DNA of 41,105 nucleotides from NCBI GenBank assembly GCA_035708165.1, contig DASSSZ010000002.1, forward strand, positions 1-41,105. Reading direction: 5' to 3'. Numbering within the stretch: the first letter of the stretch is position 1; every line of letters begins with the position of its first letter. This document shows, in pieces, positions 1-41,105 of this stretch. The notes below the pieces were generated by a model. That model did not search any database, was not told the origin of the DNA, and worked only from the letters and a program-made list of their open reading frames with translations. The translations under genes were made by a program, and so were the position numbers. The DNA is from Minisyncoccota bacterium (GTDB lineage: Bacteria; Patescibacteriota; Minisyncoccia; Phycocordibacterales; UBA2100).

Positions 1-1965
1 GGCGGCGAGGTTGGTGATGAAGCTGTTCGTCGCACGGGCAGGAGTGAAGTAGAGGTTCGATCCTTCAGCGAGGTTGGTCGTGGACTTCGTGCCGAGCCAG
101 AAGTCCGCGGAGGTGGTCGAGAAGCCGGAGACGTTCTGCTGCGTGAGCCAGTAATCGGCAGAGGTCGTGCTGTAGAAATATCCCTTGTCGAGCGAATTGA
201 GATACGTCTGCACGCGCGCGTCCGTGAAGTACTTATTGGCAGCGCCTTCGGCGAGGGCGTCGGTAGTAGTGGCATACCAGGATGCAAGCGGCAGGTACGC
301 CGCAAGCGACGTCGTCGCAAGGTAATCCGTGCCAGCGATCGCGGGGACCACGACCCCATCGGCGTCAGTCTTGAGGATCGCAGAGGGTGCGCTCGTGATC
401 GCGAGGCGCGAGGTCGTGGCACTCGAGGCTACGAGCCCCGTAATATCAGCGACAGACGCCGAGAGCGATCCTATGACGCCTCGCGTGAACGTGCCCACCG
501 ATGCGAAGAGATTGGTCGAAGTCGCGTTCGTGGTCGAGGCATCGACCGCGAAGAATGTAGTCGTAGTCGCATGCGTGCTCGACGCATTCGTGACCGAGAG
601 CACCTGCGTGCTCGTGCTGAACGTGAATGCAGGCGACCCGCCGAAGCTGCCGCCATCATTGAACTGGATCTGCGTCGCTGCGCCGCCCGGGTTCGCTCCG
701 ATGCCGCCTCCTGTCCCGTCGCCGAGAATGCCGAGCGTGGATGTGGCGACCCAGCGCGTCGATGTCCCGGTGGATAGCAGGACATACCCCGCTGTTCCTG
801 CCGAATCAGCGCTATCAAGGAGCGCTCCGCCGAGCCCGAGATTGCCCGTGAGCATCCCGCCGGAAAGCGCCAGGTATTGGCTCGCAGTGATATCGTCCGG
901 GATATCCGCATCCGTAAGGCCCGAGATCGCGCCGGTGAAAGTCACGCCCGAGAGCGTCACACCGCTCAGGTTGTCTATCCGCTGCGAAAGCGCGAGCGCA
1001 TTGCCGAATCCGCCGCTCGCCGGAAGGCTGCCGTTTGCGCTCAAGCCATCCAGCGATTGGCGCAGGCTGCCGATCTGCGACTCGAGATACGCCAGGTCCT
1101 GCGCGCTGGCGCCAGAAGAGGTCGCGGCGACGGTATAGCTATTGTTGTAGGTTTTGTACTCGTTCTTGGTGGTGTTGTTGTACGTGTTGTACACGTTGGT
1201 CACCGATGTGGTCGCGGCGGCAGGGGCGCTGGCAGGCACATTGGCCGCAAGGATTCCCGAAGCGGCAGGAACGACAGCGCGAGAAGCGGCAGGCTCCTGC
1301 TCCGCGAGCGCCGGCAAGCCGCGCATGACACGCAGCTCCTCGCCAAGGACAGGCACATGATCGAATGCGCCGCCGAACGCGAGCGCCGTGCCGCTCCCGA
1401 CTGTCAGGATCGCGCAGAGCGCCACGAGCGCAGGTGCGAGCCAGGGAGTAGTGCGCGCATGCTCGTGATATTCCTGCTGCCGTGCCAGCGAGAGCGCCAT
1501 CGCTGTCTCTACCTGCTGCTGGTGCTGCCGCTCGAAGAACGCTTCGAGCACGGGCACTCCCACGTACCAGGTGCGCCCGACCTGCTTGCCGGCGATCTTT
1601 CCTTCGCGACACAGGCGCGAGATGTAATCGTTCGTCACGCCGAAGCGCTGTGCTGCCTGCTGCGCAGAGAGCATGGACTGGCTTGCGAGATACTCCTCGC
1701 GCCGCATCTTCGCGAGCTCTTGGGCGCGTCGCTCCTGCTCATCATGCACGGAGGAGAGATACGATGCGAGCGATTGCTCATTCACGCACCATGTGCGGCC
1801 GTCGAGCACGCCGTCGACTTTGCCTTCGCGACACAGGCGCGCGATGTAATCGTTCGTGATGCCGAAGCGCCTTCCCGCTTCGGTCGAGGCGATGAGCGTG
1901 CTCGTCGCAGGCGGAATCTCTTCTGGCGAATTGCCTAGAGTTTCATTAGGTAGTTCGCCATTCAT
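1..1965 (-). CDS. Large membrane-anchored surface protein, 5' part (open at left edge): 2 tandem HTH_17/excisionase-like domains, TM helix, tail-fibre/adhesin-like repeats
   Basis: Hand translation of the minus frame is stop-free from the ATG at 1965 to base 1. It contains FGITNDYIARLCREGKVDG..GRTWCV and FGVTNDYISRLCREGKIAGKQVGRTWYV, a hydrophobic WLAPALVALCAILTVGSGTALAF segment, then YLALSGGMLTG, PGGAATQIQFNDGGSFGG and TTNLAEGSNLYFT-type repeats. TAAAAT -10 lies 9 nt upstream. Confidence 0.9.
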   Translation of the reverse strand, partial: MNGELPNETLGNSPEEIPPATSTLIASTEAGRRFGITNDYIARLCREGKVDGVLDGRTWCVNEQSLASYLSSVHDEQERRAQELAKMRREEYLASQSMLSAQQAAQRFGVTNDYISRLCREGKIAGKQVGRTWYVGVPVLEAFFERQHQQQVETAMALSLARQQEYHEHARTTPWLAPALVALCAILTVGSGTALAFGGAFDHVPVLGEELRVMRGLPALAEQEPAASRAVVPAASGILAANVPASAPAAATTSVTNVYNTYNNTTKNEYKTYNNSYTVAATSSGASAQDLAYLESQIGSLRQSLDGLSANGSLPASGGFGNALALSQRIDNLSGVTLSGVTFTGAISGLTDADIPDDITASQYLALSGGMLTGNLGLGGALLDSADSAGTAGYVLLSTGTSTRWVATSTLGILGDGTGGGIGANPGGAATQIQFNDGGSFGGSPAFTFSTSTQVLSVTNASSTHATTTTFFAVDASTTNATSTNLFASVGTFTRGVIGSLSASVADITGLVASSATTSRLAITSAPSAILKTDADGVVVPAIAGTDYLATTSLAAYLPLASWYATTTDALAEGAANKYFTDARVQTYLNSLDKGYFYSTTSADYWLTQQNVSGFSTTSADFWLGTKSTTNLAEGSNLYFTPARATNSFITNLAA
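1601..1870. repeat. 48-bp direct repeat (1601-1648 / 1823-1870) encoding the cores of the two HTH domains
   Basis: ccttcgcgacacaggcgcg(a/c)gatgtaatcgttcgt(c/g)a(c/t)gccgaagcgc; 3 mismatches, 222 bp apart (in frame). Confidence 0.9.
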
Positions 1966-2294
1966 CGTGATTCAATTTTATCGCTCAACTGCGCTCAAAA
2001 TGGCCCCATGCAAATGAGAATGGGGATAAGAAGAATATGCATGGAAACGCATGCGATCCGATCAGCAAAAGGGGATCGATACCCTCGCGAGCGTCATCCG
2101 TCGCTCACGTCCAGCCATCCTCCGGCCACTGATTTGAAGCACTGCAGGGGAGAGCCTATGGGGCATTCTCCGCCCAGGCGTATCCGGGAATACGGCGCAG
2201 CAAGCCGCGGTCGCAGGCGACACGGCGTCTCGGTCACTTCGACCATCATCATTTCCATCCCGCTTAGGCGAGATGCCGAGATTCCTTGTTTTTC

Positions 2295-2348
2295 AATCCG
2301 AGATTCCGAGATTATCGCTGTATATAAGTCATCTCGGAATCTCGGATT
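2295..2348. repeat. Perfect 18-bp inverted repeat with 18-nt AT-rich spacer (operator-like)
   Basis: aatccgagattccgagat (2295-2312) / atctcggaatctcggatt (2331-2348). Confidence 0.85.
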
Positions 2349-2350
2349 AT

Positions 2351-2380
2351 GAAAAACCCCGGGGTGTACCGGGGATTTTC
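2351..2380 (-). terminator. Intrinsic terminator of secA
   Basis: ccccgg/ccgggg stem with a U-run on the minus strand, 17 nt after the secA stop. Confidence 0.75.
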
Positions 2381-2396
2381 TGATGAGGGTGAATCG

Positions 2397-4925
2397 CTAC
2401 TCGACGATCCGCCAGCCTTGCGCGAGCATCAGCTCCGCCTTCTTGTACTTCACCGTCTGGGACTCTGAGCCGTTGGTGATGGTGACGCGATCGTTGCGAT
2501 CATGCTTCTTGGCGTGTGCGGCCGCCTGGCTCCCCTGCCCCTCCTTGGTGAGCTCGAGCGCGGCTGCGTGCACCTCTGAGAGCTGGGCCTGCTCGACTGG
2601 GGCCTGCTGGGCAGCCGGCTGGACTGAAGCCAGCTGCGTGATGAGGCGTACCACATCCTCGGCATAGGAAGCCTCGAGCTCCTGGAAGAGGCGGAGACCC
2701 TCCTTCTTGTACTCCACCAAAGGGTCGCGCTGCCCGTATGCGCGCAGGGAAACGCTGTTGCGGAGATAATCCATGGTCTCGAGCTGGTCCACCCAGAGCA
2801 TGTCGATCGTCTGGAGCATCAGGCGGCGGACGATTGCATAGTACGCGACCTCGCCGAGCTCCTGCTTCTTCTTCGCGAAGGCGGCGTGCGCTTCCTCATC
2901 GCCGTCGGCGATGCGCAGGAGCTCCTGGTCGATCGCCTCATTGCTCCCGAGCAGGAGCTCGCGTCGCCGCGCGTAGATGGTCTGGCGCTGCACGTTCAGC
3001 ACGTCGTCGTACGCGAGGACCTGCTTGCGGCCATCGAAGTGGAATTCCTCGATCTTGGTCTGCGCCTTCTCGAGCGAGCGGGTGATGATACGATTCTGGA
3101 TCGGCTCATCCTCCGGGATGCGGAAGGTCCCCATCAGGCTCTTGATCGTGTCCGCGGCGAAGACGCGCATGAGCGGGTCCTCGAGCGAGACGAAGAACTG
3201 GGTCTCCCCCGGGTCGCCCTGGCGGCCGGCACGGCCGCGGAGCTGATTGTCGATGCGTCGCGCCTCATGCCGCTCGGTGCCAAGCACGAAAAGGCCGCCG
3301 TTCTCCCGCACTTCCCGCTCGGCCTCGGGCGAGCCGGGATTGCCGCCGAGCTTGATGTCCACTCCGCGCCCGGCCATGTTGGTCGCGATCGTGACAGCGC
3401 CCGGGGCGCCGGCTTGGGCCACGATCTCCCCTTCCCGCTCGTGATTCTTCGCATTGAGGATCTCGTGCGGGATGCCTGCCTGCCGGAAGTGCGCGGAAAG
3501 GAGCTCGTTCTTCTCCACCGAGACGGTGCCGACGAGGACCGGCTGCCCTTTCTCATGGAGCTGCTTCACCTTCGCGCTGATCGCCTGGAACTTCCCCTTC
3601 TCCGTCTGGAAGATGAGGTCGTCGTGGTCGATGCGCGCGATCGGCTTGTTCGTGGGGATGGCGACGGTCGTGAGGCCATAGACCTTGTAGAACTCCTCGT
3701 TCGAGGTCACGGCGGTTCCGGTCATGCCGGCGAGCTTGTCGTAGAGGCGGAAGAAGTTCTGGAACGTGATGGATGCCATCGTGCGGCTCTCGCGCTGGAT
3801 GGGTACGCCCTCCTTCGCCTCGATCGCCTGGTGCAGCCCCTCGCTCCAGCGGCGGCCCGGCTGGAGGCGGCCCGTGAACTCGTCCACGATCACCACTTCC
3901 CCATCGCGCACTACGTAGTCGCGATCGCGCTCGTAGAGCGCCTCGGCCTGGACCGCCTTCTCGAGATGATGGACGTACTTGATGCCCTTATCCGTATAGA
4001 TATTTTCGAGGTTGAGCGCGCGCTCCGCCTTCTCGATGCCTGAATCCGAGATCTCGATCTGCTTGCGCTTCTCATCCACCTCGTAGTCCTCGCCGCGCGT
4101 GAGCGACTTGGCGATCGGGACGAACTGCTGATAGAGCGCTTCCGCCTCGGCGACCGGTGCCGAGATGATAAGCGGCGTACGAGCCTCGTCGATGAGGATC
4201 GAGTCGATCTCGTCCACGATGGCATAGGCATGCGCGCGCTGGCGGAGCATGGCCGGGTCGTACTCGAGGCTGTCGCGCAGATAGTCGAAGCCGTACTCGT
4301 TATTCGTGCCGTATGTGATATCGGCCGCATACGCTTCGCGGCGCTCGCAGGTGCGCAGGAAATCGTGCTCCACCTTGAAGGAACCGAGCTCATCGCGCTC
4401 CTGGTCATCTTCCGGCGTCGCCGTCTCGGCATCATAGAGGAACGAGACCTCGTGGTTGAGGACGCCGACCGTAAGCCCCAGGGCGTCATAGACCTGGCCC
4501 ATCCATGCCGCATCGCGGCGGGAGAGGTAATCGTTCACCGTGACTACGTGCACGCCCTTGCCCGCAAGCGCATTCAGATAGACCGGCAGCGTGGCCACCA
4601 GGGTCTTGCCCTCGCCCGTGCGCATCTCGGCGATGTTGCCCCAGTGCATGATGATGCCGCCCACGAGCTGGACATCGAAATGGCGCAGGCCGAGCGTGCG
4701 CTGGGCAGCCTCCCGGACGGCCGCGAACGCCTCGGGCAGGAGGTCGTCGAGCGTCTCGCCTGCCGCGAGGCGCTCCCGGAACCGGGCGCTGATGCCTGCG
4801 AGGTCGGCGTCCGTAAAGGCCCGGAACTCCTCCTCCCGGGCGTTGATCGCGGCGACGAGCGGCTCCGTCTTGCGCAGGAGCGCTGCCTGCTCATCGGTAC
4901 CCATCAGGCGTGAAAATAAGGCCAT
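2397..4925 (-). CDS. secA: Preprotein translocase ATPase SecA
   Basis: AEMRTGEGKT Walker A, VHVVTVNDYL, AIVDEIDSILIDEARTPLIIS, LRGRAGRQGDPG. Start placed at MALFSRL (4925) because TAGAAT lies 8 nt upstream. Confidence 0.97.
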   Translation of the reverse strand: MALFSRLMGTDEQAALLRKTEPLVAAINAREEEFRAFTDADLAGISARFRERLAAGETLDDLLPEAFAAVREAAQRTLGLRHFDVQLVGGIIMHWGNIAEMRTGEGKTLVATLPVYLNALAGKGVHVVTVNDYLSRRDAAWMGQVYDALGLTVGVLNHEVSFLYDAETATPEDDQERDELGSFKVEHDFLRTCERREAYAADITYGTNNEYGFDYLRDSLEYDPAMLRQRAHAYAIVDEIDSILIDEARTPLIISAPVAEAEALYQQFVPIAKSLTRGEDYEVDEKRKQIEISDSGIEKAERALNLENIYTDKGIKYVHHLEKAVQAEALYERDRDYVVRDGEVVIVDEFTGRLQPGRRWSEGLHQAIEAKEGVPIQRESRTMASITFQNFFRLYDKLAGMTGTAVTSNEEFYKVYGLTTVAIPTNKPIARIDHDDLIFQTEKGKFQAISAKVKQLHEKGQPVLVGTVSVEKNELLSAHFRQAGIPHEILNAKNHEREGEIVAQAGAPGAVTIATNMAGRGVDIKLGGNPGSPEAEREVRENGGLFVLGTERHEARRIDNQLRGRAGRQGDPGETQFFVSLEDPLMRVFAADTIKSLMGTFRIPEDEPIQNRIITRSLEKAQTKIEEFHFDGRKQVLAYDDVLNVQRQTIYARRRELLLGSNEAIDQELLRIADGDEEAHAAFAKKKQELGEVAYYAIVRRLMLQTIDMLWVDQLETMDYLRNSVSLRAYGQRDPLVEYKKEGLRLFQELEASYAEDVVRLITQLASVQPAAQQAPVEQAQLSEVHAAALELTKEGQGSQAAAHAKKHDRNDRVTITNGSESQTVKYKKAELMLAQGWRIVE

Positions 4926-4944
4926 GTCAGGCCATTCTAGCAAA

Positions 4945-4977
4945 GGAAACGCCCCGCTGCGAGAGCGGGGCGTTTCC
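4945..4977 (-). terminator. Terminator hairpin after the H1-like gene
   Basis: 14-bp stem ggaaacgccccgct/agcggggcgtttcc. Confidence 0.65.
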
Positions 4978-4990
4978 GAGAAAGACACGA

Positions 4991-5167
4991 CTATTTGCGG
5001 CGACTGCTCTTCTTCGCAGTCTTGCGGTGCGTGGTCTTCTTCGCAGCCTTGCGATGAGTCTTCTTCGCGGCCTTCTTAGCGACCTTGCGATGGGTCGTCT
5101 TCTTCGCGGCTTTGCGATGAGTGGTCTTCTTGGCTGCCTTCTTGGCGTGAGTCTTCTTTGCTGCCAT
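4991..5167 (-). CDS. Small histone H1-like Lys/Ala-rich DNA-binding protein (58 aa)
   Basis: MAAKKTHAKKAAKKTTHRK... built from AAKKTTHRK repeats; 21 Lys, 6 Arg, no acidic residues; followed by its own hairpin. Confidence 0.85.
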   Translation of the reverse strand: MAAKKTHAKKAAKKTTHRKAAKKTTHRKVAKKAAKKTHRKAAKKTTHRKTAKKSSRRK

Positions 5168-5365
5168 ACGTGATGTATTGATACGATGCTGGTAATCGAC
5201 CACGTTCCTCGCATTGTTCGCCGGAACGTTTTCTCAATTATCAAGCACGCGATGCATACGTACAATGCATTCGCGCGAAAACTGTGGAAAACTCTTGCGC
5301 AAAGATATGCATGCATATTCATATTTCTTTCAGAGAGCGCGGGGTACGCATCCTCAGCGCAACGC

Positions 5366-5391
5366 GACGCGCCGCCCGAAGGCGGCGCGTC
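5366..5391. repeat. 11-bp GC hairpin (UUCG loop on the minus strand)
   Basis: gacgcgccgcc-cgaa-ggcggcgcgtc. Confidence 0.7.
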
Positions 5392-5610
5392 TTGCTTTCG
5401 GAGCACGCCGTGGAGGACGGGTGCGAGCTCCAAAGGTGAAGATCGTTTTTGTGAGTGCCGCCGTCCTCCACGCCATGCTCCGGCGGCATATTCAGGATAG
5501 CACACCGAGAGACCAAGCCACCCATTTCCGCCACCCCTCACCCCGCCACCATCTCGTACCCGCCTCGTACCCGCTCCGTACCTATACTCCTATCCCACAC
5601 TGCCATCCAT

Positions 5611-5650
5611 CTATCCCCACATCTGCGCGGCCGCGCAGATGTGGGGATAG
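5611..5650. repeat. Perfect 40-bp palindrome, copy 1 (downstream of the PaaX/Cas2-like gene)
   Basis: ctatccccacatctgcgcgg|ccgcgcagatgtggggatag. Confidence 0.95.
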
Positions 5651-5691
5651 GCAGATAGGACGCTACCAGCAAGAAGCAAGCTTATTGCGGA

Positions 5692-6255
5692 TCAGATGCC
5701 GAAATGTTCCCGCAACGGCTTGTCGCGCTCGATCGACTCTACGATCAAGTACAGGATACTGCCGCTCGTACCAATGTCCGTCTTCAGCAGGCTTACGAAT
5801 TCTTCGCAATCATACGGATATACCCACGCACTATCCTGCAGGCGATAGAAGCCGAAAGCTGCCAATCGGCGACGGAATGCATCGCGCAGCCGGTGCCGAT
5901 TCTCTGGAATATCGAACATAACCATCCGCCACCGGCGATCCCACCGTCGCGGCTTCTTCGTTCCAGCCTCATGCCGTTGCAATTCTCGGCGGCCAGCTTC
6001 AGTTATCTCGATGTGCGTCCTCCCCGCAATAGTTACGAATCTGACCATGCCCTTTTCTGCAAGTCGGCTGGCAACGGACTTAAGGCGGTAAGAGAATTTG
6101 CTCTTGCTCCCCGTAATGCCGCCGAGCAACTGAATGACGTTCGGTGCCGCGGCGGCCAATACGACCAGGCCAGGGACTGCCACTGCCGCAAGCAACGCGC
6201 GCTGCACGTCTCCCCTCCTGCGAGCTGCACGCGCTTGATCTTCCTGCGCACCCAT
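5692..6255 (-). CDS. PaaX-family / Cas2-like domain protein (187 aa; N-terminal wHTH-like region plus Cas2-like ferredoxin domain)
   Basis: RWDRRWRMVMFDIPENRHRLRDAFRRRLAAFGFYRLQDSAWVYPYDC is typical of the PaaX central Cas2-like domain family common in CPR. TATGAT -10 lies 7 nt before the ATG at 6255. Confidence 0.88.
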   Translation of the reverse strand: MGAQEDQARAARRRGDVQRALLAAVAVPGLVVLAAAAPNVIQLLGGITGSKSKFSYRLKSVASRLAEKGMVRFVTIAGRTHIEITEAGRRELQRHEAGTKKPRRWDRRWRMVMFDIPENRHRLRDAFRRRLAAFGFYRLQDSAWVYPYDCEEFVSLLKTDIGTSGSILYLIVESIERDKPLREHFGI

Positions 6256-6262
6256 AGAGGAA

Positions 6263-6268
6263 ATCATA
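6263..6268 (-). promoter_or_regulatory. -10 box (TATGAT) of a leaderless promoter, abutting palindrome copy 2
   Basis: TATGAT-7 nt-ATG. Confidence 0.65.
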
Positions 6269-6269
6269 C

Positions 6270-6307
6270 ATCCCCACATCTGCGCGGCCGCGCAGATATG
6301 GGGATAG
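6270..6307. repeat. Palindrome copy 2 (38 bp, 1 mismatch to copy 1), over the promoter of the PaaX/Cas2-like gene
   Basis: atccccacatctgcgcggccgcgcagatatggggatag. Confidence 0.95.
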
Positions 6308-6418
6308 GTTCGGGGTGCGGGAGGCGGGAGGTGATGCGAGGAGTGGGCGGAGGTGCGAGGAGTGGGCGGCGATGCATAGGGCGGAAAGAGGTGGGTGGAA
6401 TTGGTGGATGCATCTGCC

Positions 6419-6802
6419 GATGCTGCGCATCGGGGAAGGGTGGCAACGTAAACCCACACGTCGCATCGGGCTGGAAAGGCCCGATGCGCTCGCGGGCCTG
6501 CCTCAGCAGCCTGGCTGCATGCGCTTCGCGCATAGTCAGGAACTCCGGCCTCCGGCAGTCCTATGTTTTTGTCCTCCTGCTGATGCTGCGCATCGGGGAA
6601 GGGTGGCAATGTAAACCCACACGTCGGCTCGCTACGCTCGCCGCGTCTGGGCGCGCCTCGCCGCCCGAATCGCAGCCGGGCCATAGGCCCGCGCGATTCG
6701 GGGCCCGGCTCCGGCGGTTTTGCATTGCCGCCTCCGGCCCGAAGCTACGCTTCGGGTGAGGAGCGGCAACGTAAAACCCCGCCGGGGCGGGGTGTTACGT
6801 TG
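6419..6802. repeat. Array with ~160-nt period: two 45-bp direct repeats plus a third partial copy, with hairpin-rich spacers
   Basis: gatgctgcgcatcggggaagggtggcaa(c/t)gtaaacccacacgtcg at 6419-6463 and 6582-6626. The core ggcaacgtaaa(a)ccc recurs at 6765, overlapping a 17-bp hairpin (6767-6802). Confidence 0.85.
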
Positions 6803-6875
6803 ATCTTCCTTTGGAGAGCGCGCACATCGCACTCACAGGGATAGCATAACGCCTCCCCTACTCTCCCGCAAGGCA

Positions 6876-9083
6876 CTACTGCACCTTGAGCGTGCCGTTC
6901 CTGATCTGCGTGATCAGCGACTGCGCCTCAGACTTCACCGAAGCGTCCTGCGTGCTTGCCGCGATGGATTCGAGCTGGCTGATTGCCTTGCTCGTCTGGC
7001 CATCCTGGTAGTAGGCGGCTGCGAGCCCGAACTGCGCCTGGAGATTCTCCGGATGCGCCGCAAGGTAGCCCTGCCAGATCGAGATGAGCTTGCCGTACTG
7101 CTTGGTAGCCGCGTATGCCGCGACCACGCGCTGGTCCGCGATGATCCCCTTGCCGGCAAGATCGCTCACGAGCTGGTCCGCCTCGTCCGTCTTGCCATCG
7201 TAGATGGCTGCCATGGCGTAGAAGGCTTCGGCATCCGTATCGCTCGTATCGAGCTCGTACGTCTGCTTGAGGAGCTGGTAGGCCTGATCGTTCTGGCCGA
7301 GGGCGATCTGCGCGAGCGCGAGCTGGAAGCTGATCGTCTGCTTCGCCGGCGAGAGGTCGTGCGCCTTCTCGAGGCTCGGGAGCGCGCTCGTGGCATCGCC
7401 CGAGGAGGCAACGAGTGCGCCGAGGAAGAGCGGGAATCGCGCATCGAGCGGCGCTTCCTGCATCTGCTTCTGCATCTCGCTGGTGGCGAGCTGGTAGAAG
7501 CTGGTGCGCGTCGAGGTGGCGATGCTGGTCTGCCCGATCACATTCATCGCGATCTGCACGAGCTGCTCGCGGGTCTCCTGCTCGCCGAGGCTGTTATACG
7601 AGAGTGCCTTCTCGAAATCGTCGAGGCTGGCCTCCGGCGTCGACTGCGAGACAGCGGAAAGGAGCGCGCGATTCTGCTGGTAGGCGTTCCAGTTCACGAG
7701 GTAGACGGTCCCGAGGCCAAGCACGATGCCGGCAGCGGCAAGGTACGGCAGCGCGACCGCGGGGACGAACCCTCGCGCCGGAAAAGCAGGCGACCCGCCT
7801 TCGCGCGTCGCGCGTACCGCGATATAGCCCAGCACGAAGACGAACATGAGATAACTCGTGATGTTATCGAACACCACCATGTTATTGACCACATAGCCCG
7901 CAAGGAGGCCGGTGAGGAGCGCGCGTTCGAGCGGCGTGAAGGCGGCGCTCCGCCAGAGCATCCAGAGCGCGGCGACGAAGATGCCGCAGTACGCGAGGAA
8001 GCCGAGGAGGCCGCCCGCGATCAGCCAATCGAAGACGATGTTGTGCACGCGGTCGAACCACTGCTCCTGCGCCCACATGGCCGGGTTGTAGTACTTATCG
8101 AAGACGACGTTGTACTGCGACTGCCCCCACCCGAGGAGCATGCGCTGCGGGCTCTCCGTGAAGCCCTGCCATGCCATGCCCCAGTTCATGAATCGAGCGA
8201 TCGTCGTATCGTCCGTGAGCGAGATGGATGCAAGCCGGTGCAGCGGGCCCACTTTCTGCACGATCGGCGTATTGATGAGGAGGAAGAAGAGCCCGACCAG
8301 CACCACGAAGCCCCCGAGGATGCCGACACTCGCCTTCCACAGCACCTTCGATTCGCGGCCGATGAAGAGCATCAGGAACGCGGAGAACAGGACGCCAGCG
8401 AAGAGGCCGAGGATGGCCCCGCGCGTCTCGGTGAAGAAGAGGGAGAAGAACTGGAGCGCCATGATGGGCCCGAGCGCCCAGCCCCATCCGCGCCTGCCCT
8501 CGCGCCAGAGCTGCATCCAGAGCATCGCTGTGATGAAGAGCAGGAAGAGCATGTAGACGGCAAGGTAGGTGGAGTTGCCGAGGGTGGCATCGAGCCGCGT
8601 CGAGCCCTGGTCGATCGGAATCATCCCGATGAACTGCAGGATGCTATAGAAGCCCACGATGACCGAGATCCCGATATTGGTGGCGAAGAACCAGCGCCAG
8701 AGCCGCTCCACATGCAGCATCGAGCTCATGACCACGAAGAGGACGAAGAGGTGCGCGAGCGTCACCCAGCCCTCCATCCGCTCGAAGTTGCTCCAGAAGC
8801 TCTTGAAGGGATCCGTGCCCTGCAGATCCGCCACTGCGATGATCGCGATGAAGATCGCGAACGCACCGAGGAGCCAGGAGCGCTTCGGCCGGTACGTCGG
8901 CGAGACGAGCGCCAGCATGAGCCAGAGCGCTGCGATGAGCTCGACGACGACGCGGAAGAAGAAGTTCTTCCCCGTGATGAAGGGGAAGAACATGCTCTGA
9001 GTAATGATGAGCGGCACGATCGGCAGCACGAAGATGCCGCCGAGGATCGTCCACTTGAGGGCTTTCTCGATGAAGGTGTTCAT
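6876..9083 (-). CDS. O-antigen ligase/oligosaccharyltransferase-family membrane protein with C-terminal TPR repeats
   Basis: Multiple TM helices; RLDATLGNSTYLA, FTETRGAILG, LLGWGQSQY and DRVHNIVFDWL motifs; helical TPR-like C-terminus. Confidence 0.85.
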   Translation of the reverse strand: MNTFIEKALKWTILGGIFVLPIVPLIITQSMFFPFITGKNFFFRVVVELIAALWLMLALVSPTYRPKRSWLLGAFAIFIAIIAVADLQGTDPFKSFWSNFERMEGWVTLAHLFVLFVVMSSMLHVERLWRWFFATNIGISVIVGFYSILQFIGMIPIDQGSTRLDATLGNSTYLAVYMLFLLFITAMLWMQLWREGRRGWGWALGPIMALQFFSLFFTETRGAILGLFAGVLFSAFLMLFIGRESKVLWKASVGILGGFVVLVGLFFLLINTPIVQKVGPLHRLASISLTDDTTIARFMNWGMAWQGFTESPQRMLLGWGQSQYNVVFDKYYNPAMWAQEQWFDRVHNIVFDWLIAGGLLGFLAYCGIFVAALWMLWRSAAFTPLERALLTGLLAGYVVNNMVVFDNITSYLMFVFVLGYIAVRATREGGSPAFPARGFVPAVALPYLAAAGIVLGLGTVYLVNWNAYQQNRALLSAVSQSTPEASLDDFEKALSYNSLGEQETREQLVQIAMNVIGQTSIATSTRTSFYQLATSEMQKQMQEAPLDARFPLFLGALVASSGDATSALPSLEKAHDLSPAKQTISFQLALAQIALGQNDQAYQLLKQTYELDTSDTDAEAFYAMAAIYDGKTDEADQLVSDLAGKGIIADQRVVAAYAATKQYGKLISIWQGYLAAHPENLQAQFGLAAAYYQDGQTSKAISQLESIAASTQDASVKSEAQSLITQIRNGTLKVQ

Positions 9084-9169
9084 ATGGCTCGCAGTATACC
9101 GCCCGCTCCCGAGTGGACCAACTCGGATTTCTGTGGCATTGCGGACGCTGCCAGGCTACTATGGAGCCC

Positions 9170-10441
9170 ATGGATTCCCTCAAAAGCGGCGTCGTCCGCC
9201 TCCTGCGCTGGAGCGAGAAGTACACCAAGACGGATATGGTCTATCTCGCCAAGGGGGGATTCTGGCTCGTACTTGCCCAGGTAGGTTCTGTCCTGCTCTC
9301 CTTCGCGCTCGCGGTCGCATTCGGCCACCTCGCCGGCCAGGACACCTACGGGAACTACAAATACGTAATCTCACTCGCCGGCCTCTTCACGGCTTTTTCG
9401 CTCACCGGCATCGGAACGGCAGTGACCCAAGCCACAGCACGTGGCTATGAAGGATCGCTCCGTCAAGGCGCCCGGCTCTCGCTGAAATGGGGCTGGGGCG
9501 TTTCTGTACTCGCGCTCGCTGTTGCCGGATACTACTTTTTCTTCGAGCACGATGCCTTCCTAGCCGTCGCACTCGTCATTGTTGCCGTGTGCATGCCGCT
9601 GATGAATGCATACTCGCTATTCGGCTCATTCCTGAATGGGAAGAAGGATTTCACTCGGAGCAGCATCTACGGGGTGCTGAATGCCGCCCTCCCCACTCTC
9701 ATACTCATCGCAGCGCTCTTCTGGACGGATCGCGCCATCGTCTTCATCATCACGTACTTCGTCGCGAATACGATTGCGGATATCATTGCCCACATTACCA
9801 CCCTGCGACATGCAAAAAACGAGGAGCAGGACCCGGACATCTTCTTGTACGGCACGCACCTCTCCGTGATGGGCATCGTCAATACCATTGCCAGTAAGAT
9901 CGATAGCGTGAGCGTATTCATCCTGCTCGGCCCTGTGCAGCTAGCCATCTATGCGTATGCAGCCGCCATCCCGGAGCAGATCAAGGGCGGCATCAAGATC
10001 ATCGGTGCGCTCGCGATGCCAAAATTCTCCCAGCGCACAGTCAGCGAGATCAAGGCAACGATCTGGGGCCGAATCTTTCTTCTGACTGCGGCACTCGCGT
10101 GCGCAGTGCTTGTTTATGTCGGGCTCGCGCACTGGATTTTCGCATTGTTCTTCCCCGTCTACATGGACTCTATCTGGTACTCCCAGTTGTATGCAGCATC
10201 AATCGTATTCACCGGCTTCGTCACTCCGCTTACAGCCATCCTGCAAGCTCAACGAAAGACTCGTGAATTGTATTTCGCTACCTCAGTCGGCTCGGTCACG
10301 CTGATCATTCTCCTCCCCGTTCTCACCTTCTTCTGGGGGATCCTCGGTGCCGTAATCAGTCAGATTCTCTATCGCGCCGTGAATGCCGGAACAGCGATTA
10401 TTTTGACACTGAGACTGCAAGATGATCAGCTCCTTTCTTGA
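9170..10441 (+). CDS. wzx: Oligosaccharide flippase (Wzx / polysaccharide biosynthesis family)
   Basis: About 12-14 TM helices; YGNYKYVISLAG, KIDSVSV..LGPVQLAIY, FWGILGAVIS. TACTAT lies 7 nt before the ATG at 9170. Confidence 0.85.
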   Translation: MDSLKSGVVRLLRWSEKYTKTDMVYLAKGGFWLVLAQVGSVLLSFALAVAFGHLAGQDTYGNYKYVISLAGLFTAFSLTGIGTAVTQATARGYEGSLRQGARLSLKWGWGVSVLALAVAGYYFFFEHDAFLAVALVIVAVCMPLMNAYSLFGSFLNGKKDFTRSSIYGVLNAALPTLILIAALFWTDRAIVFIITYFVANTIADIIAHITTLRHAKNEEQDPDIFLYGTHLSVMGIVNTIASKIDSVSVFILLGPVQLAIYAYAAAIPEQIKGGIKIIGALAMPKFSQRTVSEIKATIWGRIFLLTAALACAVLVYVGLAHWIFALFFPVYMDSIWYSQLYAASIVFTGFVTPLTAILQAQRKTRELYFATSVGSVTLIILLPVLTFFWGILGAVISQILYRAVNAGTAIILTLRLQDDQLLS

Positions 10442-10917
10442 GAGATAGTGCCGAGCGCCCTGGCAGGCACTCCGGCAACGATTGTTTCCGCCTCCACGTC
10501 ACGAGTAACCACTGCACCGGCTCCAATAACCGCGTGCTCGCCTATTCGCACCCCGGGATTGATAATCGCCCCGGCGCCTATCCATACTCCATTGTCGATG
10601 TGCACGCGCCCTTTTAGATGACCACGTGCGGCTCCGGTTTTCCGGTAGTCCAGTCCTGCCGAGCTGATAATCGTGCCAGAAGATATATGTACGTCATCGC
10701 CGATCAAAACGGTATCCTTGGCGTTGATTGTTACGAACGGATTGATTACTACCCTATTGCCGACCGTAACCCACGCCGCACCCTGCACTGCAATTTTTCC
10801 CGTAATACGCAGATCTACGCCCGCTTGTTCAAATTGCGTCCTCCAATACGCCGTCCGTAACCATGTAGTTACACGGCGAAGATGTGTGTGTATGTGACAC
10901 GCCAGCTTCTTGCCCAT
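10426..10917 (-). CDS. Hexapeptide-repeat acyltransferase (maltose/galactoside O-acetyltransferase-like)
   Basis: VHIDNGVWIGAGAIINPGVRIGEHAVIGAGAVVTRDV...VAGVPAR. Confidence 0.9.
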   Translation of the reverse strand: MGKKLACHIHTHLRRVTTWLRTAYWRTQFEQAGVDLRITGKIAVQGAAWVTVGNRVVINPFVTINAKDTVLIGDDVHISSGTIISSAGLDYRKTGAARGHLKGRVHIDNGVWIGAGAIINPGVRIGEHAVIGAGAVVTRDVEAETIVAGVPARALGTISQERS

Positions 10918-10923
10918 ATTATT

Positions 10924-11577
10924 TTATTTGCGCGCGAAAACGTAATAACCGGATGTCATGATGGATGGTACTGGCACGGTACCCATGCCACTGCGACGAC
11001 CATACTCTTTCTTGATTAAGAGCTTAAGTAGGCCTGCTGTTCTTGCCAACGCTAGAAGGAGCGTTTTTGTTAAGATGCCGCCCCGCAGATCTGTTTGATA
11101 TGCAATCCTTTGCATCAAAATCCCAAATGTCTCAGAGGTCGATGACTCAGCTTGAATTTTGACATCGGTCCAATCACGAAAAAGGTGTGCCAGCCCGTAT
11201 TCGGTGTAACGATAATAATCTCCTGGGGCATCGTGAATCGGAAATACGAAACGTGTCGTCAGAATAATTCTTCCATTCTCCTTGAGCACGCGGCGCATCT
11301 CAGACAAAGCGCGCTCAGGAGTGTGAAGATGCTCCAAGACTTCCGTGCAAACGATACATTCGAATGTGGCATCTTCAAAAGGTAGGTCATGGGCATCGCC
11401 TACGATATCGACCCCTGGCGCCTGATATACATCCAAACCAACCCGGTTCGGGAAGAATTGCGAATATGGGGAATGCGCACAACCAAGATCAAGCGTGTAG
11501 GCATCGGATGCATGCGACTCAATGAACACATCGAGTCGTTCGCGCGTCATTTTCGACAATAAAAATTTCTTAAGCAT
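10924..11577 (-). CDS. Class I SAM-dependent methyltransferase (Methyltransf_11-like)
   Basis: TLDLGCA, VGDAHDLPFEDATFECIVCTEVLEHL, HDAPGDYYRYT. Confidence 0.88.
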   Translation of the reverse strand: MLKKFLLSKMTRERLDVFIESHASDAYTLDLGCAHSPYSQFFPNRVGLDVYQAPGVDIVGDAHDLPFEDATFECIVCTEVLEHLHTPERALSEMRRVLKENGRIILTTRFVFPIHDAPGDYYRYTEYGLAHLFRDWTDVKIQAESSTSETFGILMQRIAYQTDLRGGILTKTLLLALARTAGLLKLLIKKEYGRRSGMGTVPVPSIMTSGYYVFARK

Positions 11578-12643
11578 GAGCCATGAAGTCTATGATTGCG
11601 CGTGCACGTGCATCCCAAGTGTAGCTGCTAACTTTCCGACGCGCCAAGCGCGCTCGCGACCCATCCATACCATCGAGCGCCTGCAAGATTCCTAGTACAA
11701 GAGAACCCGGATTGCCCGGCTCGCAAAATACTGCCTCATCATCCGATAGCACTTCACGCACTGATGGTAAGTCAGACGCTACAATAGGAACACCGCTTGC
11801 CATGTACTCGAATAGTTTGAGCGGGGAGGTATATCGTTCTGATATAGGATTTCCAGACTTATTCGGGAGTACAAGAACATCGCATGCGGATTGCATCGCA
11901 GGAATCAGGGTCGGATCGGCCCTCCCTTCGAATCGAATCATCGGGTAGAGCTTGCGCAGCGACTCAACCTCTTCCGTGTTTCCTCCGATAATCCAAAAGA
12001 GCCAGTCCGATGGAGCTTTGTCTGACGCAGCGAGTAATACATCTACACCCTTCCAACTATGAACCCCGATACTTCCTGTGTATCCGATCACCTTCCTGTC
12101 GTACGGTAGTCTGAATCGTTCACGTGCTTCATGCTTACTTGGAAGGTTCTCGTAACGCGACAAATCCACTCCATCAGGCGCAACCAATATATGGTCACGT
12201 TCTATGCCCAATTCAACAAGCTCATCTGCGATTGCCTGTGTAATTGCAATGCACCCCGCAGTATGGCGTACCGCCCACTTGAAAAAGAAGTCTTTTTTAA
12301 TCCAGTGCACCCCAAAAAAGCATTCAACATGGATGCGCATAACGGCTGTCCAGATCAGAAAGAAAAACAGGAGTCTTTCTTCACGGCAGAAGACGTGAGT
12401 AACACCGAGACGCTTTGCTTGACGGGCAAAACGGAAGGCGAGAAACGGACTGCGAAGCCATCCGCGAATTGGCACGATTGTGAAATCAACCGAAAGTTTG
12501 GAACGTTCCGGCAGGCCTAGCATGAACATTCCTCCCAACTGTGTATGGAACGCACGCGACATGCTGAGAATTTGCAATCGGTTCGCAAGCTCTGATGGAT
12601 AGAGCGCAGATGATATATAGAAGTATTTCTTACTGATCGTCAT
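11570..12643 (-). CDS. Glycosyltransferase family 4 (GT-B)
   Basis: APDGVDL, IGYTGS, SPLKLFEYMASGVPIVASDLP. Confidence 0.9.
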   Translation of the reverse strand: MTISKKYFYISSALYPSELANRLQILSMSRAFHTQLGGMFMLGLPERSKLSVDFTIVPIRGWLRSPFLAFRFARQAKRLGVTHVFCREERLLFFFLIWTAVMRIHVECFFGVHWIKKDFFFKWAVRHTAGCIAITQAIADELVELGIERDHILVAPDGVDLSRYENLPSKHEARERFRLPYDRKVIGYTGSIGVHSWKGVDVLLAASDKAPSDWLFWIIGGNTEEVESLRKLYPMIRFEGRADPTLIPAMQSACDVLVLPNKSGNPISERYTSPLKLFEYMASGVPIVASDLPSVREVLSDDEAVFCEPGNPGSLVLGILQALDGMDGSRARLARRKVSSYTWDARARAIIDFMAHA

Positions 12644-12644
12644 A

Positions 12645-13682
12645 TCAATCTTGCTTCATCTCCTTCATAAGTCGTCGCGCCAGTGACTCCAGCGAATGCA
12701 TGTTGATGATTGTCTGGAGAGGCCCTGTTGCCTTTGCAGCCGCCGCTCCATCGAGCTCGAGCAGTGGCACCAAGGCCTTCTGCAGTGAGTCGGCAGTATC
12801 CCCTGCTGCGAATTCAGCAGGTGCAATAGCTGTCCAATCCGCGCTACTCGCGAGCGTCAGGCAGCCGCATGCTGCCGCCTCGAAAATCGTCTTGTCGAAC
12901 ATCCCGGACGGCGAGACATTCACGAAGACCTGATGCGCCTGATAGAGCTGCGGCGCCTCCGCGTGTGAGACCGCGCCGTGGAATTGCACTCGCTCTGCGA
13001 TGCCGAGTTCCTTCGCCTTCGCTTTGAGCGATTCGTAATACTGCTCATCGGCCGGCAATGGCGAACCGACTATATCTGCTGTGAATGCGATGCCATCATT
13101 CCAAAGCGCGCCGAGCGCATCGAGCAGCATGTCCGGGCGCTTCGACGGCGCGATGCGCGCAAGAAAGAGTATGGAGCGCGGAAGCCGTGCCACCGCCGGG
13201 TCGGGATGGAATCGGTCGGTATCGACGCCGACCGGCATGAAGACCGTCTTGCCGAACTTCGCAGTATACGAGCGTTTCGATGTACAGAAGACTTTCGTAC
13301 AGAACGCAGCAGCCAGATCAGTCAGCCAGGAGCCAGCGTAGTGATTGCGCCACATGTAGATGCGCTTGTTCATCAGCTTCCAGAACCAGCCGGCAAGGAG
13401 AATGTACTCCTGATTCATATGAACGAAGACGGCATCGTAGCTCCCGCGTTCGCGCCATGCGTATCGGAACAAGCGAGATACGTACTTGATGCGGGAACGT
13501 CCTTCCTCTTTCCCGAGCGAGAGGACCTTCACGTTTTCCGGCAACTCCCCATGCCCACCCTCCTTGAGGCAGATGACTGTAACCTGCTCGCAATGCTTCG
13601 CGAGCTCTGCGATCCAGCGCACGAAGAAACCCAGCGCCTGGTCGCGCCCATCCATCGCCTGAGTCACAACAAGAAGCTTCAT
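12645..13682 (-). CDS. Glycosyltransferase family 4
   Basis: GVDTDRF, ILFLARIAPSKRPD, FDKTIFEAAACG. Confidence 0.9.
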   Translation of the reverse strand: MKLLVVTQAMDGRDQALGFFVRWIAELAKHCEQVTVICLKEGGHGELPENVKVLSLGKEEGRSRIKYVSRLFRYAWRERGSYDAVFVHMNQEYILLAGWFWKLMNKRIYMWRNHYAGSWLTDLAAAFCTKVFCTSKRSYTAKFGKTVFMPVGVDTDRFHPDPAVARLPRSILFLARIAPSKRPDMLLDALGALWNDGIAFTADIVGSPLPADEQYYESLKAKAKELGIAERVQFHGAVSHAEAPQLYQAHQVFVNVSPSGMFDKTIFEAAACGCLTLASSADWTAIAPAEFAAGDTADSLQKALVPLLELDGAAAAKATGPLQTIINMHSLESLARRLMKEMKQD

Positions 13683-14335
13683 GCGGTATGCGGCCTCACG
13701 CGAAGCGTAAAGAAGCGATGATATGTATCAAGCACGGGCGTCTGTTCGGCTACGATATCGAAATGCTCACTGAGAGCAGCGCGGAACTGCGCAAGTGTCG
13801 TCGTATGCCCGTCGATTTCCCAATGATGCTGTGTCGAGATGGCAAACCCGGGGAATCGTACAGGCCAGCGGAATGCAAGATCAATCATGCTTCTCTTCAG
13901 GAGTGATCGCATTCCCGGGAACTTGAGCACGAACTCGAATCCCGTACGACGATGCGGGACTGAAAGCAGTACTGTTCGCTTGCTCACCCGTGCAAGTTCA
14001 GCAAGTGCCTTCTTCATCTCGTCGAACGGGAGGTGTTCGAGAACTTCATAAATACAGACGGCATCAAAGGATCTGTCGGGGAGTTCGATTGATCTGACAT
14101 CGCCAACGACATCGGGCCTCAGCGATACATCGAAATCAAATGTGGTCATCGAAATACTCTTCCTCACGAGACTCGGCACAACCCCATCCCCCACGCCTAT
14201 GAAAAGGAGTGACTCGGGCGCGGCCTGACGTATACCTTTAATCTGGTAGAAATACGAGATAAAACGCTCGAGCGATGCATATTTCTCCGTCAAGTAATAC
14301 CCTTCCGGAACCTGGACATCCATGTCGAGCATCAT
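13679..14335 (-). CDS. Class I SAM-dependent methyltransferase (start uncertain, 14323-14365)
   Basis: LLFIGVGDG, VVGDVRSIELPDRSFDAVCIYEVLEHLPF, HHWEI. Confidence 0.82.
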   Translation of the reverse strand: MMLDMDVQVPEGYYLTEKYASLERFISYFYQIKGIRQAAPESLLFIGVGDGVVPSLVRKSISMTTFDFDVSLRPDVVGDVRSIELPDRSFDAVCIYEVLEHLPFDEMKKALAELARVSKRTVLLSVPHRRTGFEFVLKFPGMRSLLKRSMIDLAFRWPVRFPGFAISTQHHWEIDGHTTTLAQFRAALSEHFDIVAEQTPVLDTYHRFFTLRVRPHTA

Positions 14336-14357
14336 ACCAGCTTGGCATGTGCCGACG

Positions 14358-15239
14358 CTAGACACCGAAATCAGGACCGTACACGCCTTCGAGCAAGTCG
14401 AGGTCCTTTTCGCTCTCGGTCAGGAGCTCGATATTCTTGCACTCCATGGCACGCAGCATCGCAAGCGCGCGAGCATCCTGGGGCAACGCCTTTTCATACG
14501 CCTCACGAAGTGCCGCAAAATCCTTGATGAAGCAGTGGCCGCCTGCGCCGCGACCGGGCGTGGCACCAGGGTGGCCACTCATATCCACCACGCGCAGATG
14601 CGAACCGCCGATGCGCGGGTCGGCAGCCATCGCTTCCCGGATCGGGTCCCAGGACGCGCCGTTCGCTTCTGCGAGGTCGTGCAGGAGGTTCGCGAAGAGC
14701 ACTTTCGTGAACAGGAAGCCGTTGCCGGCGTACTTTATGAGCTCGGCCTCGCGCGCATTGCACACGAGGAAGAAGGGCGCTTCCGGCAGGACGGCGAGTA
14801 CCGCGTCGGCTGCAGCACGATATTCCTCCGTATCCTCCGGGATGCCGATGATGTTCCGATCCGGGTGCGCGGCATCGTACGCCGCGCTCGCCTCGCGCAG
14901 GAATTCCGGCGAGTGGACGACGAGGAGTGATGGATACTGCTGCGCGAGCGATTCCGTCGTCCCGAGCGTGATCGTGGATTTCACGACCGCGATCTTCCCC
15001 TCCCCTACGAGCGCGAGGGATGTGCGGACGATCGAATCATCGAAGCCTTCGGGCGTGGTCGGCGTCGGCACTGCGATGAAGACGATGTCGCACTCGCGGA
15101 TCCGATCCTTGTTGGATACGTACGGCTCCTCAAGCGCGTAGCGCACGACCAAAAAGCCCCTCTGCTCGAAATCATCGGCATAATTCTTGCCGATGAAGCC
15201 CTGCCCGATGAAGCCGATCAATGGCTTGGATCCTGCCAT
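14358..15239 (-). CDS. UDP-glucose/GDP-mannose dehydrogenase family protein (short, 293 aa)
   Basis: IGFIGQGFIG, VFIAVPTP, VKSTI, HSPEFLRE, AELIKY, GAGGHCFIKD. Confidence 0.88.
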   Translation of the reverse strand: MAGSKPLIGFIGQGFIGKNYADDFEQRGFLVVRYALEEPYVSNKDRIRECDIVFIAVPTPTTPEGFDDSIVRTSLALVGEGKIAVVKSTITLGTTESLAQQYPSLLVVHSPEFLREASAAYDAAHPDRNIIGIPEDTEEYRAAADAVLAVLPEAPFFLVCNAREAELIKYAGNGFLFTKVLFANLLHDLAEANGASWDPIREAMAADPRIGGSHLRVVDMSGHPGATPGRGAGGHCFIKDFAALREAYEKALPQDARALAMLRAMECKNIELLTESEKDLDLLEGVYGPDFGV

Positions 15240-15260
15240 ACCCGGCCATTGTAACTGAGA

Positions 15261-16337
15261 TCAGGCCCTCGGGCGACTTCCCGCGGCCGCGGCGATATCG
15301 GCAGCCCAGGCGGCTACATACTCCTCCTCGCTGGCATAGGGGTACGCGAGCAAGCGGCCTTTCGGCAGGTCGCCTTTGGCGATGAGGTGCGCGAGCGCAC
15401 CGGCGAAGTCGTCGCTCGGGAAGGGAGCAATGAGGGCGCCCGCTTCCGCGGCGATGCCGACATCAGTCGCGAGGACCGGAACCCCGGCAGCGAGCGCCTC
15501 GACGATGACGAGGCCGTACCCTTCGTACGCAGACGGCACGAGCACGATATCCGCCTTTGCCAGCAGCGGAGCCGGATCGGTGCGGCCGAGGAAGGCTACG
15601 CGCTCAGCGACCCCGAGCTCGCGGGTGAACGCTTCGAGCCGCGCCCGCAGGCTCCCCTCGCCCGCTATCGTGAGCCCGGCATGCCGGATGCCGAGGCTCT
15701 GCAGGCGCGCAAGCGAGCGGATCGCGATATCCGCGCGCTTTTCCGGCTCGAGCCGGCCGATGAAGAGGAGCGCCGGGTCGAAATGCGGATGCTTCGTGTG
15801 CGGGAGCATATGGAAGCGTTCCACATCCACGAAGATCGGCAGGATGCTGATCGGCGCCTTGGGCCGATACGCCTGCACGATGCGCTCCTTGATGCGCGGA
15901 GAGACGGCGCGGATACCCGCGGCACGCCGCAGCACGAAGCCGGCAAGCAACCGGCGGATGCGGTTGAGTCTCGAGTGCGCGGCGTAGCCGGGCGCGAGGA
16001 AATCCGTGTGCACCTGCACGTGGAGGGGCACCTTCCTGCGCCGCGCGGCGAAGAGCGCGGCAAGGCCCGTCTCGAACGGATCCTGCGCCGTGATCGCCTC
16101 CGGCGCGGGGAGCGTACGCGCGATCCTGAGCGCATCCCATCCGTAGCGGAGCTTGCTCTTGGAATTCGTGGGGTAGATATGGAGCGGGCCGTCGTGCTGC
16201 GGCTCGCCGCTAGCCCCGAGCGAGAAGATGATGGCGTGCAGCTCGCCGAGCGCAGCGGCGTATCGCCGCTGGCGTTCGCGCGCCGGCGAGTCCGGGTCGA
16301 GGATCGTGCGATCGGTGCCGAATGCTATGACGCGCAT
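15261..16337 (-). CDS. Glycosyltransferase family 4
   Basis: LLFIGRLEPEK, YEGYGLVIVEALAAGVPVLATDVG. Confidence 0.9.
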   Translation of the reverse strand: MRVIAFGTDRTILDPDSPARERQRRYAAALGELHAIIFSLGASGEPQHDGPLHIYPTNSKSKLRYGWDALRIARTLPAPEAITAQDPFETGLAALFAARRRKVPLHVQVHTDFLAPGYAAHSRLNRIRRLLAGFVLRRAAGIRAVSPRIKERIVQAYRPKAPISILPIFVDVERFHMLPHTKHPHFDPALLFIGRLEPEKRADIAIRSLARLQSLGIRHAGLTIAGEGSLRARLEAFTRELGVAERVAFLGRTDPAPLLAKADIVLVPSAYEGYGLVIVEALAAGVPVLATDVGIAAEAGALIAPFPSDDFAGALAHLIAKGDLPKGRLLAYPYASEEEYVAAWAADIAAAAGSRPRA

Positions 16338-17410
16338 ACATCCTTGATGGTACCAGCGACCTGCCGCATCGTTTCCTCGACCGAGAACGCGTGCACGCGC
16401 TCCTTCCCCGCTGTCGCGAGCCGTGCAGCTAACCCCGGATCGCTCAGGATGCGCGCGATCGCTGCATGCACTGCCGTATCATCGCCTGGCGGGACCAGCA
16501 GGCCGGATTCGCCGTCCGCGATCACTTCCGCATTGCCCGGGATAGCGGAAGCGATGACAGGCGTTCCGAGAGAGAGCACTTCGAGCAGCGTGTGCGAGAG
16601 TCCTTCATACGATGAATTGAGGACGAACGCATCCGCGACAGCAGCCCACCCGAGGAGCTGCTCGCGCGGAAGCGCGCCGAGGAAGCGCACACGATCCGCG
16701 CAGCCTGCCGCTCGCGCGATGCCGCCGAGCCGTTCGCGATCAGGGCCATCGCCGATGAGCGCGAGGTGCCATGACGGTTCCGGTGCGATCGCGCGGATGA
16801 GGCCATCGAACCCTTTCCACGGCACGAGGCGGCCGCCCGAGACGATCAAGGGGCGCGGGAGCGTATCGCTCGGCGCTTCGGCAGGCGCGGGCAGCTCGAC
16901 GCCGTTATAGATGACATGCGCTTCCCTGCCCTCCGGCAGCCAGCCTCCGATGATGCCTGCAAGGTAGCGCGATGGCGCGATGACGGCTTTCGCCTTGCGC
17001 GCGACGAGAGCCTGGATGCGGCGCAGGAGCTCGATCCGCCAGCCGTAGCGCGTCGTTTGGAATGCCTCGATCGTATCTGTCACGCCGAAGCGCTGCACCC
17101 CCTGCTCCCAGGCGTAATCGCCGCCGAGCCGCAGGAGAAGGGGCTTCCGTGCGAACATGCTTGCGAGCCATGCCGGCAACCCGCTGCTGACGGCATCCTG
17201 CGCGAGAAGCGCGTCTGCGCTTTGCAGCGCGCGCCAGAGCTCCCAGGCATAGGCGAAGTGCCTGATGACGGGCGGGAGGCTGCGCACCGAGCGGAACGGG
17301 ACCGGCTCGACCGTGATCCCGAGTGCCGGCAGAAAGCGCTCCAGGGCGACGGCATACGTGGCAGGACCGCCGGTATCCGGCGGGTAGATTCCCGCGACGA
17401 TGAGCTTCAT
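16325..17410 (-). CDS. Glycosyltransferase family 4
   Basis: IYPPDTGGPATY, GRLVPWKG, YEGLSHTLLEVLSLGTPVIAS. Confidence 0.9.
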   Translation of the reverse strand: MKLIVAGIYPPDTGGPATYAVALERFLPALGITVEPVPFRSVRSLPPVIRHFAYAWELWRALQSADALLAQDAVSSGLPAWLASMFARKPLLLRLGGDYAWEQGVQRFGVTDTIEAFQTTRYGWRIELLRRIQALVARKAKAVIAPSRYLAGIIGGWLPEGREAHVIYNGVELPAPAEAPSDTLPRPLIVSGGRLVPWKGFDGLIRAIAPEPSWHLALIGDGPDRERLGGIARAAGCADRVRFLGALPREQLLGWAAVADAFVLNSSYEGLSHTLLEVLSLGTPVIASAIPGNAEVIADGESGLLVPPGDDTAVHAAIARILSDPGLAARLATAGKERVHAFSVEETMRQVAGTIKDVCAS

Positions 17411-17436
17411 GGGCGTATGATAGCGCAGAACCTAGG

Positions 17437-18375
17437 CTACCGCTGCATAGCCTCGACCCACGCGATCTCGTGCGCAAGGCCCTCCCTGAGACCCGTCCGC
17501 GGATCGTAGCCAAGGAGCCGGCGTGCCTTGCTGATATCGGCTGCGGTCTCTTTCTGATCGCCCGGGCGCGGCGGCTGCATATCGAAACGCGCTTCTTTCC
17601 CCATAAGTTCCTGCACGAGATCGATGCCCTCGCCGGTCGTATGCGTCACATCAGTGCCGATATTGATGACCTCCCCTAAGACGGCATCGCGCCGTGCGAG
17701 CACGGCGAGGAATCCATCCACGATATCGCCGACATAGGTATAGCTGCGCACATGCTCACGGCTCCCCTCATAGAGCGGGAACAGCTCGCCCGCAAGGATC
17801 GCACGGATGAGCTTGTGATAGAGCTTATCCGGCCGCTCGCGCTCGCCATAGACGGAGAAGAGGCGCAGCGAGGTCGCCGGGAAACCGATATCGCGATGGA
17901 GCGCCATCGCGAGCTGCTCTGCTGCGAGCTTGGTCACGCCGTAGTGCGAGGCAGGCTTAGGCTCGCTCGTCTCGGGACCGTTCGCTTCTTTCCCGTAGAT
18001 AGACGAGGTCGCGATATTAATGAAATGGCCGAGGGCATCGGAGCTCCGCGCCGCCTCAAGCAGACGTTCGGTTGCGCGGATGTTGTTGCGCTCATACGTA
18101 TCGAACGGGACGGATGCGGAGATTCCAGGCTGCGCGGCGCAGTGGAAGATTGCCTCGACGCCGCGCATGTGCGGGGCAAGATCATCCTCGGCGAGATCGA
18201 TTCGAGCCACGGTCACGCCTGCCGTCGCAAGCGCATCCGCATTCGCCTCCTTCTGAGCAACGTCGTAGTACTCAGTGAAGCAATCGAGTGCGGTCACCTC
18301 GTGCCCCTCGCGTACGAGCCGTTCCGCTAGAGTCGAGCCGATCGCGCCAGCAGCGCCAGTAACGAGGACCTTCAT
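17437..18375 (-). CDS. NAD-dependent epimerase/dehydratase (extended SDR, UDP-glucuronate 4-epimerase-like)
   Basis: MKVLVTGAAGAIG, TSSIYG, YGVTK (YxxxK), FSVYGERERPD. Start at 18375 has TAGAAT 8 nt upstream. Confidence 0.92.
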   Translation of the reverse strand: MKVLVTGAAGAIGSTLAERLVREGHEVTALDCFTEYYDVAQKEANADALATAGVTVARIDLAEDDLAPHMRGVEAIFHCAAQPGISASVPFDTYERNNIRATERLLEAARSSDALGHFINIATSSIYGKEANGPETSEPKPASHYGVTKLAAEQLAMALHRDIGFPATSLRLFSVYGERERPDKLYHKLIRAILAGELFPLYEGSREHVRSYTYVGDIVDGFLAVLARRDAVLGEVINIGTDVTHTTGEGIDLVQELMGKEARFDMQPPRPGDQKETAADISKARRLLGYDPRTGLREGLAHEIAWVEAMQR

Positions 18376-18386
18376 ACGTGGTGATT

Positions 18387-19568
18387 CTACCGAGCGGGAG
18401 AGCTCCTGGCCAGGACGGGCTCGAAGGCCTGCTCCTGCATGGCAAGGGCGATCTCGTCCCAGTCGTACTTCTCGGCGGCCATGGCGCGCGCAGTCGCAGC
18501 GATCGCTTGCGCGGCTTCCGGATCGGCCATGACGGCTCGTACCGCTTCTGCGATCTCTTCCGGCGAGTCCTTCCCTACCGCGAAGCCGGTCGTCGGCTTC
18601 TCGGGATCGCGTGCGCGGTCGAAGAGGAAGTCGGCGATGCCGCCTTCCTGCGTGGCGATGACCGGGAGCCCTGCCGCCATCGCCTCGATGAACGAGTTGC
18701 CCATGCCTTCCGAGCGCGATGGTCGGATGAAGATATCGCACGCAGCGAGATAGCGCGGCAGATCCGCATGGCCCTTGTGCCCGAGGAACTGCACGCGATC
18801 CGCCACCCCCCGCTTCTTCGCGAGCGCGCGGAGCATCTGCTCATCCGGCCCGGTGCCGACCACGATGAAATGGACGTTCGCGGGCAGGAGCGCGAGCGCT
18901 TCGATCACGGTATCGGCGGCGTTCTTCGTGACGAGGCGCGACGTGGTGACCAGGAATACGTCGCCCATGCCCTTGCCGAGCTCGCGCTTCGTGGCGATCG
19001 CTTCCGACTCGGGGACCGGCGCGCTGAAGCGCGCGACATCCACGCCGTTCGGGATGAGGACTGCCTCGCCCCGATAGCCGTAGCGCTTCGCGAGCTCGCC
19101 GAGGTACGTGCTGATCGCCGTGAGGCGCGCGGTGCGCGCGAGCATCCATCGCCAGCCCATGGCGACGAGCCCGAGCTTGCGTCCTGCGATCGTATCTCCC
19201 TCCTGGAGCGTCAGCACGACCGGGACATCCCTGCCGGGGAGCAGGTTCGCCGCGTACGCGGCCATGCTGCCCCATGCGGCCATCATCCCCCAGTAGCACG
19301 CATACGGATGCTGCCGGCCGAGCGAGCGCGCCATCCGTGCGCCGAGGAACGGCAGCAGGAGCTTATCGAGCAGCGGCACGCCGAACCCGACGCGGTAGAC
19401 CTCGATCGCGCCGATCCGCTCATGGCGCGGGAGCTCCCGGCGCATGCGCGCGCAGATGAGGTCGAAGGTGTATTCGCCCAACAGCCGATCGGTGATTTCC
19501 TTGATGGCGATCTCCGCCCCGCCCACCATAGGCAGGTACGCGGTAGAGAAAACAAGGATGCGCGGCAT
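18387..19568 (-). CDS. Glycosyltransferase family 4
   Basis: MPRILVFSTAYLPMVGGAE, SRLVTKN, SEGMGNSFIEAMAAGLPVIAT. Confidence 0.9.
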   Translation of the reverse strand: MPRILVFSTAYLPMVGGAEIAIKEITDRLLGEYTFDLICARMRRELPRHERIGAIEVYRVGFGVPLLDKLLLPFLGARMARSLGRQHPYACYWGMMAAWGSMAAYAANLLPGRDVPVVLTLQEGDTIAGRKLGLVAMGWRWMLARTARLTAISTYLGELAKRYGYRGEAVLIPNGVDVARFSAPVPESEAIATKRELGKGMGDVFLVTTSRLVTKNAADTVIEALALLPANVHFIVVGTGPDEQMLRALAKKRGVADRVQFLGHKGHADLPRYLAACDIFIRPSRSEGMGNSFIEAMAAGLPVIATQEGGIADFLFDRARDPEKPTTGFAVGKDSPEEIAEAVRAVMADPEAAQAIAATARAMAAEKYDWDEIALAMQEQAFEPVLARSSPAR

Positions 19569-19585
19569 AGGGAGAGCAGAGGGCA

Positions 19586-20443
19586 TCACGCGAGGCACTC
19601 GCGGATGTACTCCGGCAGGCGATGCGCGGGAGTCCATCCGAGCGCGCGTGCCTTGCTCGTATCAAGCGCGGACGAACGGCGGTTGCCAGGACGGTCGGGC
19701 ACCATCTCGATGGGACCACCGAAGAGCTCCGCGACGGCGCGGATCGAGTACGACTCATCGGCGCCGAGGCCGTAGCCATCGCCCTCGCCCTTCTCGCCCA
19801 CGAGGATGAGCCCTTCGACGATGTCGTCGATATGCGTGAAGTTGCGCTCCTGCGTGCCCGGGCTGCGCACCAAGAGCGGCTCGCCTGCGAGTCGGCGCTC
19901 CCGGAAGATCTCGATGACCGTGCCGTAGCGGCCGGCGCGCTCGCCCGGGCCGTACACGTTATAGAAATAGGTGGTCGCGGACGAGAGGCCGAACCATGCT
20001 GCGTAATTGCGGACGAGCTCGGTATTGCTCGCCTTGGCCCATGCGTACGGGCTCTCGGAAGGCCCCAAGCCGTCGTCGGCGAACTTGGTGGATGAGCCTG
20101 CGTAGACGAGCTTGCAGCGCTTCTCGCGCCAGAACTCGAGGACGCCGAACGTGCCGGCGATATTGAGGTCCCAGACGAGCGCCGGCTCCTCGAAGCTCTG
20201 CTCGACGCGCGAGTACTCGCCGAGGTGATAGATGAGGTCCGGCGTCTCGGGGATATGCCGGGCGATGTCCTTGGTATGGCCCTCGCGGTACTCGACGCCC
20301 TCGACGTGATTCTCGCGGCTGCCGGTGAAGTACGTATCGAGCGAGATGACGCGGTGCCCCTCTGCCGCGAGCCGCACGCAGAGCGCAGAGCCGATGAAGC
20401 CGGCGCCGCCGGTCACCAGGATGAGCTTCTGCGAGTCGGCCAT
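19586..20443 (-). CDS. NAD-dependent epimerase/dehydratase
   Basis: ILVTGGAGFIGS, YAGSS, PYAWAK, FYNVYGPGE, RNFTHIDD. Confidence 0.9.
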   Translation of the reverse strand: MADSQKLILVTGGAGFIGSALCVRLAAEGHRVISLDTYFTGSRENHVEGVEYREGHTKDIARHIPETPDLIYHLGEYSRVEQSFEEPALVWDLNIAGTFGVLEFWREKRCKLVYAGSSTKFADDGLGPSESPYAWAKASNTELVRNYAAWFGLSSATTYFYNVYGPGERAGRYGTVIEIFRERRLAGEPLLVRSPGTQERNFTHIDDIVEGLILVGEKGEGDGYGLGADESYSIRAVAELFGGPIEMVPDRPGNRRSSALDTSKARALGWTPAHRLPEYIRECLA

Positions 20444-20455
20444 GGTGATCCAATC

Positions 20456-22030
20456 CTACATGTCGCCGGGTATTTCCTCAATGATATCCCACGCCTTGCT
20501 GCCGCGTCGCCGCGCAGTAATGGCCGAGACGGAGCCGAGGCCTGCGAGGGCGCCTGCGCCGAGCACCCACGGCCACAGGGGCGAATCCTGCGCGGGGTCG
20601 TGCCCGCCTGTGCCGAGCGCGGCGGCAGCGAACCCGGCTGCCTCGGGCGAGGCGGTACTGCTCGCAGCGACCGCCCGAGACGGCTGCGGCTGCACAGCGG
20701 GTGCGGATCGCTCCGGGGCGTCCTGAACGGATGCGGCGCTCGCGATCCGCGTGCCGATGAGCGAGCTCGCGCTGCTGGTACGCGCGATCGGCTGCGGGGC
20801 GCGGGCCGGGACAGGCGCGGACTGAGGCGCGACCGGCACAGGAGCGACCGGCGCCATGGCGGCTGCCGGCGCCTCCCCTTCCGCGATAGCGGCATCGCCA
20901 TCAGGGTACTCGAGCATGACCGGATGCGTAATGAGCGTAAGGCCGGTGGTGCCGGGGGCGAACGGCACGGTCGCGCCGGGAAGGAGGCGCGTGTGCTCCG
21001 GCAGGGCGAATGCCTTCCCGCCCGAGGCAAGGATCCAGCCGGACAAGTCGAGCTCGCGGCTGCTCCTGTTGGTGATCGCGATCGAGCCGTCCGAGAGCAC
21101 GCTGAGGGACAGCTGCGCCGGCTCGGCATCCACCGTGATCTCGTCCATCGCGGCGAACTTGTGCTCAGCGAGCGTGAGCGTCACCGCATAGCGGCCGGGG
21201 TGGGCCCAATGGTGCAGGACCGCTTCGCCCTCCTTCGTGGCGCCGTCGCCGAAGTTCCAGATGAACCGTACCGCGGAAGGGTCGAGCTCGGTTCCGTCCT
21301 TCGCGAAGGCGCGGCCATCGAATTCCGCATCCGCGCCGACGGAGACCACACGGTCGCCGCCCGCGTACGCATAGAGCTGCGGCGTGACCGGGAATACGGA
21401 GGCCGGGGTGCTGCTTGCCGCAGCATCCTGCTGCGGATCCGTGCTTCCCGCATCCTGCGCAGCGCCGGCATCCTGATCCTGTGCTGTGCCATCTGCGCCT
21501 GCAGTGCCCGGATCCGCCGGCGACAGCGATCCGGTACCCGGCGTCGGCGCGGCAGCGGCGAAAGCGGTCCCGGCTGCGCTCGTGCGCGAGAGGCTCTCCC
21601 CGTCCGTACCTTCGGCTGCGTCGTACGTGATCGCGTCGGCAGTCACATCCTGCGCGTCGTGAAGCGCGAGCGGCTCGCCGCTGTTGCTGAGACTGAAGGC
21701 GCTGTCGAAGAGCTGCCCGGCGAAACCAGGATGGTCAGTAAGGAATAGGGCCGGATTATCAGCGATGACCGCATACGCCCCCGGCGCGAGCACGGAGCCG
21801 CCTTGGACCGCGCTGATGCGATGGTCCGTCTCGTTCTCATAGAAATGCCACTCGGTGAGCGGGACCGCCGATGCGCCGGCATTGAAGACTTCCACCCACT
21901 CGTGCCCCGCATCGGTGCCGTCCGGGTCGTACATGATCTCACTGATGACAGCCTGCGCGCTCACGACGAGCGGCGCGCCGCATGCGACGCATGCGACAAG
22001 CGCGCCCGCTGCTGCCGCCTTCGCGCTCAT
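20456..22030 (-). CDS. Secreted lamin-tail-domain + PKD-domain protein with C-terminal membrane anchor
   Basis: VISEIMYDPDGTDAGHEWVE (LTD), FIWNFGDG..HPGRYAVTLT (PKD), a second LTD-like ITNRSSRELDLSGW, an Ala/Pro linker, then a TM helix followed by RRR. Confidence 0.85.
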   Translation of the reverse strand: MSAKAAAAGALVACVACGAPLVVSAQAVISEIMYDPDGTDAGHEWVEVFNAGASAVPLTEWHFYENETDHRISAVQGGSVLAPGAYAVIADNPALFLTDHPGFAGQLFDSAFSLSNSGEPLALHDAQDVTADAITYDAAEGTDGESLSRTSAAGTAFAAAAPTPGTGSLSPADPGTAGADGTAQDQDAGAAQDAGSTDPQQDAAASSTPASVFPVTPQLYAYAGGDRVVSVGADAEFDGRAFAKDGTELDPSAVRFIWNFGDGATKEGEAVLHHWAHPGRYAVTLTLAEHKFAAMDEITVDAEPAQLSLSVLSDGSIAITNRSSRELDLSGWILASGGKAFALPEHTRLLPGATVPFAPGTTGLTLITHPVMLEYPDGDAAIAEGEAPAAAMAPVAPVPVAPQSAPVPARAPQPIARTSSASSLIGTRIASAASVQDAPERSAPAVQPQPSRAVAASSTASPEAAGFAAAALGTGGHDPAQDSPLWPWVLGAGALAGLGSVSAITARRRGSKAWDIIEEIPGDM

Positions 22031-23937
22031 TGGTCCGAAAGGACCCGGCGCAGGACCTCGGGCGGGATCTCGCTCGATCCCTGGCGCGCAGGAGCCTCGG
22101 GGGCTGCGGGAGCCGCAGGAGCGGGAGCATCCGCTGCTCGGGATGCGCGCAGCTGCGAGGGGGTGACCGGCTGCGGCTCGCCCGGCTCGCGTTCGTGCAC
22201 GCGCGGCTGCGCTGGCGCGGCAGGCTCAACATGCGCTGCTGCATTCCGCTGCATGGCAGCGGCTATCGCATCCTTGAGCGCATTGCGCTCGCGTTTCTCA
22301 TCTGGACGCGTGTGTGCATTCATAGCGGGCGCAGCATCCTCGGCGCTTGTCGGCTGCGGCTCCGGGCGCATGGCGGCAGGCTTCTCGGCGGCGGCCTGCG
22401 CGCGCAGGATCTCGGCGGGCGCCGTGGCCGGCCGCGGCATGCGCGGTGCGCCCTGATTGCGAGCGCCGGAAGGCGCATGCTCGGAGCGGCTGCCTGAAGC
22501 GCCATTCATGCCGCTCAGCGAGCCGTTCTGGCTGCCGCCCTGCGCACCGCCATGCCCGCTGCTGGAAGAGCCGTTGCCGCGCGAACCGTTGCCGCTCGTC
22601 CGCTTCGTCGGCGGGGTGATCGGGAATGCCGCGAAGCGCTGCTGGATGAACTCCTCCACCTTCGCGCGCGGGGTGCCGTAGTGCTCGCGCGTGTACTGCG
22701 TCACCTGCCGCCTGAAGGAGACCGGCGGCTGCTCGATCGGCGGAAGCGTCTGCGCCGAGAACGGCGGCGAGGTGATGCCGTCGATCGAGAGCGTGAGATA
22801 GATCTGCCCCACTCCGAGGCCGACCATGTCTTCTACGGTGAAGGTCGGCTCGAAGAGCGGTTCGAGCTCCTGCGCGTCCAAGGGGCCCACCTTGAAGACG
22901 ACCGTCGTTCCGACATTGCCGAAGACGGCGTCCTTCACGGCAGTGGAGTCCTTCTCGTTCAATTGCGCGATGAACTGGTTGGCGATGATGAGGCCCAGGC
23001 CGTACTTGCGCGACTCGGAGAGGATGTTGGCGAAGGCTTTGTTCACGACGTTCTGGAACTCATCCACGTAGAAGTAGCACGGCGGCAGCTGGCGCTGGCG
23101 CGAGAGGCTCTCCTTCGCGCGCGACATGGAGGCGAGATACGTGCGGATCACGAGCACGGCGCCGATCATGGTCGAGTTCGCGTCGCCCATCTTCCCCTTC
23201 GCCAGGTTGCAGATGATGATCTTGCGCTCATCCATCGCGCGACGCAGATCGAAGCTCGAGCGCGGCTGGCCGATGATATTGCGTACGAGCGGATTGCTGA
23301 CGAGCTGGCCCACCTTGTTCTGGATGGCCGGCGTCGCCTCCTGCGTATAGCGGTCGCCATAGTTGGCGAACTCTTCCGTCCAGAAGGATTTCACGATCTG
23401 GTCGGTCACATGCGCGACCACGTCGTTGCGGAATTCCTTATTGATGAGCATGCGGTTCACGTCGATCAGGGTCGAATCCGGATACTCGAGGAGCGCAAGG
23501 AGCGTGTTCTGCAGGATGTACTGCATGCGCGCGCTCCACGCGTCCGCCCAGAGGCGCTCGAAGACACCCATGAGGCCCGAGACTACGTTGTGGCGCTGGT
23601 CGAAGCCGACATCCTCCATGATGTTGAACGCGAGCGGGAAATCGGTATCGGACGGATCGAAATAGATGACATCCTTCACCCGCTCCTCGGGGATGAAATC
23701 GAGCAGCTTCTCCGCCGTGGACCCGTGCGGGTCGATGAAGATGAGCCCTTCCCCGTTCTGGATATCCTGGATCGCCATGTTCTCGAGCATGGTGGATTTG
23801 CCCACGCCCGTCTTGCCGATGACGTACATGTGCTTCAGGCGATCGATGGCGCGGATACCGAATGCCCGCGCCTTACCGCGCGTGTGCGTCGCCGCGAAAT
23901 AGGTGACGCGCGAGGGGTCGAGGAACTCATCAGCCAT
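22027..23937 (-). CDS. VirB4/TrwB/TraG-like (HerA-FtsK superfamily) P-loop ATPase with disordered C-tail
   Basis: HMYVIGKTGVGKS Walker A, FIDPHG, FYVDEFQ Walker B, SESRKYGLGLIIANQ, VFGNVGT. Confidence 0.88.
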   Translation of the reverse strand: MADEFLDPSRVTYFAATHTRGKARAFGIRAIDRLKHMYVIGKTGVGKSTMLENMAIQDIQNGEGLIFIDPHGSTAEKLLDFIPEERVKDVIYFDPSDTDFPLAFNIMEDVGFDQRHNVVSGLMGVFERLWADAWSARMQYILQNTLLALLEYPDSTLIDVNRMLINKEFRNDVVAHVTDQIVKSFWTEEFANYGDRYTQEATPAIQNKVGQLVSNPLVRNIIGQPRSSFDLRRAMDERKIIICNLAKGKMGDANSTMIGAVLVIRTYLASMSRAKESLSRQRQLPPCYFYVDEFQNVVNKAFANILSESRKYGLGLIIANQFIAQLNEKDSTAVKDAVFGNVGTTVVFKVGPLDAQELEPLFEPTFTVEDMVGLGVGQIYLTLSIDGITSPPFSAQTLPPIEQPPVSFRRQVTQYTREHYGTPRAKVEEFIQQRFAAFPITPPTKRTSGNGSRGNGSSSSGHGGAQGGSQNGSLSGMNGASGSRSEHAPSGARNQGAPRMPRPATAPAEILRAQAAAEKPAAMRPEPQPTSAEDAAPAMNAHTRPDEKRERNALKDAIAAAMQRNAAAHVEPAAPAQPRVHEREPGEPQPVTPSQLRASRAADAPAPAAPAAPEAPARQGSSEIPPEVLRRVLSDQ

Positions 23938-24053
23938 GGCCTCAGTATACCCTAGGAGCGCCGGGAAATGATGAAGGCGGGCGCCTCAGCGCCTGCCCAT
24001 TCCATGCCGCGCACGCGCCAGGCTTTCCCGGCGGCGCCATGAACGCCTCATCC

Positions 24054-24299
24054 CTATGCCGTCTCCGCGTCTGCCACCGCCGGCGCCGCATCGGCCTGCT
24101 CCGGCATATGCTCGACGAAGGTCTCGGCATGGTGCACGGCCTGGTGCTGCTGGCGATCGCGGCGGATGAGCATGCCGAGCCCGACGATGCAGATGCCGAG
24201 GATCACGAACGTGACCTCGTCCCATTTGAGTGGGAAGCCGAGGAAGGACTGCGCGGCGACCCAGGCGCCGAGGAACATCACGAGCGTCTCCTTTCCCAT
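24054..24299 (-). CDS. Small two-TM membrane protein (81 aa)
   Basis: MGKETLVMFLGAWVAAQSFLGFP...VILGICIVGLGMLIRR; TATACT lies 7 nt before the ATG. Confidence 0.75.
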   Translation of the reverse strand: MGKETLVMFLGAWVAAQSFLGFPLKWDEVTFVILGICIVGLGMLIRRDRQQHQAVHHAETFVEHMPEQADAAPAVADAETA

Positions 24300-24330
24300 T
24301 GCCGGCAGTATAGCACGAGGCGCGGCGCCG

Positions 24331-25026
24331 CTAGCTCCGGCGCTTCTCCACAGGAGCGATGATGACCACGAACTCTCCTTTGGCGTGCTCGGGGGCCGCC
24401 TCGATCGCGGCATGCACGCTGGCGGCATCGCCACGCAGCACTTCCTCGAAGCGCTTAGTGATCTCGCGCACGACGGCGACCTCCCGCTCCCTGATCGCAT
24501 CCGCCAGCTCCCCCATGAGCTTCCCGATGCGGTGCGTGGATTCATAGAGGACGATGGCGCGCGGCTCCTGCGCGATTTCCGAGAGCATCGTCTGCCTGCC
24601 CTTCTTGTGCGGCAGGAAGCCGAGGAAGACGAACGGATCCGCGGAGATGCCCGCGATCGAGAGTGCGGCCGTGAGCGCCGAGGGGCCGGGGACGGCTTCG
24701 ATCCTCACCTCCTCCCCGAAGCGCTCGCGCACTGCCGCGACGAGCCGCGAGCCGGGGTCCGAGATGCCCGGGGTGCCCGCGTCCGTGACATACGCGACAT
24801 GCTCGCCGGCTTCGAGCCTGTCCCCGACCTCGCCGGCTTTCAGCGCCTCGACGTTCGCGTCGAGGCGCTTGAGCGGCGTCGCGATCGCATGGCGCGCGAG
24901 GAGCTTCGCCGTCACCCGCGTATCCTCGCAATAGATGACATCCGCCTCCGTGAGCGTCCGGAGCGCGCGCAGCGTGATGTCCTCCAGGTTCCCGATCGGC
25001 GTCCCCACAATCGACAGCGTGCCCAT
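24331..25026 (-). CDS. rsmI: 16S rRNA (cytidine1402-2'-O)-methyltransferase
   Basis: LSIVGTPIGNLEDITLRA, CEDTR, VTDAGTPGISDPG, GFLPHK, REITKRFEE, KGEFV. Confidence 0.95.
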   Translation of the reverse strand: MGTLSIVGTPIGNLEDITLRALRTLTEADVIYCEDTRVTAKLLARHAIATPLKRLDANVEALKAGEVGDRLEAGEHVAYVTDAGTPGISDPGSRLVAAVRERFGEEVRIEAVPGPSALTAALSIAGISADPFVFLGFLPHKKGRQTMLSEIAQEPRAIVLYESTHRIGKLMGELADAIREREVAVVREITKRFEEVLRGDAASVHAAIEAAPEHAKGEFVVIIAPVEKRRS

Positions 25027-25082
25027 TGCCAGCATCATACCTGCGGGAGTAGGATACACAATGGTCAGACTAGGAGGACAAA

Positions 25083-25277
25083 GTGGACCCAATGCGGCTT
25101 AAGACCCGGAAAGAGAAGGACCTCGAGGACGCCCGCGTCAATGACGCTGCCATCGCCCGCATCGAAGGCAGGCCATGGCACCAGCAATGCGCAACGCAGC
25201 ATGTCCCCGATCCATCCGGTCAGGCAACGTACGATCCCGATGATCAGGGCGGCCCGATCACGGTCACGTCGCGCTAG
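25083..25277 (+). CDS. Small hypothetical protein (64 aa)
   Basis: AGGAGG 5 nt before GTG, followed by a terminator hairpin; no recognisable motif. Confidence 0.5.
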   Translation: MDPMRLKTRKEKDLEDARVNDAAIARIEGRPWHQQCATQHVPDPSGQATYDPDDQGGPITVTSR

Positions 25278-25289
25278 CCGAATCCATTC

Positions 25290-25322
25290 GCCACGCCCTT
25301 TCCGAGGGCGTGGCTCATTTTT
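25290..25322 (+). terminator. Intrinsic terminator
   Basis: gccacgccct/agggcgtggc stem followed by tcatttttt. Confidence 0.7.
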
Positions 25323-25349
25323 TGACATGGGCACGTATTCTGCTACCCT
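25322..25349 (+). promoter_or_regulatory. Sigma70-type promoter
   Basis: TTGACA-16 nt-TACCCT with an extended TG motif. Confidence 0.55.
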
Positions 25350-25393
25350 GCAAGCGGCACCTTGATCTCTCACACTACTAGGAGGAAGTTCTG

Positions 25394-26260
25394 ATGAACA
25401 TCCACTCGGGACGCGTTCTCCCGCTTGTCGATCAGATGATCGGCACCCGGTCGCTGCCGGTCCGCATTGCCATCTTCGGAAGCCGGCACGACAACTGGTC
25501 GCTCAAGAACCTGCAGCGTCCGGAGGATGCGGAGACGTACCCCGAATTCGTCGCTCGCATCCGGGCAGCGATCAGCGGGATCGGCGGCGGCCGGATCTTC
25601 GCGCCCAACCCTGTCGCGCCGAGCACCGGCGCGATCTGCCAGCAGGAAGACCTGATCCGGCATATCGACCTGGGCGGCCGCATGGAAATGCACCGCAACC
25701 AGGACCTTCATGCCGACGGCTCGTTCCTGCGGCAGATGGGCGATACCGGCATCTTCAGCGCCGGCGGCTGCGGCATGCTTATCGCGATCCGCGGCACGTC
25801 CGTGGTATTCGCGCACGTGAGCCGCGAGAGCGTCTTCGATCGTATCGCGGTCATGAGCCGCGGCGAGCGGCAGGATGAAAGCCGCCCATACTTCGGCGTC
25901 GCCGAAGCGGCGATCGCCGCGCTCGATGCCAAGGAGCATCCGGACGAGGTCTTCGCATGGCCGCTCTTCGGCCTGCCCCCCGACTCGTTCGAGCACAGCT
26001 TCGAGCACTCGCAATACGGGGCGTTCAATATCGCGCTCGGCGAGTACCTGGAGGCGCACCACAGCCGCACGGCCGCGCCGATCACCGACGATGCCGTCTA
26101 CCCCGACCTCTCGCAGCTCGTCCGCGAGCGGCTCGAGCTCGCCGGCGTCCCGCACGGGCAGATCTGCATGGATCATGCGTACGTCCCGGAGACCGTCCCG
26201 ACCACCCGCAACGGCGGCGGCTCTGCCCGCTACCTCGTCGCGGCGGTCCGCGAGGGCTAG
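25394..26260 (+). CDS. Divergent YfiH/PgeF (laccase-domain / polyphenol oxidase family)-like protein
   Basis: ADGSFL..SAGGCGMLIA..VFAHVSRES aligns by eye with DG..ADC..AAHAGWRG; DL..LELAGV in the C-terminal part. Confidence 0.6.
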   Translation: MNIHSGRVLPLVDQMIGTRSLPVRIAIFGSRHDNWSLKNLQRPEDAETYPEFVARIRAAISGIGGGRIFAPNPVAPSTGAICQQEDLIRHIDLGGRMEMHRNQDLHADGSFLRQMGDTGIFSAGGCGMLIAIRGTSVVFAHVSRESVFDRIAVMSRGERQDESRPYFGVAEAAIAALDAKEHPDEVFAWPLFGLPPDSFEHSFEHSQYGAFNIALGEYLEAHHSRTAAPITDDAVYPDLSQLVRERLELAGVPHGQICMDHAYVPETVPTTRNGGGSARYLVAAVREG

Positions 26261-26285
26261 TTCATGGAAATCCTCTCCTGGGGTG

Positions 26286-26316
26286 ACGCCGGCATACCTG
26301 CCGGCGTTTTCTTTTT
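26286..26316 (+). terminator. Intrinsic terminator
   Basis: acgccggca/tgccggcgt stem followed by tttcttttt. Confidence 0.75.
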
Positions 26317-26343
26317 GCCTTGCGTGCGTGCTACGATGGCCCG

Positions 26344-27756
26344 ATGCGGTACCGGCGGGCGCACTTCATCGGCATCGGAGGCGTCGGGATGAGCGCGACG
26401 GCGCTGATCCTCCGGGATGCGGGCGTTGCGGTCTCTGGATCCGATGAGGCGGTCTACCCGCCTATGAGCACGCTCCTTTCGCGCGAAGGGCTCTCCTGGC
26501 AGCCGTACGATCCTGTCAACATCCCGCTCGATGCCGACCTCATCGTCATCGGCAAGAATGCCAAGCTCGTCCCGGAGACGAATGCGGAGGTCGCCGCGGC
26601 GTACGCCTCGGGCATCCCGACGCGCTCCTTCCCCGAGGTCCTCGCCGAGCTCTCGCACGAGCTCGGCAAGACTCCGGTCGTCGTCGCCGGCAGCTACGGC
26701 AAGTCCACCTCGACGGCGCTGCTCGCGCACTGCCTGATCGAGCTCGGCGCCGACCCTTCGTACGTGATCGGCGCCGTCCCGCTCACCCCTGCGCGCAGCG
26801 CGCATCTCGGGCAAGGCGATCTGCTCATTCTCGAAGGCGACGAATACCCCTCTTCCAATACCGACCCGCGCTCGAAGTTCCTGCACCTCGACCCCGCGCA
26901 CCTGCTGCTCACGCCTGTGACGCACGATCACGTGAACGTCTTCCCCACGCCTGCCTCCTACCTCGCGCCGTTCCGCGAGCTCCTTTCCATGATCCCGGAA
27001 GCGGGAACCATCGTGGCCTGCACCGAAGGCGACCTCTCGGCCGAGATCCTGGCAGGCTGCGGCAGGACGATCGTCACGTACGGGCTTGCCGAAGGCGACT
27101 ACCGGGCCGCCGATATCGCCTGGGGCGAGACGACGACCTTCGCCATCATGCGCGGCGGCAAGCGCCTCGGGACGTTCTCGACGACGCTCCTCGGCGCGCA
27201 CAATATCCAGAATATCGTCGGTGTCGCCGCCTTCCTGCTCGAGCAGCGGCTTGGCGATGAGCGCGCGATCGGCAATGCCATCGCCTCCTTCCGCGGGCTC
27301 GTGCGCCGGCTCGACCGCAAATCCGAGAAGACCCGCATCCCTATCTTCGAGGGCTTCGGCTCATCATACGAGAAGGCACGCAGCGCGATCGACGCGATGC
27401 GTCAGCACTTCCCCGAGAAGCGCCTGCTCGTCGTCTTCGAGCCGCATACCTTCTCGTGGCGCAACCGTGATGCAATCGGCTGGTACGACGACGTCTTCGC
27501 GGGAGCCGCGAAGGCCTTCATCTACGAGCCGGCAACCCAGGGCGCGCAGACGCACCAGCAGCTCGCTCAGGAGGAGATCGTCGCGCGCGTTGCCGCGTCG
27601 GGGATGGATGCGGCAGCGATCCACGACGCGACCGCGCTGCCCGCCGTGATGGATGCGGTGCGAGACGGCGATGCGATCCTCCTCCTCTCTTCAGGACCCC
27701 TGGCCGGGCTCCCCGAGACGCTTCCCCGCGCGCTCGAAGAGGCGTTCCCGGCGTAG
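26344..27756 (+). CDS. Mur ligase, MurC/Mpl-like
   Basis: AHFIGIGGVGMSA, VSGSD, VAGSYGKSTST, LEGDEY, HDHVN, GAHNIQN, RRLD, FEPHT; TACGAT lies 6 nt before the ATG. Confidence 0.88.
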   Translation: MRYRRAHFIGIGGVGMSATALILRDAGVAVSGSDEAVYPPMSTLLSREGLSWQPYDPVNIPLDADLIVIGKNAKLVPETNAEVAAAYASGIPTRSFPEVLAELSHELGKTPVVVAGSYGKSTSTALLAHCLIELGADPSYVIGAVPLTPARSAHLGQGDLLILEGDEYPSSNTDPRSKFLHLDPAHLLLTPVTHDHVNVFPTPASYLAPFRELLSMIPEAGTIVACTEGDLSAEILAGCGRTIVTYGLAEGDYRAADIAWGETTTFAIMRGGKRLGTFSTTLLGAHNIQNIVGVAAFLLEQRLGDERAIGNAIASFRGLVRRLDRKSEKTRIPIFEGFGSSYEKARSAIDAMRQHFPEKRLLVVFEPHTFSWRNRDAIGWYDDVFAGAAKAFIYEPATQGAQTHQQLAQEEIVARVAASGMDAAAIHDATALPAVMDAVRDGDAILLLSSGPLAGLPETLPRALEEAFPA

Positions 27757-27770
27757 CATCGGGAAAAGAC

Positions 27771-27797
27771 GGAGCGCATGGCTTCGCCATGCGCTCC
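27771..27797. terminator. Bidirectional terminator between the Mur ligase and tRNA-Leu
   Basis: 12-bp stem ggagcgcatggc/gccatgcgctcc with A- and T-rich flanks. Confidence 0.75.
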
Positions 27798-27805
27798 TCG
27801 TTTTG

Positions 27806-27889
27806 TGCCGCGGAGAAGACTTGAACTTCCACCCCCTTGCGAGGACTACGACCTGAACGTAGCGCGTCTACCAATTTCGCCACCGCGGC
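27806..27889 (-). tRNA. tRNA-Leu(CAG)
   Basis: GCCGCGG acceptor stem, CUACG-UUCAGGU-CGUAG anticodon arm, long variable arm, UUCAAGU T-loop; CCA not encoded. Confidence 0.95.
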
Positions 27890-27932
27890 AACGGTGAGGC
27901 GCAGTATAGCAATTATCCTTCCGCGGCGGAAG

Positions 27933-29243
27933 CTACTCCCCTTCCACTGCCTCGATGCCGGCCCCGAGCGCGGCCAGGCGTTCATGCAGCCGCTCGTAGC
28001 CGCGGTTGATCGGATAGACATCCAGGAGCTCGGAGTCGCCGTCTGCCGCGAGCATCCCGATAAGGAGGATGGTCGCCGGCCGGAGCGCCGGCGGCGCCTT
28101 GATGCGAGCGCCCGAGAGCGGCGCGGGCCCCTCGATGAATACCCGGTGCGGATCGGCGAGCAGCATGTCGGCGCCGAGCTTGGTCATCTCCATGTAGTGG
28201 AGCGCGCGTGCCTCATAGACCCAATCGTGGATGAGCGTGCGGCCGGCGGCTTGCGTGGCGACGGGCACGAAGAACGGCAGGTTATCGATATTGATCCCGG
28301 GATACGGCCGAGGCGCGATCTTCTCCTCCGGCGCCACCAGGGCGCCCCCGGCATGGATCGTGATATCGAGAAGCCGCGTGTGGCCGTTGGCTGCGAGGTA
28401 CTGCTCGCTGCGATCGTAGCGCACGCCCATCTGCTCGAGCGTCATGAGCTCGAGCTCGAGGAAATCGATCGGGCAGCGCTCCACGGTCAAGGGCGAGCCG
28501 GTCGTCGCCGCGAGCGAGCAGAAGAACATGCTCTCGATCGGGTCCTCGCTCGGGAACCCCTCGATATCGGCATCGATATCCGCGACGCCGTGCACGATGA
28601 GAGTCGACGTGCCGATGCCCTCGATCGCCACGCCGCACGCAGCGAGGAAGACGCAGAGGTCTTGCACCATGTAGTTCGCGGAGGCGAAGCGGATCGTCGT
28701 AGTGCCCGGGATCTTCGCCGCTGCCATGAGGACATTCTCGACGCCGGTGTCGGATGCCTCGTACATCACGACATCCGCCGGCGCGAGCTCCCCCGTCTCC
28801 ACGCGGTAGTTGCCGTCCGCATCAGCCGAGAGCCGGATCCCGAGCTTCGCGAGCGCGAGCTCATGCGCGCTCATGGAGCGATTGCCCAGCTTGCAGCCTC
28901 CCGGCACGGGAAGCGTGAAGCTCCCCAGGAGATGCGCGAGCGGCGCCGCGAACATGGCGATCGAGCGGGTCTTCTCGGCAGCCGCCTGGTCGAGCGAGGC
29001 GAGATCGATCCGCTCAGGCGGCATGATGACCATATCGCCATCCGCGCCCCATTCGATCGAGACGCCGATCGAGGTCATGACCTCGACCAGACGCTTGATC
29101 TCCTCGATCCGCGGCATCCGCCTGAGCGTCGTCTTTCCCCGGTTGAGGAGGGATGCGCAGAGCATCGCGACGGCGGCATTCTTGGAGATATTCGTCGTGA
29201 CGCTCCCTGAAAGCTCGCGCCGTCCCTCGATCCGGTAGTGCAT
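27933..29243 (-). CDS. murA: UDP-N-acetylglucosamine 1-carboxyvinyltransferase
   Basis: SKNAAV, LPVPGGCKLG (catalytic Cys), ASDTGVENVLMAA, PSEDPIE, PYPG, PINRGYE. Confidence 0.92.
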   Translation of the reverse strand: MHYRIEGRRELSGSVTTNISKNAAVAMLCASLLNRGKTTLRRMPRIEEIKRLVEVMTSIGVSIEWGADGDMVIMPPERIDLASLDQAAAEKTRSIAMFAAPLAHLLGSFTLPVPGGCKLGNRSMSAHELALAKLGIRLSADADGNYRVETGELAPADVVMYEASDTGVENVLMAAAKIPGTTTIRFASANYMVQDLCVFLAACGVAIEGIGTSTLIVHGVADIDADIEGFPSEDPIESMFFCSLAATTGSPLTVERCPIDFLELELMTLEQMGVRYDRSEQYLAANGHTRLLDITIHAGGALVAPEEKIAPRPYPGINIDNLPFFVPVATQAAGRTLIHDWVYEARALHYMEMTKLGADMLLADPHRVFIEGPAPLSGARIKAPPALRPATILLIGMLAADGDSELLDVYPINRGYERLHERLAALGAGIEAVEGE

Positions 29244-29263
29244 GAAGTGAGCATAGCACGGCA

Positions 29264-29291
29264 AAAAAGAGGGCGCCTCCGAAGAGGCGCC
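29264..29291 (-). terminator. Terminator of the cold-shock gene
   Basis: ggcgcctc/gaggcgcc stem with a UUCG loop and U6 on the minus strand. Confidence 0.8.
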
Positions 29292-29297
29292 TGGTGG

Positions 29298-29726
29298 TCA
29301 GATCCGGATCGCGATCGCCCGCGGGCGGGGCTTCGCATCGCTGAGCCGCACTTTCACATGCTGATTCCGTGCAAGTACAGGGATATTCGCGGCATCGAGC
29401 ACGCTTTTGTGCACGTATACCTTCCCGATTTCGGCGCAGGAGATGAAACCATACCCGCGTCGCGCATAGTAGCGTTCGACCGTGCCTGTCACGTATTCCG
29501 TCTGGACGGCCTTGATCGAGGTCACGGTAGGACCCTTCTCGCCGAAGGCATACGAGACCTCGTACACTTCATCGAAACGCAGCTGGATGCGGCTCCGGCG
29601 GATGATTGCTGCATGGACGAACAGGTCCTGCGCGATCTCGGTCGAGGACATGAATCCGAATCCGCGGTCATCCTTGAACCATTTCAGCATCGCGCGGACG
29701 GTCCGCGGCGGCGCGTCATGAGACAT
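29298..29726 (-). CDS. Tandem cold-shock-domain protein
   Basis: KWFKDDRGFGFM..DLFVH and ERYYARRGYGFI..KVYVH (RNP1/RNP2 twice); AGAGGAG upstream. Confidence 0.85.
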   Translation of the reverse strand: MSHDAPPRTVRAMLKWFKDDRGFGFMSSTEIAQDLFVHAAIIRRSRIQLRFDEVYEVSYAFGEKGPTVTSIKAVQTEYVTGTVERYYARRGYGFISCAEIGKVYVHKSVLDAANIPVLARNQHVKVRLSDAKPRPRAIAIRI

Positions 29727-29844
29727 CGCATATCTCCTCTACTAGAATGCCAGGCGATACTTTCGCATGAATGGAAGGCGGGGTCAACCGCTGAACCATG
29801 GGAGCGATCCGCGGAATGACGCAATTCCGAGAGGACCCCCGCGC

Positions 29845-29870
29845 CACGAAAGTGCCTGGGCACTTTCGTG
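29845..29870. repeat. 12-bp hairpin downstream of tRNA-Ile
   Basis: cacgaaagtgcc-tg-ggcactttcgtg. Confidence 0.7.
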
Positions 29871-30029
29871 ATGATTCGCTTCGGAAGCCATACCGCACTC
29901 CGTGCGCGCTCTAGGGATCGAACCTAGGACCTTTCGAGTATCAGTCGAATGCTCTACCAACTGAGCTAAGCGCGCACGCAATGCGTTATGGAATGAACTG
30001 CCTGCGCGGAGCTTCCGAAGCGAATCATC
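29870..30029. repeat. 19-bp inverted repeat pair (29870-29888 / 30011-30029) enclosing tRNA-Ile
   Basis: gatgattcgcttcggaagc / gcttccgaagcgaatcatc. Confidence 0.85.
29903..29975 (-). tRNA. tRNA-Ile(GAU)
   Basis: GCGCGCU acceptor stem, UUCGA-CUGAUAC-UCGAA anticodon arm, UUCGAUC T-loop; CCA not encoded. Confidence 0.95.
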
Positions 30030-30056
30030 CGAAAGATGTACAGCTTCTGTAAGAAG

Positions 30057-30091
30057 TCAGTCGAATGCTCTGCCAACTGAGCTAAGCGCGC
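30057..30091 (-). pseudogene. Duplicated 5' half of tRNA-Ile, truncated inside the anticodon
   Basis: 36-bp direct repeat of 29941-29976 with 1 mismatch, 116 nt away; TACTAT -10 lies 9 nt upstream. Confidence 0.85.
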
Positions 30092-30182
30092 AGTGGAAAG
30101 ATAGTAGCAAAAAAGGGGCTGCCATGCTACTCTCGATAGGCCGTAAGGCACTGTTCATCAAAAACCCACTGAGGAGGGATAG

Positions 30183-30428
30183 GTGAAAGGTAAGAATAAG
30201 CCAGGACGCGAAAAGGGCATCTGCCTCAAGCGCAAGCGCGAGCGGCGCAGGGCCGAGGAAGATGCGCGGAAGGAGGCACATATGCTCCTGAGCGCAAGCC
30301 GCCGCGAGGACCTGCTTCTGAGCGCCGAGATCGCAGCCGACCGGCAGCGCCGCAATACGCGGCTGAAGCTCAGCAGCCTGATCCGCGCCGGCGGCGTGGA
30401 TGAATCGCATTACCCGGCTTTTGCCTGA
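30183..30428 (+). CDS. Small basic hypothetical protein (81 aa)
   Basis: GAGGAGG upstream of GTG; terminator immediately downstream. Confidence 0.5.
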   Translation: MKGKNKPGREKGICLKRKRERRRAEEDARKEAHMLLSASRREDLLLSAEIAADRQRRNTRLKLSSLIRAGGVDESHYPAFA

Positions 30429-30434
30429 TCACAA

Positions 30435-30470
30435 CCCGGAAGACGCATATGCGTCTTCCGGGAATCTTTT
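30435..30470 (+). terminator. Terminator (perfect 28-bp palindrome plus T-run)
   Basis: cccggaagacgcat|atgcgtcttccggg followed by aatcttttt. Confidence 0.7.
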
Positions 30471-30530
30471 TGCACCGAAAACGAACCGCCGCCGTATCTG
30501 AGATTTCATAATCAGAGGGGTGGATAACTG

Positions 30531-30572
30531 AAAACGAACCGCCGCCAGCGGATGCTGGCGGCGGTTCGTTTT
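30531..30572 (-). terminator. 16S transcript terminator (19-bp stem)
   Basis: aaaacgaaccgccgccagc-ggat-gctggcggcggttcgtttt; one arm is duplicated at 30477-30493. Confidence 0.8.
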
Positions 30573-30581
30573 GGGTCCATT

Positions 30582-32307
<1,726 letters not shown>

Positions 32308-32365
32308 TCAACGAACCATCTCTGGCCCGAGAGCCAAATGAAAACCGCTCGTATGCGGTGCGGAC

Positions 32366-32393
32366 AGTATACGGGTTCAAGGCGCCAAGTCAA
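32366..32393 (-). promoter_or_regulatory. rRNA promoter
   Basis: TTGACT-16 nt-TATACT. Confidence 0.8.
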
Positions 32394-32400
32394 GCGCAGA

Positions 32401-32431
32401 GGAAAAAGCGGCCCTGCCAAGGCAGGGCCGC
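32401..32431 (-). terminator. Intrinsic terminator
   Basis: gcggccctgcc/ggcagggccgc stem with a U-run on the minus strand. Confidence 0.75.
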
Positions 32432-32436
32432 CGCGT

Positions 32437-32880
32437 TCACGCATGGAATGACGCGAGGAATGCGATCAAGATCGCGCACACGATGATTGCCCGCCATGGG
32501 ATCCGCATCGTGATGACCTCCTGCCCTTCAGGCACCGCCGGGATATCCGGCTCCTGCGCCACACGCTGTGCAGCATGCACGCCTGCAATGAGCGCCTGCA
32601 CGGTCGTGCCGTTGGGGAATTCGATCTCCGACGGGTCGGTGCCAAGGCAGGTGCAGAGGAATCCGAGCGCTTCAGCGCATCGGAAGAAGATCGCTGAATT
32701 CGGATCATACCGGGGGATGATCTCCATCAGGAGCTTCAGATACTCGCCGGGATATTCCAGGATATCCTGGCAGAATGGGTCCCGTGCGCGATCCTGCAGC
32801 CGCGGGCCGCGAGGACAGAGCGCATGCACGCGCTCGACGGCCTCAAGGGCGCCGAGATCGTCCCTGTATGACAGCTCCAT
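32437..32880 (-). CDS. Hypothetical protein with C-terminal TM helix (147 aa)
   Basis: AGGAG upstream, terminator downstream, hydrophobic C-terminus IPWRAIIVCAILIAFLASF. Confidence 0.65.
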   Translation of the reverse strand: MELSYRDDLGALEAVERVHALCPRGPRLQDRARDPFCQDILEYPGEYLKLLMEIIPRYDPNSAIFFRCAEALGFLCTCLGTDPSEIEFPNGTTVQALIAGVHAAQRVAQEPDIPAVPEGQEVITMRIPWRAIIVCAILIAFLASFHA

Positions 32881-32963
32881 TGGTCTCTCCTAACTGACTA
32901 CTCCTGCCTTAGAGGTACCACCGGGACGGTCGCCGCGCAATACGGGCCGCCGCACCCTTTTCC

Positions 32964-32996
32964 AAAAAAGAACAAGCTCGAGGTACCTCGAGCTTG
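32964..32996 (-). terminator. Terminator (24-bp perfect palindrome)
   Basis: caagctcgaggt|acctcgagcttg with a U-run on the minus strand. Confidence 0.75.
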
Positions 32997-33008
32997 CTGG
33001 GTTCAGTA

Positions 33009-33371
33009 TCACTGCGCCAGCGCCCACAAGGCGGCAGCGACCGGGAACGCGCACAGGAGCGCGATCATGAGACTCGATACGAACCAGTGAGTGATCCATT
33101 CGCCGACTGTCTCCTCGATCTCGTAATGCATGAGGTCGGGATAGTAGTCGCCAGTAATGGAGTCGTCGCGGCGAGCAAGATTCTTGTAGTCATGGAGCCC
33201 GAGGAGCAGCGGAGTGAACGCGGCGGGGAAGATCAGGATGCACGCCACCCCCGTTCCCGCCATGGCGCACTCACCCGTGGCGAGGATGGCGCCCGCGACC
33301 AGGCACGCCAGGATGCACGAACGCCGCGCGAGAGTTTCTGGAGAAATCGTACGATTGCCGGACAGGCTCAT
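33009..33371 (-). CDS. Hypothetical membrane protein (~120 aa)
   Basis: Three hydrophobic segments; terminator directly after the stop. Confidence 0.6.
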   Translation of the reverse strand: MSLSGNRTISPETLARRSCILACLVAGAILATGECAMAGTGVACILIFPAAFTPLLLGLHDYKNLARRDDSITGDYYPDLMHYEIEETVGEWITHWFVSSLMIALLCAFPVAAALWALAQ

Positions 33372-33407
33372 CTGAGGCGCCTTTCTTGCTGGAATGCTGG
33401 TTGTATT

Positions 33408-33432
33408 TTGACAGAAAAATCTATTCTGTCAA
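33408..33432. promoter_or_regulatory. AT-rich palindrome with TTGACA on both strands
   Basis: ttgacagaa-aaatcta-ttctgtcaa. Confidence 0.45.
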
Positions 33433-33446
33433 GTACCTGGCGGTAC

Positions 33447-34358
33447 TTACTTCTTCCTGTCGAGGTACCCGGCGACCGTCACGAGGAGCGGCGTCGCGAG
33501 CGCGATCGAGGAGTAGGTGCCGGCGATGATGCCGATCAGGAGCGTCAGGGCGAAATCCTGCGTGGAGACCGGGCCGAGGAAGAAGAGCGCAAGGAGCGAG
33601 ACGGCCACCGTGAGCGAGGTATTCACCGAGCGCGTGAAGGTCTGGTTGAGCGAGGTACCAGCGATCATCTCGAAACGCTCGCGCGCCTGCTTCGGCTCCG
33701 CCTTGCGCAGGTTCTCGCGCACGCGGTCGAAGACCACGATGGTGTCGTGCACCGAGAAGCCGAGGATGGTGAGGATAGCGGTCACGAAGAGCGCGTCCGC
33801 CTGGATCCCGAAGAAGTGGCTCATGGCGGCGAAGAAGCCTACCGGCACGACGACATCGTGCGCGAGCGCGATGAGCGCGATCAGGCCATACACCCAGGAG
33901 GACACCGGCCGGGAGACCGAGCGGAACGCGAACGTGATGAAGCAGACGATGGCGAGGAGCACGAGCACGAGCGCGAGCCACGCCTTCTGCGCGAGCTCAT
34001 TGCCGATGGTCGGGCCGACCTGGTCGAGCGCCACGATGGTCGTCGGGTACTTCCCGTTCACCGAGAAGGCGGCGGGGAGCGCCTTACGCGCCTGGTCCGA
34101 GACGGTCTGCGTCTCAAGGAAGTACTCGTTCTCGCCGGAGGGGCGCAGCGAGTAGTTCGCGATGCCGATGTTCGTCAGCGGGCCATCGAGCTCGCTCGCG
34201 GCCGGCCGGGTGCTCGAGGCGTAGCTCACCTCGACCGAGGTGCCGCCGGTGAAATCGATCCCCGGGTTGATGCCCCATGCGATCGTCGCGGCAAGCGCGC
34301 AGACGACGATGACCGCCGAGATCGCATAGAACACCTTCCTGTACGTGACGATAAGCAT
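33447..34358 (-). CDS. secF: Protein translocase subunit SecF
   Basis: GIDFTGGT, VGPTIGNEL, HDVVV, GFSVHDTIVVFDRVREN, TRSVNTS, GTYSSI. Confidence 0.96.
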   Translation of the reverse strand: MLIVTYRKVFYAISAVIVVCALAATIAWGINPGIDFTGGTSVEVSYASSTRPAASELDGPLTNIGIANYSLRPSGENEYFLETQTVSDQARKALPAAFSVNGKYPTTIVALDQVGPTIGNELAQKAWLALVLVLLAIVCFITFAFRSVSRPVSSWVYGLIALIALAHDVVVPVGFFAAMSHFFGIQADALFVTAILTILGFSVHDTIVVFDRVRENLRKAEPKQARERFEMIAGTSLNQTFTRSVNTSLTVAVSLLALFFLGPVSTQDFALTLLIGIIAGTYSSIALATPLLVTVAGYLDRKK

Positions 34359-34362
34359 AGTA

Positions 34363-35667
34363 TTAGATGCGGAACTTCGTGCCGCTGCTATAGAGAAACC
34401 GCGCCAGCCGCTTGCGGCGATCGAGGCCGAGGGCGACGAGGAGCGTGCGGGAGGCCGAGATGGCAGTCAGCATGGAGACGAGGACGCCGATGCCGAAGAC
34501 GAGCGCGAAGCCCTTCACCAGCGCGGTGCCGAACCAGTAAAGGATGATCGCCGTGATCATGCTCGAGAAGTTGCTGTCGCGGATGGACGGCCATGCGCGG
34601 GCGAAGCCTTCCTTCACCGCCTCGCGGGTGTCCTTCCCTGCCGCGAGCTCTTCGCGGGTACGCTCGAAGATGAGGATGTTCGCATCCACCGCCATGCCGA
34701 TCGAGAGGATGAAGCCGGCGATGCCCGCGGCGGTGAGGGTGACCGGGATCAGCTTGAAGACCGCGAGCATCGCGACGATGTAGAGGATGAGCGCGACCGA
34801 GGCGACCACACCGGGCAGGCGGTACCACAGGAGCATGAAGATCCCGACGAGGAGGACGCCCCAAATGCCCGCCATGATGCCATCGGCGACCGCCTGGCTG
34901 CCGAGCGTGCTGCCGATCGTCTGCGTGGAGAGGAGCGTGATCGGCACCGGCAAGGCGCCGAAGTTGAGATCCTGCGCAAGGGTCTTCGCCTGCTCCGGCG
35001 TGAAGCTCCCCTGGATGATCGCCTGGCCGTCCGTGATCGGCTCCTGCACCGTCGGCGTCGAGATCGGCTGACCGTCGAGGAAGATGCCGATCACATGCCC
35101 CACGTTATTCGTCGTGAGCGTCGCGAAGAGCTGCTTGCCCTTGCTGTTGAACGTGAGCGCGACCACCGGCTGGTTCGCGAGCGAGCCCGTCGTGTTCATG
35201 AACTGGAGCTGCGCGTTCGAGAGGTACTCGCCGGTGAGGCCGGTCGCGATGAAGGACGGTGTCGTAGTGCCCGGAGTCGTGGTCTCGAGGCGGAAGTCGA
35301 GGACCGGCGTCTTGCCGATGAGGTCGATCGCCTCCTGCGTGTCGGTCACGCCCGGCAGCTCGACGACGAGGCGCTGGCCGCCCTGGCCGGTCACGCCACC
35401 CTGCTCCGTGTAGACGGACGGCTCGGCGACGCCGAACGCGTCAATGCGGCGCTCGATCGTGCTGCGCAGGGCGTCCATGGCGCCGCCCACATCGCTCCCT
35501 TCAGCGAGCTTGCTCGTGTCGGCGCTGTAGACGAGGCGGGTGCCGCCTGAGAGATCGAGCCCGAGCTCGAACGGGCGCCATCCGCCCGTCTGCGAGGCAT
35601 AGACGAACCATCCGATGGCGCAGCCCACGATCAGGACCGCGAGCGCTGCCAGCCGTTTCTGCAACAT
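34363..35667 (-). CDS. secD: Protein translocase subunit SecD
   Basis: LGLDLSGG, IERRIDAFGVAEP, GMAVDANILIFER, VKGFA; start at MLQKRL with TATACT 7 nt upstream. Confidence 0.96.
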   Translation of the reverse strand: MLQKRLAALAVLIVGCAIGWFVYASQTGGWRPFELGLDLSGGTRLVYSADTSKLAEGSDVGGAMDALRSTIERRIDAFGVAEPSVYTEQGGVTGQGGQRLVVELPGVTDTQEAIDLIGKTPVLDFRLETTTPGTTTPSFIATGLTGEYLSNAQLQFMNTTGSLANQPVVALTFNSKGKQLFATLTTNNVGHVIGIFLDGQPISTPTVQEPITDGQAIIQGSFTPEQAKTLAQDLNFGALPVPITLLSTQTIGSTLGSQAVADGIMAGIWGVLLVGIFMLLWYRLPGVVASVALILYIVAMLAVFKLIPVTLTAAGIAGFILSIGMAVDANILIFERTREELAAGKDTREAVKEGFARAWPSIRDSNFSSMITAIILYWFGTALVKGFALVFGIGVLVSMLTAISASRTLLVALGLDRRKRLARFLYSSGTKFRI

Positions 35668-35710
35668 AGGCAGTAGTATACGCACCCGCGGGCAACGCGC
35701 AATAGAGCCC

Positions 35711-36508
35711 TTAGAGAGCCCTCCGGGCGAGGTCGGCGAGGTTTGCGAAGAGCATCGCGACCGCCACCGGCCCCACGCCGCCCGGGACCGGCGTGAAGAC
35801 GCTTGCGACATCCGCGCAGCGCGGGTCCGCATCGCCTACGACCTTGCCGCCGGATTCCGAGGTCCCCGCATCGATCAAGACGCAGCCGGGCATGAGCATC
35901 GCCGGCGTGATGAGGCCGGGGCTGCCGGCGCCAGCGACGACGATGTCCGCGCTCGCAAGGGACGCAAGGCTCCCCTGCTCGAGCGTGACGACCTCGACCG
36001 CGGCGCCGGCTGCGCGGAGCGCGGCGCTGCACGGCGCGCCGACGAGCCTCCCGTCGCCGATGACGACGGCACGCTTCCCGCCCGGGACGACGCCGGCATC
36101 GTCGAGGATGGCGAGCACGGCGCGCGCGACAGGGGCCATCGCGACCCGCTCCCTTTCCGGCACCTGCGGGTTGAGCGCATCCGCATCGCGTTCGCGCGGG
36201 ATGGCGGCAAGCACGGCGTCCGTATCGAGCGCCTGCGGGAGCGGGAGCTGCACCACGACGCCCATGCAGCGCCTGGCAAGCGCCGCGACCGCGGCGATTG
36301 CTTCCTCAGTCGTGGCACGCTCCGGGAGATCGATCCGCTCGAGCGGGATGAAGAGCCGCTGCGCGGCGCGCGTCTTGATCCGCACGAACGATTCGGTCGC
36401 CGCATCCCCTGCCGCAAGCAGGATCCCGAGTGCAGGACGCTCCTCGGCGAAGCGCGCTTCGAGATCCTGGTAGATGCGCTCGGCGAGCGCGCGGCCATCT
36501 ATGATCAT
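35711..36508 (-). CDS. folD: Bifunctional methylenetetrahydrofolate dehydrogenase/cyclohydrolase
   Basis: MIIDGRALA, VQLPLP, ADIVVAGAG, IDAG, GDAD, TPVPGGVGP. Confidence 0.95.
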   Translation of the reverse strand: MIIDGRALAERIYQDLEARFAEERPALGILLAAGDAATESFVRIKTRAAQRLFIPLERIDLPERATTEEAIAAVAALARRCMGVVVQLPLPQALDTDAVLAAIPRERDADALNPQVPERERVAMAPVARAVLAILDDAGVVPGGKRAVVIGDGRLVGAPCSAALRAAGAAVEVVTLEQGSLASLASADIVVAGAGSPGLITPAMLMPGCVLIDAGTSESGGKVVGDADPRCADVASVFTPVPGGVGPVAVAMLFANLADLARRAL

Positions 36509-37863
36509 GCCTTGCCTTGGGCTCCCACGAGGAGCTTCACCGTCTGGAAGATGATATGGATATCGAGCAGGATCGAACGGTGCTTCATGTAGTAGAGGTC
36601 GTACGCGAGCTTCTGCTTCGTCTCGGCGATGTCGGTGCCGTGGTGCGGGTCGCCGCGATGGCGCAGGCGCGCCCAGCCGGTGAGCCCCGGCGCGATCAGG
36701 TGGCGCGCATTGTAGAACGGGATCTTCGCTGCATACTGCGCAGCCAAGGCCGGCAGCTCAGGCCGCGGGCCGACGAAGGAGATGTCGCCGCCCAACAGGC
36801 TGATGAACTGTGGGAACTCATCGAGGTGCGTCTTGCGCAGGATGCGGCCGACCTTCGTGACGACGAGATTGGACTTGCCGCCCTCGTACTTGCCGTCGTC
36901 GTTGCCGGTCATGCTGCGGAACTTGAGGATGCGGATCGTCTTCCCGTACCGGCCGATGCGCTCCTGCGCGATGAACGCACTGCCACCGTCCTCGAGCTTG
37001 ATCGCGAGTGCGATGAAGGGATAGAGCACGGAGAGCACGAGGCAGCCGATGATCCCGAGGATGATGTCGAGCGCGCGCTTCAGCGCGTCGTACGTGGTGG
37101 ACCGGCCGACATTCGAGAGCACCCAGTCGTACCGCAGGTGCGCGAGCGGCACTTTCTCGAAGACGTCCTCGTAGAGCAAGGCGAGGTCAATGAACGCGAA
37201 CTGCGGCGCGCTGAACGCGACGTCGTACACGATCGGCAGGATGGCACTCATCAGGGGCGAGGTCGTGTCAGCCACGATTATCGATGCCTCGCGCTTCTCC
37301 TCGATGATGCGGCACAGCTGCTGGACGACTTCTGCCATCGGCGCGGCATCGGTATCGATCACCTGCGTGAAGATGAACGGGTAGTGCGGATTATCGTTCA
37401 CCTCGGCGACCAGTTCCTCGACAGCGCTCCCGGAGCCGAGCAGGACCGCCGGCTGGCGCGCGTGCGCGAAGTACCACCGGAAGAGGTACACCCGCCAGAG
37501 GAAGATGAGGCCGGAGGAGACGACGAGATAGATGGCGAGCACGGTCTTCGGCGCGATGCCGAAGCCCGGCACGAAGAAGAAGAACAGGGCGGCGAGCGCG
37601 ATATTGATCGTCTGCGCGTAGAGGATCGTCTCCGGAAGCCGCGCGCGCAGGAGCCGCGTGGTGCGATCGTAGAGCCCGGCCAGGAGGAAGACGAACGCCC
37701 AGCCCACGAAGAGGATGGCGAACGGCTCGAGGTGCTCGAGGAAGAGATCGAACGAGGGGAACGCGAGCGCGCGGATCGTGAGCGTCAGCCAGAGCGCCAC
37801 AACGAACGTGACGATATCGCCCGCGAGGAGGACGAAGGGGTCGCGCTTTGGTACTATGGACAT
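36505..37863 (-). CDS. Polyprenyl-phosphate priming sugar transferase (WcaJ/WbaP-like)
   Basis: N-terminal TMs; KRALDIILG, RIGRYGK..KFRSM, LDEFPQ, SFVGPRPE, PGLTGWA, YDLYY. Confidence 0.92.
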   Translation of the reverse strand: MSIVPKRDPFVLLAGDIVTFVVALWLTLTIRALAFPSFDLFLEHLEPFAILFVGWAFVFLLAGLYDRTTRLLRARLPETILYAQTINIALAALFFFFVPGFGIAPKTVLAIYLVVSSGLIFLWRVYLFRWYFAHARQPAVLLGSGSAVEELVAEVNDNPHYPFIFTQVIDTDAAPMAEVVQQLCRIIEEKREASIIVADTTSPLMSAILPIVYDVAFSAPQFAFIDLALLYEDVFEKVPLAHLRYDWVLSNVGRSTTYDALKRALDIILGIIGCLVLSVLYPFIALAIKLEDGGSAFIAQERIGRYGKTIRILKFRSMTGNDDGKYEGGKSNLVVTKVGRILRKTHLDEFPQFISLLGGDISFVGPRPELPALAAQYAAKIPFYNARHLIAPGLTGWARLRHRGDPHHGTDIAETKQKLAYDLYYMKHRSILLDIHIIFQTVKLLVGAQGKA

Positions 37864-37920
37864 GTCAGGCTCATCCTACACCGAAGCCATCCCGGAGCAA
37901 GCAGCCTCCCTGTCCGTCCT

Positions 37921-39087
37921 ATGCCTAGAAAGAGAATCCTGTACGTGATCACGAAATCGAATTTCGGGGGTGCGCAGCGCTACGTGTACGACCTCGCGAC
38001 CTCGCTCCCGAAGGACAGCTTCGAGGTCGCCGTCGCGTTCGGCGGATCCGGCGCGGCCGGCGAGGGTGAGGGCGTCCTCGCCGGGCTCCTCGCGAATGCC
38101 GGCGTCAGGACCATCCACGTGCCCGAGCTCGCGCGCGATATCGATCTCGCAACCGACCTCGCTGCCTACCGCGCGCTGACCGCGCTCTTTCTCGCCGAGG
38201 AGCCCGATGCGGTGCACCTCAACAGCTCGAAGGCAGGCGGCCTGGGGGCGCTCGCCGCGCGGCGCGCCGGCATCCCCCGCATCATCTATACCGCGCATGG
38301 CTGGCCGTTCACTGAGCGCGTCTCGCCTATCGCGAAGGCCGTGCGCTTCCTGCTCTCGTACGCGACCGCGCTCCTCTCTACCGCGATCATCTGCGTCTCG
38401 AAGAGCGATCGGCGCGCCGCGCGGCGCATGCCGTTCATCGGCCGCAAGCTCATCGTGATCCATAACGGCGCCCGGCCGATTGCAGGCACGCTCGACCGAG
38501 AGGCTGCCCGCGCTGCGCTCAGCACGAGCCCCGAGGAGCAGGCGCAGCACGCGCACGACCTCTGGGTCCTCTCGATCGCGGAGCTCGTTCCGAACAAGAA
38601 CCTCTTCCGCGCGGCGCGAGCCGTCGCGCTTGCGAATGAGGGCGGCGCCGTCCCGCGCATCTTCCTCACCATCTTCGGCGAGGGGCAGGAGCGCAAGCGG
38701 CTCGAGGATTTCCTCGATGCGCAGGATCTCGCTGGCACGGTGCGCCTTGCCGGGTTCGTGCCGGAAAGCCGCCGCTACCTCGCAGCTTTCGACGCGCTGC
38801 TCTTGCCGTCGCTCAAGGAGGGGTTCCCCTACGCGATCCTCGAGGCGGCGGCCGCAGGCCTCCCTGTCGCCGCAAGCGCGGCGGGCGGCATCCCTGAGAT
38901 CATCGTGCACGGCCAGACCGGCCTCCTGATCGAGCACCCGGCCGATGCGCAGGATATCGCGCGCGAGCTCAACAGCCTCCGCGATCCGGCATACCGCGAG
39001 CTGCTGGCCAATGGCCTGCATGATCGCGCTGAGCAGGAATTCTCGTTCGAGGCGATGCGCGCCGCGACGATCGCGCTCTACCAGTAG
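37921..39087 (+). CDS. Glycosyltransferase family 4
   Basis: ILYVITKSNFGGAQRY, HLNSSKAG, YTAHGW, KEGFPYAILEAAAAGLPV. Confidence 0.92.
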   Translation: MPRKRILYVITKSNFGGAQRYVYDLATSLPKDSFEVAVAFGGSGAAGEGEGVLAGLLANAGVRTIHVPELARDIDLATDLAAYRALTALFLAEEPDAVHLNSSKAGGLGALAARRAGIPRIIYTAHGWPFTERVSPIAKAVRFLLSYATALLSTAIICVSKSDRRAARRMPFIGRKLIVIHNGARPIAGTLDREAARAALSTSPEEQAQHAHDLWVLSIAELVPNKNLFRAARAVALANEGGAVPRIFLTIFGEGQERKRLEDFLDAQDLAGTVRLAGFVPESRRYLAAFDALLLPSLKEGFPYAILEAAAAGLPVAASAAGGIPEIIVHGQTGLLIEHPADAQDIARELNSLRDPAYRELLANGLHDRAEQEFSFEAMRAATIALYQ

Positions 39088-39098
39088 CCCGGCTCAGG

Positions 39099-40262
39099 CT
39101 AGAGCACCGGCGCAGGAACGAACTCCTCCTTTATGGATTCGGGCCGCGTCACGCGCGCATAGCGCCGCATCCCCATCAGCATCCCGAGCCCGAGGTACTC
39201 CATCACGAGGTGCGAGCCGCCGTAGCTCATGAACGGCACCGTGGTGCCGGTGACCGGCAGCAGGCCGAGGTTGATGCCGACATGCACGATGAAATGGCTC
39301 GTGAAGAGGCAGGCGAGCCCCACGGCGAAGAGCGTCTCGAAATTGCTGCCGCCGCGGTACGCGAGCGCGAGCACGCGCCAGATGATGATGCCGTAGAGCG
39401 CGAACATCAGCAGCACTCCGATCAGGCCCCACTCCTCCGCGAACGCCGCGAAGATGAAGTCGGTCTGGTACTCGGGCAGGAACTTCAGCTTGCTCTGCGT
39501 GCCGTACCCGATCCCCTTGCCCGTGAGGCCGCCTGAGCCGATCGCGATCACGGCCTGGTAGGCGTTGTAGCCGGACCCCTGGATATCGGAGAGCGGATGC
39601 AGGAACGTGAGCACGCGCTGCTTCTGGTAATCATGGAGCCCGTACTGCCACATGCCGAGGGCCGCGACGAGGCCGATCGCGAGCACGATGAAAAGGTGCT
39701 TCTTCGAGATGCCGGAAACGAGCACCATGCCGAGCCAGATGGATGCGAGGATGATGCCGCTCCCGAGGTCCGGCTGCAGCACGATCAAGGCGAACGGTAT
39801 GAAGGCATAGAGCCCGGAGATGAGCACATGCCGGAATTGCGCGATATCGATATGCCGTCTCGCGAAATACTTCGCGAGTACGATGACGAGCACGAGCATG
39901 GTGAAGTCGGCCGGCTGGATCGCGACCGTGCCGAGCCGGAACCAGCTCTGCGCGCCGTTGCTGACGTGCCCGATCACGAGGACGACGAGGAGCGCCGCGA
40001 CGACTGCGCCGTAGAGCGCGACGACGGGCACGGTCTGCCGCAGGAAGCGGTAATCGGCCATGCTCGCCCCGAGAAAGATGACGAGGGAGATCGCGAGCCA
40101 GAGCAGCTGATGATCGAAATAGGCGTTCGCGTCCGAGAAGGAGTACATCGTCACCAGCCCGAATGCGGAGAGGAGGACGGCAGCGCCGAGGAGCGGCCAG
40201 TCGATGACTCTCCAAAAAGCGACGCGGGTGGCGCCGCGCCGTGCGCGCAGCAGGGACAGCAT
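39099..40262 (-). CDS. rodA: SEDS-family peptidoglycan glycosyltransferase RodA/FtsW
   Basis: GAQSWF..IQPADF, QPDLG, YQKQRV, SGYNAYQA..IGSGG, LPEYQTDFIFAAFAEEWG, PVTGTTVPFMSYGGS. Confidence 0.9.
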   Translation of the reverse strand: MLSLLRARRGATRVAFWRVIDWPLLGAAVLLSAFGLVTMYSFSDANAYFDHQLLWLAISLVIFLGASMADYRFLRQTVPVVALYGAVVAALLVVLVIGHVSNGAQSWFRLGTVAIQPADFTMLVLVIVLAKYFARRHIDIAQFRHVLISGLYAFIPFALIVLQPDLGSGIILASIWLGMVLVSGISKKHLFIVLAIGLVAALGMWQYGLHDYQKQRVLTFLHPLSDIQGSGYNAYQAVIAIGSGGLTGKGIGYGTQSKLKFLPEYQTDFIFAAFAEEWGLIGVLLMFALYGIIIWRVLALAYRGGSNFETLFAVGLACLFTSHFIVHVGINLGLLPVTGTTVPFMSYGGSHLVMEYLGLGMLMGMRRYARVTRPESIKEEFVPAPVL

Positions 40263-40264
40263 AC

Positions 40265-41038
40265 CTAGCGGGCGGCCATGACCGCCGGCGCGATCACGGG
40301 CAGGACGTCGATGCGCGCCGGCGCGACCGGGAACGGATCAGGCCATGTGAAGACGAGGCGCTTCGTGGCGCCCCCGGCGAGCTGGCCGACGTAGGTCTTC
40401 GAGGTCGCGATGGCGTTGCCGGCCGGATCGAATGCCGTCGCCACGTACGTGATCGCGTCGCGGTCGGTCACGTCGGTATTCGTGACGTCGGTGGTGATCG
40501 TCGGGGCGGCGTTCGTGTTCGCCGCGCGCGTGTTCGCGACGATGAGCTGCGCGCCCGGGTTCGTCGCCGCGACCCAGGAGAGCGGCGCGGTAAACTTGAA
40601 GAAGGTATGCGCGATATCCCGGCTGCCGGTGCTGATACCGCCCACGTAGACAGGCGTCGTCGCCCCCGCCATGATAGTCGTCGTGCCCGAGCGCTCGCCG
40701 ACAAGGACGTTGTTCGCGTCGTAGAAGCTGAACGTGTACGGCACCGCGAGGACTGCTGCGCCGTGATTAGGATTGAGGAGGTACGCGATGGCGCCATACT
40801 CGCCCTGGCGCACCTCGAACGCGCGCGCCCATTCGACGGAGACCGACTGGAGCGTCGCGGGATCGAGCGCGACGCACGGGCCGCCGAGGTCCGGGGCCGT
40901 CTCGCCTTCGTTCTGGATGCCGTCAGAGCAGGTGGGGGCGTGGTAGAGCGCCCGGGCGACCGGGACCGCTGCTGCGACGACGATGACGAACAGGACGCCG
41001 AGGAAGTAGAGCAGGCGGCGACGTGAAGCCCAAGACAT
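40265..41038 (-). CDS. Conserved hypothetical exported protein (N-terminal TM, CSDGIQNEGE..GGPC motif, beta-rich domain)
   Basis: MSWASRRRLLYFLGVLFVIVV signal-anchor; TATACT lies 8 nt before the ATG at 41038. Confidence 0.75.
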   Translation of the reverse strand: MSWASRRRLLYFLGVLFVIVVAAAVPVARALYHAPTCSDGIQNEGETAPDLGGPCVALDPATLQSVSVEWARAFEVRQGEYGAIAYLLNPNHGAAVLAVPYTFSFYDANNVLVGERSGTTTIMAGATTPVYVGGISTGSRDIAHTFFKFTAPLSWVAATNPGAQLIVANTRAANTNAAPTITTDVTNTDVTDRDAITYVATAFDPAGNAIATSKTYVGQLAGGATKRLVFTWPDPFPVAPARIDVLPVIAPAVMAAR

Positions 41039-41105
41039 ATGGAGGCAGTATAGCGCAGCAGGCTCCGAGCCAAAAGCGAAGCCCCGCGTGAGGAGGAACC
41101 GCAAG

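Follow-up and report, generated by a model that had tools for sequence, protein, structure and literature searches.

In a survey of the transmembrane transcription regulators (TTRs) of the ToxR, TcpP, and CadC class, single-pass proteins were the commonest type (Demey et al., 2023, PMC10269533). MYRF, a eukaryotic membrane-bound transcription factor, carries a phage-derived ICA/S74 domain (PMC3742443, PMC3742440), and its trimerisation governs, and is needed for, DNA binding (PMC5436001). The mosaic adhesive trimer (MAT) fibres of Bdellovibrio have a signal peptide and a conserved, β-rich N-terminal anchor domain of about 130 aa (Caulton et al., 2024, PMC10769870). The locus described here belongs to a family in which a single membrane helix connects a DNA-binding-type domain with a phage-like fibre that runs to thousands of residues. 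It lies at the left end of the window, by which we mean the whole stretch of DNA analysed, positions 1–41,105 of contig C2 (DASSSZ010000002.1). The ultra-small CPR bacteria, most of which have not been cultured, spend their lives attached to other cells, and few regulators can be recognised in them.

On the minus strand of positions 1–1965 a reading frame that opens with an ATG at 1965 continues for 655 aa without a stop and is cut at base 1, where the contig also begins. Since its 3′-end is lost there, the frame is missing from the default ORF track, as the first-pass annotation had noticed. The DNA is 62% GC and long stop-free frames are frequent in it (the opposite strand carries frames of 258 and 353 aa here), but the frame was judged to be coding because it matches HTH_17 and TIGR01764 above their cut-offs and has many homologs (2,810 cluster representatives of the head at E ≤ 1e-3). 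It is the genuine start of a gene, encoding aa 1–655 of a giant HTH-TM-fibre protein and severed by the contig end, in a Kaiserbacteria-like CPR bacterium.

The N-terminal head of the protein was expected to hold two excisionase/MerR-like HTH repeats, and both proved to be real. Pfam HTH_17 (PF12728) matches aa 98–147 with 37.1 bits against a cut-off of 27 (E 3.7e-9 for this second unit), and NCBIfam TIGR01764 (“excise”) matches two stretches of the head with 46.1 bits against a cut-off of 28.8. In the AlphaFold model of the head (pLDDT 89.5), two β-α-α-β-β folds were seen at aa 24–62 and 98–136, where pLDDT is mostly above 95. The first winged HTH unit (1780–1896, minus strand), recognised by the second TIGR01764 stretch, the model and the family alignment, has a near-neutral pI of 6.0, while the second unit (1558–1674, minus strand) is basic (pI 9.6). 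Both are trailed by a helix of about 35 residues: the one after unit 1 (aa 63–96, 1678–1779, minus strand) bears the conserved motif LAxxRxxEY, and the modelled helix after unit 2 (aa 137–172, 1450–1557, minus strand) runs to the membrane. The two units share 44.6% similarity, and neither exceeds 42.9% with any HTH of a small partner protein (see below) or of another giant, which indicates an internal duplication; an origin of the head by fusion with the small partner gene is thus disfavoured.

That the HTH region models as a DNA-binding fold was also borne out by Foldseek, where the neighbours of the head were all DNA binders of the same fold: TraN of pIP501 (probability 1.00), Pukovnik Xis (rmsd 1.7–1.9 Å, TM 0.68–0.72), BldC (TM 0.70), and RacA. 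In the family alignment, an Arg of the recognition helix and the wing motif G-R/K-x-W are near-invariant, and even very distant members keep D, Y, and R at the exposed positions of the recognition helix. The wHTH units of the family have a median pI of 9.3 and 83% of them exceed pI 8; the whole cytoplasmic part of the window protein has a pI of 5.9. We infer that these units contact DNA at the membrane.

The transmembrane segment predicted behind the HTHs was recovered both as a hydropathy peak at aa 179–197 and as a modelled helix at aa 176–203 (1357–1440, minus strand). Its orientation was deduced from the positive-inside statistic of the family, in which the 15 residues before the helix contain on average 2.45 K+R and the 15 residues after it 1.25 (n = 44), the count being higher before the helix in 28 proteins and after it in four (p = 3e-5). 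This family-wide bias places the HTHs in the cytoplasm, as had been proposed, although the window protein taken alone is tied (1 vs. 1). The gene product is thus predicted with confidence to be a single-pass, N-in membrane protein, and the domain order together with the charge test puts a DNA-binding-type domain on the cytoplasmic side of a TM helix within one polypeptide, as in the TTRs.

The remaining part, aa 204–655 (1–1356, minus strand), appears to be the membrane-proximal portion of an extracellular fibre. The ectodomain is rich in A (15%), T (14%), S (12%), G (10%), and N (5%) over aa 201–655. The AlphaFold monomer of aa 202–655, based on a 48-sequence alignment, reached a pLDDT of only 55, with one confident helix at about aa 288–310 and no other confident fold, so the fibre nature is argued from homology and composition. 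All the motifs quoted in the first-pass annotation are present in this rich region: YLALSGGMLTG (aa 364–374, 844–876, minus strand), which is common to other giants of the family, LAEGAANKYFT (aa 571–581), LAEGSNLYFT (aa 632–641), and PGGAATQIQFNDGGSFGG. The claim that they are typical of tail fibres fared less evenly. The segment with the two LAEGxNxYFT repeats (aa 568–655, 1–264, minus strand) resembles structural proteins of T4-like cyanophages weakly (36–40% identity, E 1e-5 to 8e-4), as well as paralogs on contigs C5 and C1, but aa 211–655 matched no family in Pfam, NCBIfam, or PHROG. In sequence searches of the PDB, neither the ectodomain profile nor the C1 tail described below had a significant match to a solved structure. 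Read depth is two to three times higher over bases 1–141, and this repeat explains why the contig breaks here.

A probable continuation was found at the end of contig C1, where a minus-strand frame of 3,338 aa (292540–302553) lacks its N-terminus and carries a Peptidase_S74 domain (Pfam, 1.1e-10), with the SDxxxK motif in the form SDERLK, and an Ig-like domain. Single HTH-headed proteins (P0038, P0061, P0029, P0017, and P0123) can each be aligned colinearly with both the window ectodomain and the C1 frame, and P0046 shows the matching order of two HTHs, S74, and an Ig-like domain. The C1 frame is followed by a Y1_Tnp gene, as are the HTH giants of genomes G030, G012, and G045, but with two to four Y1_Tnp genes per genome this synteny argument is weakened. 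The HTH head is single copy in the genome. Among the Logan unitigs of the source sample, which are fragmented at repeats, no read bridged the left end of C2 to the right end of C1, and a 184-nt unitig reaching 124 nt past base 1 did not recur on the C1 end. Because of the colinearity with full-length relatives and the synteny, the C1 frame is very probably the body of this gene, and the joined protein would then have at least 3,993 aa (about 4,000). The predicted C-terminal S74 chaperone is thus found in full-length relatives and probably in this protein too, for which the domain and its SDxxxK motif lie outside the window, on C1, through a deduced join unbridged by reads.

That there is no giant gene here at all, and the frame stops just past the window, is a decaying pseudogene fragment, or arose by chance in GC-rich DNA, is extremely improbable. 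Spurious long frames do arise in such DNA, the 3′-end is unseen, and the step from C2 to C1 is the unbridged one just mentioned. Against these points stand the significant profile matches with thousands of homologs, the unitig from the source sample that extends at least 124 nt beyond base 1, the colinearity of the window ectodomain with the C1 frame, and the fact that no family member of the same architecture ends so soon after such repeats. The window copy is a truncated example of its family, and fuller members are better exemplars.

A related-locus search with the single head sequence returned only three loci. The architecture of one or two wHTHs, a TM helix, a fibre, and S74 was found in many unnamed proteins concentrated in the Kaiserbacteria-like CPR lineage, where the family holds a fixed chromosomal position. 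Thirty-seven of the 38 large matches have one or two HTHs, one early TM helix, and a body of 45–59% STGAN that extends up to 7,214 aa, and S74 lies near the C-terminus in 13 of the large matches. The giant genes usually adjoin secA/gatB and a small partner gene, whose product has two HTHs and a TM helix with almost no ectodomain; this partner is absent from the window genome. The database names of the family proteins are only “hypothetical” or “helix-turn-helix domain-containing protein”, and a literature search for the HTH-TM-fibre architecture found no paper describing it, in agreement with the earlier remark that CPR annotations include HTH-headed giant proteins to which no established function is attached. 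The design is therefore common in these bacteria, yet undescribed as far as we found.

The small partner bears on what the heads may do. RodZ has a cytoplasmic HTH of the Xre type (HTH_25) that binds MreB, followed by a TM helix and a periplasmic domain, and this precedent of an HTH-TM-ectodomain protein with a protein-binding HTH suggests that the units could be protein-docking modules that do not bind DNA. They would couple the fibre base to a cytoplasmic partner, or the giant and its small partner to each other, and thereby position or cluster the fibres. The retention of the small gene beside the giant gene in most relatives, the acidic residue and Tyr conserved at the start of the recognition helix, and the non-basic HTH1 of the window protein fit such a role. 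We nevertheless consider it unlikely, since the fold is of a DNA-binding class, every close structural neighbour binds DNA, and most units in the family are basic, and since the absence of the small partner from the window genome means that a giant–partner interaction cannot be obligatory. A RodZ-type protein in the strict sense was rejected: the head is of the HTH_17/excisionase type, and the Xre-type Pfam models scored only 13–15 bits on it, under their cut-offs.

The order of the domains bears on a further alternative, in which engagement, shedding, or tension of the fibre would trigger intramembrane or juxtamembrane proteolysis and free the two-HTH head as a soluble transcription factor, comparably to MYRF, Notch, or anti-sigma RIP. 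MYRF lends it some appeal, as it joins the same three blocks that are seen in the HTH-TM-fibre family, a DNA-binding domain, an S74-type ICA domain, and a TM helix. In every member of the family that was examined, however, the TM helix lies between the HTH and S74, so that self-cleavage of S74 would free the outer chaperone and not the head; a self-releasing factor of the MYRF kind was discarded for this reason. Neither a conserved cleavage motif nor an adjoining site-2 protease was seen in the locus, and we hold release-type signalling to be very improbable.

Upstream of the gene lies secA (2397–4988, minus strand), the conserved neighbour of the locus, and its intrinsic terminator (2357–2374, minus strand; CCCCGG-loop-CCGGGG followed by TTTTT) sets the HTH gene apart as a transcription unit of its own. 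Between this terminator and the gene, about 300 nt upstream of the ATG, an array of CCGAGAT/ATCTCGG heptamer doublets (2268–2348, no strand assigned) is a candidate for an operator or a promoter region. Within it, the arms of a perfect 18-nt inverted repeat (2295–2312/2331–2348) flank a TATATA spacer, and the genome contains no other such cluster. A sigma-70-type promoter was not called in the upstream region, and Rfam gave only sub-threshold miRNA-hairpin noise at the palindrome. Of the two sets of palindromes that had been proposed as targets of the HTH pair, the one at 2295–2348 is a good candidate, while that at 5611–5650 was rejected, being unrelated in sequence to the heptamer array. A DnaA-box-like element, TTATCCCCA, is located 55 nt upstream of the ATG (2021–2029, minus strand). 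In the relatives, this box lies ahead of almost all small and giant HTH genes, but a specific link to these genes was ruled out, as TTATCC[A/C]CA occurs at 20 sites of the genome, including dnaA/dnaN and positions upstream of pilin and other surface-protein genes.

The comparison of relatives gave a mixed picture of the heptamers. A related palindrome, ATCTCGG-N3/4-CCGAG(AT), is confined to the secA-gatB-HTH block in genomes G006, G007, and G030, and one of its two copies in G012 lies in this block, against 0–1 sites for a reversed-control palindrome. In G020, it is spread over about 13 sites, mostly intragenic or resembling terminator hairpins, so it is not a clean operator and autoregulation can only be inferred. 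G051 has an HTH giant and no heptamer nearby. A closer relative with an intact gene was sought by an exact-pattern scan of public metagenome contigs for the doublet palindrome, which returned 0 matches. The palindromes were also considered as REP-like targets of the neighbouring Y1_Tnp/RayT-like protein, but their occurrence in G020 (13) and G006 (one), where Y1_Tnp had no match, speaks against Y1_Tnp as the binder. Overall, the comparative cis-element evidence for control of the locus is suggestive, yet ambiguous.

The same observations have to be weighed against a purely structural role, in which the wHTH-plus-helix units would bind DNA with low specificity or at few sites and physically hold the chromosome in place under the fibre or the site of attachment, as RacA fixes the B. 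subtilis origin at the pole, without any regulation. One of the structural neighbours, RacA, combines a wHTH with a long helix; most units across the family are basic; and the preservation of D, Y, and R in distant members is easier to reconcile with one non-specific ligand shared by all than with operators that differ between species. The small partner, almost devoid of an ectodomain, would have nothing to sense. The conserved palindromes at the locus in several genera do not fit a tether, and one such protein or one pair per cell seems few for bulk tethering. Such a nucleoid-to-envelope tether appears improbable to us, but deserves consideration.

Considering these results, the best explanation, to which we give about an even chance, is a trimeric adhesin fibre anchored in the membrane, with heads that bind DNA there in the manner of a transmembrane transcription regulator. 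The body of the fibre would consist of repeat modules common to the family members and end in the S74 intramolecular chaperone (SDERLK) and an Ig-like domain. As in phage tail fibres and the Bdellovibrio MAT fibres, S74 would first bring about trimerisation and would then be removed by self-cleavage, and the outcome would be a trimeric surface fibre, serving as an adhesin or in host contact, with three N-terminal helices in the membrane and six wHTH units beneath. The heads would most likely act on their own locus via the CCGAGAT heptamer array, so that fibre production, and possibly the state of the fibre, would feed back on transcription. A more far-reaching version, which we regard as doubtful, is that a single polypeptide forms a line from host contact to the chromosome: S74 trimerisation would arrange the six wHTH units, and assembly, tension, binding, or loss of the fibre would alter their hold on the heptamer array of their own gene, whereby attachment could be sensed and surface-fibre genes tuned without a kinase, a sigma factor, or a second messenger. 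As to dimensions, the fibre in such a line would be hundreds of nanometres long, and the array counts three doublets, that is, six half-sites. Even if the heads merely dock proteins, the family would represent a major unannotated class of CPR surface structures.

Among the known systems, the TTRs are close to the window protein in layout. Like ToxR, TcpP, and CadC, it combines in one polypeptide an N-terminal DNA-binding domain inside the cell, one TM helix, and a part outside the cytoplasm, an architecture that implies that DNA would be bound at the membrane. It differs from ToxR and CadC in its head, a duplicated wHTH of the excisionase/MerR type instead of an OmpR-type winged helix, and from the TTRs in its outer part, where the place of a small sensor domain is taken by a predicted trimeric fibre that is thousands of residues long and bears an S74 chaperone. 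Neither CPR/Patescibacteria nor HTH_17 is named in the text of the TTR survey (PMC10269533). Should the heads bind DNA, no known transmembrane transcription regulator would be larger or more extreme in structure.

In both structure and profile comparisons, the head itself is matched best by TraN (ORF14 of the Enterococcus plasmid pIP501, PDB 4p0y), with its counterpart AM32 of pAMbeta1. TraN also contains two tandem excisionase-like wHTH units per chain, and its PDB title names it a double-stranded-DNA-binding protein, but it is a small soluble T4SS accessory protein that has no TM helix or ectodomain and no long helices between the units, and its sequence similarity to the head is marginal (E 0.015 in the profile search). 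RacA (PDB 5i44) and BldC (6ama) likewise share the MerR/Xis-type wHTH (Foldseek TM 0.6–0.7), to which RacA adds a long helix, and RacA also ties DNA to a site associated with the membrane. Unlike the window protein, both RacA and BldC are soluble and lack a surface domain, RacA reaching the membrane via DivIVA, and no sequence-level relationship of either to the head was detected.

At the other end of the molecule, the family resembles phage tail fibres, tailspikes, and MAT fibres in its long modular bodies, predicted to be fibres, that end in S74 with the SDxxxK motif, a domain that trimerises and self-cleaves in such fibres, and its members have repeat motifs in common with phage structural proteins. 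The MAT fibres occur, as is predicted for the HTH-TM-fibre family, on the surface of bacteria that attach to other bacteria. Their N-termini are different, since the family begins with cytoplasmic wHTH units and a TM anchor in place of the MAT N-terminus.

To our knowledge, no characterised protein other than MYRF brings together a DNA-binding domain, a TM helix, and a trimerising chaperone of the S74 type. Its DNA-binding domain is Ndt80-like and not a wHTH as in the window protein, and its order is DBD-ICA-TM, with the ICA domain on the side of the DNA-binding domain, which is released by cleavage, whereas the order in the HTH-TM-fibre family is DBD-TM-fibre-S74. If the heads bind DNA, the family would be a bacterial counterpart, in another topology, of the MYRF logic of trimerisation-controlled DNA binding.

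The minus-strand frame at 1..1965, described in the first-pass annotation as stop-free and missing from the ORF track, is real: it comprises 655 open codons from an ATG at 1965, with a stop two codons upstream, and overruns base 1 of the window. Contig C2, from an assembly of 750 kb and six contigs (97% complete), begins at this very base, thus the truncation of the frame is an assembly effect rather than a biological one, and the frame is absent from the default ORF list because the contig end cuts it. The window's family member is a truncated copy. Stop-free frames of 250–350 aa are frequent in the window's 62% GC DNA; this one, however, is clearly coding. All sequence motifs quoted from it earlier were found in place. 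The expected Pfam HTH_17 match exceeded the curated cut-off (37.1 vs. 27 bits), and so did the match, in two stretches, to NCBIfam TIGR01764 (46.1 vs. 28.8 bits), the model titled "excisionase family DNA-binding protein"; the head agrees with the HTH_17/excisionase family in both sequence and fold. Exhaustive phmmer search with aa 1–210 returned 2,810 cluster representatives at E ≤ 1e-3, of which 169 reached E ≤ 1e-10.

The head was aligned with 19 other heads and modelled by AlphaFold (mean pLDDT 89.5, most 10-residue blocks 96–98). The model contains two wHTH units of the order beta1-alpha1-alpha2-beta2-beta3 (H1, aa 24–62; H2, aa 98–136), each leading into a helix some 35 residues long (aa 63–96 and 137–172), and then a hydrophobic helix (aa 176–203). 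Both of the excisionase/MerR-like HTH repeats recognized in the first reading were thus modelled as a DNA-binding-type fold, and the good per-domain Foldseek matches in the PDB were exclusively DNA binders of the same fold class. TraN of pIP501 (4p0y), a dsDNA-binding protein which, like the head, carries two tandem units in a single chain, those of TraN being excisionase-like, was matched with a Foldseek probability of 1.00 and, as AM32, was also the best profile-sequence match. Mycobacteriophage Pukovnik Xis superposed on the head units with an rmsd of 1.7–1.9 Å (TM 0.68–0.72), followed by BldC (TM 0.70) and RacA (TM 0.61); a RacA-like role as a structural nucleoid tether is considered unlikely. 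RodZ has a different HTH type, so the HTH-fibre protein does not belong with it; docking of a protein by the HTH units in the manner of RodZ is also considered unlikely. The heads share the signature S..A....GY..DY.G.L.R.G......VG..W.V....L, in which W59/W133 are invariant and R46/R120 nearly so, and a conserved charged helix (...LAxxRxxEY) after each HTH. Family-wide, the HTH units have a median pI of 9.3 (83% above 8, 228 units); in the window protein H2 is basic (pI 9.6) and H1 near-neutral (pI 6.0). H1 and H2 are 44.6% identical, a closer likeness than either shows to the remaining HTH classes, which makes internal duplication the best explanation of the pair. Five head relatives, P0075 (723 aa), P0122 (563 aa), P0051, P0053, and P0100, carry 5–7 HTH units per chain; P0075, the only multi-HTH protein scanned for a hydrophobic helix, has none, and soluble versions of the domain appear to exist.

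The K+R residues flanking the TM helix were tied in the window protein alone (1 vs. 1), but the means over 44 family members were 2.45 in the 15 residues ahead of the helix and 1.25 in those behind it; 28 proteins had more K+R ahead, 4 had more behind, and 12 were even (Wilcoxon p = 3e-5). No signal peptide precedes the approximately 175 folded residues, and typical extracellular modules lie C-terminal of the helix. The charge bias, the absent signal peptide, and these modules together establish an N-in/C-out topology with the HTHs in the cytoplasm; the earlier proposal that they lie there, fused to the fibre through one TM helix, gained its charge-based support from the family. What the analysis shows is a type-II membrane protein whose cytoplasmic part holds two Xis/MerR-type wHTH-plus-helix units and whose extracellular body is long.

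The ectodomain (aa 201–655) is rich in A/T/S/G/N and matched no Pfam, NCBIfam, or PHROG family, while its LAEGxNxYFT repeats (aa 568–655) shared 36–40% identity with T4-like cyanophage structural proteins (E 1e-5 to 8e-4); the tail-fibre likeness noted previously holds for this part, but no family match extends it over the whole. The ectodomain homologs (n = 48) are named, if at all, "hypothetical" or "helix-turn-helix domain-containing protein, partial", the named ones coming from Minisyncoccia, Kaiserbacteria, or Patescibacteria, and some bear a Peptidase_S74, phage T7 tail-fibre, or pectate-lyase-type domain. The AlphaFold monomer model was poor (pLDDT 55) and confident only at one helix (~aa 288–310), as would be expected for an obligate trimer. 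The same genome encodes an 1,811-aa paralog (C5:126415-131847(+), L029:1415-6847) that lacks an HTH head, starts with an anchor of its own, and carries BNR/sortilin-type repeats, Peptidase_S74, and an Ig-like domain. Its identity to aa 537–627 of the window protein is 63%, and fibre modules have evidently been swapped between HTH-headed and ordinary surface proteins.

The frame is cut at base 1, and a unitig of the source sample runs at least 124 nt past it. Read depth over 1–141 is 2–3 times that of the flank, and the repeat recurs in the C5 and C1 paralogs, thus C2 broke in a shared repeat. Only one other contig end offered a fitting partner: C1:292540-302553(-), a 3,338-aa frame in fitting orientation, its N-terminus cut at C1's right end, with Peptidase_S74 at aa 2978–3037 (1.1e-10, motif SDERLK) and a Bact_surface_Ig-like domain. 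The join is supported by the presence of a single HTH head in the genome, the C1 frame being headless; by the colinearity of the window ectodomain and then the C1 frame on the single full-length HTH-headed proteins P0038, P0061, P0029, P0017, and P0123; by P0046, which unites 2xHTH, S74, and Ig-like domain in one chain; and by an IS200/Y1_Tnp-like gene directly 3′ of the C1 frame and likewise of the HTH giants of G030, G012, and G045. Against it, no bridging of the C2 and C1 ends was found in reads, and each genome has 2–4 Y1_Tnp genes. We consider it quite probable that the gene continues as the C1 frame, in which case the protein has at least 3,993 aa. The C-terminal S74 chaperone foreseen earlier was found in full-length relatives and in this probable continuation. 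Release-type signalling is very improbable because the TM helix separates the HTHs from S74, whose cleavage would free the outer chaperone and not the head.

IS200/Y1_Tnp-like genes (~220–250 aa) adjoin giant surface-protein genes here (C1:291782-292507(-), C1:283955-284182(-)) and in several relatives (L015:52-708, L020:1042-1707, L027:8224-8883, L026:2652-3293). One source-sample unitig of 8,415 nt (depth 15; this contig 13.6) contains a 30-mer of the ectodomain repeat (window 112–141) and, 4,775 nt from it, a 40-nt copy of the heptamer array (window 2273–2312, 1 mismatch); it may represent another related locus, or else a strain living alongside in which these two landmarks enclose a different gene.

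The head was present in 48 of 61 genomes of the window's own taxonomic family and order and in 2 of 150 drawn evenly across the phylum (E ≤ 1e-8); relatives that bear a name are Candidatus Kaiserbacteria or are filed as Saccharibacteria. Head matches 600 aa or longer numbered 38, and 37 of them begin with one or two HTHs, have their first hydrophobic helix at residues ~93–260, and continue in a body of 45–59% S/T/G/A/N, which reaches up to 7,214 aa. A local HMM placed S74 200–500 aa from the C-terminus in 13 HTH-headed proteins, and the curated Pfam model confirmed it in G051, P0038, P0013, P0026, and P0046. Very probably three chains assemble through S74 into a surface fibre held in the membrane by their N-terminal TM helices, with a total of six wHTH units underneath. 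Many head matches lie within 1–3 kb of contig ends, so these giant genes routinely break assemblies. In the closed genome G020, a 443-aa HTH-TM head frame (L017:8513-9841(-)) and a 2,872-aa fibre frame (L017:3-8618(-)) overlap by ~100 nt in different frames, which suggests a frameshifted gene, whether pseudogene, programmed slippage, or assembly error. The gene order of relatives is secA, (flavodoxin-like gene, obg), gatB, the small partner (~300–400 aa, two HTHs and a TM helix at the C-terminus), and a giant gene with one HTH. Here the block is rearranged: the 2xHTH giant directly follows secA, the small partner is absent, obg is on C3, and gatB, though a fixed neighbour in relatives, was not found by tblastn with a relative's GatB.

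Upstream of the gene lie a textbook secA terminator (2374-2357, (-)), an array of CCGAGAT/ATCTCGG doublets (2268–2348) in which a TATATA spacer separates the arms of a perfect 18-nt inverted repeat, this array being the sole such cluster in the genome, and a DnaA-box-like TTATCCCCA (2021–2029), 55 nt before the ATG and ~235 nt beyond the array. In relatives of differing GC, ATCTCGG-N3/4-CCGAG(AT) palindromes and further heptamers are found ahead of the small gene, in the gap between it and the giant gene, and in the spacer separating secA from gatB. By genome-wide scan the palindrome was confined to the secA-gatB-HTH block in G006, G007, and G030, with one of two copies there in G012, and the reversed-palindrome control gave 0–1 sites; such a locus-restricted palindrome looks like a candidate operator linked to the locus. 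The element, either in doublets or in ATCTCGG-N3/4-CCGAGAT palindromes whose spacers are TATA-like, occurs in intergenic DNA of this block in genera of 41–62% GC (L016:1714-1765 and 3136, L020:9460-9525 and 11201-11236, L022:3361-3394, L025:2226-2259, L031:2581-2625, L033:2605-2629) and is rare elsewhere in most such genomes. In G020, ~13 copies lie mostly in coding sequences or form terminator-like hairpins, and therefore behave there as a dispersed hairpin repeat (L035–L042, e.g., L038:2037 and 5060, L036:1986; one is an extended terminator-like hairpin). Some intragenic heptamers simply encode the S-R-D-Y of the HTH motif. Binding of the element by the neighbouring Y1_Tnp protein is unlikely, as G020 and G006 have the palindrome and lack Y1_Tnp.

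Nearly all small and giant HTH genes have a TTATCC[A/C]CA box ahead of them; the window's genome holds 20 sites against ~5 expected. It is not specific to the HTH-fibre gene, being found also at dnaA/dnaN, pilin, and other giant surface-protein genes, thus it is a general DnaA-box or promoter element. Besides 2021–2029, it lies in gene orientation at C6:4288-4316, C6:5875, C5:145562, C1:229933, and C1:172211, 7–115 nt ahead of dnaA, dnaN, a type IV pilin-like gene, and several genes for giant surface proteins; it may be DnaA-controlled or serve surface genes as a promoter element peculiar to this lineage.

The ligand of the heads is probably DNA, which they would bind at the membrane. As to role, we tentatively favour one like that of a transmembrane transcription regulator, by which the protein might act on genes and possibly on its own through the heptamer array. 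No description of HTH-TM-fibre proteins was found in the literature, and database names are generic. In MYRF the domain order differs, which places the protein outside that type; the Bdellovibrio MAT proteins (PMC10769870) would share the S74-capped fibre, but their N-terminal module differs, so it is not one of them. In function the protein would come closest to a transmembrane transcription regulator (PMC10269533) joined to a fibre of the phage or Bdellovibrio MAT type with an S74 cap.

Follow-up and report, generated by a model that had tools for sequence, protein, structure and literature searches.

Minimal -10 boxes directly before start codons and an altered 16S rRNA tail suggest mostly leaderless expression in a soil Candidatus Kaiserbacteria genome

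In the DNA studied here the hexamer TAnnnT lies directly before the ATG of most genes and the 16S rRNA has lost its CCUCC core, and on these two grounds this Kaiserbacterium and its relatives appear to be mostly leaderless. The boxes are placed as would be expected for transcription starting at the ATG or 1-3 nt before it, an arrangement favoured by every sequence-level test that we applied. The analysis covers one stretch of 41,105 nucleotides (hereafter the window), which is part of a soil Candidatus Kaiserbacteria genome (Parcubacteria/Paceibacteria, CPR); its SecD shares 61-73% identity with proteins that carry the name Candidatus Kaiserbacteria or Paceibacterota, and its gene order is common to Kaiserbacteria/Paceibacterota contigs.

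Using a Pfam-supported map of 34 genes, we found TAnnnT 6-9 nt before the ATG in 20 genes, with spacers of 6, 7, 8 and 9 nt in 4, 6, 4 and 6 genes, respectively, and about 0.3 genes at each other offset. The box thus precedes 59% of starts, as against 17 of the 1373 non-start ATGs (1.2%), and the combination of TAnnnT, a 6-9 nt spacer, an ATG and an ORF of at least 80 codons was observed 26 times, whereas 200 dinucleotide shuffles gave 3.1 +/- 1.9 (maximum 9). TA...T heads the ranking of 1280 three-of-six-position patterns (p = 9.5e-18), and the commonest hexamer before ATG is TATACT. The first-pass annotation had listed 16 such boxes as a window-wide feature unlikely to arise by chance: each hexamer, spacer and ATG is present in the sequence exactly as listed, and the positional enrichment over shuffles bears out the judgement on chance; "window-wide" gains four further sites (ATGs 11577, 14323, 16337 and 25026) and is to be read as 20 of the 34 genes. 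For the genes at 6255, 14323, 16337 and 24299 the choice among nearby ATGs was partly guided by the box, and at 1.2% per ATG only about 2-3 genes would be expected from such selection.

Each boxed start is given here with its spacer and the coordinates from box to ATG, on the minus strand unless stated otherwise. Four of them adjoin inverted repeats: secA has TGC-TAGAAT, 8 nt (4923-4939), with a terminator hairpin directly upstream (4950-4967); a Mur ligase gene has TGC-TACGAT, 6 nt (26332-26346, plus strand), downstream of a terminator hairpin at 26285-26308; murA has TGC-TATGCT, 6 nt (29241-29255), downstream of a terminator hairpin at 29272-29291; and a PaaX/Cas2-like gene has TATGAT, 7 nt (6253-6268), abutted by a palindrome with a 17-bp stem (6269-6306). 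Because these structures abut the boxes, little room is left for a more distant promoter. Two divergent genes, an O-antigen-ligase/TPR gene (TATACT, 9 nt, 9081-9098) and a wzx-type flippase gene (TACTAT, 7 nt, 9157-9172, plus strand), share an 86-bp intergenic region. The boxes of two epimerase genes, TAGAAT, 8 nt (18373-18389) and TAGGAT, 9 nt (20441-20458), take their TAG from the stop codon of the upstream gene. Boxes were also found before an HTH-repeat protein gene truncated by the left end (TAAAAT, 9 nt, 1963-1980), a methyltransferase gene with ATG 14323 (TG-G-TATGAT, 7 nt, 14321-14336), a UDP-glucose-dehydrogenase-like gene (TACAAT, 8 nt, 15237-15253), a GT4 glycosyltransferase gene (TATCAT, 6 nt, 17408-17422), a VirD4/TraG-like ATPase gene (TATACT, 6 nt, 23935-23949; TATACT, 8 nt in the orthologue of locus L082), an 81-aa membrane protein gene (TGC-TATACT, 7 nt, 24297-24312; TATACT, 6 nt in the L082 orthologue), rsmI with ATG 25026 (TATGAT, 7 nt, 25024-25039), secD (TATACT, 7 nt, 35665-35680, with a -35 TTGCGC 16 nt upstream of the box), a sugar transferase gene (TG-TAGGAT, 9 nt, 37861-37878) and a 257-aa hypothetical gene beginning MSWAS (TATACT, 8 nt, 41036-41052), which has the box 6-8 nt upstream in 7 of 7 Kaiserbacteria. 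The boxes of a methyltransferase gene (TAGACT, 9 nt, ATG 11577, 11575-11592) and of another GT4 glycosyltransferase gene (TACCAT, 9 nt, ATG 16337, 16335-16352) lie within upstream coding sequence and could be due to chance, the one at 11577 being the weakest case of the 20.

The boxes look like sigma-70 -10 elements. A G at -14, which was not part of the search pattern, is present in 15 of the 20 boxes, TGn in 7 and a G immediately 3' of the hexamer in 11; among the boxes of relatives, G at -14 reaches 46% against a background of 20%. That few would have an obvious -35, as the first-pass annotation had it, agrees with a best -35 score of 2.70 against 2.45 for background. The same type of element precedes genes for stable RNA: TTGACT-16-TATACT before the 16S rRNA gene (32366-32393, minus strand), just past a terminator hairpin (32407-32432), TGC-TATACT (27903-27911, minus strand) 13 nt ahead of the mature tRNA-Leu 5' end (27889), and TGC-TACTAT (30101-30109, minus strand), followed 9 nt later by a 35-nt copy of the tRNA-Ile 5' half (30057-30091), the orthologous tRNA-Ile genes having the box 9 nt before an intact tRNA. 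TGnTAnnnT is found 8-13 nt before mature tRNA-Leu or tRNA-Ile 5' ends in the window and in loci L015, L023, L082 and L087. At secD the promoter TTG-17-TAnACT-7..10-ATG is kept in seven Kaiserbacteria (the window and six others) and the remaining bases have diverged. By these features the motif would be a promoter element rather than a ribosome-binding site (RBS).

TA...T is the top pattern of the 1280 in the window and in three independent sets of relatives. The box was found in 26 of the 104 genes called independently in six Kaiserbacteria loci (5.2 expected, p = 7e-12), in 74 of 215 genes from the closest 22 species of Parcubacteria (18 expected, p = 1e-26) and in about 30% (about 10% expected) of 390 genes beside 120 metagenomic 16S genes. 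By contrast, control loci of Gastranaerophilales and Firmicutes type have the box at 13 of 147 genes, against 26 expected, and an SD at 59 of the 147, against 7 expected. The peak was reproduced with third-party gene calls and, at more than 140 other loci, with a first-ATG caller blind to the motif, and the box, together with a -35 TTG and the spacing, is kept at orthologous genes of six other Kaiserbacteria while the flanking bases diverge. The start codons themselves are supported by several observations: Pfam N-terminal boundaries agree with them, Met1 of SecD is invariant across 29 homologues and its Arg5 and Ala8 are invariant too, the MurA start is identical in a public gene call, both epimerases begin their Rossmann motif at residues 3-8 (for the gene at 18375, position 1 of the Epimerase profile aligns to residue 3 in Pfam), position 1 or 2 of the domain profile aligns at residues 3-6 in rsmI, murA and the Mur ligase, position 7 of the Pfam SecA_DEAD profile aligns to residue 11 of SecA, and the N-terminus MGTLS is common to rsmI and its L082 orthologue, which has TATCAT at 8 nt.

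The 16S rRNA gene (30755-32210, minus strand) lies without an adjoining 23S gene and ends in the tail GGAUUCAUUCCAAA (30755-30768, minus strand), which lacks CCUCC when aligned by cmscan with the consensus GGAUCACCUCCUUU. The anti-SD had been described as lost; the CCUCC core is indeed gone, having been altered to AUUCC and not deleted. CCUCC is likewise absent in four Kaiserbacteria and three Parcubacteria loci, and the canonical tail GGATCACCTCCT was found in only one of 120 related metagenomic 16S genes and was missing from the other 119. The tails of the clade are not random, as they show the recurring pattern GGA-WYA-WTTC-M-A. Duplex energies of upstream regions with either their own or the canonical tail equal those of control regions, which indicates no global affinity. 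GGAG and GAGG are absent at spacers of 4-12 from every boxed gene, and no gene of the window falls into both the -10 and the SD class. The earlier statement that none has an SD is correct for those with a box and not for the window as a whole, where three of the 14 unboxed genes have an SD-like motif: GGAGG (25381-25385, plus strand) 8 nt before ATG 25394 of a 288-aa hypothetical gene, GAGGAG (29734-29739, minus strand) 7 nt before ATG 29726 of a double cold-shock-domain gene, and AGGAG (32887-32891, minus strand) 6 nt before ATG 32880 of a 147-aa hypothetical gene. Several small genes of loci L082 and L084 also have a canonical-looking GGAG(G) at SD distance despite the absence of CCUCC, which suggests that some SD-type recognition may persist, or that a second rRNA copy may exist elsewhere in the genome; the UUCC of the altered tail could pair weakly with GGAG or GGAA.

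The 34 genes divide into 20 with a box, about 8 with stop-start coupling, 3 with GGAG-type motifs and 3 of unclear type. Neither box nor SD was found at the coupled genes of the window, all on the minus strand: rodA, with its ATG 2 nt past the upstream stop codon (40260-40267), folD, with an ATGA overlap with the sugar transferase gene (36505-36508), secF, 4 nt past the secD stop codon (34356-34365), an LTD/PKD protein gene, with an ATGA overlap with a VirD4-like gene (22027-22030), a GT4 gene, with a TGATG overlap with an epimerase gene and a probable coupled start at 19586 (19584-19588), a GT1 gene, with an ATGA overlap with a methyltransferase gene (13679-13682), a GT1 gene 1 nt past the upstream stop codon (12641-12647) and an acetyltransferase gene 6 nt past it (10915-10926). 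The gene at 33371 has a promoter TTGACA-16-(TG)CAAAAT (33405-33432, minus strand) whose -10 box ends 33 nt before the ATG, and a leader of about 27 nt is predicted. A dual model with SD-type RBS on internal or leadered genes does not describe the window, as only 3 of the 14 unboxed genes are SD-like and the roughly 8 coupled genes are without SD.

Could the boxes act in translation instead? On this account, which we regard as quite improbable, TAnnnT would be a non-SD RBS or AU-rich enhancer on leadered, largely polycistronic mRNAs, for example bound by bS1 or simply unfolding the start region in high-GC RNA (compare the "group B" Bacteroidetes-type genomes). Boxes do precede many genes in same-strand clusters where no more than 11-34 nt separate neighbours, and some lie within the gene upstream, and GeneMarkS-2 reads boxes inside such clusters as the sign of an RBS and not of a promoter (PMC6028130). 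The enriched pattern, however, is a gapped TA...T with G at -14, neither general AT-richness nor a contiguous word complementary to rRNA, the hexamers lack complementarity to the 16S tail, and the duplex energies show no enrichment; moreover, the tightly coupled genes (rodA, folD, secF and others) lack the box, TGnTAnnnT also stands at promoter distances before tRNA and rRNA genes, which are not translated, and the -35 TTG is conserved 16-17 bp upstream at secD.

The boxes might also be real promoters of mRNAs that are not translated leaderless, with a start codon farther downstream, or with the main transcripts beginning farther upstream and the boxes giving only minor ones. In several genes another in-frame ATG does follow within 10 codons (e.g. 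secA at 4904, and the 24278 site). We hold this to be very improbable, since in SecD, the epimerases, rsmI, murA and the Mur ligase the boxed ATG is where the conserved N-terminus begins, and since terminator hairpins directly upstream argue against read-through as the main source of transcripts. That the boxes are AT-rich hexamers picked out near ATGs by chance, or artefacts of annotation, has a negligible probability: starts were chosen with the motif known in the first-pass annotation and in part here, but the excess over shuffles and over other ATGs, the same peak with independent and motif-blind calling, and the conservation at orthologous genes refute this reading.

We therefore return to leaderless expression. 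The promoter would be of sigma-70 type and essentially an extended -10 (TAnnnT, often preceded by TGn or by G at -14), usually without a -35, and from a hexamer ending 6-9 nt before the ATG RNA polymerase would start with the A of the ATG itself or 1-3 nt earlier. Spacers of 8-9 nt would imply leaders of 1-3 nt or an unusual start-site selection, 6-8 nt being typical of mycobacteria. The ribosome would then recognise the 5'-terminal AUG directly, by 70S-type leaderless initiation and without SD:anti-SD pairing, which would fit the change of the 16S tail from CCUCC to AUUCC. As an mRNA can be leaderless only at its first cistron, tightly packed same-strand genes too carry a box of their own, some boxes lying within the upstream gene and some borrowing its TAG stop as their first bases. 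Unboxed genes starting -4 to +6 nt from an upstream stop would presumably be translated by termination-reinitiation, and a small minority of leadered genes would use GGAG-type motifs pairing weakly with the residual UUCC. Three modes of expression, leaderless, coupled and leadered, probably coexist in the window, most transcription units being leaderless or nearly so. The only RNA run containing the organism gave scattered fragments away from gene starts.

Mammalian mitochondria combine a small-subunit rRNA without anti-SD with leaderless mRNAs, and have a handful of processed mRNAs, dedicated factors and no promoter-at-ATG arrangement; the window resembles them in its missing anti-SD and proposed leaderless mRNAs, and differs in having the promoter at the ATG. 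In Bacteroidetes ("group B") SD motifs are rare upstream of genes, as in the window, and the anti-SD is kept but sequestered. On leadered mRNAs their A-rich motif precedes every gene, the internal ones included (PMC6028130); in the window the motif is missing at the coupled genes and the anti-SD core is missing too. A leaderless architecture is known from Actinobacteria and Deinococcus-Thermus (GeneMarkS-2 "group C"; Zheng 2011, PMC3160421), and it is backed by experiments for group C (PMC6028130), M. tuberculosis (Cortes 2013, PMC3898074) and Deinococcus (de Groot 2014, PMC4007540; PMC12340547). As in group C, the window has a TAnnnT Pribnow box a few nt before first-cistron starts, no SD on those genes, a weak or absent -35 and an extended -10 G/TG, and its boxed fraction is comparable to or above that of Deinococcus (about 30-60%). 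Group C phyla, however, have retained a canonical anti-SD, and their leadered and internal genes use SD, whereas the window has lost CCUCC and its internal genes have no SD but a stop-start junction or their own box; its spacers are 6-9 nt rather than 6-8 nt, its starts are almost exclusively ATG (101 of the 104 independent calls in Kaiserbacteria loci) and its lineage is CPR. Archaea (haloarchaea, Sulfolobus; "group D") are likewise majority leaderless with little reliance on SD, but their promoter is a TATA/BRE at about -26, in contrast to the bacterial sigma-70 -10 box at -7 to -15 seen here.

Loss of the anti-SD in Parcubacteria is known. Tsurumaki et al. 2022 (PMC9297842) reported CCTCCT missing from the 16S 3' end, with 48% detection in Parcubacteria, and left open how translation starts, leaderless mRNAs being unmentioned. 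The window, 7 related loci and the 119 of 120 metagenomic 16S genes belong to the same clade and also lack CCUCC. We found no paper tying anti-SD loss in Parcubacteria to leaderless expression or reporting a leaderless mode for the clade. Extended to the whole of Parcubacteria/Paceibacteria, a reading to which we give about an even chance, SD-led initiation would have been abandoned, the leaderless share of genes lying between about one third and over one half and the rest being translated by stop-start reinitiation. The anti-SD would have decayed to AUUC(C/A), every leaderless gene would be served by a separate minimal extended -10 promoter, also within clusters and across the upstream stop codon, tRNAs would also be transcribed almost without a 5' leader, and the remaining SD-like class would follow the retention of UUCC in the tail. 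If true, this would be the first large lineage of bacteria whose initiation landscape resembles that of mitochondria or haloarchaea, and the evidence for leaderless expression offers a candidate mechanism for the start of translation in Parcubacteria without an anti-SD.

The 41.1-kb window, with a GC content of ~63%, holds a 16S rRNA gene (30755-32210, minus strand) together with tRNA-Ile and tRNA-Leu genes, while the 23S gene is absent from it. We mapped 34 protein genes, the majority of them Pfam-supported, including secA, secDF, folD, rodA, murA, rsmI and the genes for a Mur ligase and a VirD4-like ATPase; a large glycosylation cluster is also found. The SecD protein shares 61-73% identity with proteins named Candidatus Kaiserbacteria or Paceibacterota and a run search found the window DNA in soil and rhizosphere metagenomes, which together identify the organism as a Kaiserbacterium, of the Parcubacteria/Paceibacteria of the CPR. 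A minus-strand ORF (37876-39021) was dismissed, as Pfam supports instead a plus-strand GT4 gene starting at 37921. At one edge (1-1965, minus strand) a large protein, which continues past the end of the window, has helix-turn-helix segments in several copies (repeats of the FGITNDYIARLCREGKV type, with a HTH_17 match). Between 10000 and 14400 the GC content falls to 51-54%, against ~65%, and this island of glycosyltransferase, methyltransferase and acetyltransferase genes, stop-start coupled for the most part, is probably a glycan cassette that was horizontally acquired or is fast-evolving.

The first-pass annotation had listed 16 genes with a -10-like hexamer shortly before the ATG, and all 16 sites are present with the hexamer and spacer it gave. 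The same arrangement, a TAnnnT "box" ending 6-9 nt before the ATG, occurs at four further starts (11577, 14323, 16337 and 25026, the last being rsmI). Across the 34-gene map, TAnnnT is found at a spacer of 6 nt in four genes, 7 nt in six, 8 nt in four and 9 nt in six, and at offsets outside this range in ~0.3 genes each; TA...T ranks first of the 1280 hexamer patterns with three fixed positions (p = 9.5e-18). The annotation had held chance to be unlikely, and the motif is indeed positionally enriched over shuffled controls: boxes whose ATG opens an ORF of 80 codons or more number 26, against 3.1 +/- 1.9 (maximum 9) in 200 dinucleotide shuffles. Boxes precede 20/34 gene starts and 17/1373 non-start ATGs (1.2%), a rate at which picking among nearby ATGs would yield ~2-3 cases, not 20. 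The arrangement is genuine and far from random.

The genes of the window can be subdivided according to what precedes their start codon. Twenty are boxed and of the leaderless type, which represents 77% of the 26 non-coupled genes. About eight (rodA, folD, secF, 22030, 19586, 13682, 12643 and 10917, numbers being ATG coordinates) are box-free, without a clear SD, and stop-start coupled, their ATG lying -4 to +6 nt from the upstream stop. Three have an SD-like motif 6-8 nt upstream: 25394 (GGAGG, 25381-25385), 29726 (GAGGAG, 29734-29739) and 32880 (AGGAG, 32887-32891). SD-like GGAG(G) never co-occurs with a box, in agreement with the earlier statement that boxed genes have no SD. The remaining three genes, 5167, 33371 and 37921, fall clearly into none of these classes. 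The first (4991-5167, minus strand) encodes a protein of 58 aa, rich in Lys and Ala, with KKAAKKTTHRK repeats and a histone-H1-like composition; neither a Pfam match nor a box or SD was found for it, and the 524 nt upstream contain no supported gene. Gene 33371 has a promoter TTGACA-16-CAAAAT whose box ends 33 nt upstream of the ATG, giving a predicted leader of ~27 nt. The GT4 gene (37921, plus strand), divergent from a sugar transferase gene, lacks an adjacent box; TACTAT at 37851-37856 is the nearest and implies a leader of ~57 nt without SD. In the orthologues the counterpart of this box is 10-15 nt from the ATG, so that some genes depart from a fixed spacing. Same-strand neighbours separated by gaps of 11-34 nt each have their own box and, in front of the two epimerase genes, the box (18389-18384 and 20458-20453) begins with the TAG stop codon of the preceding gene. 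Boxes for each gene, even overlapping a stop, are expected where initiation requires a 5'-terminal AUG and internal starts have no SD to rely on.

Several observations bear on the start codons themselves. Pfam profile positions 1-7 align at residues 3-11 in SecA, both epimerases, RsmI, the Mur ligase, MurA and FolD, SecD Met1 is invariant among 29 homologues, and the MurA protein is identical in the public gene call. The public (Prodigal-type) call at locus L001 starts the Mur ligase at ATG 26389, as against 26344 here, and thereby loses 15 residues; the GGAGG preceding ATG 26389 is part of the conserved GIGGVG motif of the enzyme, and the late start looks like an SD-biased error. Transcription usually starts at the 7th nucleotide after the -10 hexamer. 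With a spacer of 6 this nucleotide is the A of the ATG and with a spacer of 7 that A is the 8th; with a spacer of 8 the 7th nucleotide is a purine in 4/4 cases, for a predicted 2-nt leader, and with a spacer of 9 most sites have a purine as the 7th or 8th nucleotide, which predicts leaders of 2-3 nt. Leaders of 0-3 nt are thus predicted, as the first-pass annotation had proposed, and every sequence-level test agrees with its leaderless interpretation. Run searches with the window matched a single RNA run, X9, which over four stretches yielded only pieces of rRNA and a few contigs of 150-200 nt, the latter away from gene starts; no RNA run matched L040, a Parcubacteria locus from Hainich groundwater.

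Some features of the bases around the box were no part of the TAnnnT search pattern: G occupies position -14 in 15/20 boxes, an extended -10 (TGn) is present in 7/20, and the base directly after the hexamer is G in 11/20. The -35 element is not enriched over background at boxed genes, which bears out the earlier remark that few have an obvious one, and a stock promoter scanner requiring both hexamers found no excess (7 vs 5.9 and 5 vs 3.0). TATACT, the most frequent hexamer before ATGs, is also the -10 hexamer of the 16S rRNA promoter, TTGACT-16-TATACT, which directly follows a terminator hairpin. At secD, the arrangement TTG-17-TA(t/g)ACT-7..10-ATG is kept in seven Kaiserbacteria while neighbouring bases have diverged; a hypothetical gene (MSWAS) has its box 6-8 nt upstream in 7/7 Kaiserbacteria, and the box is also kept in the orthologues of rsmI, the 81-aa protein gene and the VirD4-like gene at the Kaiserbacteria locus L082. 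The boxes of secA, murA and the Mur ligase gene are each preceded, at a distance of a few nt, by a terminator-like hairpin. A palindrome with a 17-bp stem (CCCCATATCTGCGCGGCCGCGCAGATGTGGGG, 6269-6306, minus strand) abuts the -10 box of the PaaX/Cas2-like regulator gene (6255) and could be an autoregulatory operator or the terminator of the upstream unit. With such hairpins and palindrome next to the boxes, any distant promoter would need read-through.

Both tRNA genes are informative in this respect. The sequence TGCTATACT lies at 27903-27911, 13 nt before mature tRNA-Leu, and TGnTAnnnT is found 8-9 nt before tRNA-Ile or tRNA-Leu in two Parcubacteria (L015, L023) and two Kaiserbacteria loci (L082, L087). 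As tRNA genes are not translated, this points to a promoter element and not to a translation signal. With an extended -10 box 8-13 nt before the mature 5' end, tRNA precursors would have a 5' leader of 0-6 nt, a near-leaderless transcription, predicted here from sequence, that recalls the leaderless tRNA transcription of organisms without RNase P. The intact tRNA-Ile gene is preceded, at a distance of 81 nt, by a 35-nt copy of its 5' half that is identical at 34/35 bases (30057-30109 and 29902-29975, minus strand), with the promoter TGCTACTAT 9 nt before the half copy; in the L015, L023 and L087 orthologues the box precedes the intact tRNA, which suggests that tRNA-Ile was displaced ~117 nt from its promoter by local duplication or insertion. 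Between tRNA-Ile and the 16S gene is a 780-nt spacer with hairpins (29976-30754), the rRNA operon being unlinked (23S not within the window), and LAGLIDADG endonuclease ORFs occur near the rRNA genes of relatives (L087 662-1123, L088 18616-19071, L089 122-535). Taken together, flanking bases, rRNA and tRNA boxes, conservation in orthologues, terminators and coupled genes point to the box being a sigma-70 -10 element.

The loss of the anti-SD put forward earlier is confirmed by a cmscan alignment in which helix 45 is intact and GGAUUCAUUCCAAA comes after it, against the consensus GGAUCACCUCCUUU. The 16S tail is GGATTCATTCCAAA in the Kaiserbacteria loci L082 and L084, GGAATCATTCAAA in L087 and L088, and GGAATAATT, GGAATATTTCAAG and GGAACATATCCAA in the Parcubacteria loci L007, L015 and L023. 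Among 120 metagenomic 16S genes having the helix 45 of this clade (L090 onward), one keeps GGATCACCTCCT and the majority have tails of the form GGA-[AT][TC]A-[AT]TTC-[AC]-A. These degenerate tails are non-random, a conserved UUC remaining at the former CCUCC site. We considered whether the box or upstream region might serve as a substitute SD that pairs with the changed tail, and rejected this: by duplex energies, upstream regions bind their own 16S tail or the canonical tail no better than control regions, GGAA and GAAT have no positional peak upstream of genes, and the enriched motif is not a contiguous rRNA-complementary word. SD-like GGAG(G) does peak at a spacer of 5-8 in a few genes, and such motifs are found in 10/34 genes (29%) next to 16S genes with UUCC tails, against 37/341 (11%) for other tails (Fisher p = 0.005, small numbers), with the same trend in the Kaiserbacteria loci. 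GGAG:UUCC pairing comprises three Watson-Crick pairs and one G-U pair. SD-like motifs may reflect weak residual pairing, recent gene acquisition or gene-caller bias; their association with UUCC tails is a lead rather than a finding, to which SD-biased callers may contribute part. Canonical-looking GGAG(G) at SD distance is also seen in small genes near the 16S gene in L082 and L084, despite the missing CCUCC.

For the -10 box, relatives were collected in two ways. Kaiserbacteria loci were obtained by exact-protein look-up, and the loci from a SecD-alignment genome search, which had no Kaiserbacteria among the matches listed (best 59% identity), were used as a broad panel; genes were called by a motif-blind caller (first ATG and codon statistics) validated on independent calls of six Kaiserbacteria loci. 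In these independent calls, 26/104 starts are preceded by a box at a distance of 6-9 nt (5.2 expected). The 22 closest Parcubacteria species (GC 34-63%, 215 genes) have 74 boxes (34%) against 18 expected (p = 1e-26) and 14 SD 4-mers against 14.5; TA...T is again first of 1280 patterns, G at -14 is enriched, and TATACT, TATAAT and TAAAAT are the most frequent hexamers. Other CPR loci (272 genes) have 75 boxes against 34 expected and 25 SD 4-mers against 15.2; Chloroflexi (201 genes) have 20 against 3.5 and 60 against 21; Gastranaerophilales, Firmicutes and similar (147 genes) have 13 against 26 and 59 against 7. Of 390 genes flanking the 120 metagenomic 16S genes, ~30% are boxed against ~10% expected. 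The enrichment in relatives makes the architecture a property of the clade, not peculiar to the window.

This arrangement is that of GeneMarkS-2 "group C", in which a Pribnow box lies 6-8 nt before first cistrons and to which 90% of Actinobacteria and 97% of Deinococcus-Thermus belong (PMC6028130), and it also agrees with Zheng 2011 (PMC3160421). Leaderless organization has been experimentally verified in M. tuberculosis (PMC3898074), D. radiodurans (PMC12340547) and D. deserti, with 60% leaderless mRNAs (PMC4007540). Unlike group C organisms, the present one belongs to the CPR, has lost the rRNA anti-SD, has internal genes without SD and a promoter for each gene, and uses ATG as almost its sole start codon. 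The anti-SD is lost in about half of Parcubacteria, according to a study that makes no mention of leaderless mRNAs (Tsurumaki 2022, PMC9297842), and in our full-text search of the open-access literature no paper was found that connects leaderless expression to Parcubacteria, Patescibacteria or CPR. The leaderless reading is supported as a candidate, testable answer to the question, left open in that study, of how Parcubacteria without anti-SD start translation. On this reading, a huge uncultured clade would join the few bacteria dominated by leaderless genes, with fractions at least equal to those of Deinococcus. SD-trained gene callers misplace starts in such MAGs, as for the Mur ligase, and a logic of promoters placed at the ATG could make the annotation of starts and operons in CPR genomes more accurate. 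The finding would also bear on the ideas that leaderless initiation is ancestral, or was regained in reduced genomes.

Follow-up and report, generated by a model that had tools for sequence, protein, structure and literature searches.

The mini-PaaX gene described here codes for a 187 aa protein and lies between two copies of a 38 bp palindrome in the window, i.e. the whole 41,105 nt stretch of DNA that was analyzed. The protein consists of a winged helix and a Cas2-like domain and is without the PaaX C-terminal domain. It is probably a truncated PaaX-type autorepressor, and the palindromes that bracket its gene would be its two cognate operators. Paired operators for autoregulation were one of the readings offered in a preliminary description of this DNA, and it is the reading favored by the PaaX-type fold, the span of the boxes, the overlap with the promoter, the bipartite conservation of the sites and the way in which the sites follow the protein subfamily. 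The features, with positions counted in the window, are as follows:

5611–5650, no strand assigned: downstream site, a perfect 40 nt palindrome with a 38 bp core, center GCGG/CCGC, boxes TATCCCC and GGGGATA
5692–6255, minus strand: mini-PaaX gene, 187 aa, assigned from Pfam, TIGRFAM, alignments, and AF2 with Foldseek
6263–6268, minus strand: predicted −10 hexamer TATGAT, read from the sequence, 7 nt before the ATG and abutting the upstream site
6269–6306, no strand assigned: upstream site, a 38 bp copy of the downstream palindrome in which one internal pair (T.G) and the outermost pair are mismatched

An inverted-repeat search gives the downstream site, 5611–5650, as CTATCCCCACATCTGCGCGG followed directly by CCGCGCAGATGTGGGGATAG, i.e. 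20+20 nt with a self-complementarity of 100%. The same search places the upstream palindrome at 6270–6305, 18+18 nt with a single mismatch, which is T.G on the gene strand. The coordinates 6269–6306 are those of the register matched to the downstream copy, and in the scoring of 81 loci presented below this site shows 16/18 pairs. Twin perfect palindromes had been described originally. Both are present where they were placed, but the upstream copy carries mismatches, which leaves the downstream copy as the sole perfect one. The spacing reported at that time is correct: a gap of 41 nt separates the stop codon (5692–5694) from the downstream palindrome end at 5650, and a gap of 14 nt separates the ATG (6253–6255) from the upstream palindrome at 6270. 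The center of the upstream site is 32 nt 5′ of the ATG. The two copies make up a direct repeat of 44 nt with 93% identity (5608–5651 and 6265–6308). A 32 nt core and a 22 nt core each match these two places alone in the 41,105 bases, with up to 3 mismatches tolerated, and the shuffled-sequence control for the cores yields 0.00 matches. There is no third copy of the palindrome in the window at this tolerance, and extra half-sites in the window are not above chance.

An assembly artefact, which had been raised as a possible explanation, is unlikely because both sites recur in orthologues assembled independently from several samples. In the source run, Logan unitigs stop inside the perfect palindrome, as is expected when a palindrome is longer than k. 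An Rfam search of positions 5150–6950 gives only sub-threshold miRNA-hairpin matches for the palindromes. A metagenome scan with the 20 nt core ATCTGCGCGGCCGCGCAGAT produced 18 loci, all of which were rejected as chance matches in GC-rich DNA; they display neither the window arms nor a PaaX-like gene.

The winged helix of the protein occupies approximately positions 1–98 and is followed by a Cas2-like ferredoxin-fold domain at approximately positions 105–187. The start codon is set by the family alignment, which opens with MGxxE. Positions 103–176 match PF20803 (PaaX_M, Cas2-like) with an E-value = 8.2e-20 (71.1 bits, cut-off 24), and the window protein keeps F114-D115-I116, of which F114-D115 is invariant in the family. 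The FDI acidic motif and the Cas2-like domain that had been noted from the sequence are thus borne out. There is no Pfam match to the PaaX_C domain and the peptide chain stops at residue 187. The score for TIGR02277 (PaaX equivalog), 34.4 bits, is far under the cut-off of 264.55 and covers profile positions 37–135 only. The top Foldseek match of the AF2 model is E. coli PaaX 8a39 (E-value = 4e-6, 179 columns); lower-ranked matches include Rv0674, Jannaschia PaaX, Cas2 proteins and the winged-helix regulators PadR, MarR and F93. The AF2 model shows helix H51–67 and then a beta-hairpin wing at positions 71–84, which together form a winged helix, with only moderate confidence in the N-terminal part (pLDDT 47–71). 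The hydrophobic residues 20–45 were considered as a membrane anchor. This was rejected, and helices 1–2 of the winged helix are preferred, because Foldseek aligns 179/187 residues to PaaX, with low model confidence at positions 20–45.

The family is strongly conserved, with a mean column identity of 64–66% and 18–32 invariant residues that include WD..WR, FDIPE and YPYDCE. No His is found among the invariant or near-invariant columns of the 35- or 120-sequence alignments. Clustering at 50% identity gives at least 488 clusters with the full-length architecture. Many family members are called ‘CRISPR-associated endonuclease Cas2’ in NCBI records because they just clear the TIGR01573 (Cas2) cut-off; for the window protein the score is 27.4 bits with a cut-off of 24.5, in a match that spans only 36 residues. 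The Pfam Cas2 family PF09827 is below threshold (18.3, cut-off 23.8). Cas2 and the window protein have in common a ferredoxin-like fold and the FDI/PE and QxSVW motifs, but the window protein is twice as long, has a winged helix fused N-terminally, and does not adjoin a cas1 gene or an array. The name Cas2 is a misannotation for members of this family, and it inflates the apparent CRISPR content of Patescibacteria, in which CRISPR-Cas is said to be rare. An array scan and profile searches of the main ORFs show no CRISPR-like array and no cas families in the window, in agreement with what had been noted initially, and there is no cas1, other cas gene or array in the annotated contexts of relatives (genes with Pfam hits). 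The mini-PaaX is most likely neither a part of CRISPR nor a mobile element.

PaaX, the phenylacetate catabolism repressor (E. coli W, Pseudomonas; PDB 8A39, 3L09), likewise has an N-terminal winged helix and then the Cas2-like PF20803 domain. PaaX is ~305–316 aa in length, whereas the window protein is without its C-terminal helical domain. There are no paa genes near the mini-PaaX gene or elsewhere in the window. In E. coli the PaaX box reads TGATTC-N27-GAATCA and spans 39 bp (PMC9493321), i.e. two inverted hexamers approximately 27 bp apart; the window site spans 38 bp and has its boxes at positions 11–19. PaaX represses its own promoter through steric hindrance (PMC9493321), and the upstream site of the window, a candidate operator, overlaps the predicted promoter of the mini-PaaX gene. 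Unlike PaaX, the mini-PaaX gene has a second site after the gene, has several orthogonal paralogues per genome and keeps the Cas2 beta1 Asp, and the sites of the window class are symmetric through a center with C-NNNN-G. The whole 38 bp is often symmetric, whereas the canonical PaaX box is symmetric in the outer hexamers only, an observation that counts against an autorepressor.

Homologue loci from Patescibacteria, 81 in all, form the comparison set, with a site threshold of at least 14/18 pairs. At this threshold the upstream site is present in 45/81 loci, the downstream site in 46/81 and both in 32/81, with a background of 39 positions in 556,731. Sites of the same class are found upstream in 45–59 and downstream in 46–64 of the 81 related loci, and strong palindromes lie within 100 nt of the ends of the homologue gene in 49/118 cases. 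The presence of palindromes beside orthologues and paralogues, on which the first description had staked its reading, is clearly seen across the 81 loci. The closest relatives (55–58% identity) display an identical layout and the same outer box, TATCCC.

The site length is 38 bp, since pairing extends to position 19 from the center and is at the background level thereafter. C(−3)/G(+3) is found in 99/102 half-sites, giving a site center of C-NNNN-G. Center positions 2–5 and the outer box at positions 11–18 are paired at 0.85–1.0 and are conserved between both copies of a locus, whereas pairing in the spacer, positions 6–10, is only 0.42–0.79. This bipartite conservation, a center and outer boxes with a looser spacer, is on the evidence of the aligned sites a protein-recognition pattern. 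G.T mismatches are divided about evenly between the sense (15) and antisense (17) strands, thus the sites are not RNA-strand specific. The next gene downstream is on the same strand in 47 loci and convergent in 32, and the downstream site is present in either orientation. Thus this site belongs to the mini-PaaX gene and not to the promoter of a neighbor.

Several mini-PaaX paralogues are found per genome. Those of the same genome are 46–65% identical in aa sequence, and their sites have diverged, with arms that differ from one paralogue to the next. Site similarity tracks N-terminal more than C-terminal identity (partial rho 0.29 and 0.10, respectively). In column-by-column mutual information between protein and site, a comparison confounded by phylogeny, no region stands out.

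With the TATGAT hexamer only 7 nt from the ATG, the mRNA is expected to have no leader or almost none. Both the spacer and the −35 region of this predicted promoter fall within the upstream site. TATACT is found at the equivalent place in three related loci, L103, L107 and L099. A simple sigma-70 scan does not call the TATGAT promoter because there is no −35 match. Related loci have the center of the upstream site at one of two distances from the ATG, −17 to −19 and −32 to −50. Within the −17 class, the promoter-proximal arm shows at least 5/6 matches to TATAAT in 20/28 loci, and one fixed offset accounts for 15/28. The claim that the upstream copy lies over the gene's own leaderless promoter therefore holds as an overlap with the predicted core promoter, both here and in relatives (TATACT and TATAAT positions), in which the predicted promoter is frequently leaderless too. 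An antisense promoter in the downstream site was considered and rejected; TATAAT-like hexamers at a fixed offset are not enriched in the other three half-sites.

In the mechanism that we propose, the Cas2-like domain is most likely the dimer core. A dimer would bind each 38 bp site, with the two winged helices reading the outer boxes (positions 11–19 from the center; TATCCCC here), and a second protein contact would be made at the conserved C-NNNN-G center. Occupancy of the upstream operator would block RNA polymerase, since this operator overlaps the core promoter, the −10 abuts or lies inside the proximal arm, and the mRNA appears leaderless or nearly so. The result would be negative autoregulation, as with PaaX at its own Px promoter. 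The downstream operator is most likely auxiliary: by bridging to the upstream operator it may close a loop of ~640–660 bp around the gene and so raise local repressor occupancy. As an additional or alternative role, it may be a protein roadblock that shields the gene from neighboring transcription. That some copies, the downstream one of the window among them, are almost perfectly symmetric probably results from homodimer recognition combined with quasi-palindrome correction. Quasi-palindromes tend to mutate toward perfect ones by template switching.

The lambda CI gene also lies between its own operator sets, OR and OL, and bridging of these tightens autoregulation. In lambda the loop measures 2.4 kb, each end has three sub-sites, and cooperative octamerization has been demonstrated. 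This is a functional analogy alone: the proteins are unrelated, and here there is one site per end, the two sites are ~650 bp apart and the bridging is hypothetical. It is unusual for a repressor gene to be followed by a conserved operator of its own, and there is no clear helical phasing, both of which count against an autorepressor; the phasing signal in the center-to-center distances is weak and period-dependent, in loci that are not independent.

Literature searches found no published description of this arrangement of a mini-PaaX gene and bracketing palindromes, and none had been known when the arrangement was first noticed. A repressor gene with its own predicted operator on both sides, conserved phylum-wide, would be an unusual autoregulatory layout. 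To our knowledge, Patescibacteria (CPR) have very few recognizable regulators and almost nothing is known of their transcription control. Predicted operators of the mini-PaaX family can be read straight from the genome and their specificity appears to vary by paralogue, so that regulator–operator recognition in uncultured bacteria becomes testable with synthetic DNA and purified protein. The family would also offer naturally orthogonal pairs of repressor and 38 bp operator as tools.

The palindromes could be hairpins and not protein sites. The downstream copy would then be a 3′ stem loop that terminates or stabilizes the mRNA, the upstream copy would end read-through from the gene above, and the shared palindrome sequence would stem from local duplication or gene conversion. 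The predicted RNA folds are indeed very stable, with −43.9 kcal/mol for the downstream copy and −32.0 kcal/mol for the upstream copy (z = −8.0 and −6.3). A 4 nt loop would be closed by the invariant C...G, with its central 2 nt often unpaired, the downstream copy often begins directly after the stop codon in related loci, and a simple terminator scan picks out the upstream copy, which on the minus strand is followed by a weak T-rich tail. Compensatory double changes between locus copies are in excess as well; position 15 shows 6 compensatory, 0 non-compensatory and 3 one-sided changes. Selection for a hairpin or cruciform could also account for this excess, which in that respect counts against an autorepressor. 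However, in the −17 class the −10 is inside the upstream palindrome and the ATG is at its end, thus the upstream copy is absent from the gene's own transcript. A loosely paired spacer between a conserved center and outer boxes speaks for a recognition site and not a stem, and the G.T mismatches show no strand bias. The downstream copy of the window is without a U-tract, hence it is not called by the terminator scan, whereas ordinary terminators at the same loci consist of a short GC stem, a loop and a T-run. In addition, a generic terminator would not need paralogue-specific arms. A hairpin function is therefore unlikely.

It is very unlikely that the protein binds these sites in a mainly non-transcriptional role, either as an element of chromosome architecture (insulator) or as a site-specific nuclease or nickase at the palindrome center. 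The strong family conservation, the Cas2-like catalytic-type residues, the invariant C-NNNN-G center and the lack of an evident regulon would all agree with such a role. But the fixed overlap with the promoter is most simply read as repression, and global architecture would call for more than two sites per paralogue. Cas2 serves as a scaffold in Cas1–Cas2 complexes, and we know of no catalysis by the homologous domain of PaaX. The Cas2 beta1 Asp is retained as the invariant D115, which is absent from the PaaX relative Rv0674, and a catalytic role is possible for this reason; the retention counts against an autorepressor. That the Cas2-like domain is catalytically active, or acts on DNA structure, at the C-NNNN-G center of the flanking palindromes has a small probability. 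If it were so, each paralogue would form with its two sites a DNA element complete in itself, one that is excisable, invertible or cruciform-binding, instead of a plain repressor, and the family would be a still extant link from nucleases of the Cas2/VapD type to regulators of the PaaX type. The Cas2-like motifs, kept by the mini-PaaX and lost by a canonical PaaX relative, bear on the route by which regulators acquired the Cas2 fold.

A present or former mobile cassette like REP/RAYT or IS200/IS605, whose protein would recognize or cut the terminal hairpins, is highly improbable, and the REP/RAYT-like unit proposed at the outset is not supported. REP/RAYT (TnpA-REP) likewise consists of a gene with extragenic palindrome copies on both sides, but RAYT is an HUH/Y1 enzyme, whereas Pfam shows no HUH/Y1, DDE, serine- or tyrosine-recombinase domain in the window protein. 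A genome contains tens to hundreds of REPs; in the 41 kb of the window there are essentially just the two flanking copies. Direct palindrome copies on both flanks, neighbors that vary in kind and orientation over the 81 loci, the several paralogues per genome, the invariant Asp in a nuclease-type fold, and a third palindrome copy in L099 with a duplication of ~576 nt could all be taken as signs of mobility. However, the paralogues of one genome are old, as seen from their identities and diverged sites, and the genomic context is constant: the neighbors of one orthologue are unchanged in 23 contigs from many samples, and those of another in 8. The window is syntenic with L103, its closest relative having context, and both keep a Wzy_C-type upstream gene (56% protein identity). 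The window neighbors are envelope-polysaccharide and Sec genes, and no transposase, phage or plasmid is found in the context. There are no homologues in phage, plasmid and IMG/VR collections. Reads joining both palindromes, proposed as a check for a circle or excision, are absent from the source run (X1), which displays only the unitig breaks inside the perfect palindrome; in runs X2 and X3 (close relatives) the depth is only 1–5, at which presence and absence of an empty site are not separable.

A putative autorepressor of this kind would regulate mainly itself, without an obvious output, which also counts against it. Third sites are rare: across ~600 kb of related loci, locus-specific scans show 5 additional cognate sites, and three-fold controls show 0. 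No common ‘cargo’ or shared function is seen beside them, and the adjacent genes are TrmB-like, LCAT-like, pilin-like and AhpC-like.

The best-supported reading of the PaaX-like gene is that of a PaaX-type autorepressor whose own gene is bracketed by two predicted cognate 38-bp operators. The gene and its palindromes are arranged as follows.

5692–6255, minus strand: PaaX-like gene, 187 codons (ATG 6255–6253, stop 5694–5692)
5611–5650: downstream palindrome, 40 nt, perfect, CTATCCCCACATCTGCGCGG and CCGCGCAGATGTGGGGATAG meeting at the centre, 41 nt beyond the stop
6270–6305 (6269–6306 in register with the downstream copy): upstream near-copy, 14 nt ahead of the ATG

The ATG at 6255–6253 is taken as the start because the family alignment opens with MGxxE. 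The preliminary description had the gene lying between twin perfect palindromes. The bracketing holds, at the spacings reported there, but only the downstream copy is perfect; the upstream copy has a single internal T.G mismatch. The two copies form a direct repeat of 44 nt with 93% identity. No further copy is found in the window with up to three mismatches, and shuffled sequence also gives none.

Along with the window, 80 loci that encode relatives were scanned; all come from Patescibacteria MAGs, chiefly of Paceibacteria or Kaiserbacteria. Of 118 strong palindromes, 49 are no more than 100 nt from the start or stop, in a zone that represents ~2% of the sequence. Most of those far from gene ends are terminators of the ordinary kind, with a GC stem, loop and T-run. 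The gene-flanking palindromes, when aligned at their centres, show a fixed length, with pairing of at least 0.8 out to position 19 and background beyond. C at −3/G at +3 is present in 99 of 102 half-sites; the two bases at the very centre frequently stay unpaired. When the 81 loci are scanned more sensitively, nearly all of the genes prove to have such a site on both flanks. With a threshold of at least 14/18 pairs there are 45 upstream and 46 downstream sites (both in 32 of 81 loci), and the background is 39 positions in 556,731. The three closest relatives (55–58% identity) display the layout and the TATCCC outer box of the window, with site centres, in nt from ATG and stop, as listed.

L103: −30 and +22
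L107: −30 and +21
L099: −67 and +37, plus a third copy at +613

The downstream centre is at +18 to +21 in 14 loci, i.e. the site often starts straight after the stop codon. It is found with the next gene co-directional (47 loci) or convergent (32 loci), and this independence from orientation indicates that the downstream site belongs to the PaaX-like gene. Some relatives also show a third cognate site 0.3–4 kb off (L059, 940; L076, 1021; L029, 4732; L042, 3363), by which a neighbouring gene or gene-free segment is bracketed too. In L099 (sites 3489 and 4065) the downstream site recurs exactly 576 nt on. No common function was found among the genes bracketed by third sites.

The upstream site is centred −17 to −19 from the ATG in 20 loci, or at about −32 to −50. 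In the −17 class the start codon forms the end of the promoter-proximal arm, and this arm carries at least 5/6 matches to TATAAT in 20 of 28 loci, at a single fixed offset in 15. An arm that ends in the start codon and contains TATAAT points to a leaderless mRNA with the entire core promoter within the site. In the window's clade the predicted −10 abuts the proximal end of the site (TATGAT at 6268–6263 in the window, TATACT in L103, L107 and L099), which bears out the earlier proposal that the upstream copy covers the spacer and −35 region. The other three half-sites have no TATAAT-like signal, and the downstream site is therefore no promoter.

Conservation of the site is bipartite. Across the 48 loci that carry an upstream and a downstream site, the centre (positions 2–5) and outer box (11–18) pair at 0.85–1.0 and are also kept from one copy to the other within a locus, against pairing of only 0.42–0.79 in the spacer (6–10). 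The whole site is 38 bp with 26 bp between outer boxes. In E. coli the PaaX box, as defined by experiment, is TGATTC-N27-GAATCA, 39 bp, and PaaX represses by hindering RNA polymerase at its own promoter (review PMC9493321). Same-genome paralogues have differing arms, and over all pairs site similarity tracks identity in the N-terminal winged-helix region more than in the Cas2-like domain (partial rho 0.29 vs 0.10). Boxes characteristic of particular protein subfamilies include GGATA, AACAAGT and AACGTAT. Locus-specific scans yield five extra cognate sites beyond the flanks and none with non-cognate models. Neither strand is favoured for G.T mismatches (15 sense, 17 antisense). Within a locus, compensatory double changes separate the two copies in excess, and some copies are perfectly symmetric. 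Quasi-palindrome correction, an established process, can account for both observations, though they would also fit the less likely rival view of a hairpin or cruciform component.

The window protein matches Pfam PaaX_M, the "central Cas2-like domain" of PaaX (8.2e-20), and scores under threshold for Pfam CRISPR_Cas2. The NCBIfam PaaX match is partial (34 bits, cut-off 264), and a 36-residue match to NCBIfam Cas2 (TIGR01573) narrowly passes, with 27.4 vs 24.5 bits. This narrow pass explains the label "CRISPR-associated endonuclease Cas2" that many homologues carry in public NCBI records, a misannotation that runs systematically through Patescibacteria. As first described, the window contains no CRISPR array, and no cas gene was found among its main open reading frames. 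An AlphaFold model from 120 homologues (pLDDT 69) predicts an N-terminal winged helix (recognition helix 51–67, wing 71–84) followed by a beta-alpha-beta-beta-alpha-beta domain. The top structural match of the model is E. coli PaaX 8a39 (E 4e-6, 179 columns), followed by Rv0674, Jannaschia PaaX, Cas2 proteins and winged-helix regulators. The protein ends where the PaaX C-terminal domain would start. (Nearly) invariant in the 120 sequences are F114-D115, WD..WR, LQxSxW and the C150-E151 core of the YPYDCE motif, so the acidic FDI motif is indeed kept. D115 corresponds to the Cas2 beta1 Asp, which the PaaX relative Rv0674 lacks. With this catalytic-type Asp invariant, the Cas2-like domain could conceivably be an active nuclease. 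Searching 1.84 billion cluster representatives with a profile gives 488 at E ≤ 1e-30; most among the best 150 of these are 180–200 aa.

The suggestion of a REP/RAYT-like mobile unit is not supported, as the defining features of REP/RAYT are lacking. Pfam shows no transposase or recombinase domain in the protein. The context of one orthologue is constant over 23 contigs from many samples and that of a second over 8 contigs. The window and L103–L105 have an upstream Wzy_C/O-antigen-ligase-type gene in common (53% identity), with regulators only 56% identical, and same-genome paralogues are old (46–65% identical). No relatives were found in phage, plasmid or IMG/VR collections. Reads joining the two palindromes, also envisaged, are absent from X1, the source sequencing run. 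Logan unitigs of this run stop within the perfect palindrome (5621–5640, 20-nt overlap) and span the imperfect upstream copy; since the palindrome exceeds k, this is a k-mer assembly effect and no biological junction. An assembly artefact behind the paired sites is unlikely, because the closest relatives, from different samples and assemblers, have the same arrangement.

For the autorepressor with paired operators, the upstream operator would occlude the promoter. The downstream operator could act as an auxiliary, bridging to the upstream one in a ~650-bp loop; lambda CI likewise bridges OR and OL. It might also, or instead, be a roadblock or insulator. Fold and operator geometry are common to PaaX and this family, but the family differs in its truncated architecture, absence of catabolic context, several orthogonal paralogues per genome, phylum-wide conservation and a second predicted operator beyond the gene. 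No paper about PaaX-like proteins in CPR, their palindromes, or orphan "Cas2" in Parcubacteria came up in full-text literature searches, in agreement with the view that the arrangement is undescribed.

The 620-nt gap at 6256–6875 contains two 55-nt repeats, 6414–6468 and 6577–6631 (93% identical, 163 nt apart), and a partial third copy 160 nt beyond, 6755–6778, which overlaps a terminator-like hairpin that follows the Wzy_C-type gene. It looks as if a terminator-proximal segment had been duplicated in tandem; the additional copies are missing from L103 and L107. Three relatives conserve a small non-coding unit in the interval from the Wzy_C-type to the PaaX-like gene (window ~6767–6870, minus strand; L103 ~2150–2260; L107 ~1120–1200). 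It consists of a TATAMT-like hexamer, ~75 nt opening GTGAGTG, a hairpin CCCCGCC-CCGG-CGGGG and a T-rich tail. The unit has no Rfam match and could be a small RNA.

On the other side of the gene and elsewhere in the window are the following.

4991–5203, minus strand: "H1-like" open reading frame, 70 aa, Lys/Ala-rich
5238–5266, plus strand: promoter-like site
5366–5391 and 5399–5482: GC-rich terminator-like hairpin (plus strand) and inverted repeat with 22-nt arms and 40-nt loop
20456–23937, minus strand: VirD4/TrwB-type coupling-protein gene, adjoining a secreted-type protein gene with Lamin-tail and PKD domains
29902–32210, minus strand: 16S rRNA and tRNA-Ile(GAT), followed by a MurA-like gene instead of tRNA-Ala and 23S

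The H1-like open reading frame is composed of 27-nt (9-aa) repeats, KKTTHRKAAKK, and has no Pfam match. The features at 5238–5482, in the 400-nt gap between it and the PaaX-like gene, could together make up a short transcript, antisense or independent. No LSU rRNA lies in the window, and the rRNA operon is unlinked. Window genes include an envelope-polysaccharide cluster, SecA, SecDF, MurA- and MurC-like, FtsW and a VirD4-like ATPase. Positions 10001–14000 have a GC of 0.49–0.57 (0.62–0.70 around) and span glycosyltransferase, methyltransferase and hexapeptide-transferase genes of the polysaccharide cluster, which may be horizontally acquired sugar-modification genes. T4SS-pilin or type-IV-pilin-like genes adjoin relatives of the PaaX-like gene, and the family may be loosely associated with cell-surface genes.

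Follow-up and report, generated by a model that had tools for sequence, protein, structure and literature searches.

An array of hairpin-rich repeats located between a Wzy_C/TPR gene and secA in a Kaiserbacteria-like lineage of Patescibacteria is not a new repeat-spacer system, because relatives that lack the neighboring PaaX-like gene carry homologues of the array. The array is a tandem duplication within what is probably a small RNA/terminator locus of an undescribed but ordinary kind, which includes a candidate small RNA. The explanation that we favor, with moderate confidence, is that the array constitutes the hairpin-rich downstream part of a conserved and independently transcribed small-RNA locus, with its two near-identical repeats (R1 and R2) forming a series of terminator-like modules.

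The rest of the window (the whole stretch of 41,105 nucleotides that was analyzed) is ordinary chromosome encoding secA, secDF, mur genes, ftsW, glycosyltransferases and 16S rRNA. No cas genes, reverse transcriptase, integrase, transposase or recombinase were found in it.

Repeat Copies and Their Folding

The original prediction reported two 45-bp repeats with a single mismatch, a third copy of their core, spacings of 163 and 160 nt and a number of strong hairpins, and all of these observations are reproduced here. A pair search recovered the two repeats at 6419-6463 and 6582-6626 with one mismatch, a pair that occurs in none of 100 shuffled sequences, and ungapped extension lengthens them to 55 nt (6414-6468 and 6577-6631, 93% identical). 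Three copies of the 14-nt core GGCAACGTAAACCC are present (at 6442, 6605, and 6765; 0.06 occurrences expected), with a period of 163 and then 160 nt. The third copy (R3) is longer than had been claimed since it can be aligned with R1 over 40 nt (33 of 40 positions, 82%; z = 12 vs. shuffles), including the small hairpin h, in which a compensatory change converts CCGATGC-TGC-GCATCGG (R1) to CCGAAGC-TAC-GCTTCGG (R3). The tally is therefore two near-identical copies of 45-55 nt and one diverged copy, with no others. The hairpins named earlier (cgcatcgggc/gcccgatgcg and the rest) are all present, and the third core does lie inside a real hairpin, 36 nt in length (6767-6802, -23.4 kcal/mol) and designated T. 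The region 6400-6830 folds far more stably than its shuffled versions on both strands (z = -5.8 and -6.3).

The features of the array are listed below; a strand is assigned only to hairpin T.

6414-6468: repeat R1, composed of small hairpin h1 (6417-6433, CCGATGC-TGC-GCATCGG), the linker GGAAGGGTGG and the core GGCAACGTAAACCC(ACACGTCG)
6453-6496: hairpin X1, -26.3 kcal/mol on the plus and -30.5 on the minus strand, with a stem base (CCCAC..GTCGCAT / ATGCGCTCGCGGG) conserved in the relative L090
6510-6540: hairpin Y1 of unit 1, -16.8 kcal/mol, in the position of Y2 and of hairpin Y of L090, with a different sequence
6577-6631: repeat R2, 93% identical to R1 over 55 nt and with one mismatch in the central 45 nt; its small hairpin h2 is at 6580-6596
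6616-6651: hairpin X2 of unit 2, imperfect, with changes on both sides of the stem relative to X1 and L090 (C-G to G-C, A-T to C-G)
6664-6702: hairpin Y2 of unit 2, CCCGAATCGC..GCGATTCGGG, -30.1 kcal/mol on either strand
6711-6731: segment B2 (CCGGCGGTTTTGCATTGCCGC), complementary to the R3 core region 6763-6785
6737-6785: diverged repeat R3, with small hairpin h3 at 6738-6756 (CCCGAAGC-TAC-GCTTCGGG) carrying the compensatory change; 33/40, z = 12
6767-6802, minus strand: hairpin T, CCCCGCC-CC-GGCGGGG followed by UUUUACGUU, an intrinsic terminator flagged by the terminator scan

The R3 core GGCAACGTAAAACCCC is the 5' arm of hairpin T on the plus strand and corresponds to the 3' arm and U-tract on the minus strand.

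The Sequences between the Repeats

The original prediction described unique spacers that fold strongly. The folding is borne out, but the two spacers are not unrelated. Unit 1 (U1, 6434-6596), unit 2 (U2, 6597-6756) and the single unit of L090 align over their whole length (MAFFT alignment A7, in which hairpin Y of unit 2 sits one column out of register) and have a common order of blocks: the core AACGTAAACCCACAMGTCG, hairpin X, a linker GGGC..GCCTC, hairpin Y, the box CTCCGGCNGT (segment B) and the small hairpin h. This likeness is visible only in the three-way alignment with L090, the pairwise local alignment of one spacer with the other being non-significant (z = 0.7). L090, the nearest relative with a complete unit, has one unit between two cores, the window two units and three cores, and L088 and L095 only the part of the module adjacent to T. 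Because both spacers and the single L090 unit have one block order, the array of the window is a tandem duplication of a unit of ~160 nt.

The hairpins themselves vary from unit to unit. Hairpin X has a conserved base and an apex that is different in U1, U2, and L090, with U1 8 nt longer; the apical part of X1 exceeds that of L090 by this length. The sequence of hairpin Y differs in each unit, and its energy in L090 is -19.3 kcal/mol (-16.8 in U1 and -30.1 in U2). On the minus strand the stem of X1 ends in ..GUGGG and continues directly into UUUACGUU, a terminator-like arrangement. A long helix predicted between B2 and the R3 core (-60.6 kcal/mol) encloses h3 and competes with the lower part of hairpin T, and the equivalent predicted helix of L090 (B:C) is kept with different arm sequences (-55.4 kcal/mol). 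When folded separately, U2 and the L090 unit adopt an identical topology.

Conservation in Relatives with the Wzy-secA Gene Order

The Wzy_C/TPR protein encoded next to the array (6876-9083, minus strand) is O-antigen-ligase-like and has relatives at 50-56% identity. The contigs of four relatives (L088/L089, L090, L095, and L096) show the order Wzy, non-coding stretch, small lysine-rich ORF and secA, with 134-880 nt of non-coding sequence up to the small ORF, and the gene tables of L088, L090, L095, and L096 contain no PF20803/PaaX-like gene between Wzy and secA. The corresponding interval of the window measures 1.9 kb and includes the PaaX-like gene. Synteny was informative when followed through the Wzy protein and uninformative through the PaaX-like homologues, which occur in unrelated contexts and in multiple copies per genome; exact look-up of the window's own Wzy and PaaX-like proteins returned no record.

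Two parts of the array can be recognized in these relatives. The core of R1, together with the first hairpin's base and the linker after it (window 6445-6466 and 6484-6504), is 95% identical to L090 8273-8324, the R1 core and the start of the next hairpin matching L090 8273-8294 at the same level. The R3 core with its hairpin (window 6768-6808) is 90-95% identical to L088, L090, and L091 over about 40 nt and 91% identical to L095 over 32 nt. Homologues of the array are thus 88-95% identical at the nucleotide level in relatives whose adjacent Wzy proteins are only 55-56% identical, which represents sequence and structure conservation above that of the flanks, as in a small-RNA gene. Because the nucleotide identity is far above the expectation for neutral DNA at 55% protein identity, the "spacers" appear to be conserved functional sequence and not acquired cargo. 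The contigs L091 and L094 end within ~30 nt after hairpin T.

A separate element, Block A (5400-5481, minus strand), is a long hairpin whose counterparts in L088, L090, and L095 show 94% identity over 63 nt. Its fold has 29 predicted pairs, 10 of them with compensatory changes (five sequences), and it is preceded by a -10-like hexamer and has no Rfam match. The apical loop contains GCACUCACA and GAUCUUCACCUUUGGAG, which are the reverse complements of 5' motifs of the candidate small RNA described below. SRP RNA and 6S RNA were considered for Block A and rejected, as it bears no resemblance to the features of these RNAs and has no match in Rfam.

A Candidate Small RNA with a Putative Promoter and Terminator of Its Own

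Two further features on the minus strand complete the proposed transcription unit.

6759-6839, minus strand: sRNA-T, a candidate small RNA of ~75 nt, whose 5' hairpin begins with UGUGAGUGC and whose 3' end is terminator T
6843-6871, minus strand: promoter-like site of sRNA-T, with -35 TTGCGG (6871-6866), a 17-nt spacer and -10 TATGCT (6848-6843)

Hairpin T is a GC-rich stem-loop with a U-tract, located 3' of the proposed transcription unit as an intrinsic terminator is, and the L088 homologue received an independent terminator call. It is conserved at 88-95% in L088, L090, and L091 and is recognizable also in L092 and L095; L092 is a short contig, the only one found by a pattern scan of metagenome contigs for hairpin T, and has the hairpin alone in common with the window. 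X1 and X2 have these terminator features in part, with a short U-tract (UUUACGUU) and imperfect or mismatched stems, and were not flagged by the terminator scan.

Covariance modeling, one of the checks proposed along with the original prediction, gave a consensus fold of 22 pairs for sRNA-T in an alignment of relatives, 4 of them with compensatory changes; the covariation evidence for the locus comes from three to six sequences, and the full unit with its 5' core is represented by one relative (L090). The covariance model built on six copies scores 79.9 bits on sRNA-T of the window and recovers a seventh copy on which it had not been trained, located directly after the Wzy gene of L094 (5250-5332; 58.4 bits, E = 7e-12).

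The promoter-like site of the window begins 5 nt past the Wzy stop codon. Such sites are found 5-7 nt (5 nt in the window) ahead of the invariant UGUGAGUG, and those in register with it in L088, L090, L091, and L095 read TTGCAC/TTGCAT/TTGCAG-N16-17-TATAAT/TACAAT/TATACT. The aligned form is sigma-70-like (-35 CTTGCA/CTTGCG, 16-17-nt spacer, -10 TATAAT/TACAAT/TATACT/TATGCT), and the L094 copy is preceded by TTGACG-N16-TATACT. A strict promoter consensus scan did not flag the proposed site, the -35 of which matches only 3-4 of 6 positions. Both a promoter and a terminator of its own, as in a small-RNA gene, are conserved in position in the window, L088, L090, L091, and L095, and the promoter also in L094. 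L090 has the entire module, including the promoter, in inverted orientation with respect to Wzy and secA, a behavior that a self-contained unit of transcription would be expected to show.

Proposed Model of the Locus

We infer that the locus is read on the minus strand. Transcription would start at the promoter just past the Wzy stop codon and produce a small RNA of ~75 nt ending at hairpin T. R1 and R2 would be copies of the T module, each consisting of the 3' end of a stem, GGGUUUACGUUGCC, a C-rich stretch and hairpin h, and they are read as further terminator-like modules because their minus-strand layout equals that of hairpin T. Stems X2 and X1 each have one of these repeats at their 3' end, and transcripts that read through T would stop or pause there, so that isoforms of approximately 75, 235, and 400 nt would arise. 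This series of terminators would keep read-through transcription from reaching the secA operon and the inserted PaaX-like gene. That R1 and R2 are nearly identical beside diverged hairpins would result from constraint on the core (95% in L090) combined with an assumed local homogenization, as constraint accounts only partly for 98% identity next to hairpins that have diverged.

The original prediction had also raised the possibility of a processed non-coding RNA array. A conserved, structured non-coding module with a candidate small RNA is indeed present, whereas signs of processing into units were not found.

Alternative Readings

Among the alternatives, a rather unlikely one is that the functional product is a structured rod-like RNA of ~250-400 nt read from the plus strand, which would serve as a switch or be the antisense counterpart of the small RNA on the minus strand. 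In such a rod the 5' core (A) would pair with the 3' arm of T (D) and segment B with the core of R3 (C), the branches would be hairpins X, Y, and h, and the boxes could alternate between the pairings A:D plus B:C and C:D. The strand signal of the hairpin energies is mixed. The plus strand gives equal or higher stability for hairpins Y and h and for the B:C helix and is the better fit for them, as it is for the C-to-T change in h2, which keeps a G-U pair on the plus strand only; the minus strand, in turn, is more stable for T in L094 and L095 and for all three X stems, and in hairpin T the G-U pairs that L090 and L091 have are compatible with the minus-sense strand only. The minimum-free-energy folds of U2 and of the L090 unit independently give the same nested topology, and the B:C helix is kept despite different arms (-60.6 kcal/mol in the window, -55.4 in L090); complementarity is, however, nearly symmetric, so that a shared topology does not indicate a strand. 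Furthermore, no plus-strand promoter-like site was found upstream of R1/R2, the ~10 nt from the Wzy terminator to the 5' core in L090 are too few for a promoter, and the plus strand has no U-tract after T.

An unlikely extension of the small-RNA reading is that the module represents an undescribed, self-contained and orientation-variable riboregulatory unit which pairs with Block A, forming a two-RNA circuit near secA. The terminator arm of the small RNA would then have been copied two to three times downstream to serve as decoy boxes, and long and short isoforms would adopt mutually exclusive folds. The 5' motifs of the small RNA (UGUGAGUGC, CUCCAAAGG, and GAAGAUC) would base-pair with the apical loop of Block A, 1.3 kb away, and the circuit would adjoin secA and envelope-polysaccharide genes in Patescibacteria.

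We consider it highly unlikely that the repeats function at the DNA level, as sites for protein binding or for recombination/inversion, with the hairpins being incidental palindromes. The inversion of the module relative to its neighbors in L090, the ends of the L091 and L094 contigs ~30 nt past T, as at variable or repeated sequence, the ~160-nt spacing and the palindromic ACGT within the core are consistent with such sites. Nevertheless, the compensatory changes (h3 vs. h1, and X and Y between units) point to structure over a sequence-specific site, the borders of the inverted segment of L090 have no inverted repeats, the window encodes no recombinase, and the source run contains a single arrangement of the array, with no alternative arrangements or joints.

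Several other candidates were rejected. Sigma-54-type motifs, a tRNA-like or attachment-site origin and integron attC sites were dropped as no feature supports them and the window has no integrase. Template and variable repeats of a diversity-generating (DGR) type were also discarded: there is no reverse transcriptase in the window, and R1 and R2 differ by C-to-T and not by adenine-specific changes.

Dispersal and Database Searches

The window sequence is contained in one public run, a soil metagenome, and a search for RNA-seq runs that include it gave none. Among the 11.65 million contigs of this source run no other copies of the repeat were found at >=80% likeness, just the two copies on one contig of 3.2 kb, and the sequences between the repeats are unique in the run. 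The rest of the 41-kb window has no further repeat copies, and a scan of the metagenome contig collection for the exact pattern of the R core gave 0 matches. The original prediction had offered a REP/BIME-like cluster as one interpretation; the absence of dispersal in the source run contradicts it. Dispersed extragenic palindromes or miniature mobile elements (REP/BIME, MITE) are hence a very improbable origin, even though the cluster is intergenic and rich in hairpins and a different palindrome, of 40 bp, does have a third copy in the source metagenome, since the repeat itself has no other copy in any of these searches, the inter-repeat sequences are unique, terminal inverted repeats and target duplications are missing and the window contains no RAYT-type gene.

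The search against viral databases, which had likewise been proposed, gave no phage match, and there was no plasmid or Rfam match either. At the gathering threshold, Rfam detected only 16S rRNA and a tRNA in the window; under permissive settings it returned only sub-threshold noise of the microRNA type for 5400-7000 and L090, and nothing for the loci of six relatives. Comparison of 6300-6830 with phage and plasmid collections by blastn produced no match.

The PaaX-Like Neighbor Gene

The gene next to the array (5692-6255, minus strand, 187 aa) had been described as Cas2-like and as a solo Cas2-fold gene. It encodes a protein of the PaaX_M family: the protein matches Pfam PaaX_M (PF20803) with 71 bits (8e-20) and scores 18.3 bits on Pfam Cas2 (PF09827), under the cut-off of 23.8, and no cas genes occur within 41 kb. 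The NCBIfam model TIGR01573 (cas2) is matched with 27.4 bits (cut-off 24.5) over 36 residues only, and TIGR02277 over residues 58-156 with 34 bits against a cut-off of 264. PaaX_M is the central Cas2-like domain of PaaX transcriptional repressors, which also have a winged-helix domain at the N-terminus and a PaaX_C domain at the C-terminus. Because the protein has 187 aa and no PaaX_C domain, it is classified by sequence as a short relative of PaaX and not as an equivalog.

The PaaX-like family is very common in Patescibacteria (437 protein matches, the best relative being 58% identical), and species-representative genomes contain 582 confirmed PaaX-like stretches, frequently more than one to a genome; the gene occurs in unrelated gene contexts. 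The R repeat core was found in 0 of 87 PaaX-like loci of other genomes (624 kb). The GC3 of the window gene is atypical (0.64 vs. 0.86-0.89 in its neighbors). On the simplest reading, the PaaX-like gene is an insertion in the lineage of the window that is unrelated to the array.

These data bear on the proposal that the spacers are cargo accumulated by the adjacent Cas2-like element, which is contradicted by the conservation of the spacers in relatives without the gene and by their repeat's absence from all 87 loci. A CRISPR-like or otherwise new repeat-spacer array, with spacers as cargo of a Cas2-fold protein, can be given almost no credence. Its appeal lies in the regular direct repeats beside a gene of Cas2-like fold and in the TIGR01573 match; against it, genomes in which the syntenic site has no PaaX-like gene conserve the spacers at that site, the window has no other cas gene, the spacers have no phage or plasmid match, the three copies include one that has diverged, and the protein falls below the Cas2 cut-off while scoring 71 bits on PaaX_M. 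The earlier remark that repeats and spacers are too long and structured for CRISPR holds, as the spacers measure 108-118 nt and are strongly folded.

Two copies of a 40-bp palindrome bracket the PaaX-like gene, one at 6270-6305, ending 14 nt before the ATG, and one at 5611-5650, 41 nt past the stop codon; a third, diverged copy in the source run is located on a different contig, the depth of which is similar. At 67 of 76 distinct PaaX-like loci, a word of at least 10 nt from the 120 nt upstream of the gene recurs exactly in the 150 nt downstream of it, compared with 20 of 226 cross-locus controls. The typical form of these palindromes is TATCCA...GCTATAGC or GCGGTCGC...TGGATA. It is these locus-specific palindromes, rather than the R repeats, that are truly linked to the Cas2-fold gene, and the simplest guess is that they are operator sites for autoregulation.

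The last reading, for which the probability is negligible, is that the array encodes two small paralogous proteins on the plus strand (65 and 58 aa, with a common N-terminus MLRIGEGWQ(R/C)KPTRR...): both repeats have an in-frame ATG and frames are open from 6420 and 6583, but the GC content by codon position is flat (0.73/0.58/0.58 and 0.68/0.69/0.75 vs. 0.6/0.4/0.88 in the neighbors), the second ATG has no ribosome-binding site ahead of it and L090 has a TAG just upstream in frame. No reading frame is kept, because X1 is 8 nt longer than X of L090 while both flanks are conserved. On these grounds the units were rejected as coding sequence; the ORFs of the array are also without the strong GC3 bias seen in the neighboring genes.

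Comparison with Known Systems

Some bacterial small RNAs, such as OmrA/OmrB, PrrF1/PrrF2, and LhrC1-5, are encoded in tandem or in multiple copies at loci that combine conserved boxes with variable parts. The locus described here resembles those of the OmrA/OmrB type in having adjacent paralogous units in one intergenic region, a near-identical short box with a remainder that has diverged yet is folded, and its own sigma-70-type promoter and intrinsic terminator. It differs from them in that a recognizable promoter is present only at the first unit (sRNA-T), the small RNA is a candidate, the repeated box is proximal to the terminator instead of being a seed, and neither sequence nor Rfam relates it to any of them.

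Bidirectional and tandem fail-safe terminators also have GC-rich stems with U-tracts and several modules in series 3' of a transcription unit, and as in bidirectional terminators an upstream A-rich stretch pairs with the U-tract (ACGUAAAA / UUUUACGU). Unlike plain terminators, modules 2-3 have short U-tracts and imperfect stems, each module has a large hairpin before it and a conserved small hairpin after it, and nucleotide conservation (88-95%) is far above that usual between genomes so distant.

The segments A-D, for which the alternative pairings are A:D plus B:C on the one hand and C:D (the terminator) on the other, recall attenuators and the expression platforms of riboswitches. However, on the terminator strand of T the competing segments lie downstream of T and so cannot act during its transcription, and the locus showed neither an aptamer-like conserved core nor an Rfam match.

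Like CRISPR arrays, the locus has regular direct repeats that contain a small hairpin and differing sequence between them. In CRISPR arrays, several near-identical repeats of ~23-55 nt alternate with unique, uniformly short spacers (~21-72 nt) of foreign origin. The spacers here are of 108-118 nt, strongly folded and conserved at the same site in relatives, and there are three copies only, no cas genes and a neighbor of the PaaX_M family. Enterobacterial REP/BIME elements likewise consist of intergenic palindromic units near the 3' ends of genes, but the present repeats are not dispersed, are longer and contain several different hairpins.

Significance

The analysis removes a false lead, an apparent repeat-spacer array beside a solo Cas2-fold gene, which arose from the insertion of a PaaX-like cassette beside a duplicated terminator module. 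For the PaaX_M/Cas2-fold family, the near-universal bracketing of its genes by palindromes may matter more than the array.

To our knowledge, the non-coding RNAs of uncultivated Patescibacteria are almost unstudied. The intergenic region considered here contains two or more candidates for conserved structured RNAs which bear promoters and are not represented in Rfam. Their nucleotide identity is 90-95% between genomes with proteins that are about 55% identical, and these candidates could be entry points to RNA-based regulation near secA and the cell-envelope genes in Patescibacteria.

A conserved hairpin and its complementarity to a candidate small RNA

The interval between the Wzy gene and secA contains a long hairpin, named Block A, which is conserved in several relatives. 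Its positions are as follows.

Window 5400-5481 (flanks approximately 5385-5500), minus strand: Block A, conserved long hairpin
L088 8545-8650, L090 8662-8760, L095 5513-5605 and L083 6765-6840: counterparts of Block A

Identity within Block A reaches 94% over 63 nt in genomes with proteins that are only about 55% identical, and compensatory changes affect 10 of the 29 pairs of the predicted fold. The G-U pairs are consistent with the minus strand, which is the secA-sense strand; a -10-like hexamer is located 6-8 nt upstream of the hairpin and a terminator occurs 3' of it in L090 and L095. Block A has no match in Rfam and probably represents an undescribed structured RNA.

The loop of this hairpin is related to sRNA-T, a candidate small RNA of about 75 nt encoded on the minus strand (window 6759-6839), through the following segments.

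Window 6826-6837 and 6803-6825 (minus-strand RNA): 5' region of sRNA-T
Window 5420-5460: complementary segment in the loop of Block A

This 5' region of sRNA-T (UGUGAGUGC; GCGCUCUCCAAAGGAAGAUC) is an almost exact reverse complement of the apical loop (GCACUCACA; GAUCUUCACCUUUGGAGCUCGC), with the order of the boxes permuted between the two. The UGUGAGUG/CACUCACA and GAAGAUC/GAUCUUC pairs are also found in the relatives L088 and L090, and in L095 the former pair is kept and the second box differs by one base. The candidate small RNA and Block A may constitute an interacting RNA pair or carry shared protein sites.

Palindromes and composition of the PaaX-like cassette

The PaaX-like gene of the same interval (window 5692-6255, minus strand), which encodes a PaaX_M-domain protein with a Cas2-like fold, is bracketed by locus-specific palindromes.

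Window 5611-5650 and 6270-6305: palindrome copies of about 40 bp
L013, L023, L074, L087 and others, around 4001-4576: corresponding locus-specific palindromes in relatives

One copy is placed directly 5' of the start codon and the other directly 3' of the stop codon. An exact word of at least 10 nt is common to both flanks of the gene in 67 of 76 distinct loci of the gene family, compared with 20 of 226 cross-locus controls. At some loci, one or two further copies lie upstream at a spacing of 100-280 nt, the gene itself is present in several copies per genome, and a third, diverged copy of the window palindrome occurs on a different contig of the source run (a soil metagenome).

GC3 of the PaaX-like gene is 0.64 vs. 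0.86-0.89 for the flanking secA and Wzy genes, and the G+C content of window 4975-6175 is mostly under the window mean; these low values fit a cassette that is foreign and recently acquired. The encoded protein shows a hydrophobic stretch near its N-terminus (residues ~19-43), ahead of the winged-helix-like part.

Between the promoter-proximal palindrome and the repeat R1 (window 6414-6468) there is a G-rich, GGAGG-rich tract (6310-6410, GC skew +0.44); in L013, L087, and L074 a homopurine or homopyrimidine tract of ~100 nt separates the upstream palindrome copies. The small hairpin of R1 (h1, 6417-6433) lies ~137 nt from the palindrome, and the second copy in L013 and L074 occurs at a matching place (139-141 nt).

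Other features of the window

A small lysine-rich ORF of 70 aa (window 4991-5203, minus strand) lies directly upstream of secA and contains AAKKTTHRK repeats derived from 27/63-nt tandem repeats; shorter lysine-rich ORFs (35-76 aa, AAKKRK...) occupy the corresponding place by secA in L088, L090, L095, and L096. Between the tRNA-Ile(GAT) gene and the 16S rRNA gene (30755-32210) there is a 36-nt copy (97% identity) of the 5' half of the tRNA, 116 nt away (29941-29976 and 30057-30092); no 23S rRNA gene is found elsewhere within the window. A direct repeat of 110 nt (1539-1648 and 1761-1870; 77% identity, spacing 222 nt) falls in the region of a long ORF (877-1938) without Pfam match. Lastly, a TraG/TrwB-type coupling-protein homolog adjoins a protein that carries Lamin-tail and PKD domains (20456-23937, minus strand) in otherwise housekeeping surroundings.

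Orientation of the candidate small RNA module in relatives

Comparison of L090 (8264-8545) with L088 (8236-8425) shows that the entire module, comprising promoter, candidate small RNA, terminator and unit, has the reverse orientation with respect to Wzy and secA in L090, where Wzy also has an additional terminator (8221-8263). In two other relatives, L091 and L094, the contig ends at most ~30 nt past hairpin T, the predicted terminator of the candidate small RNA. This promoter-sRNA-terminator-unit segment may be variable or invertible in populations.
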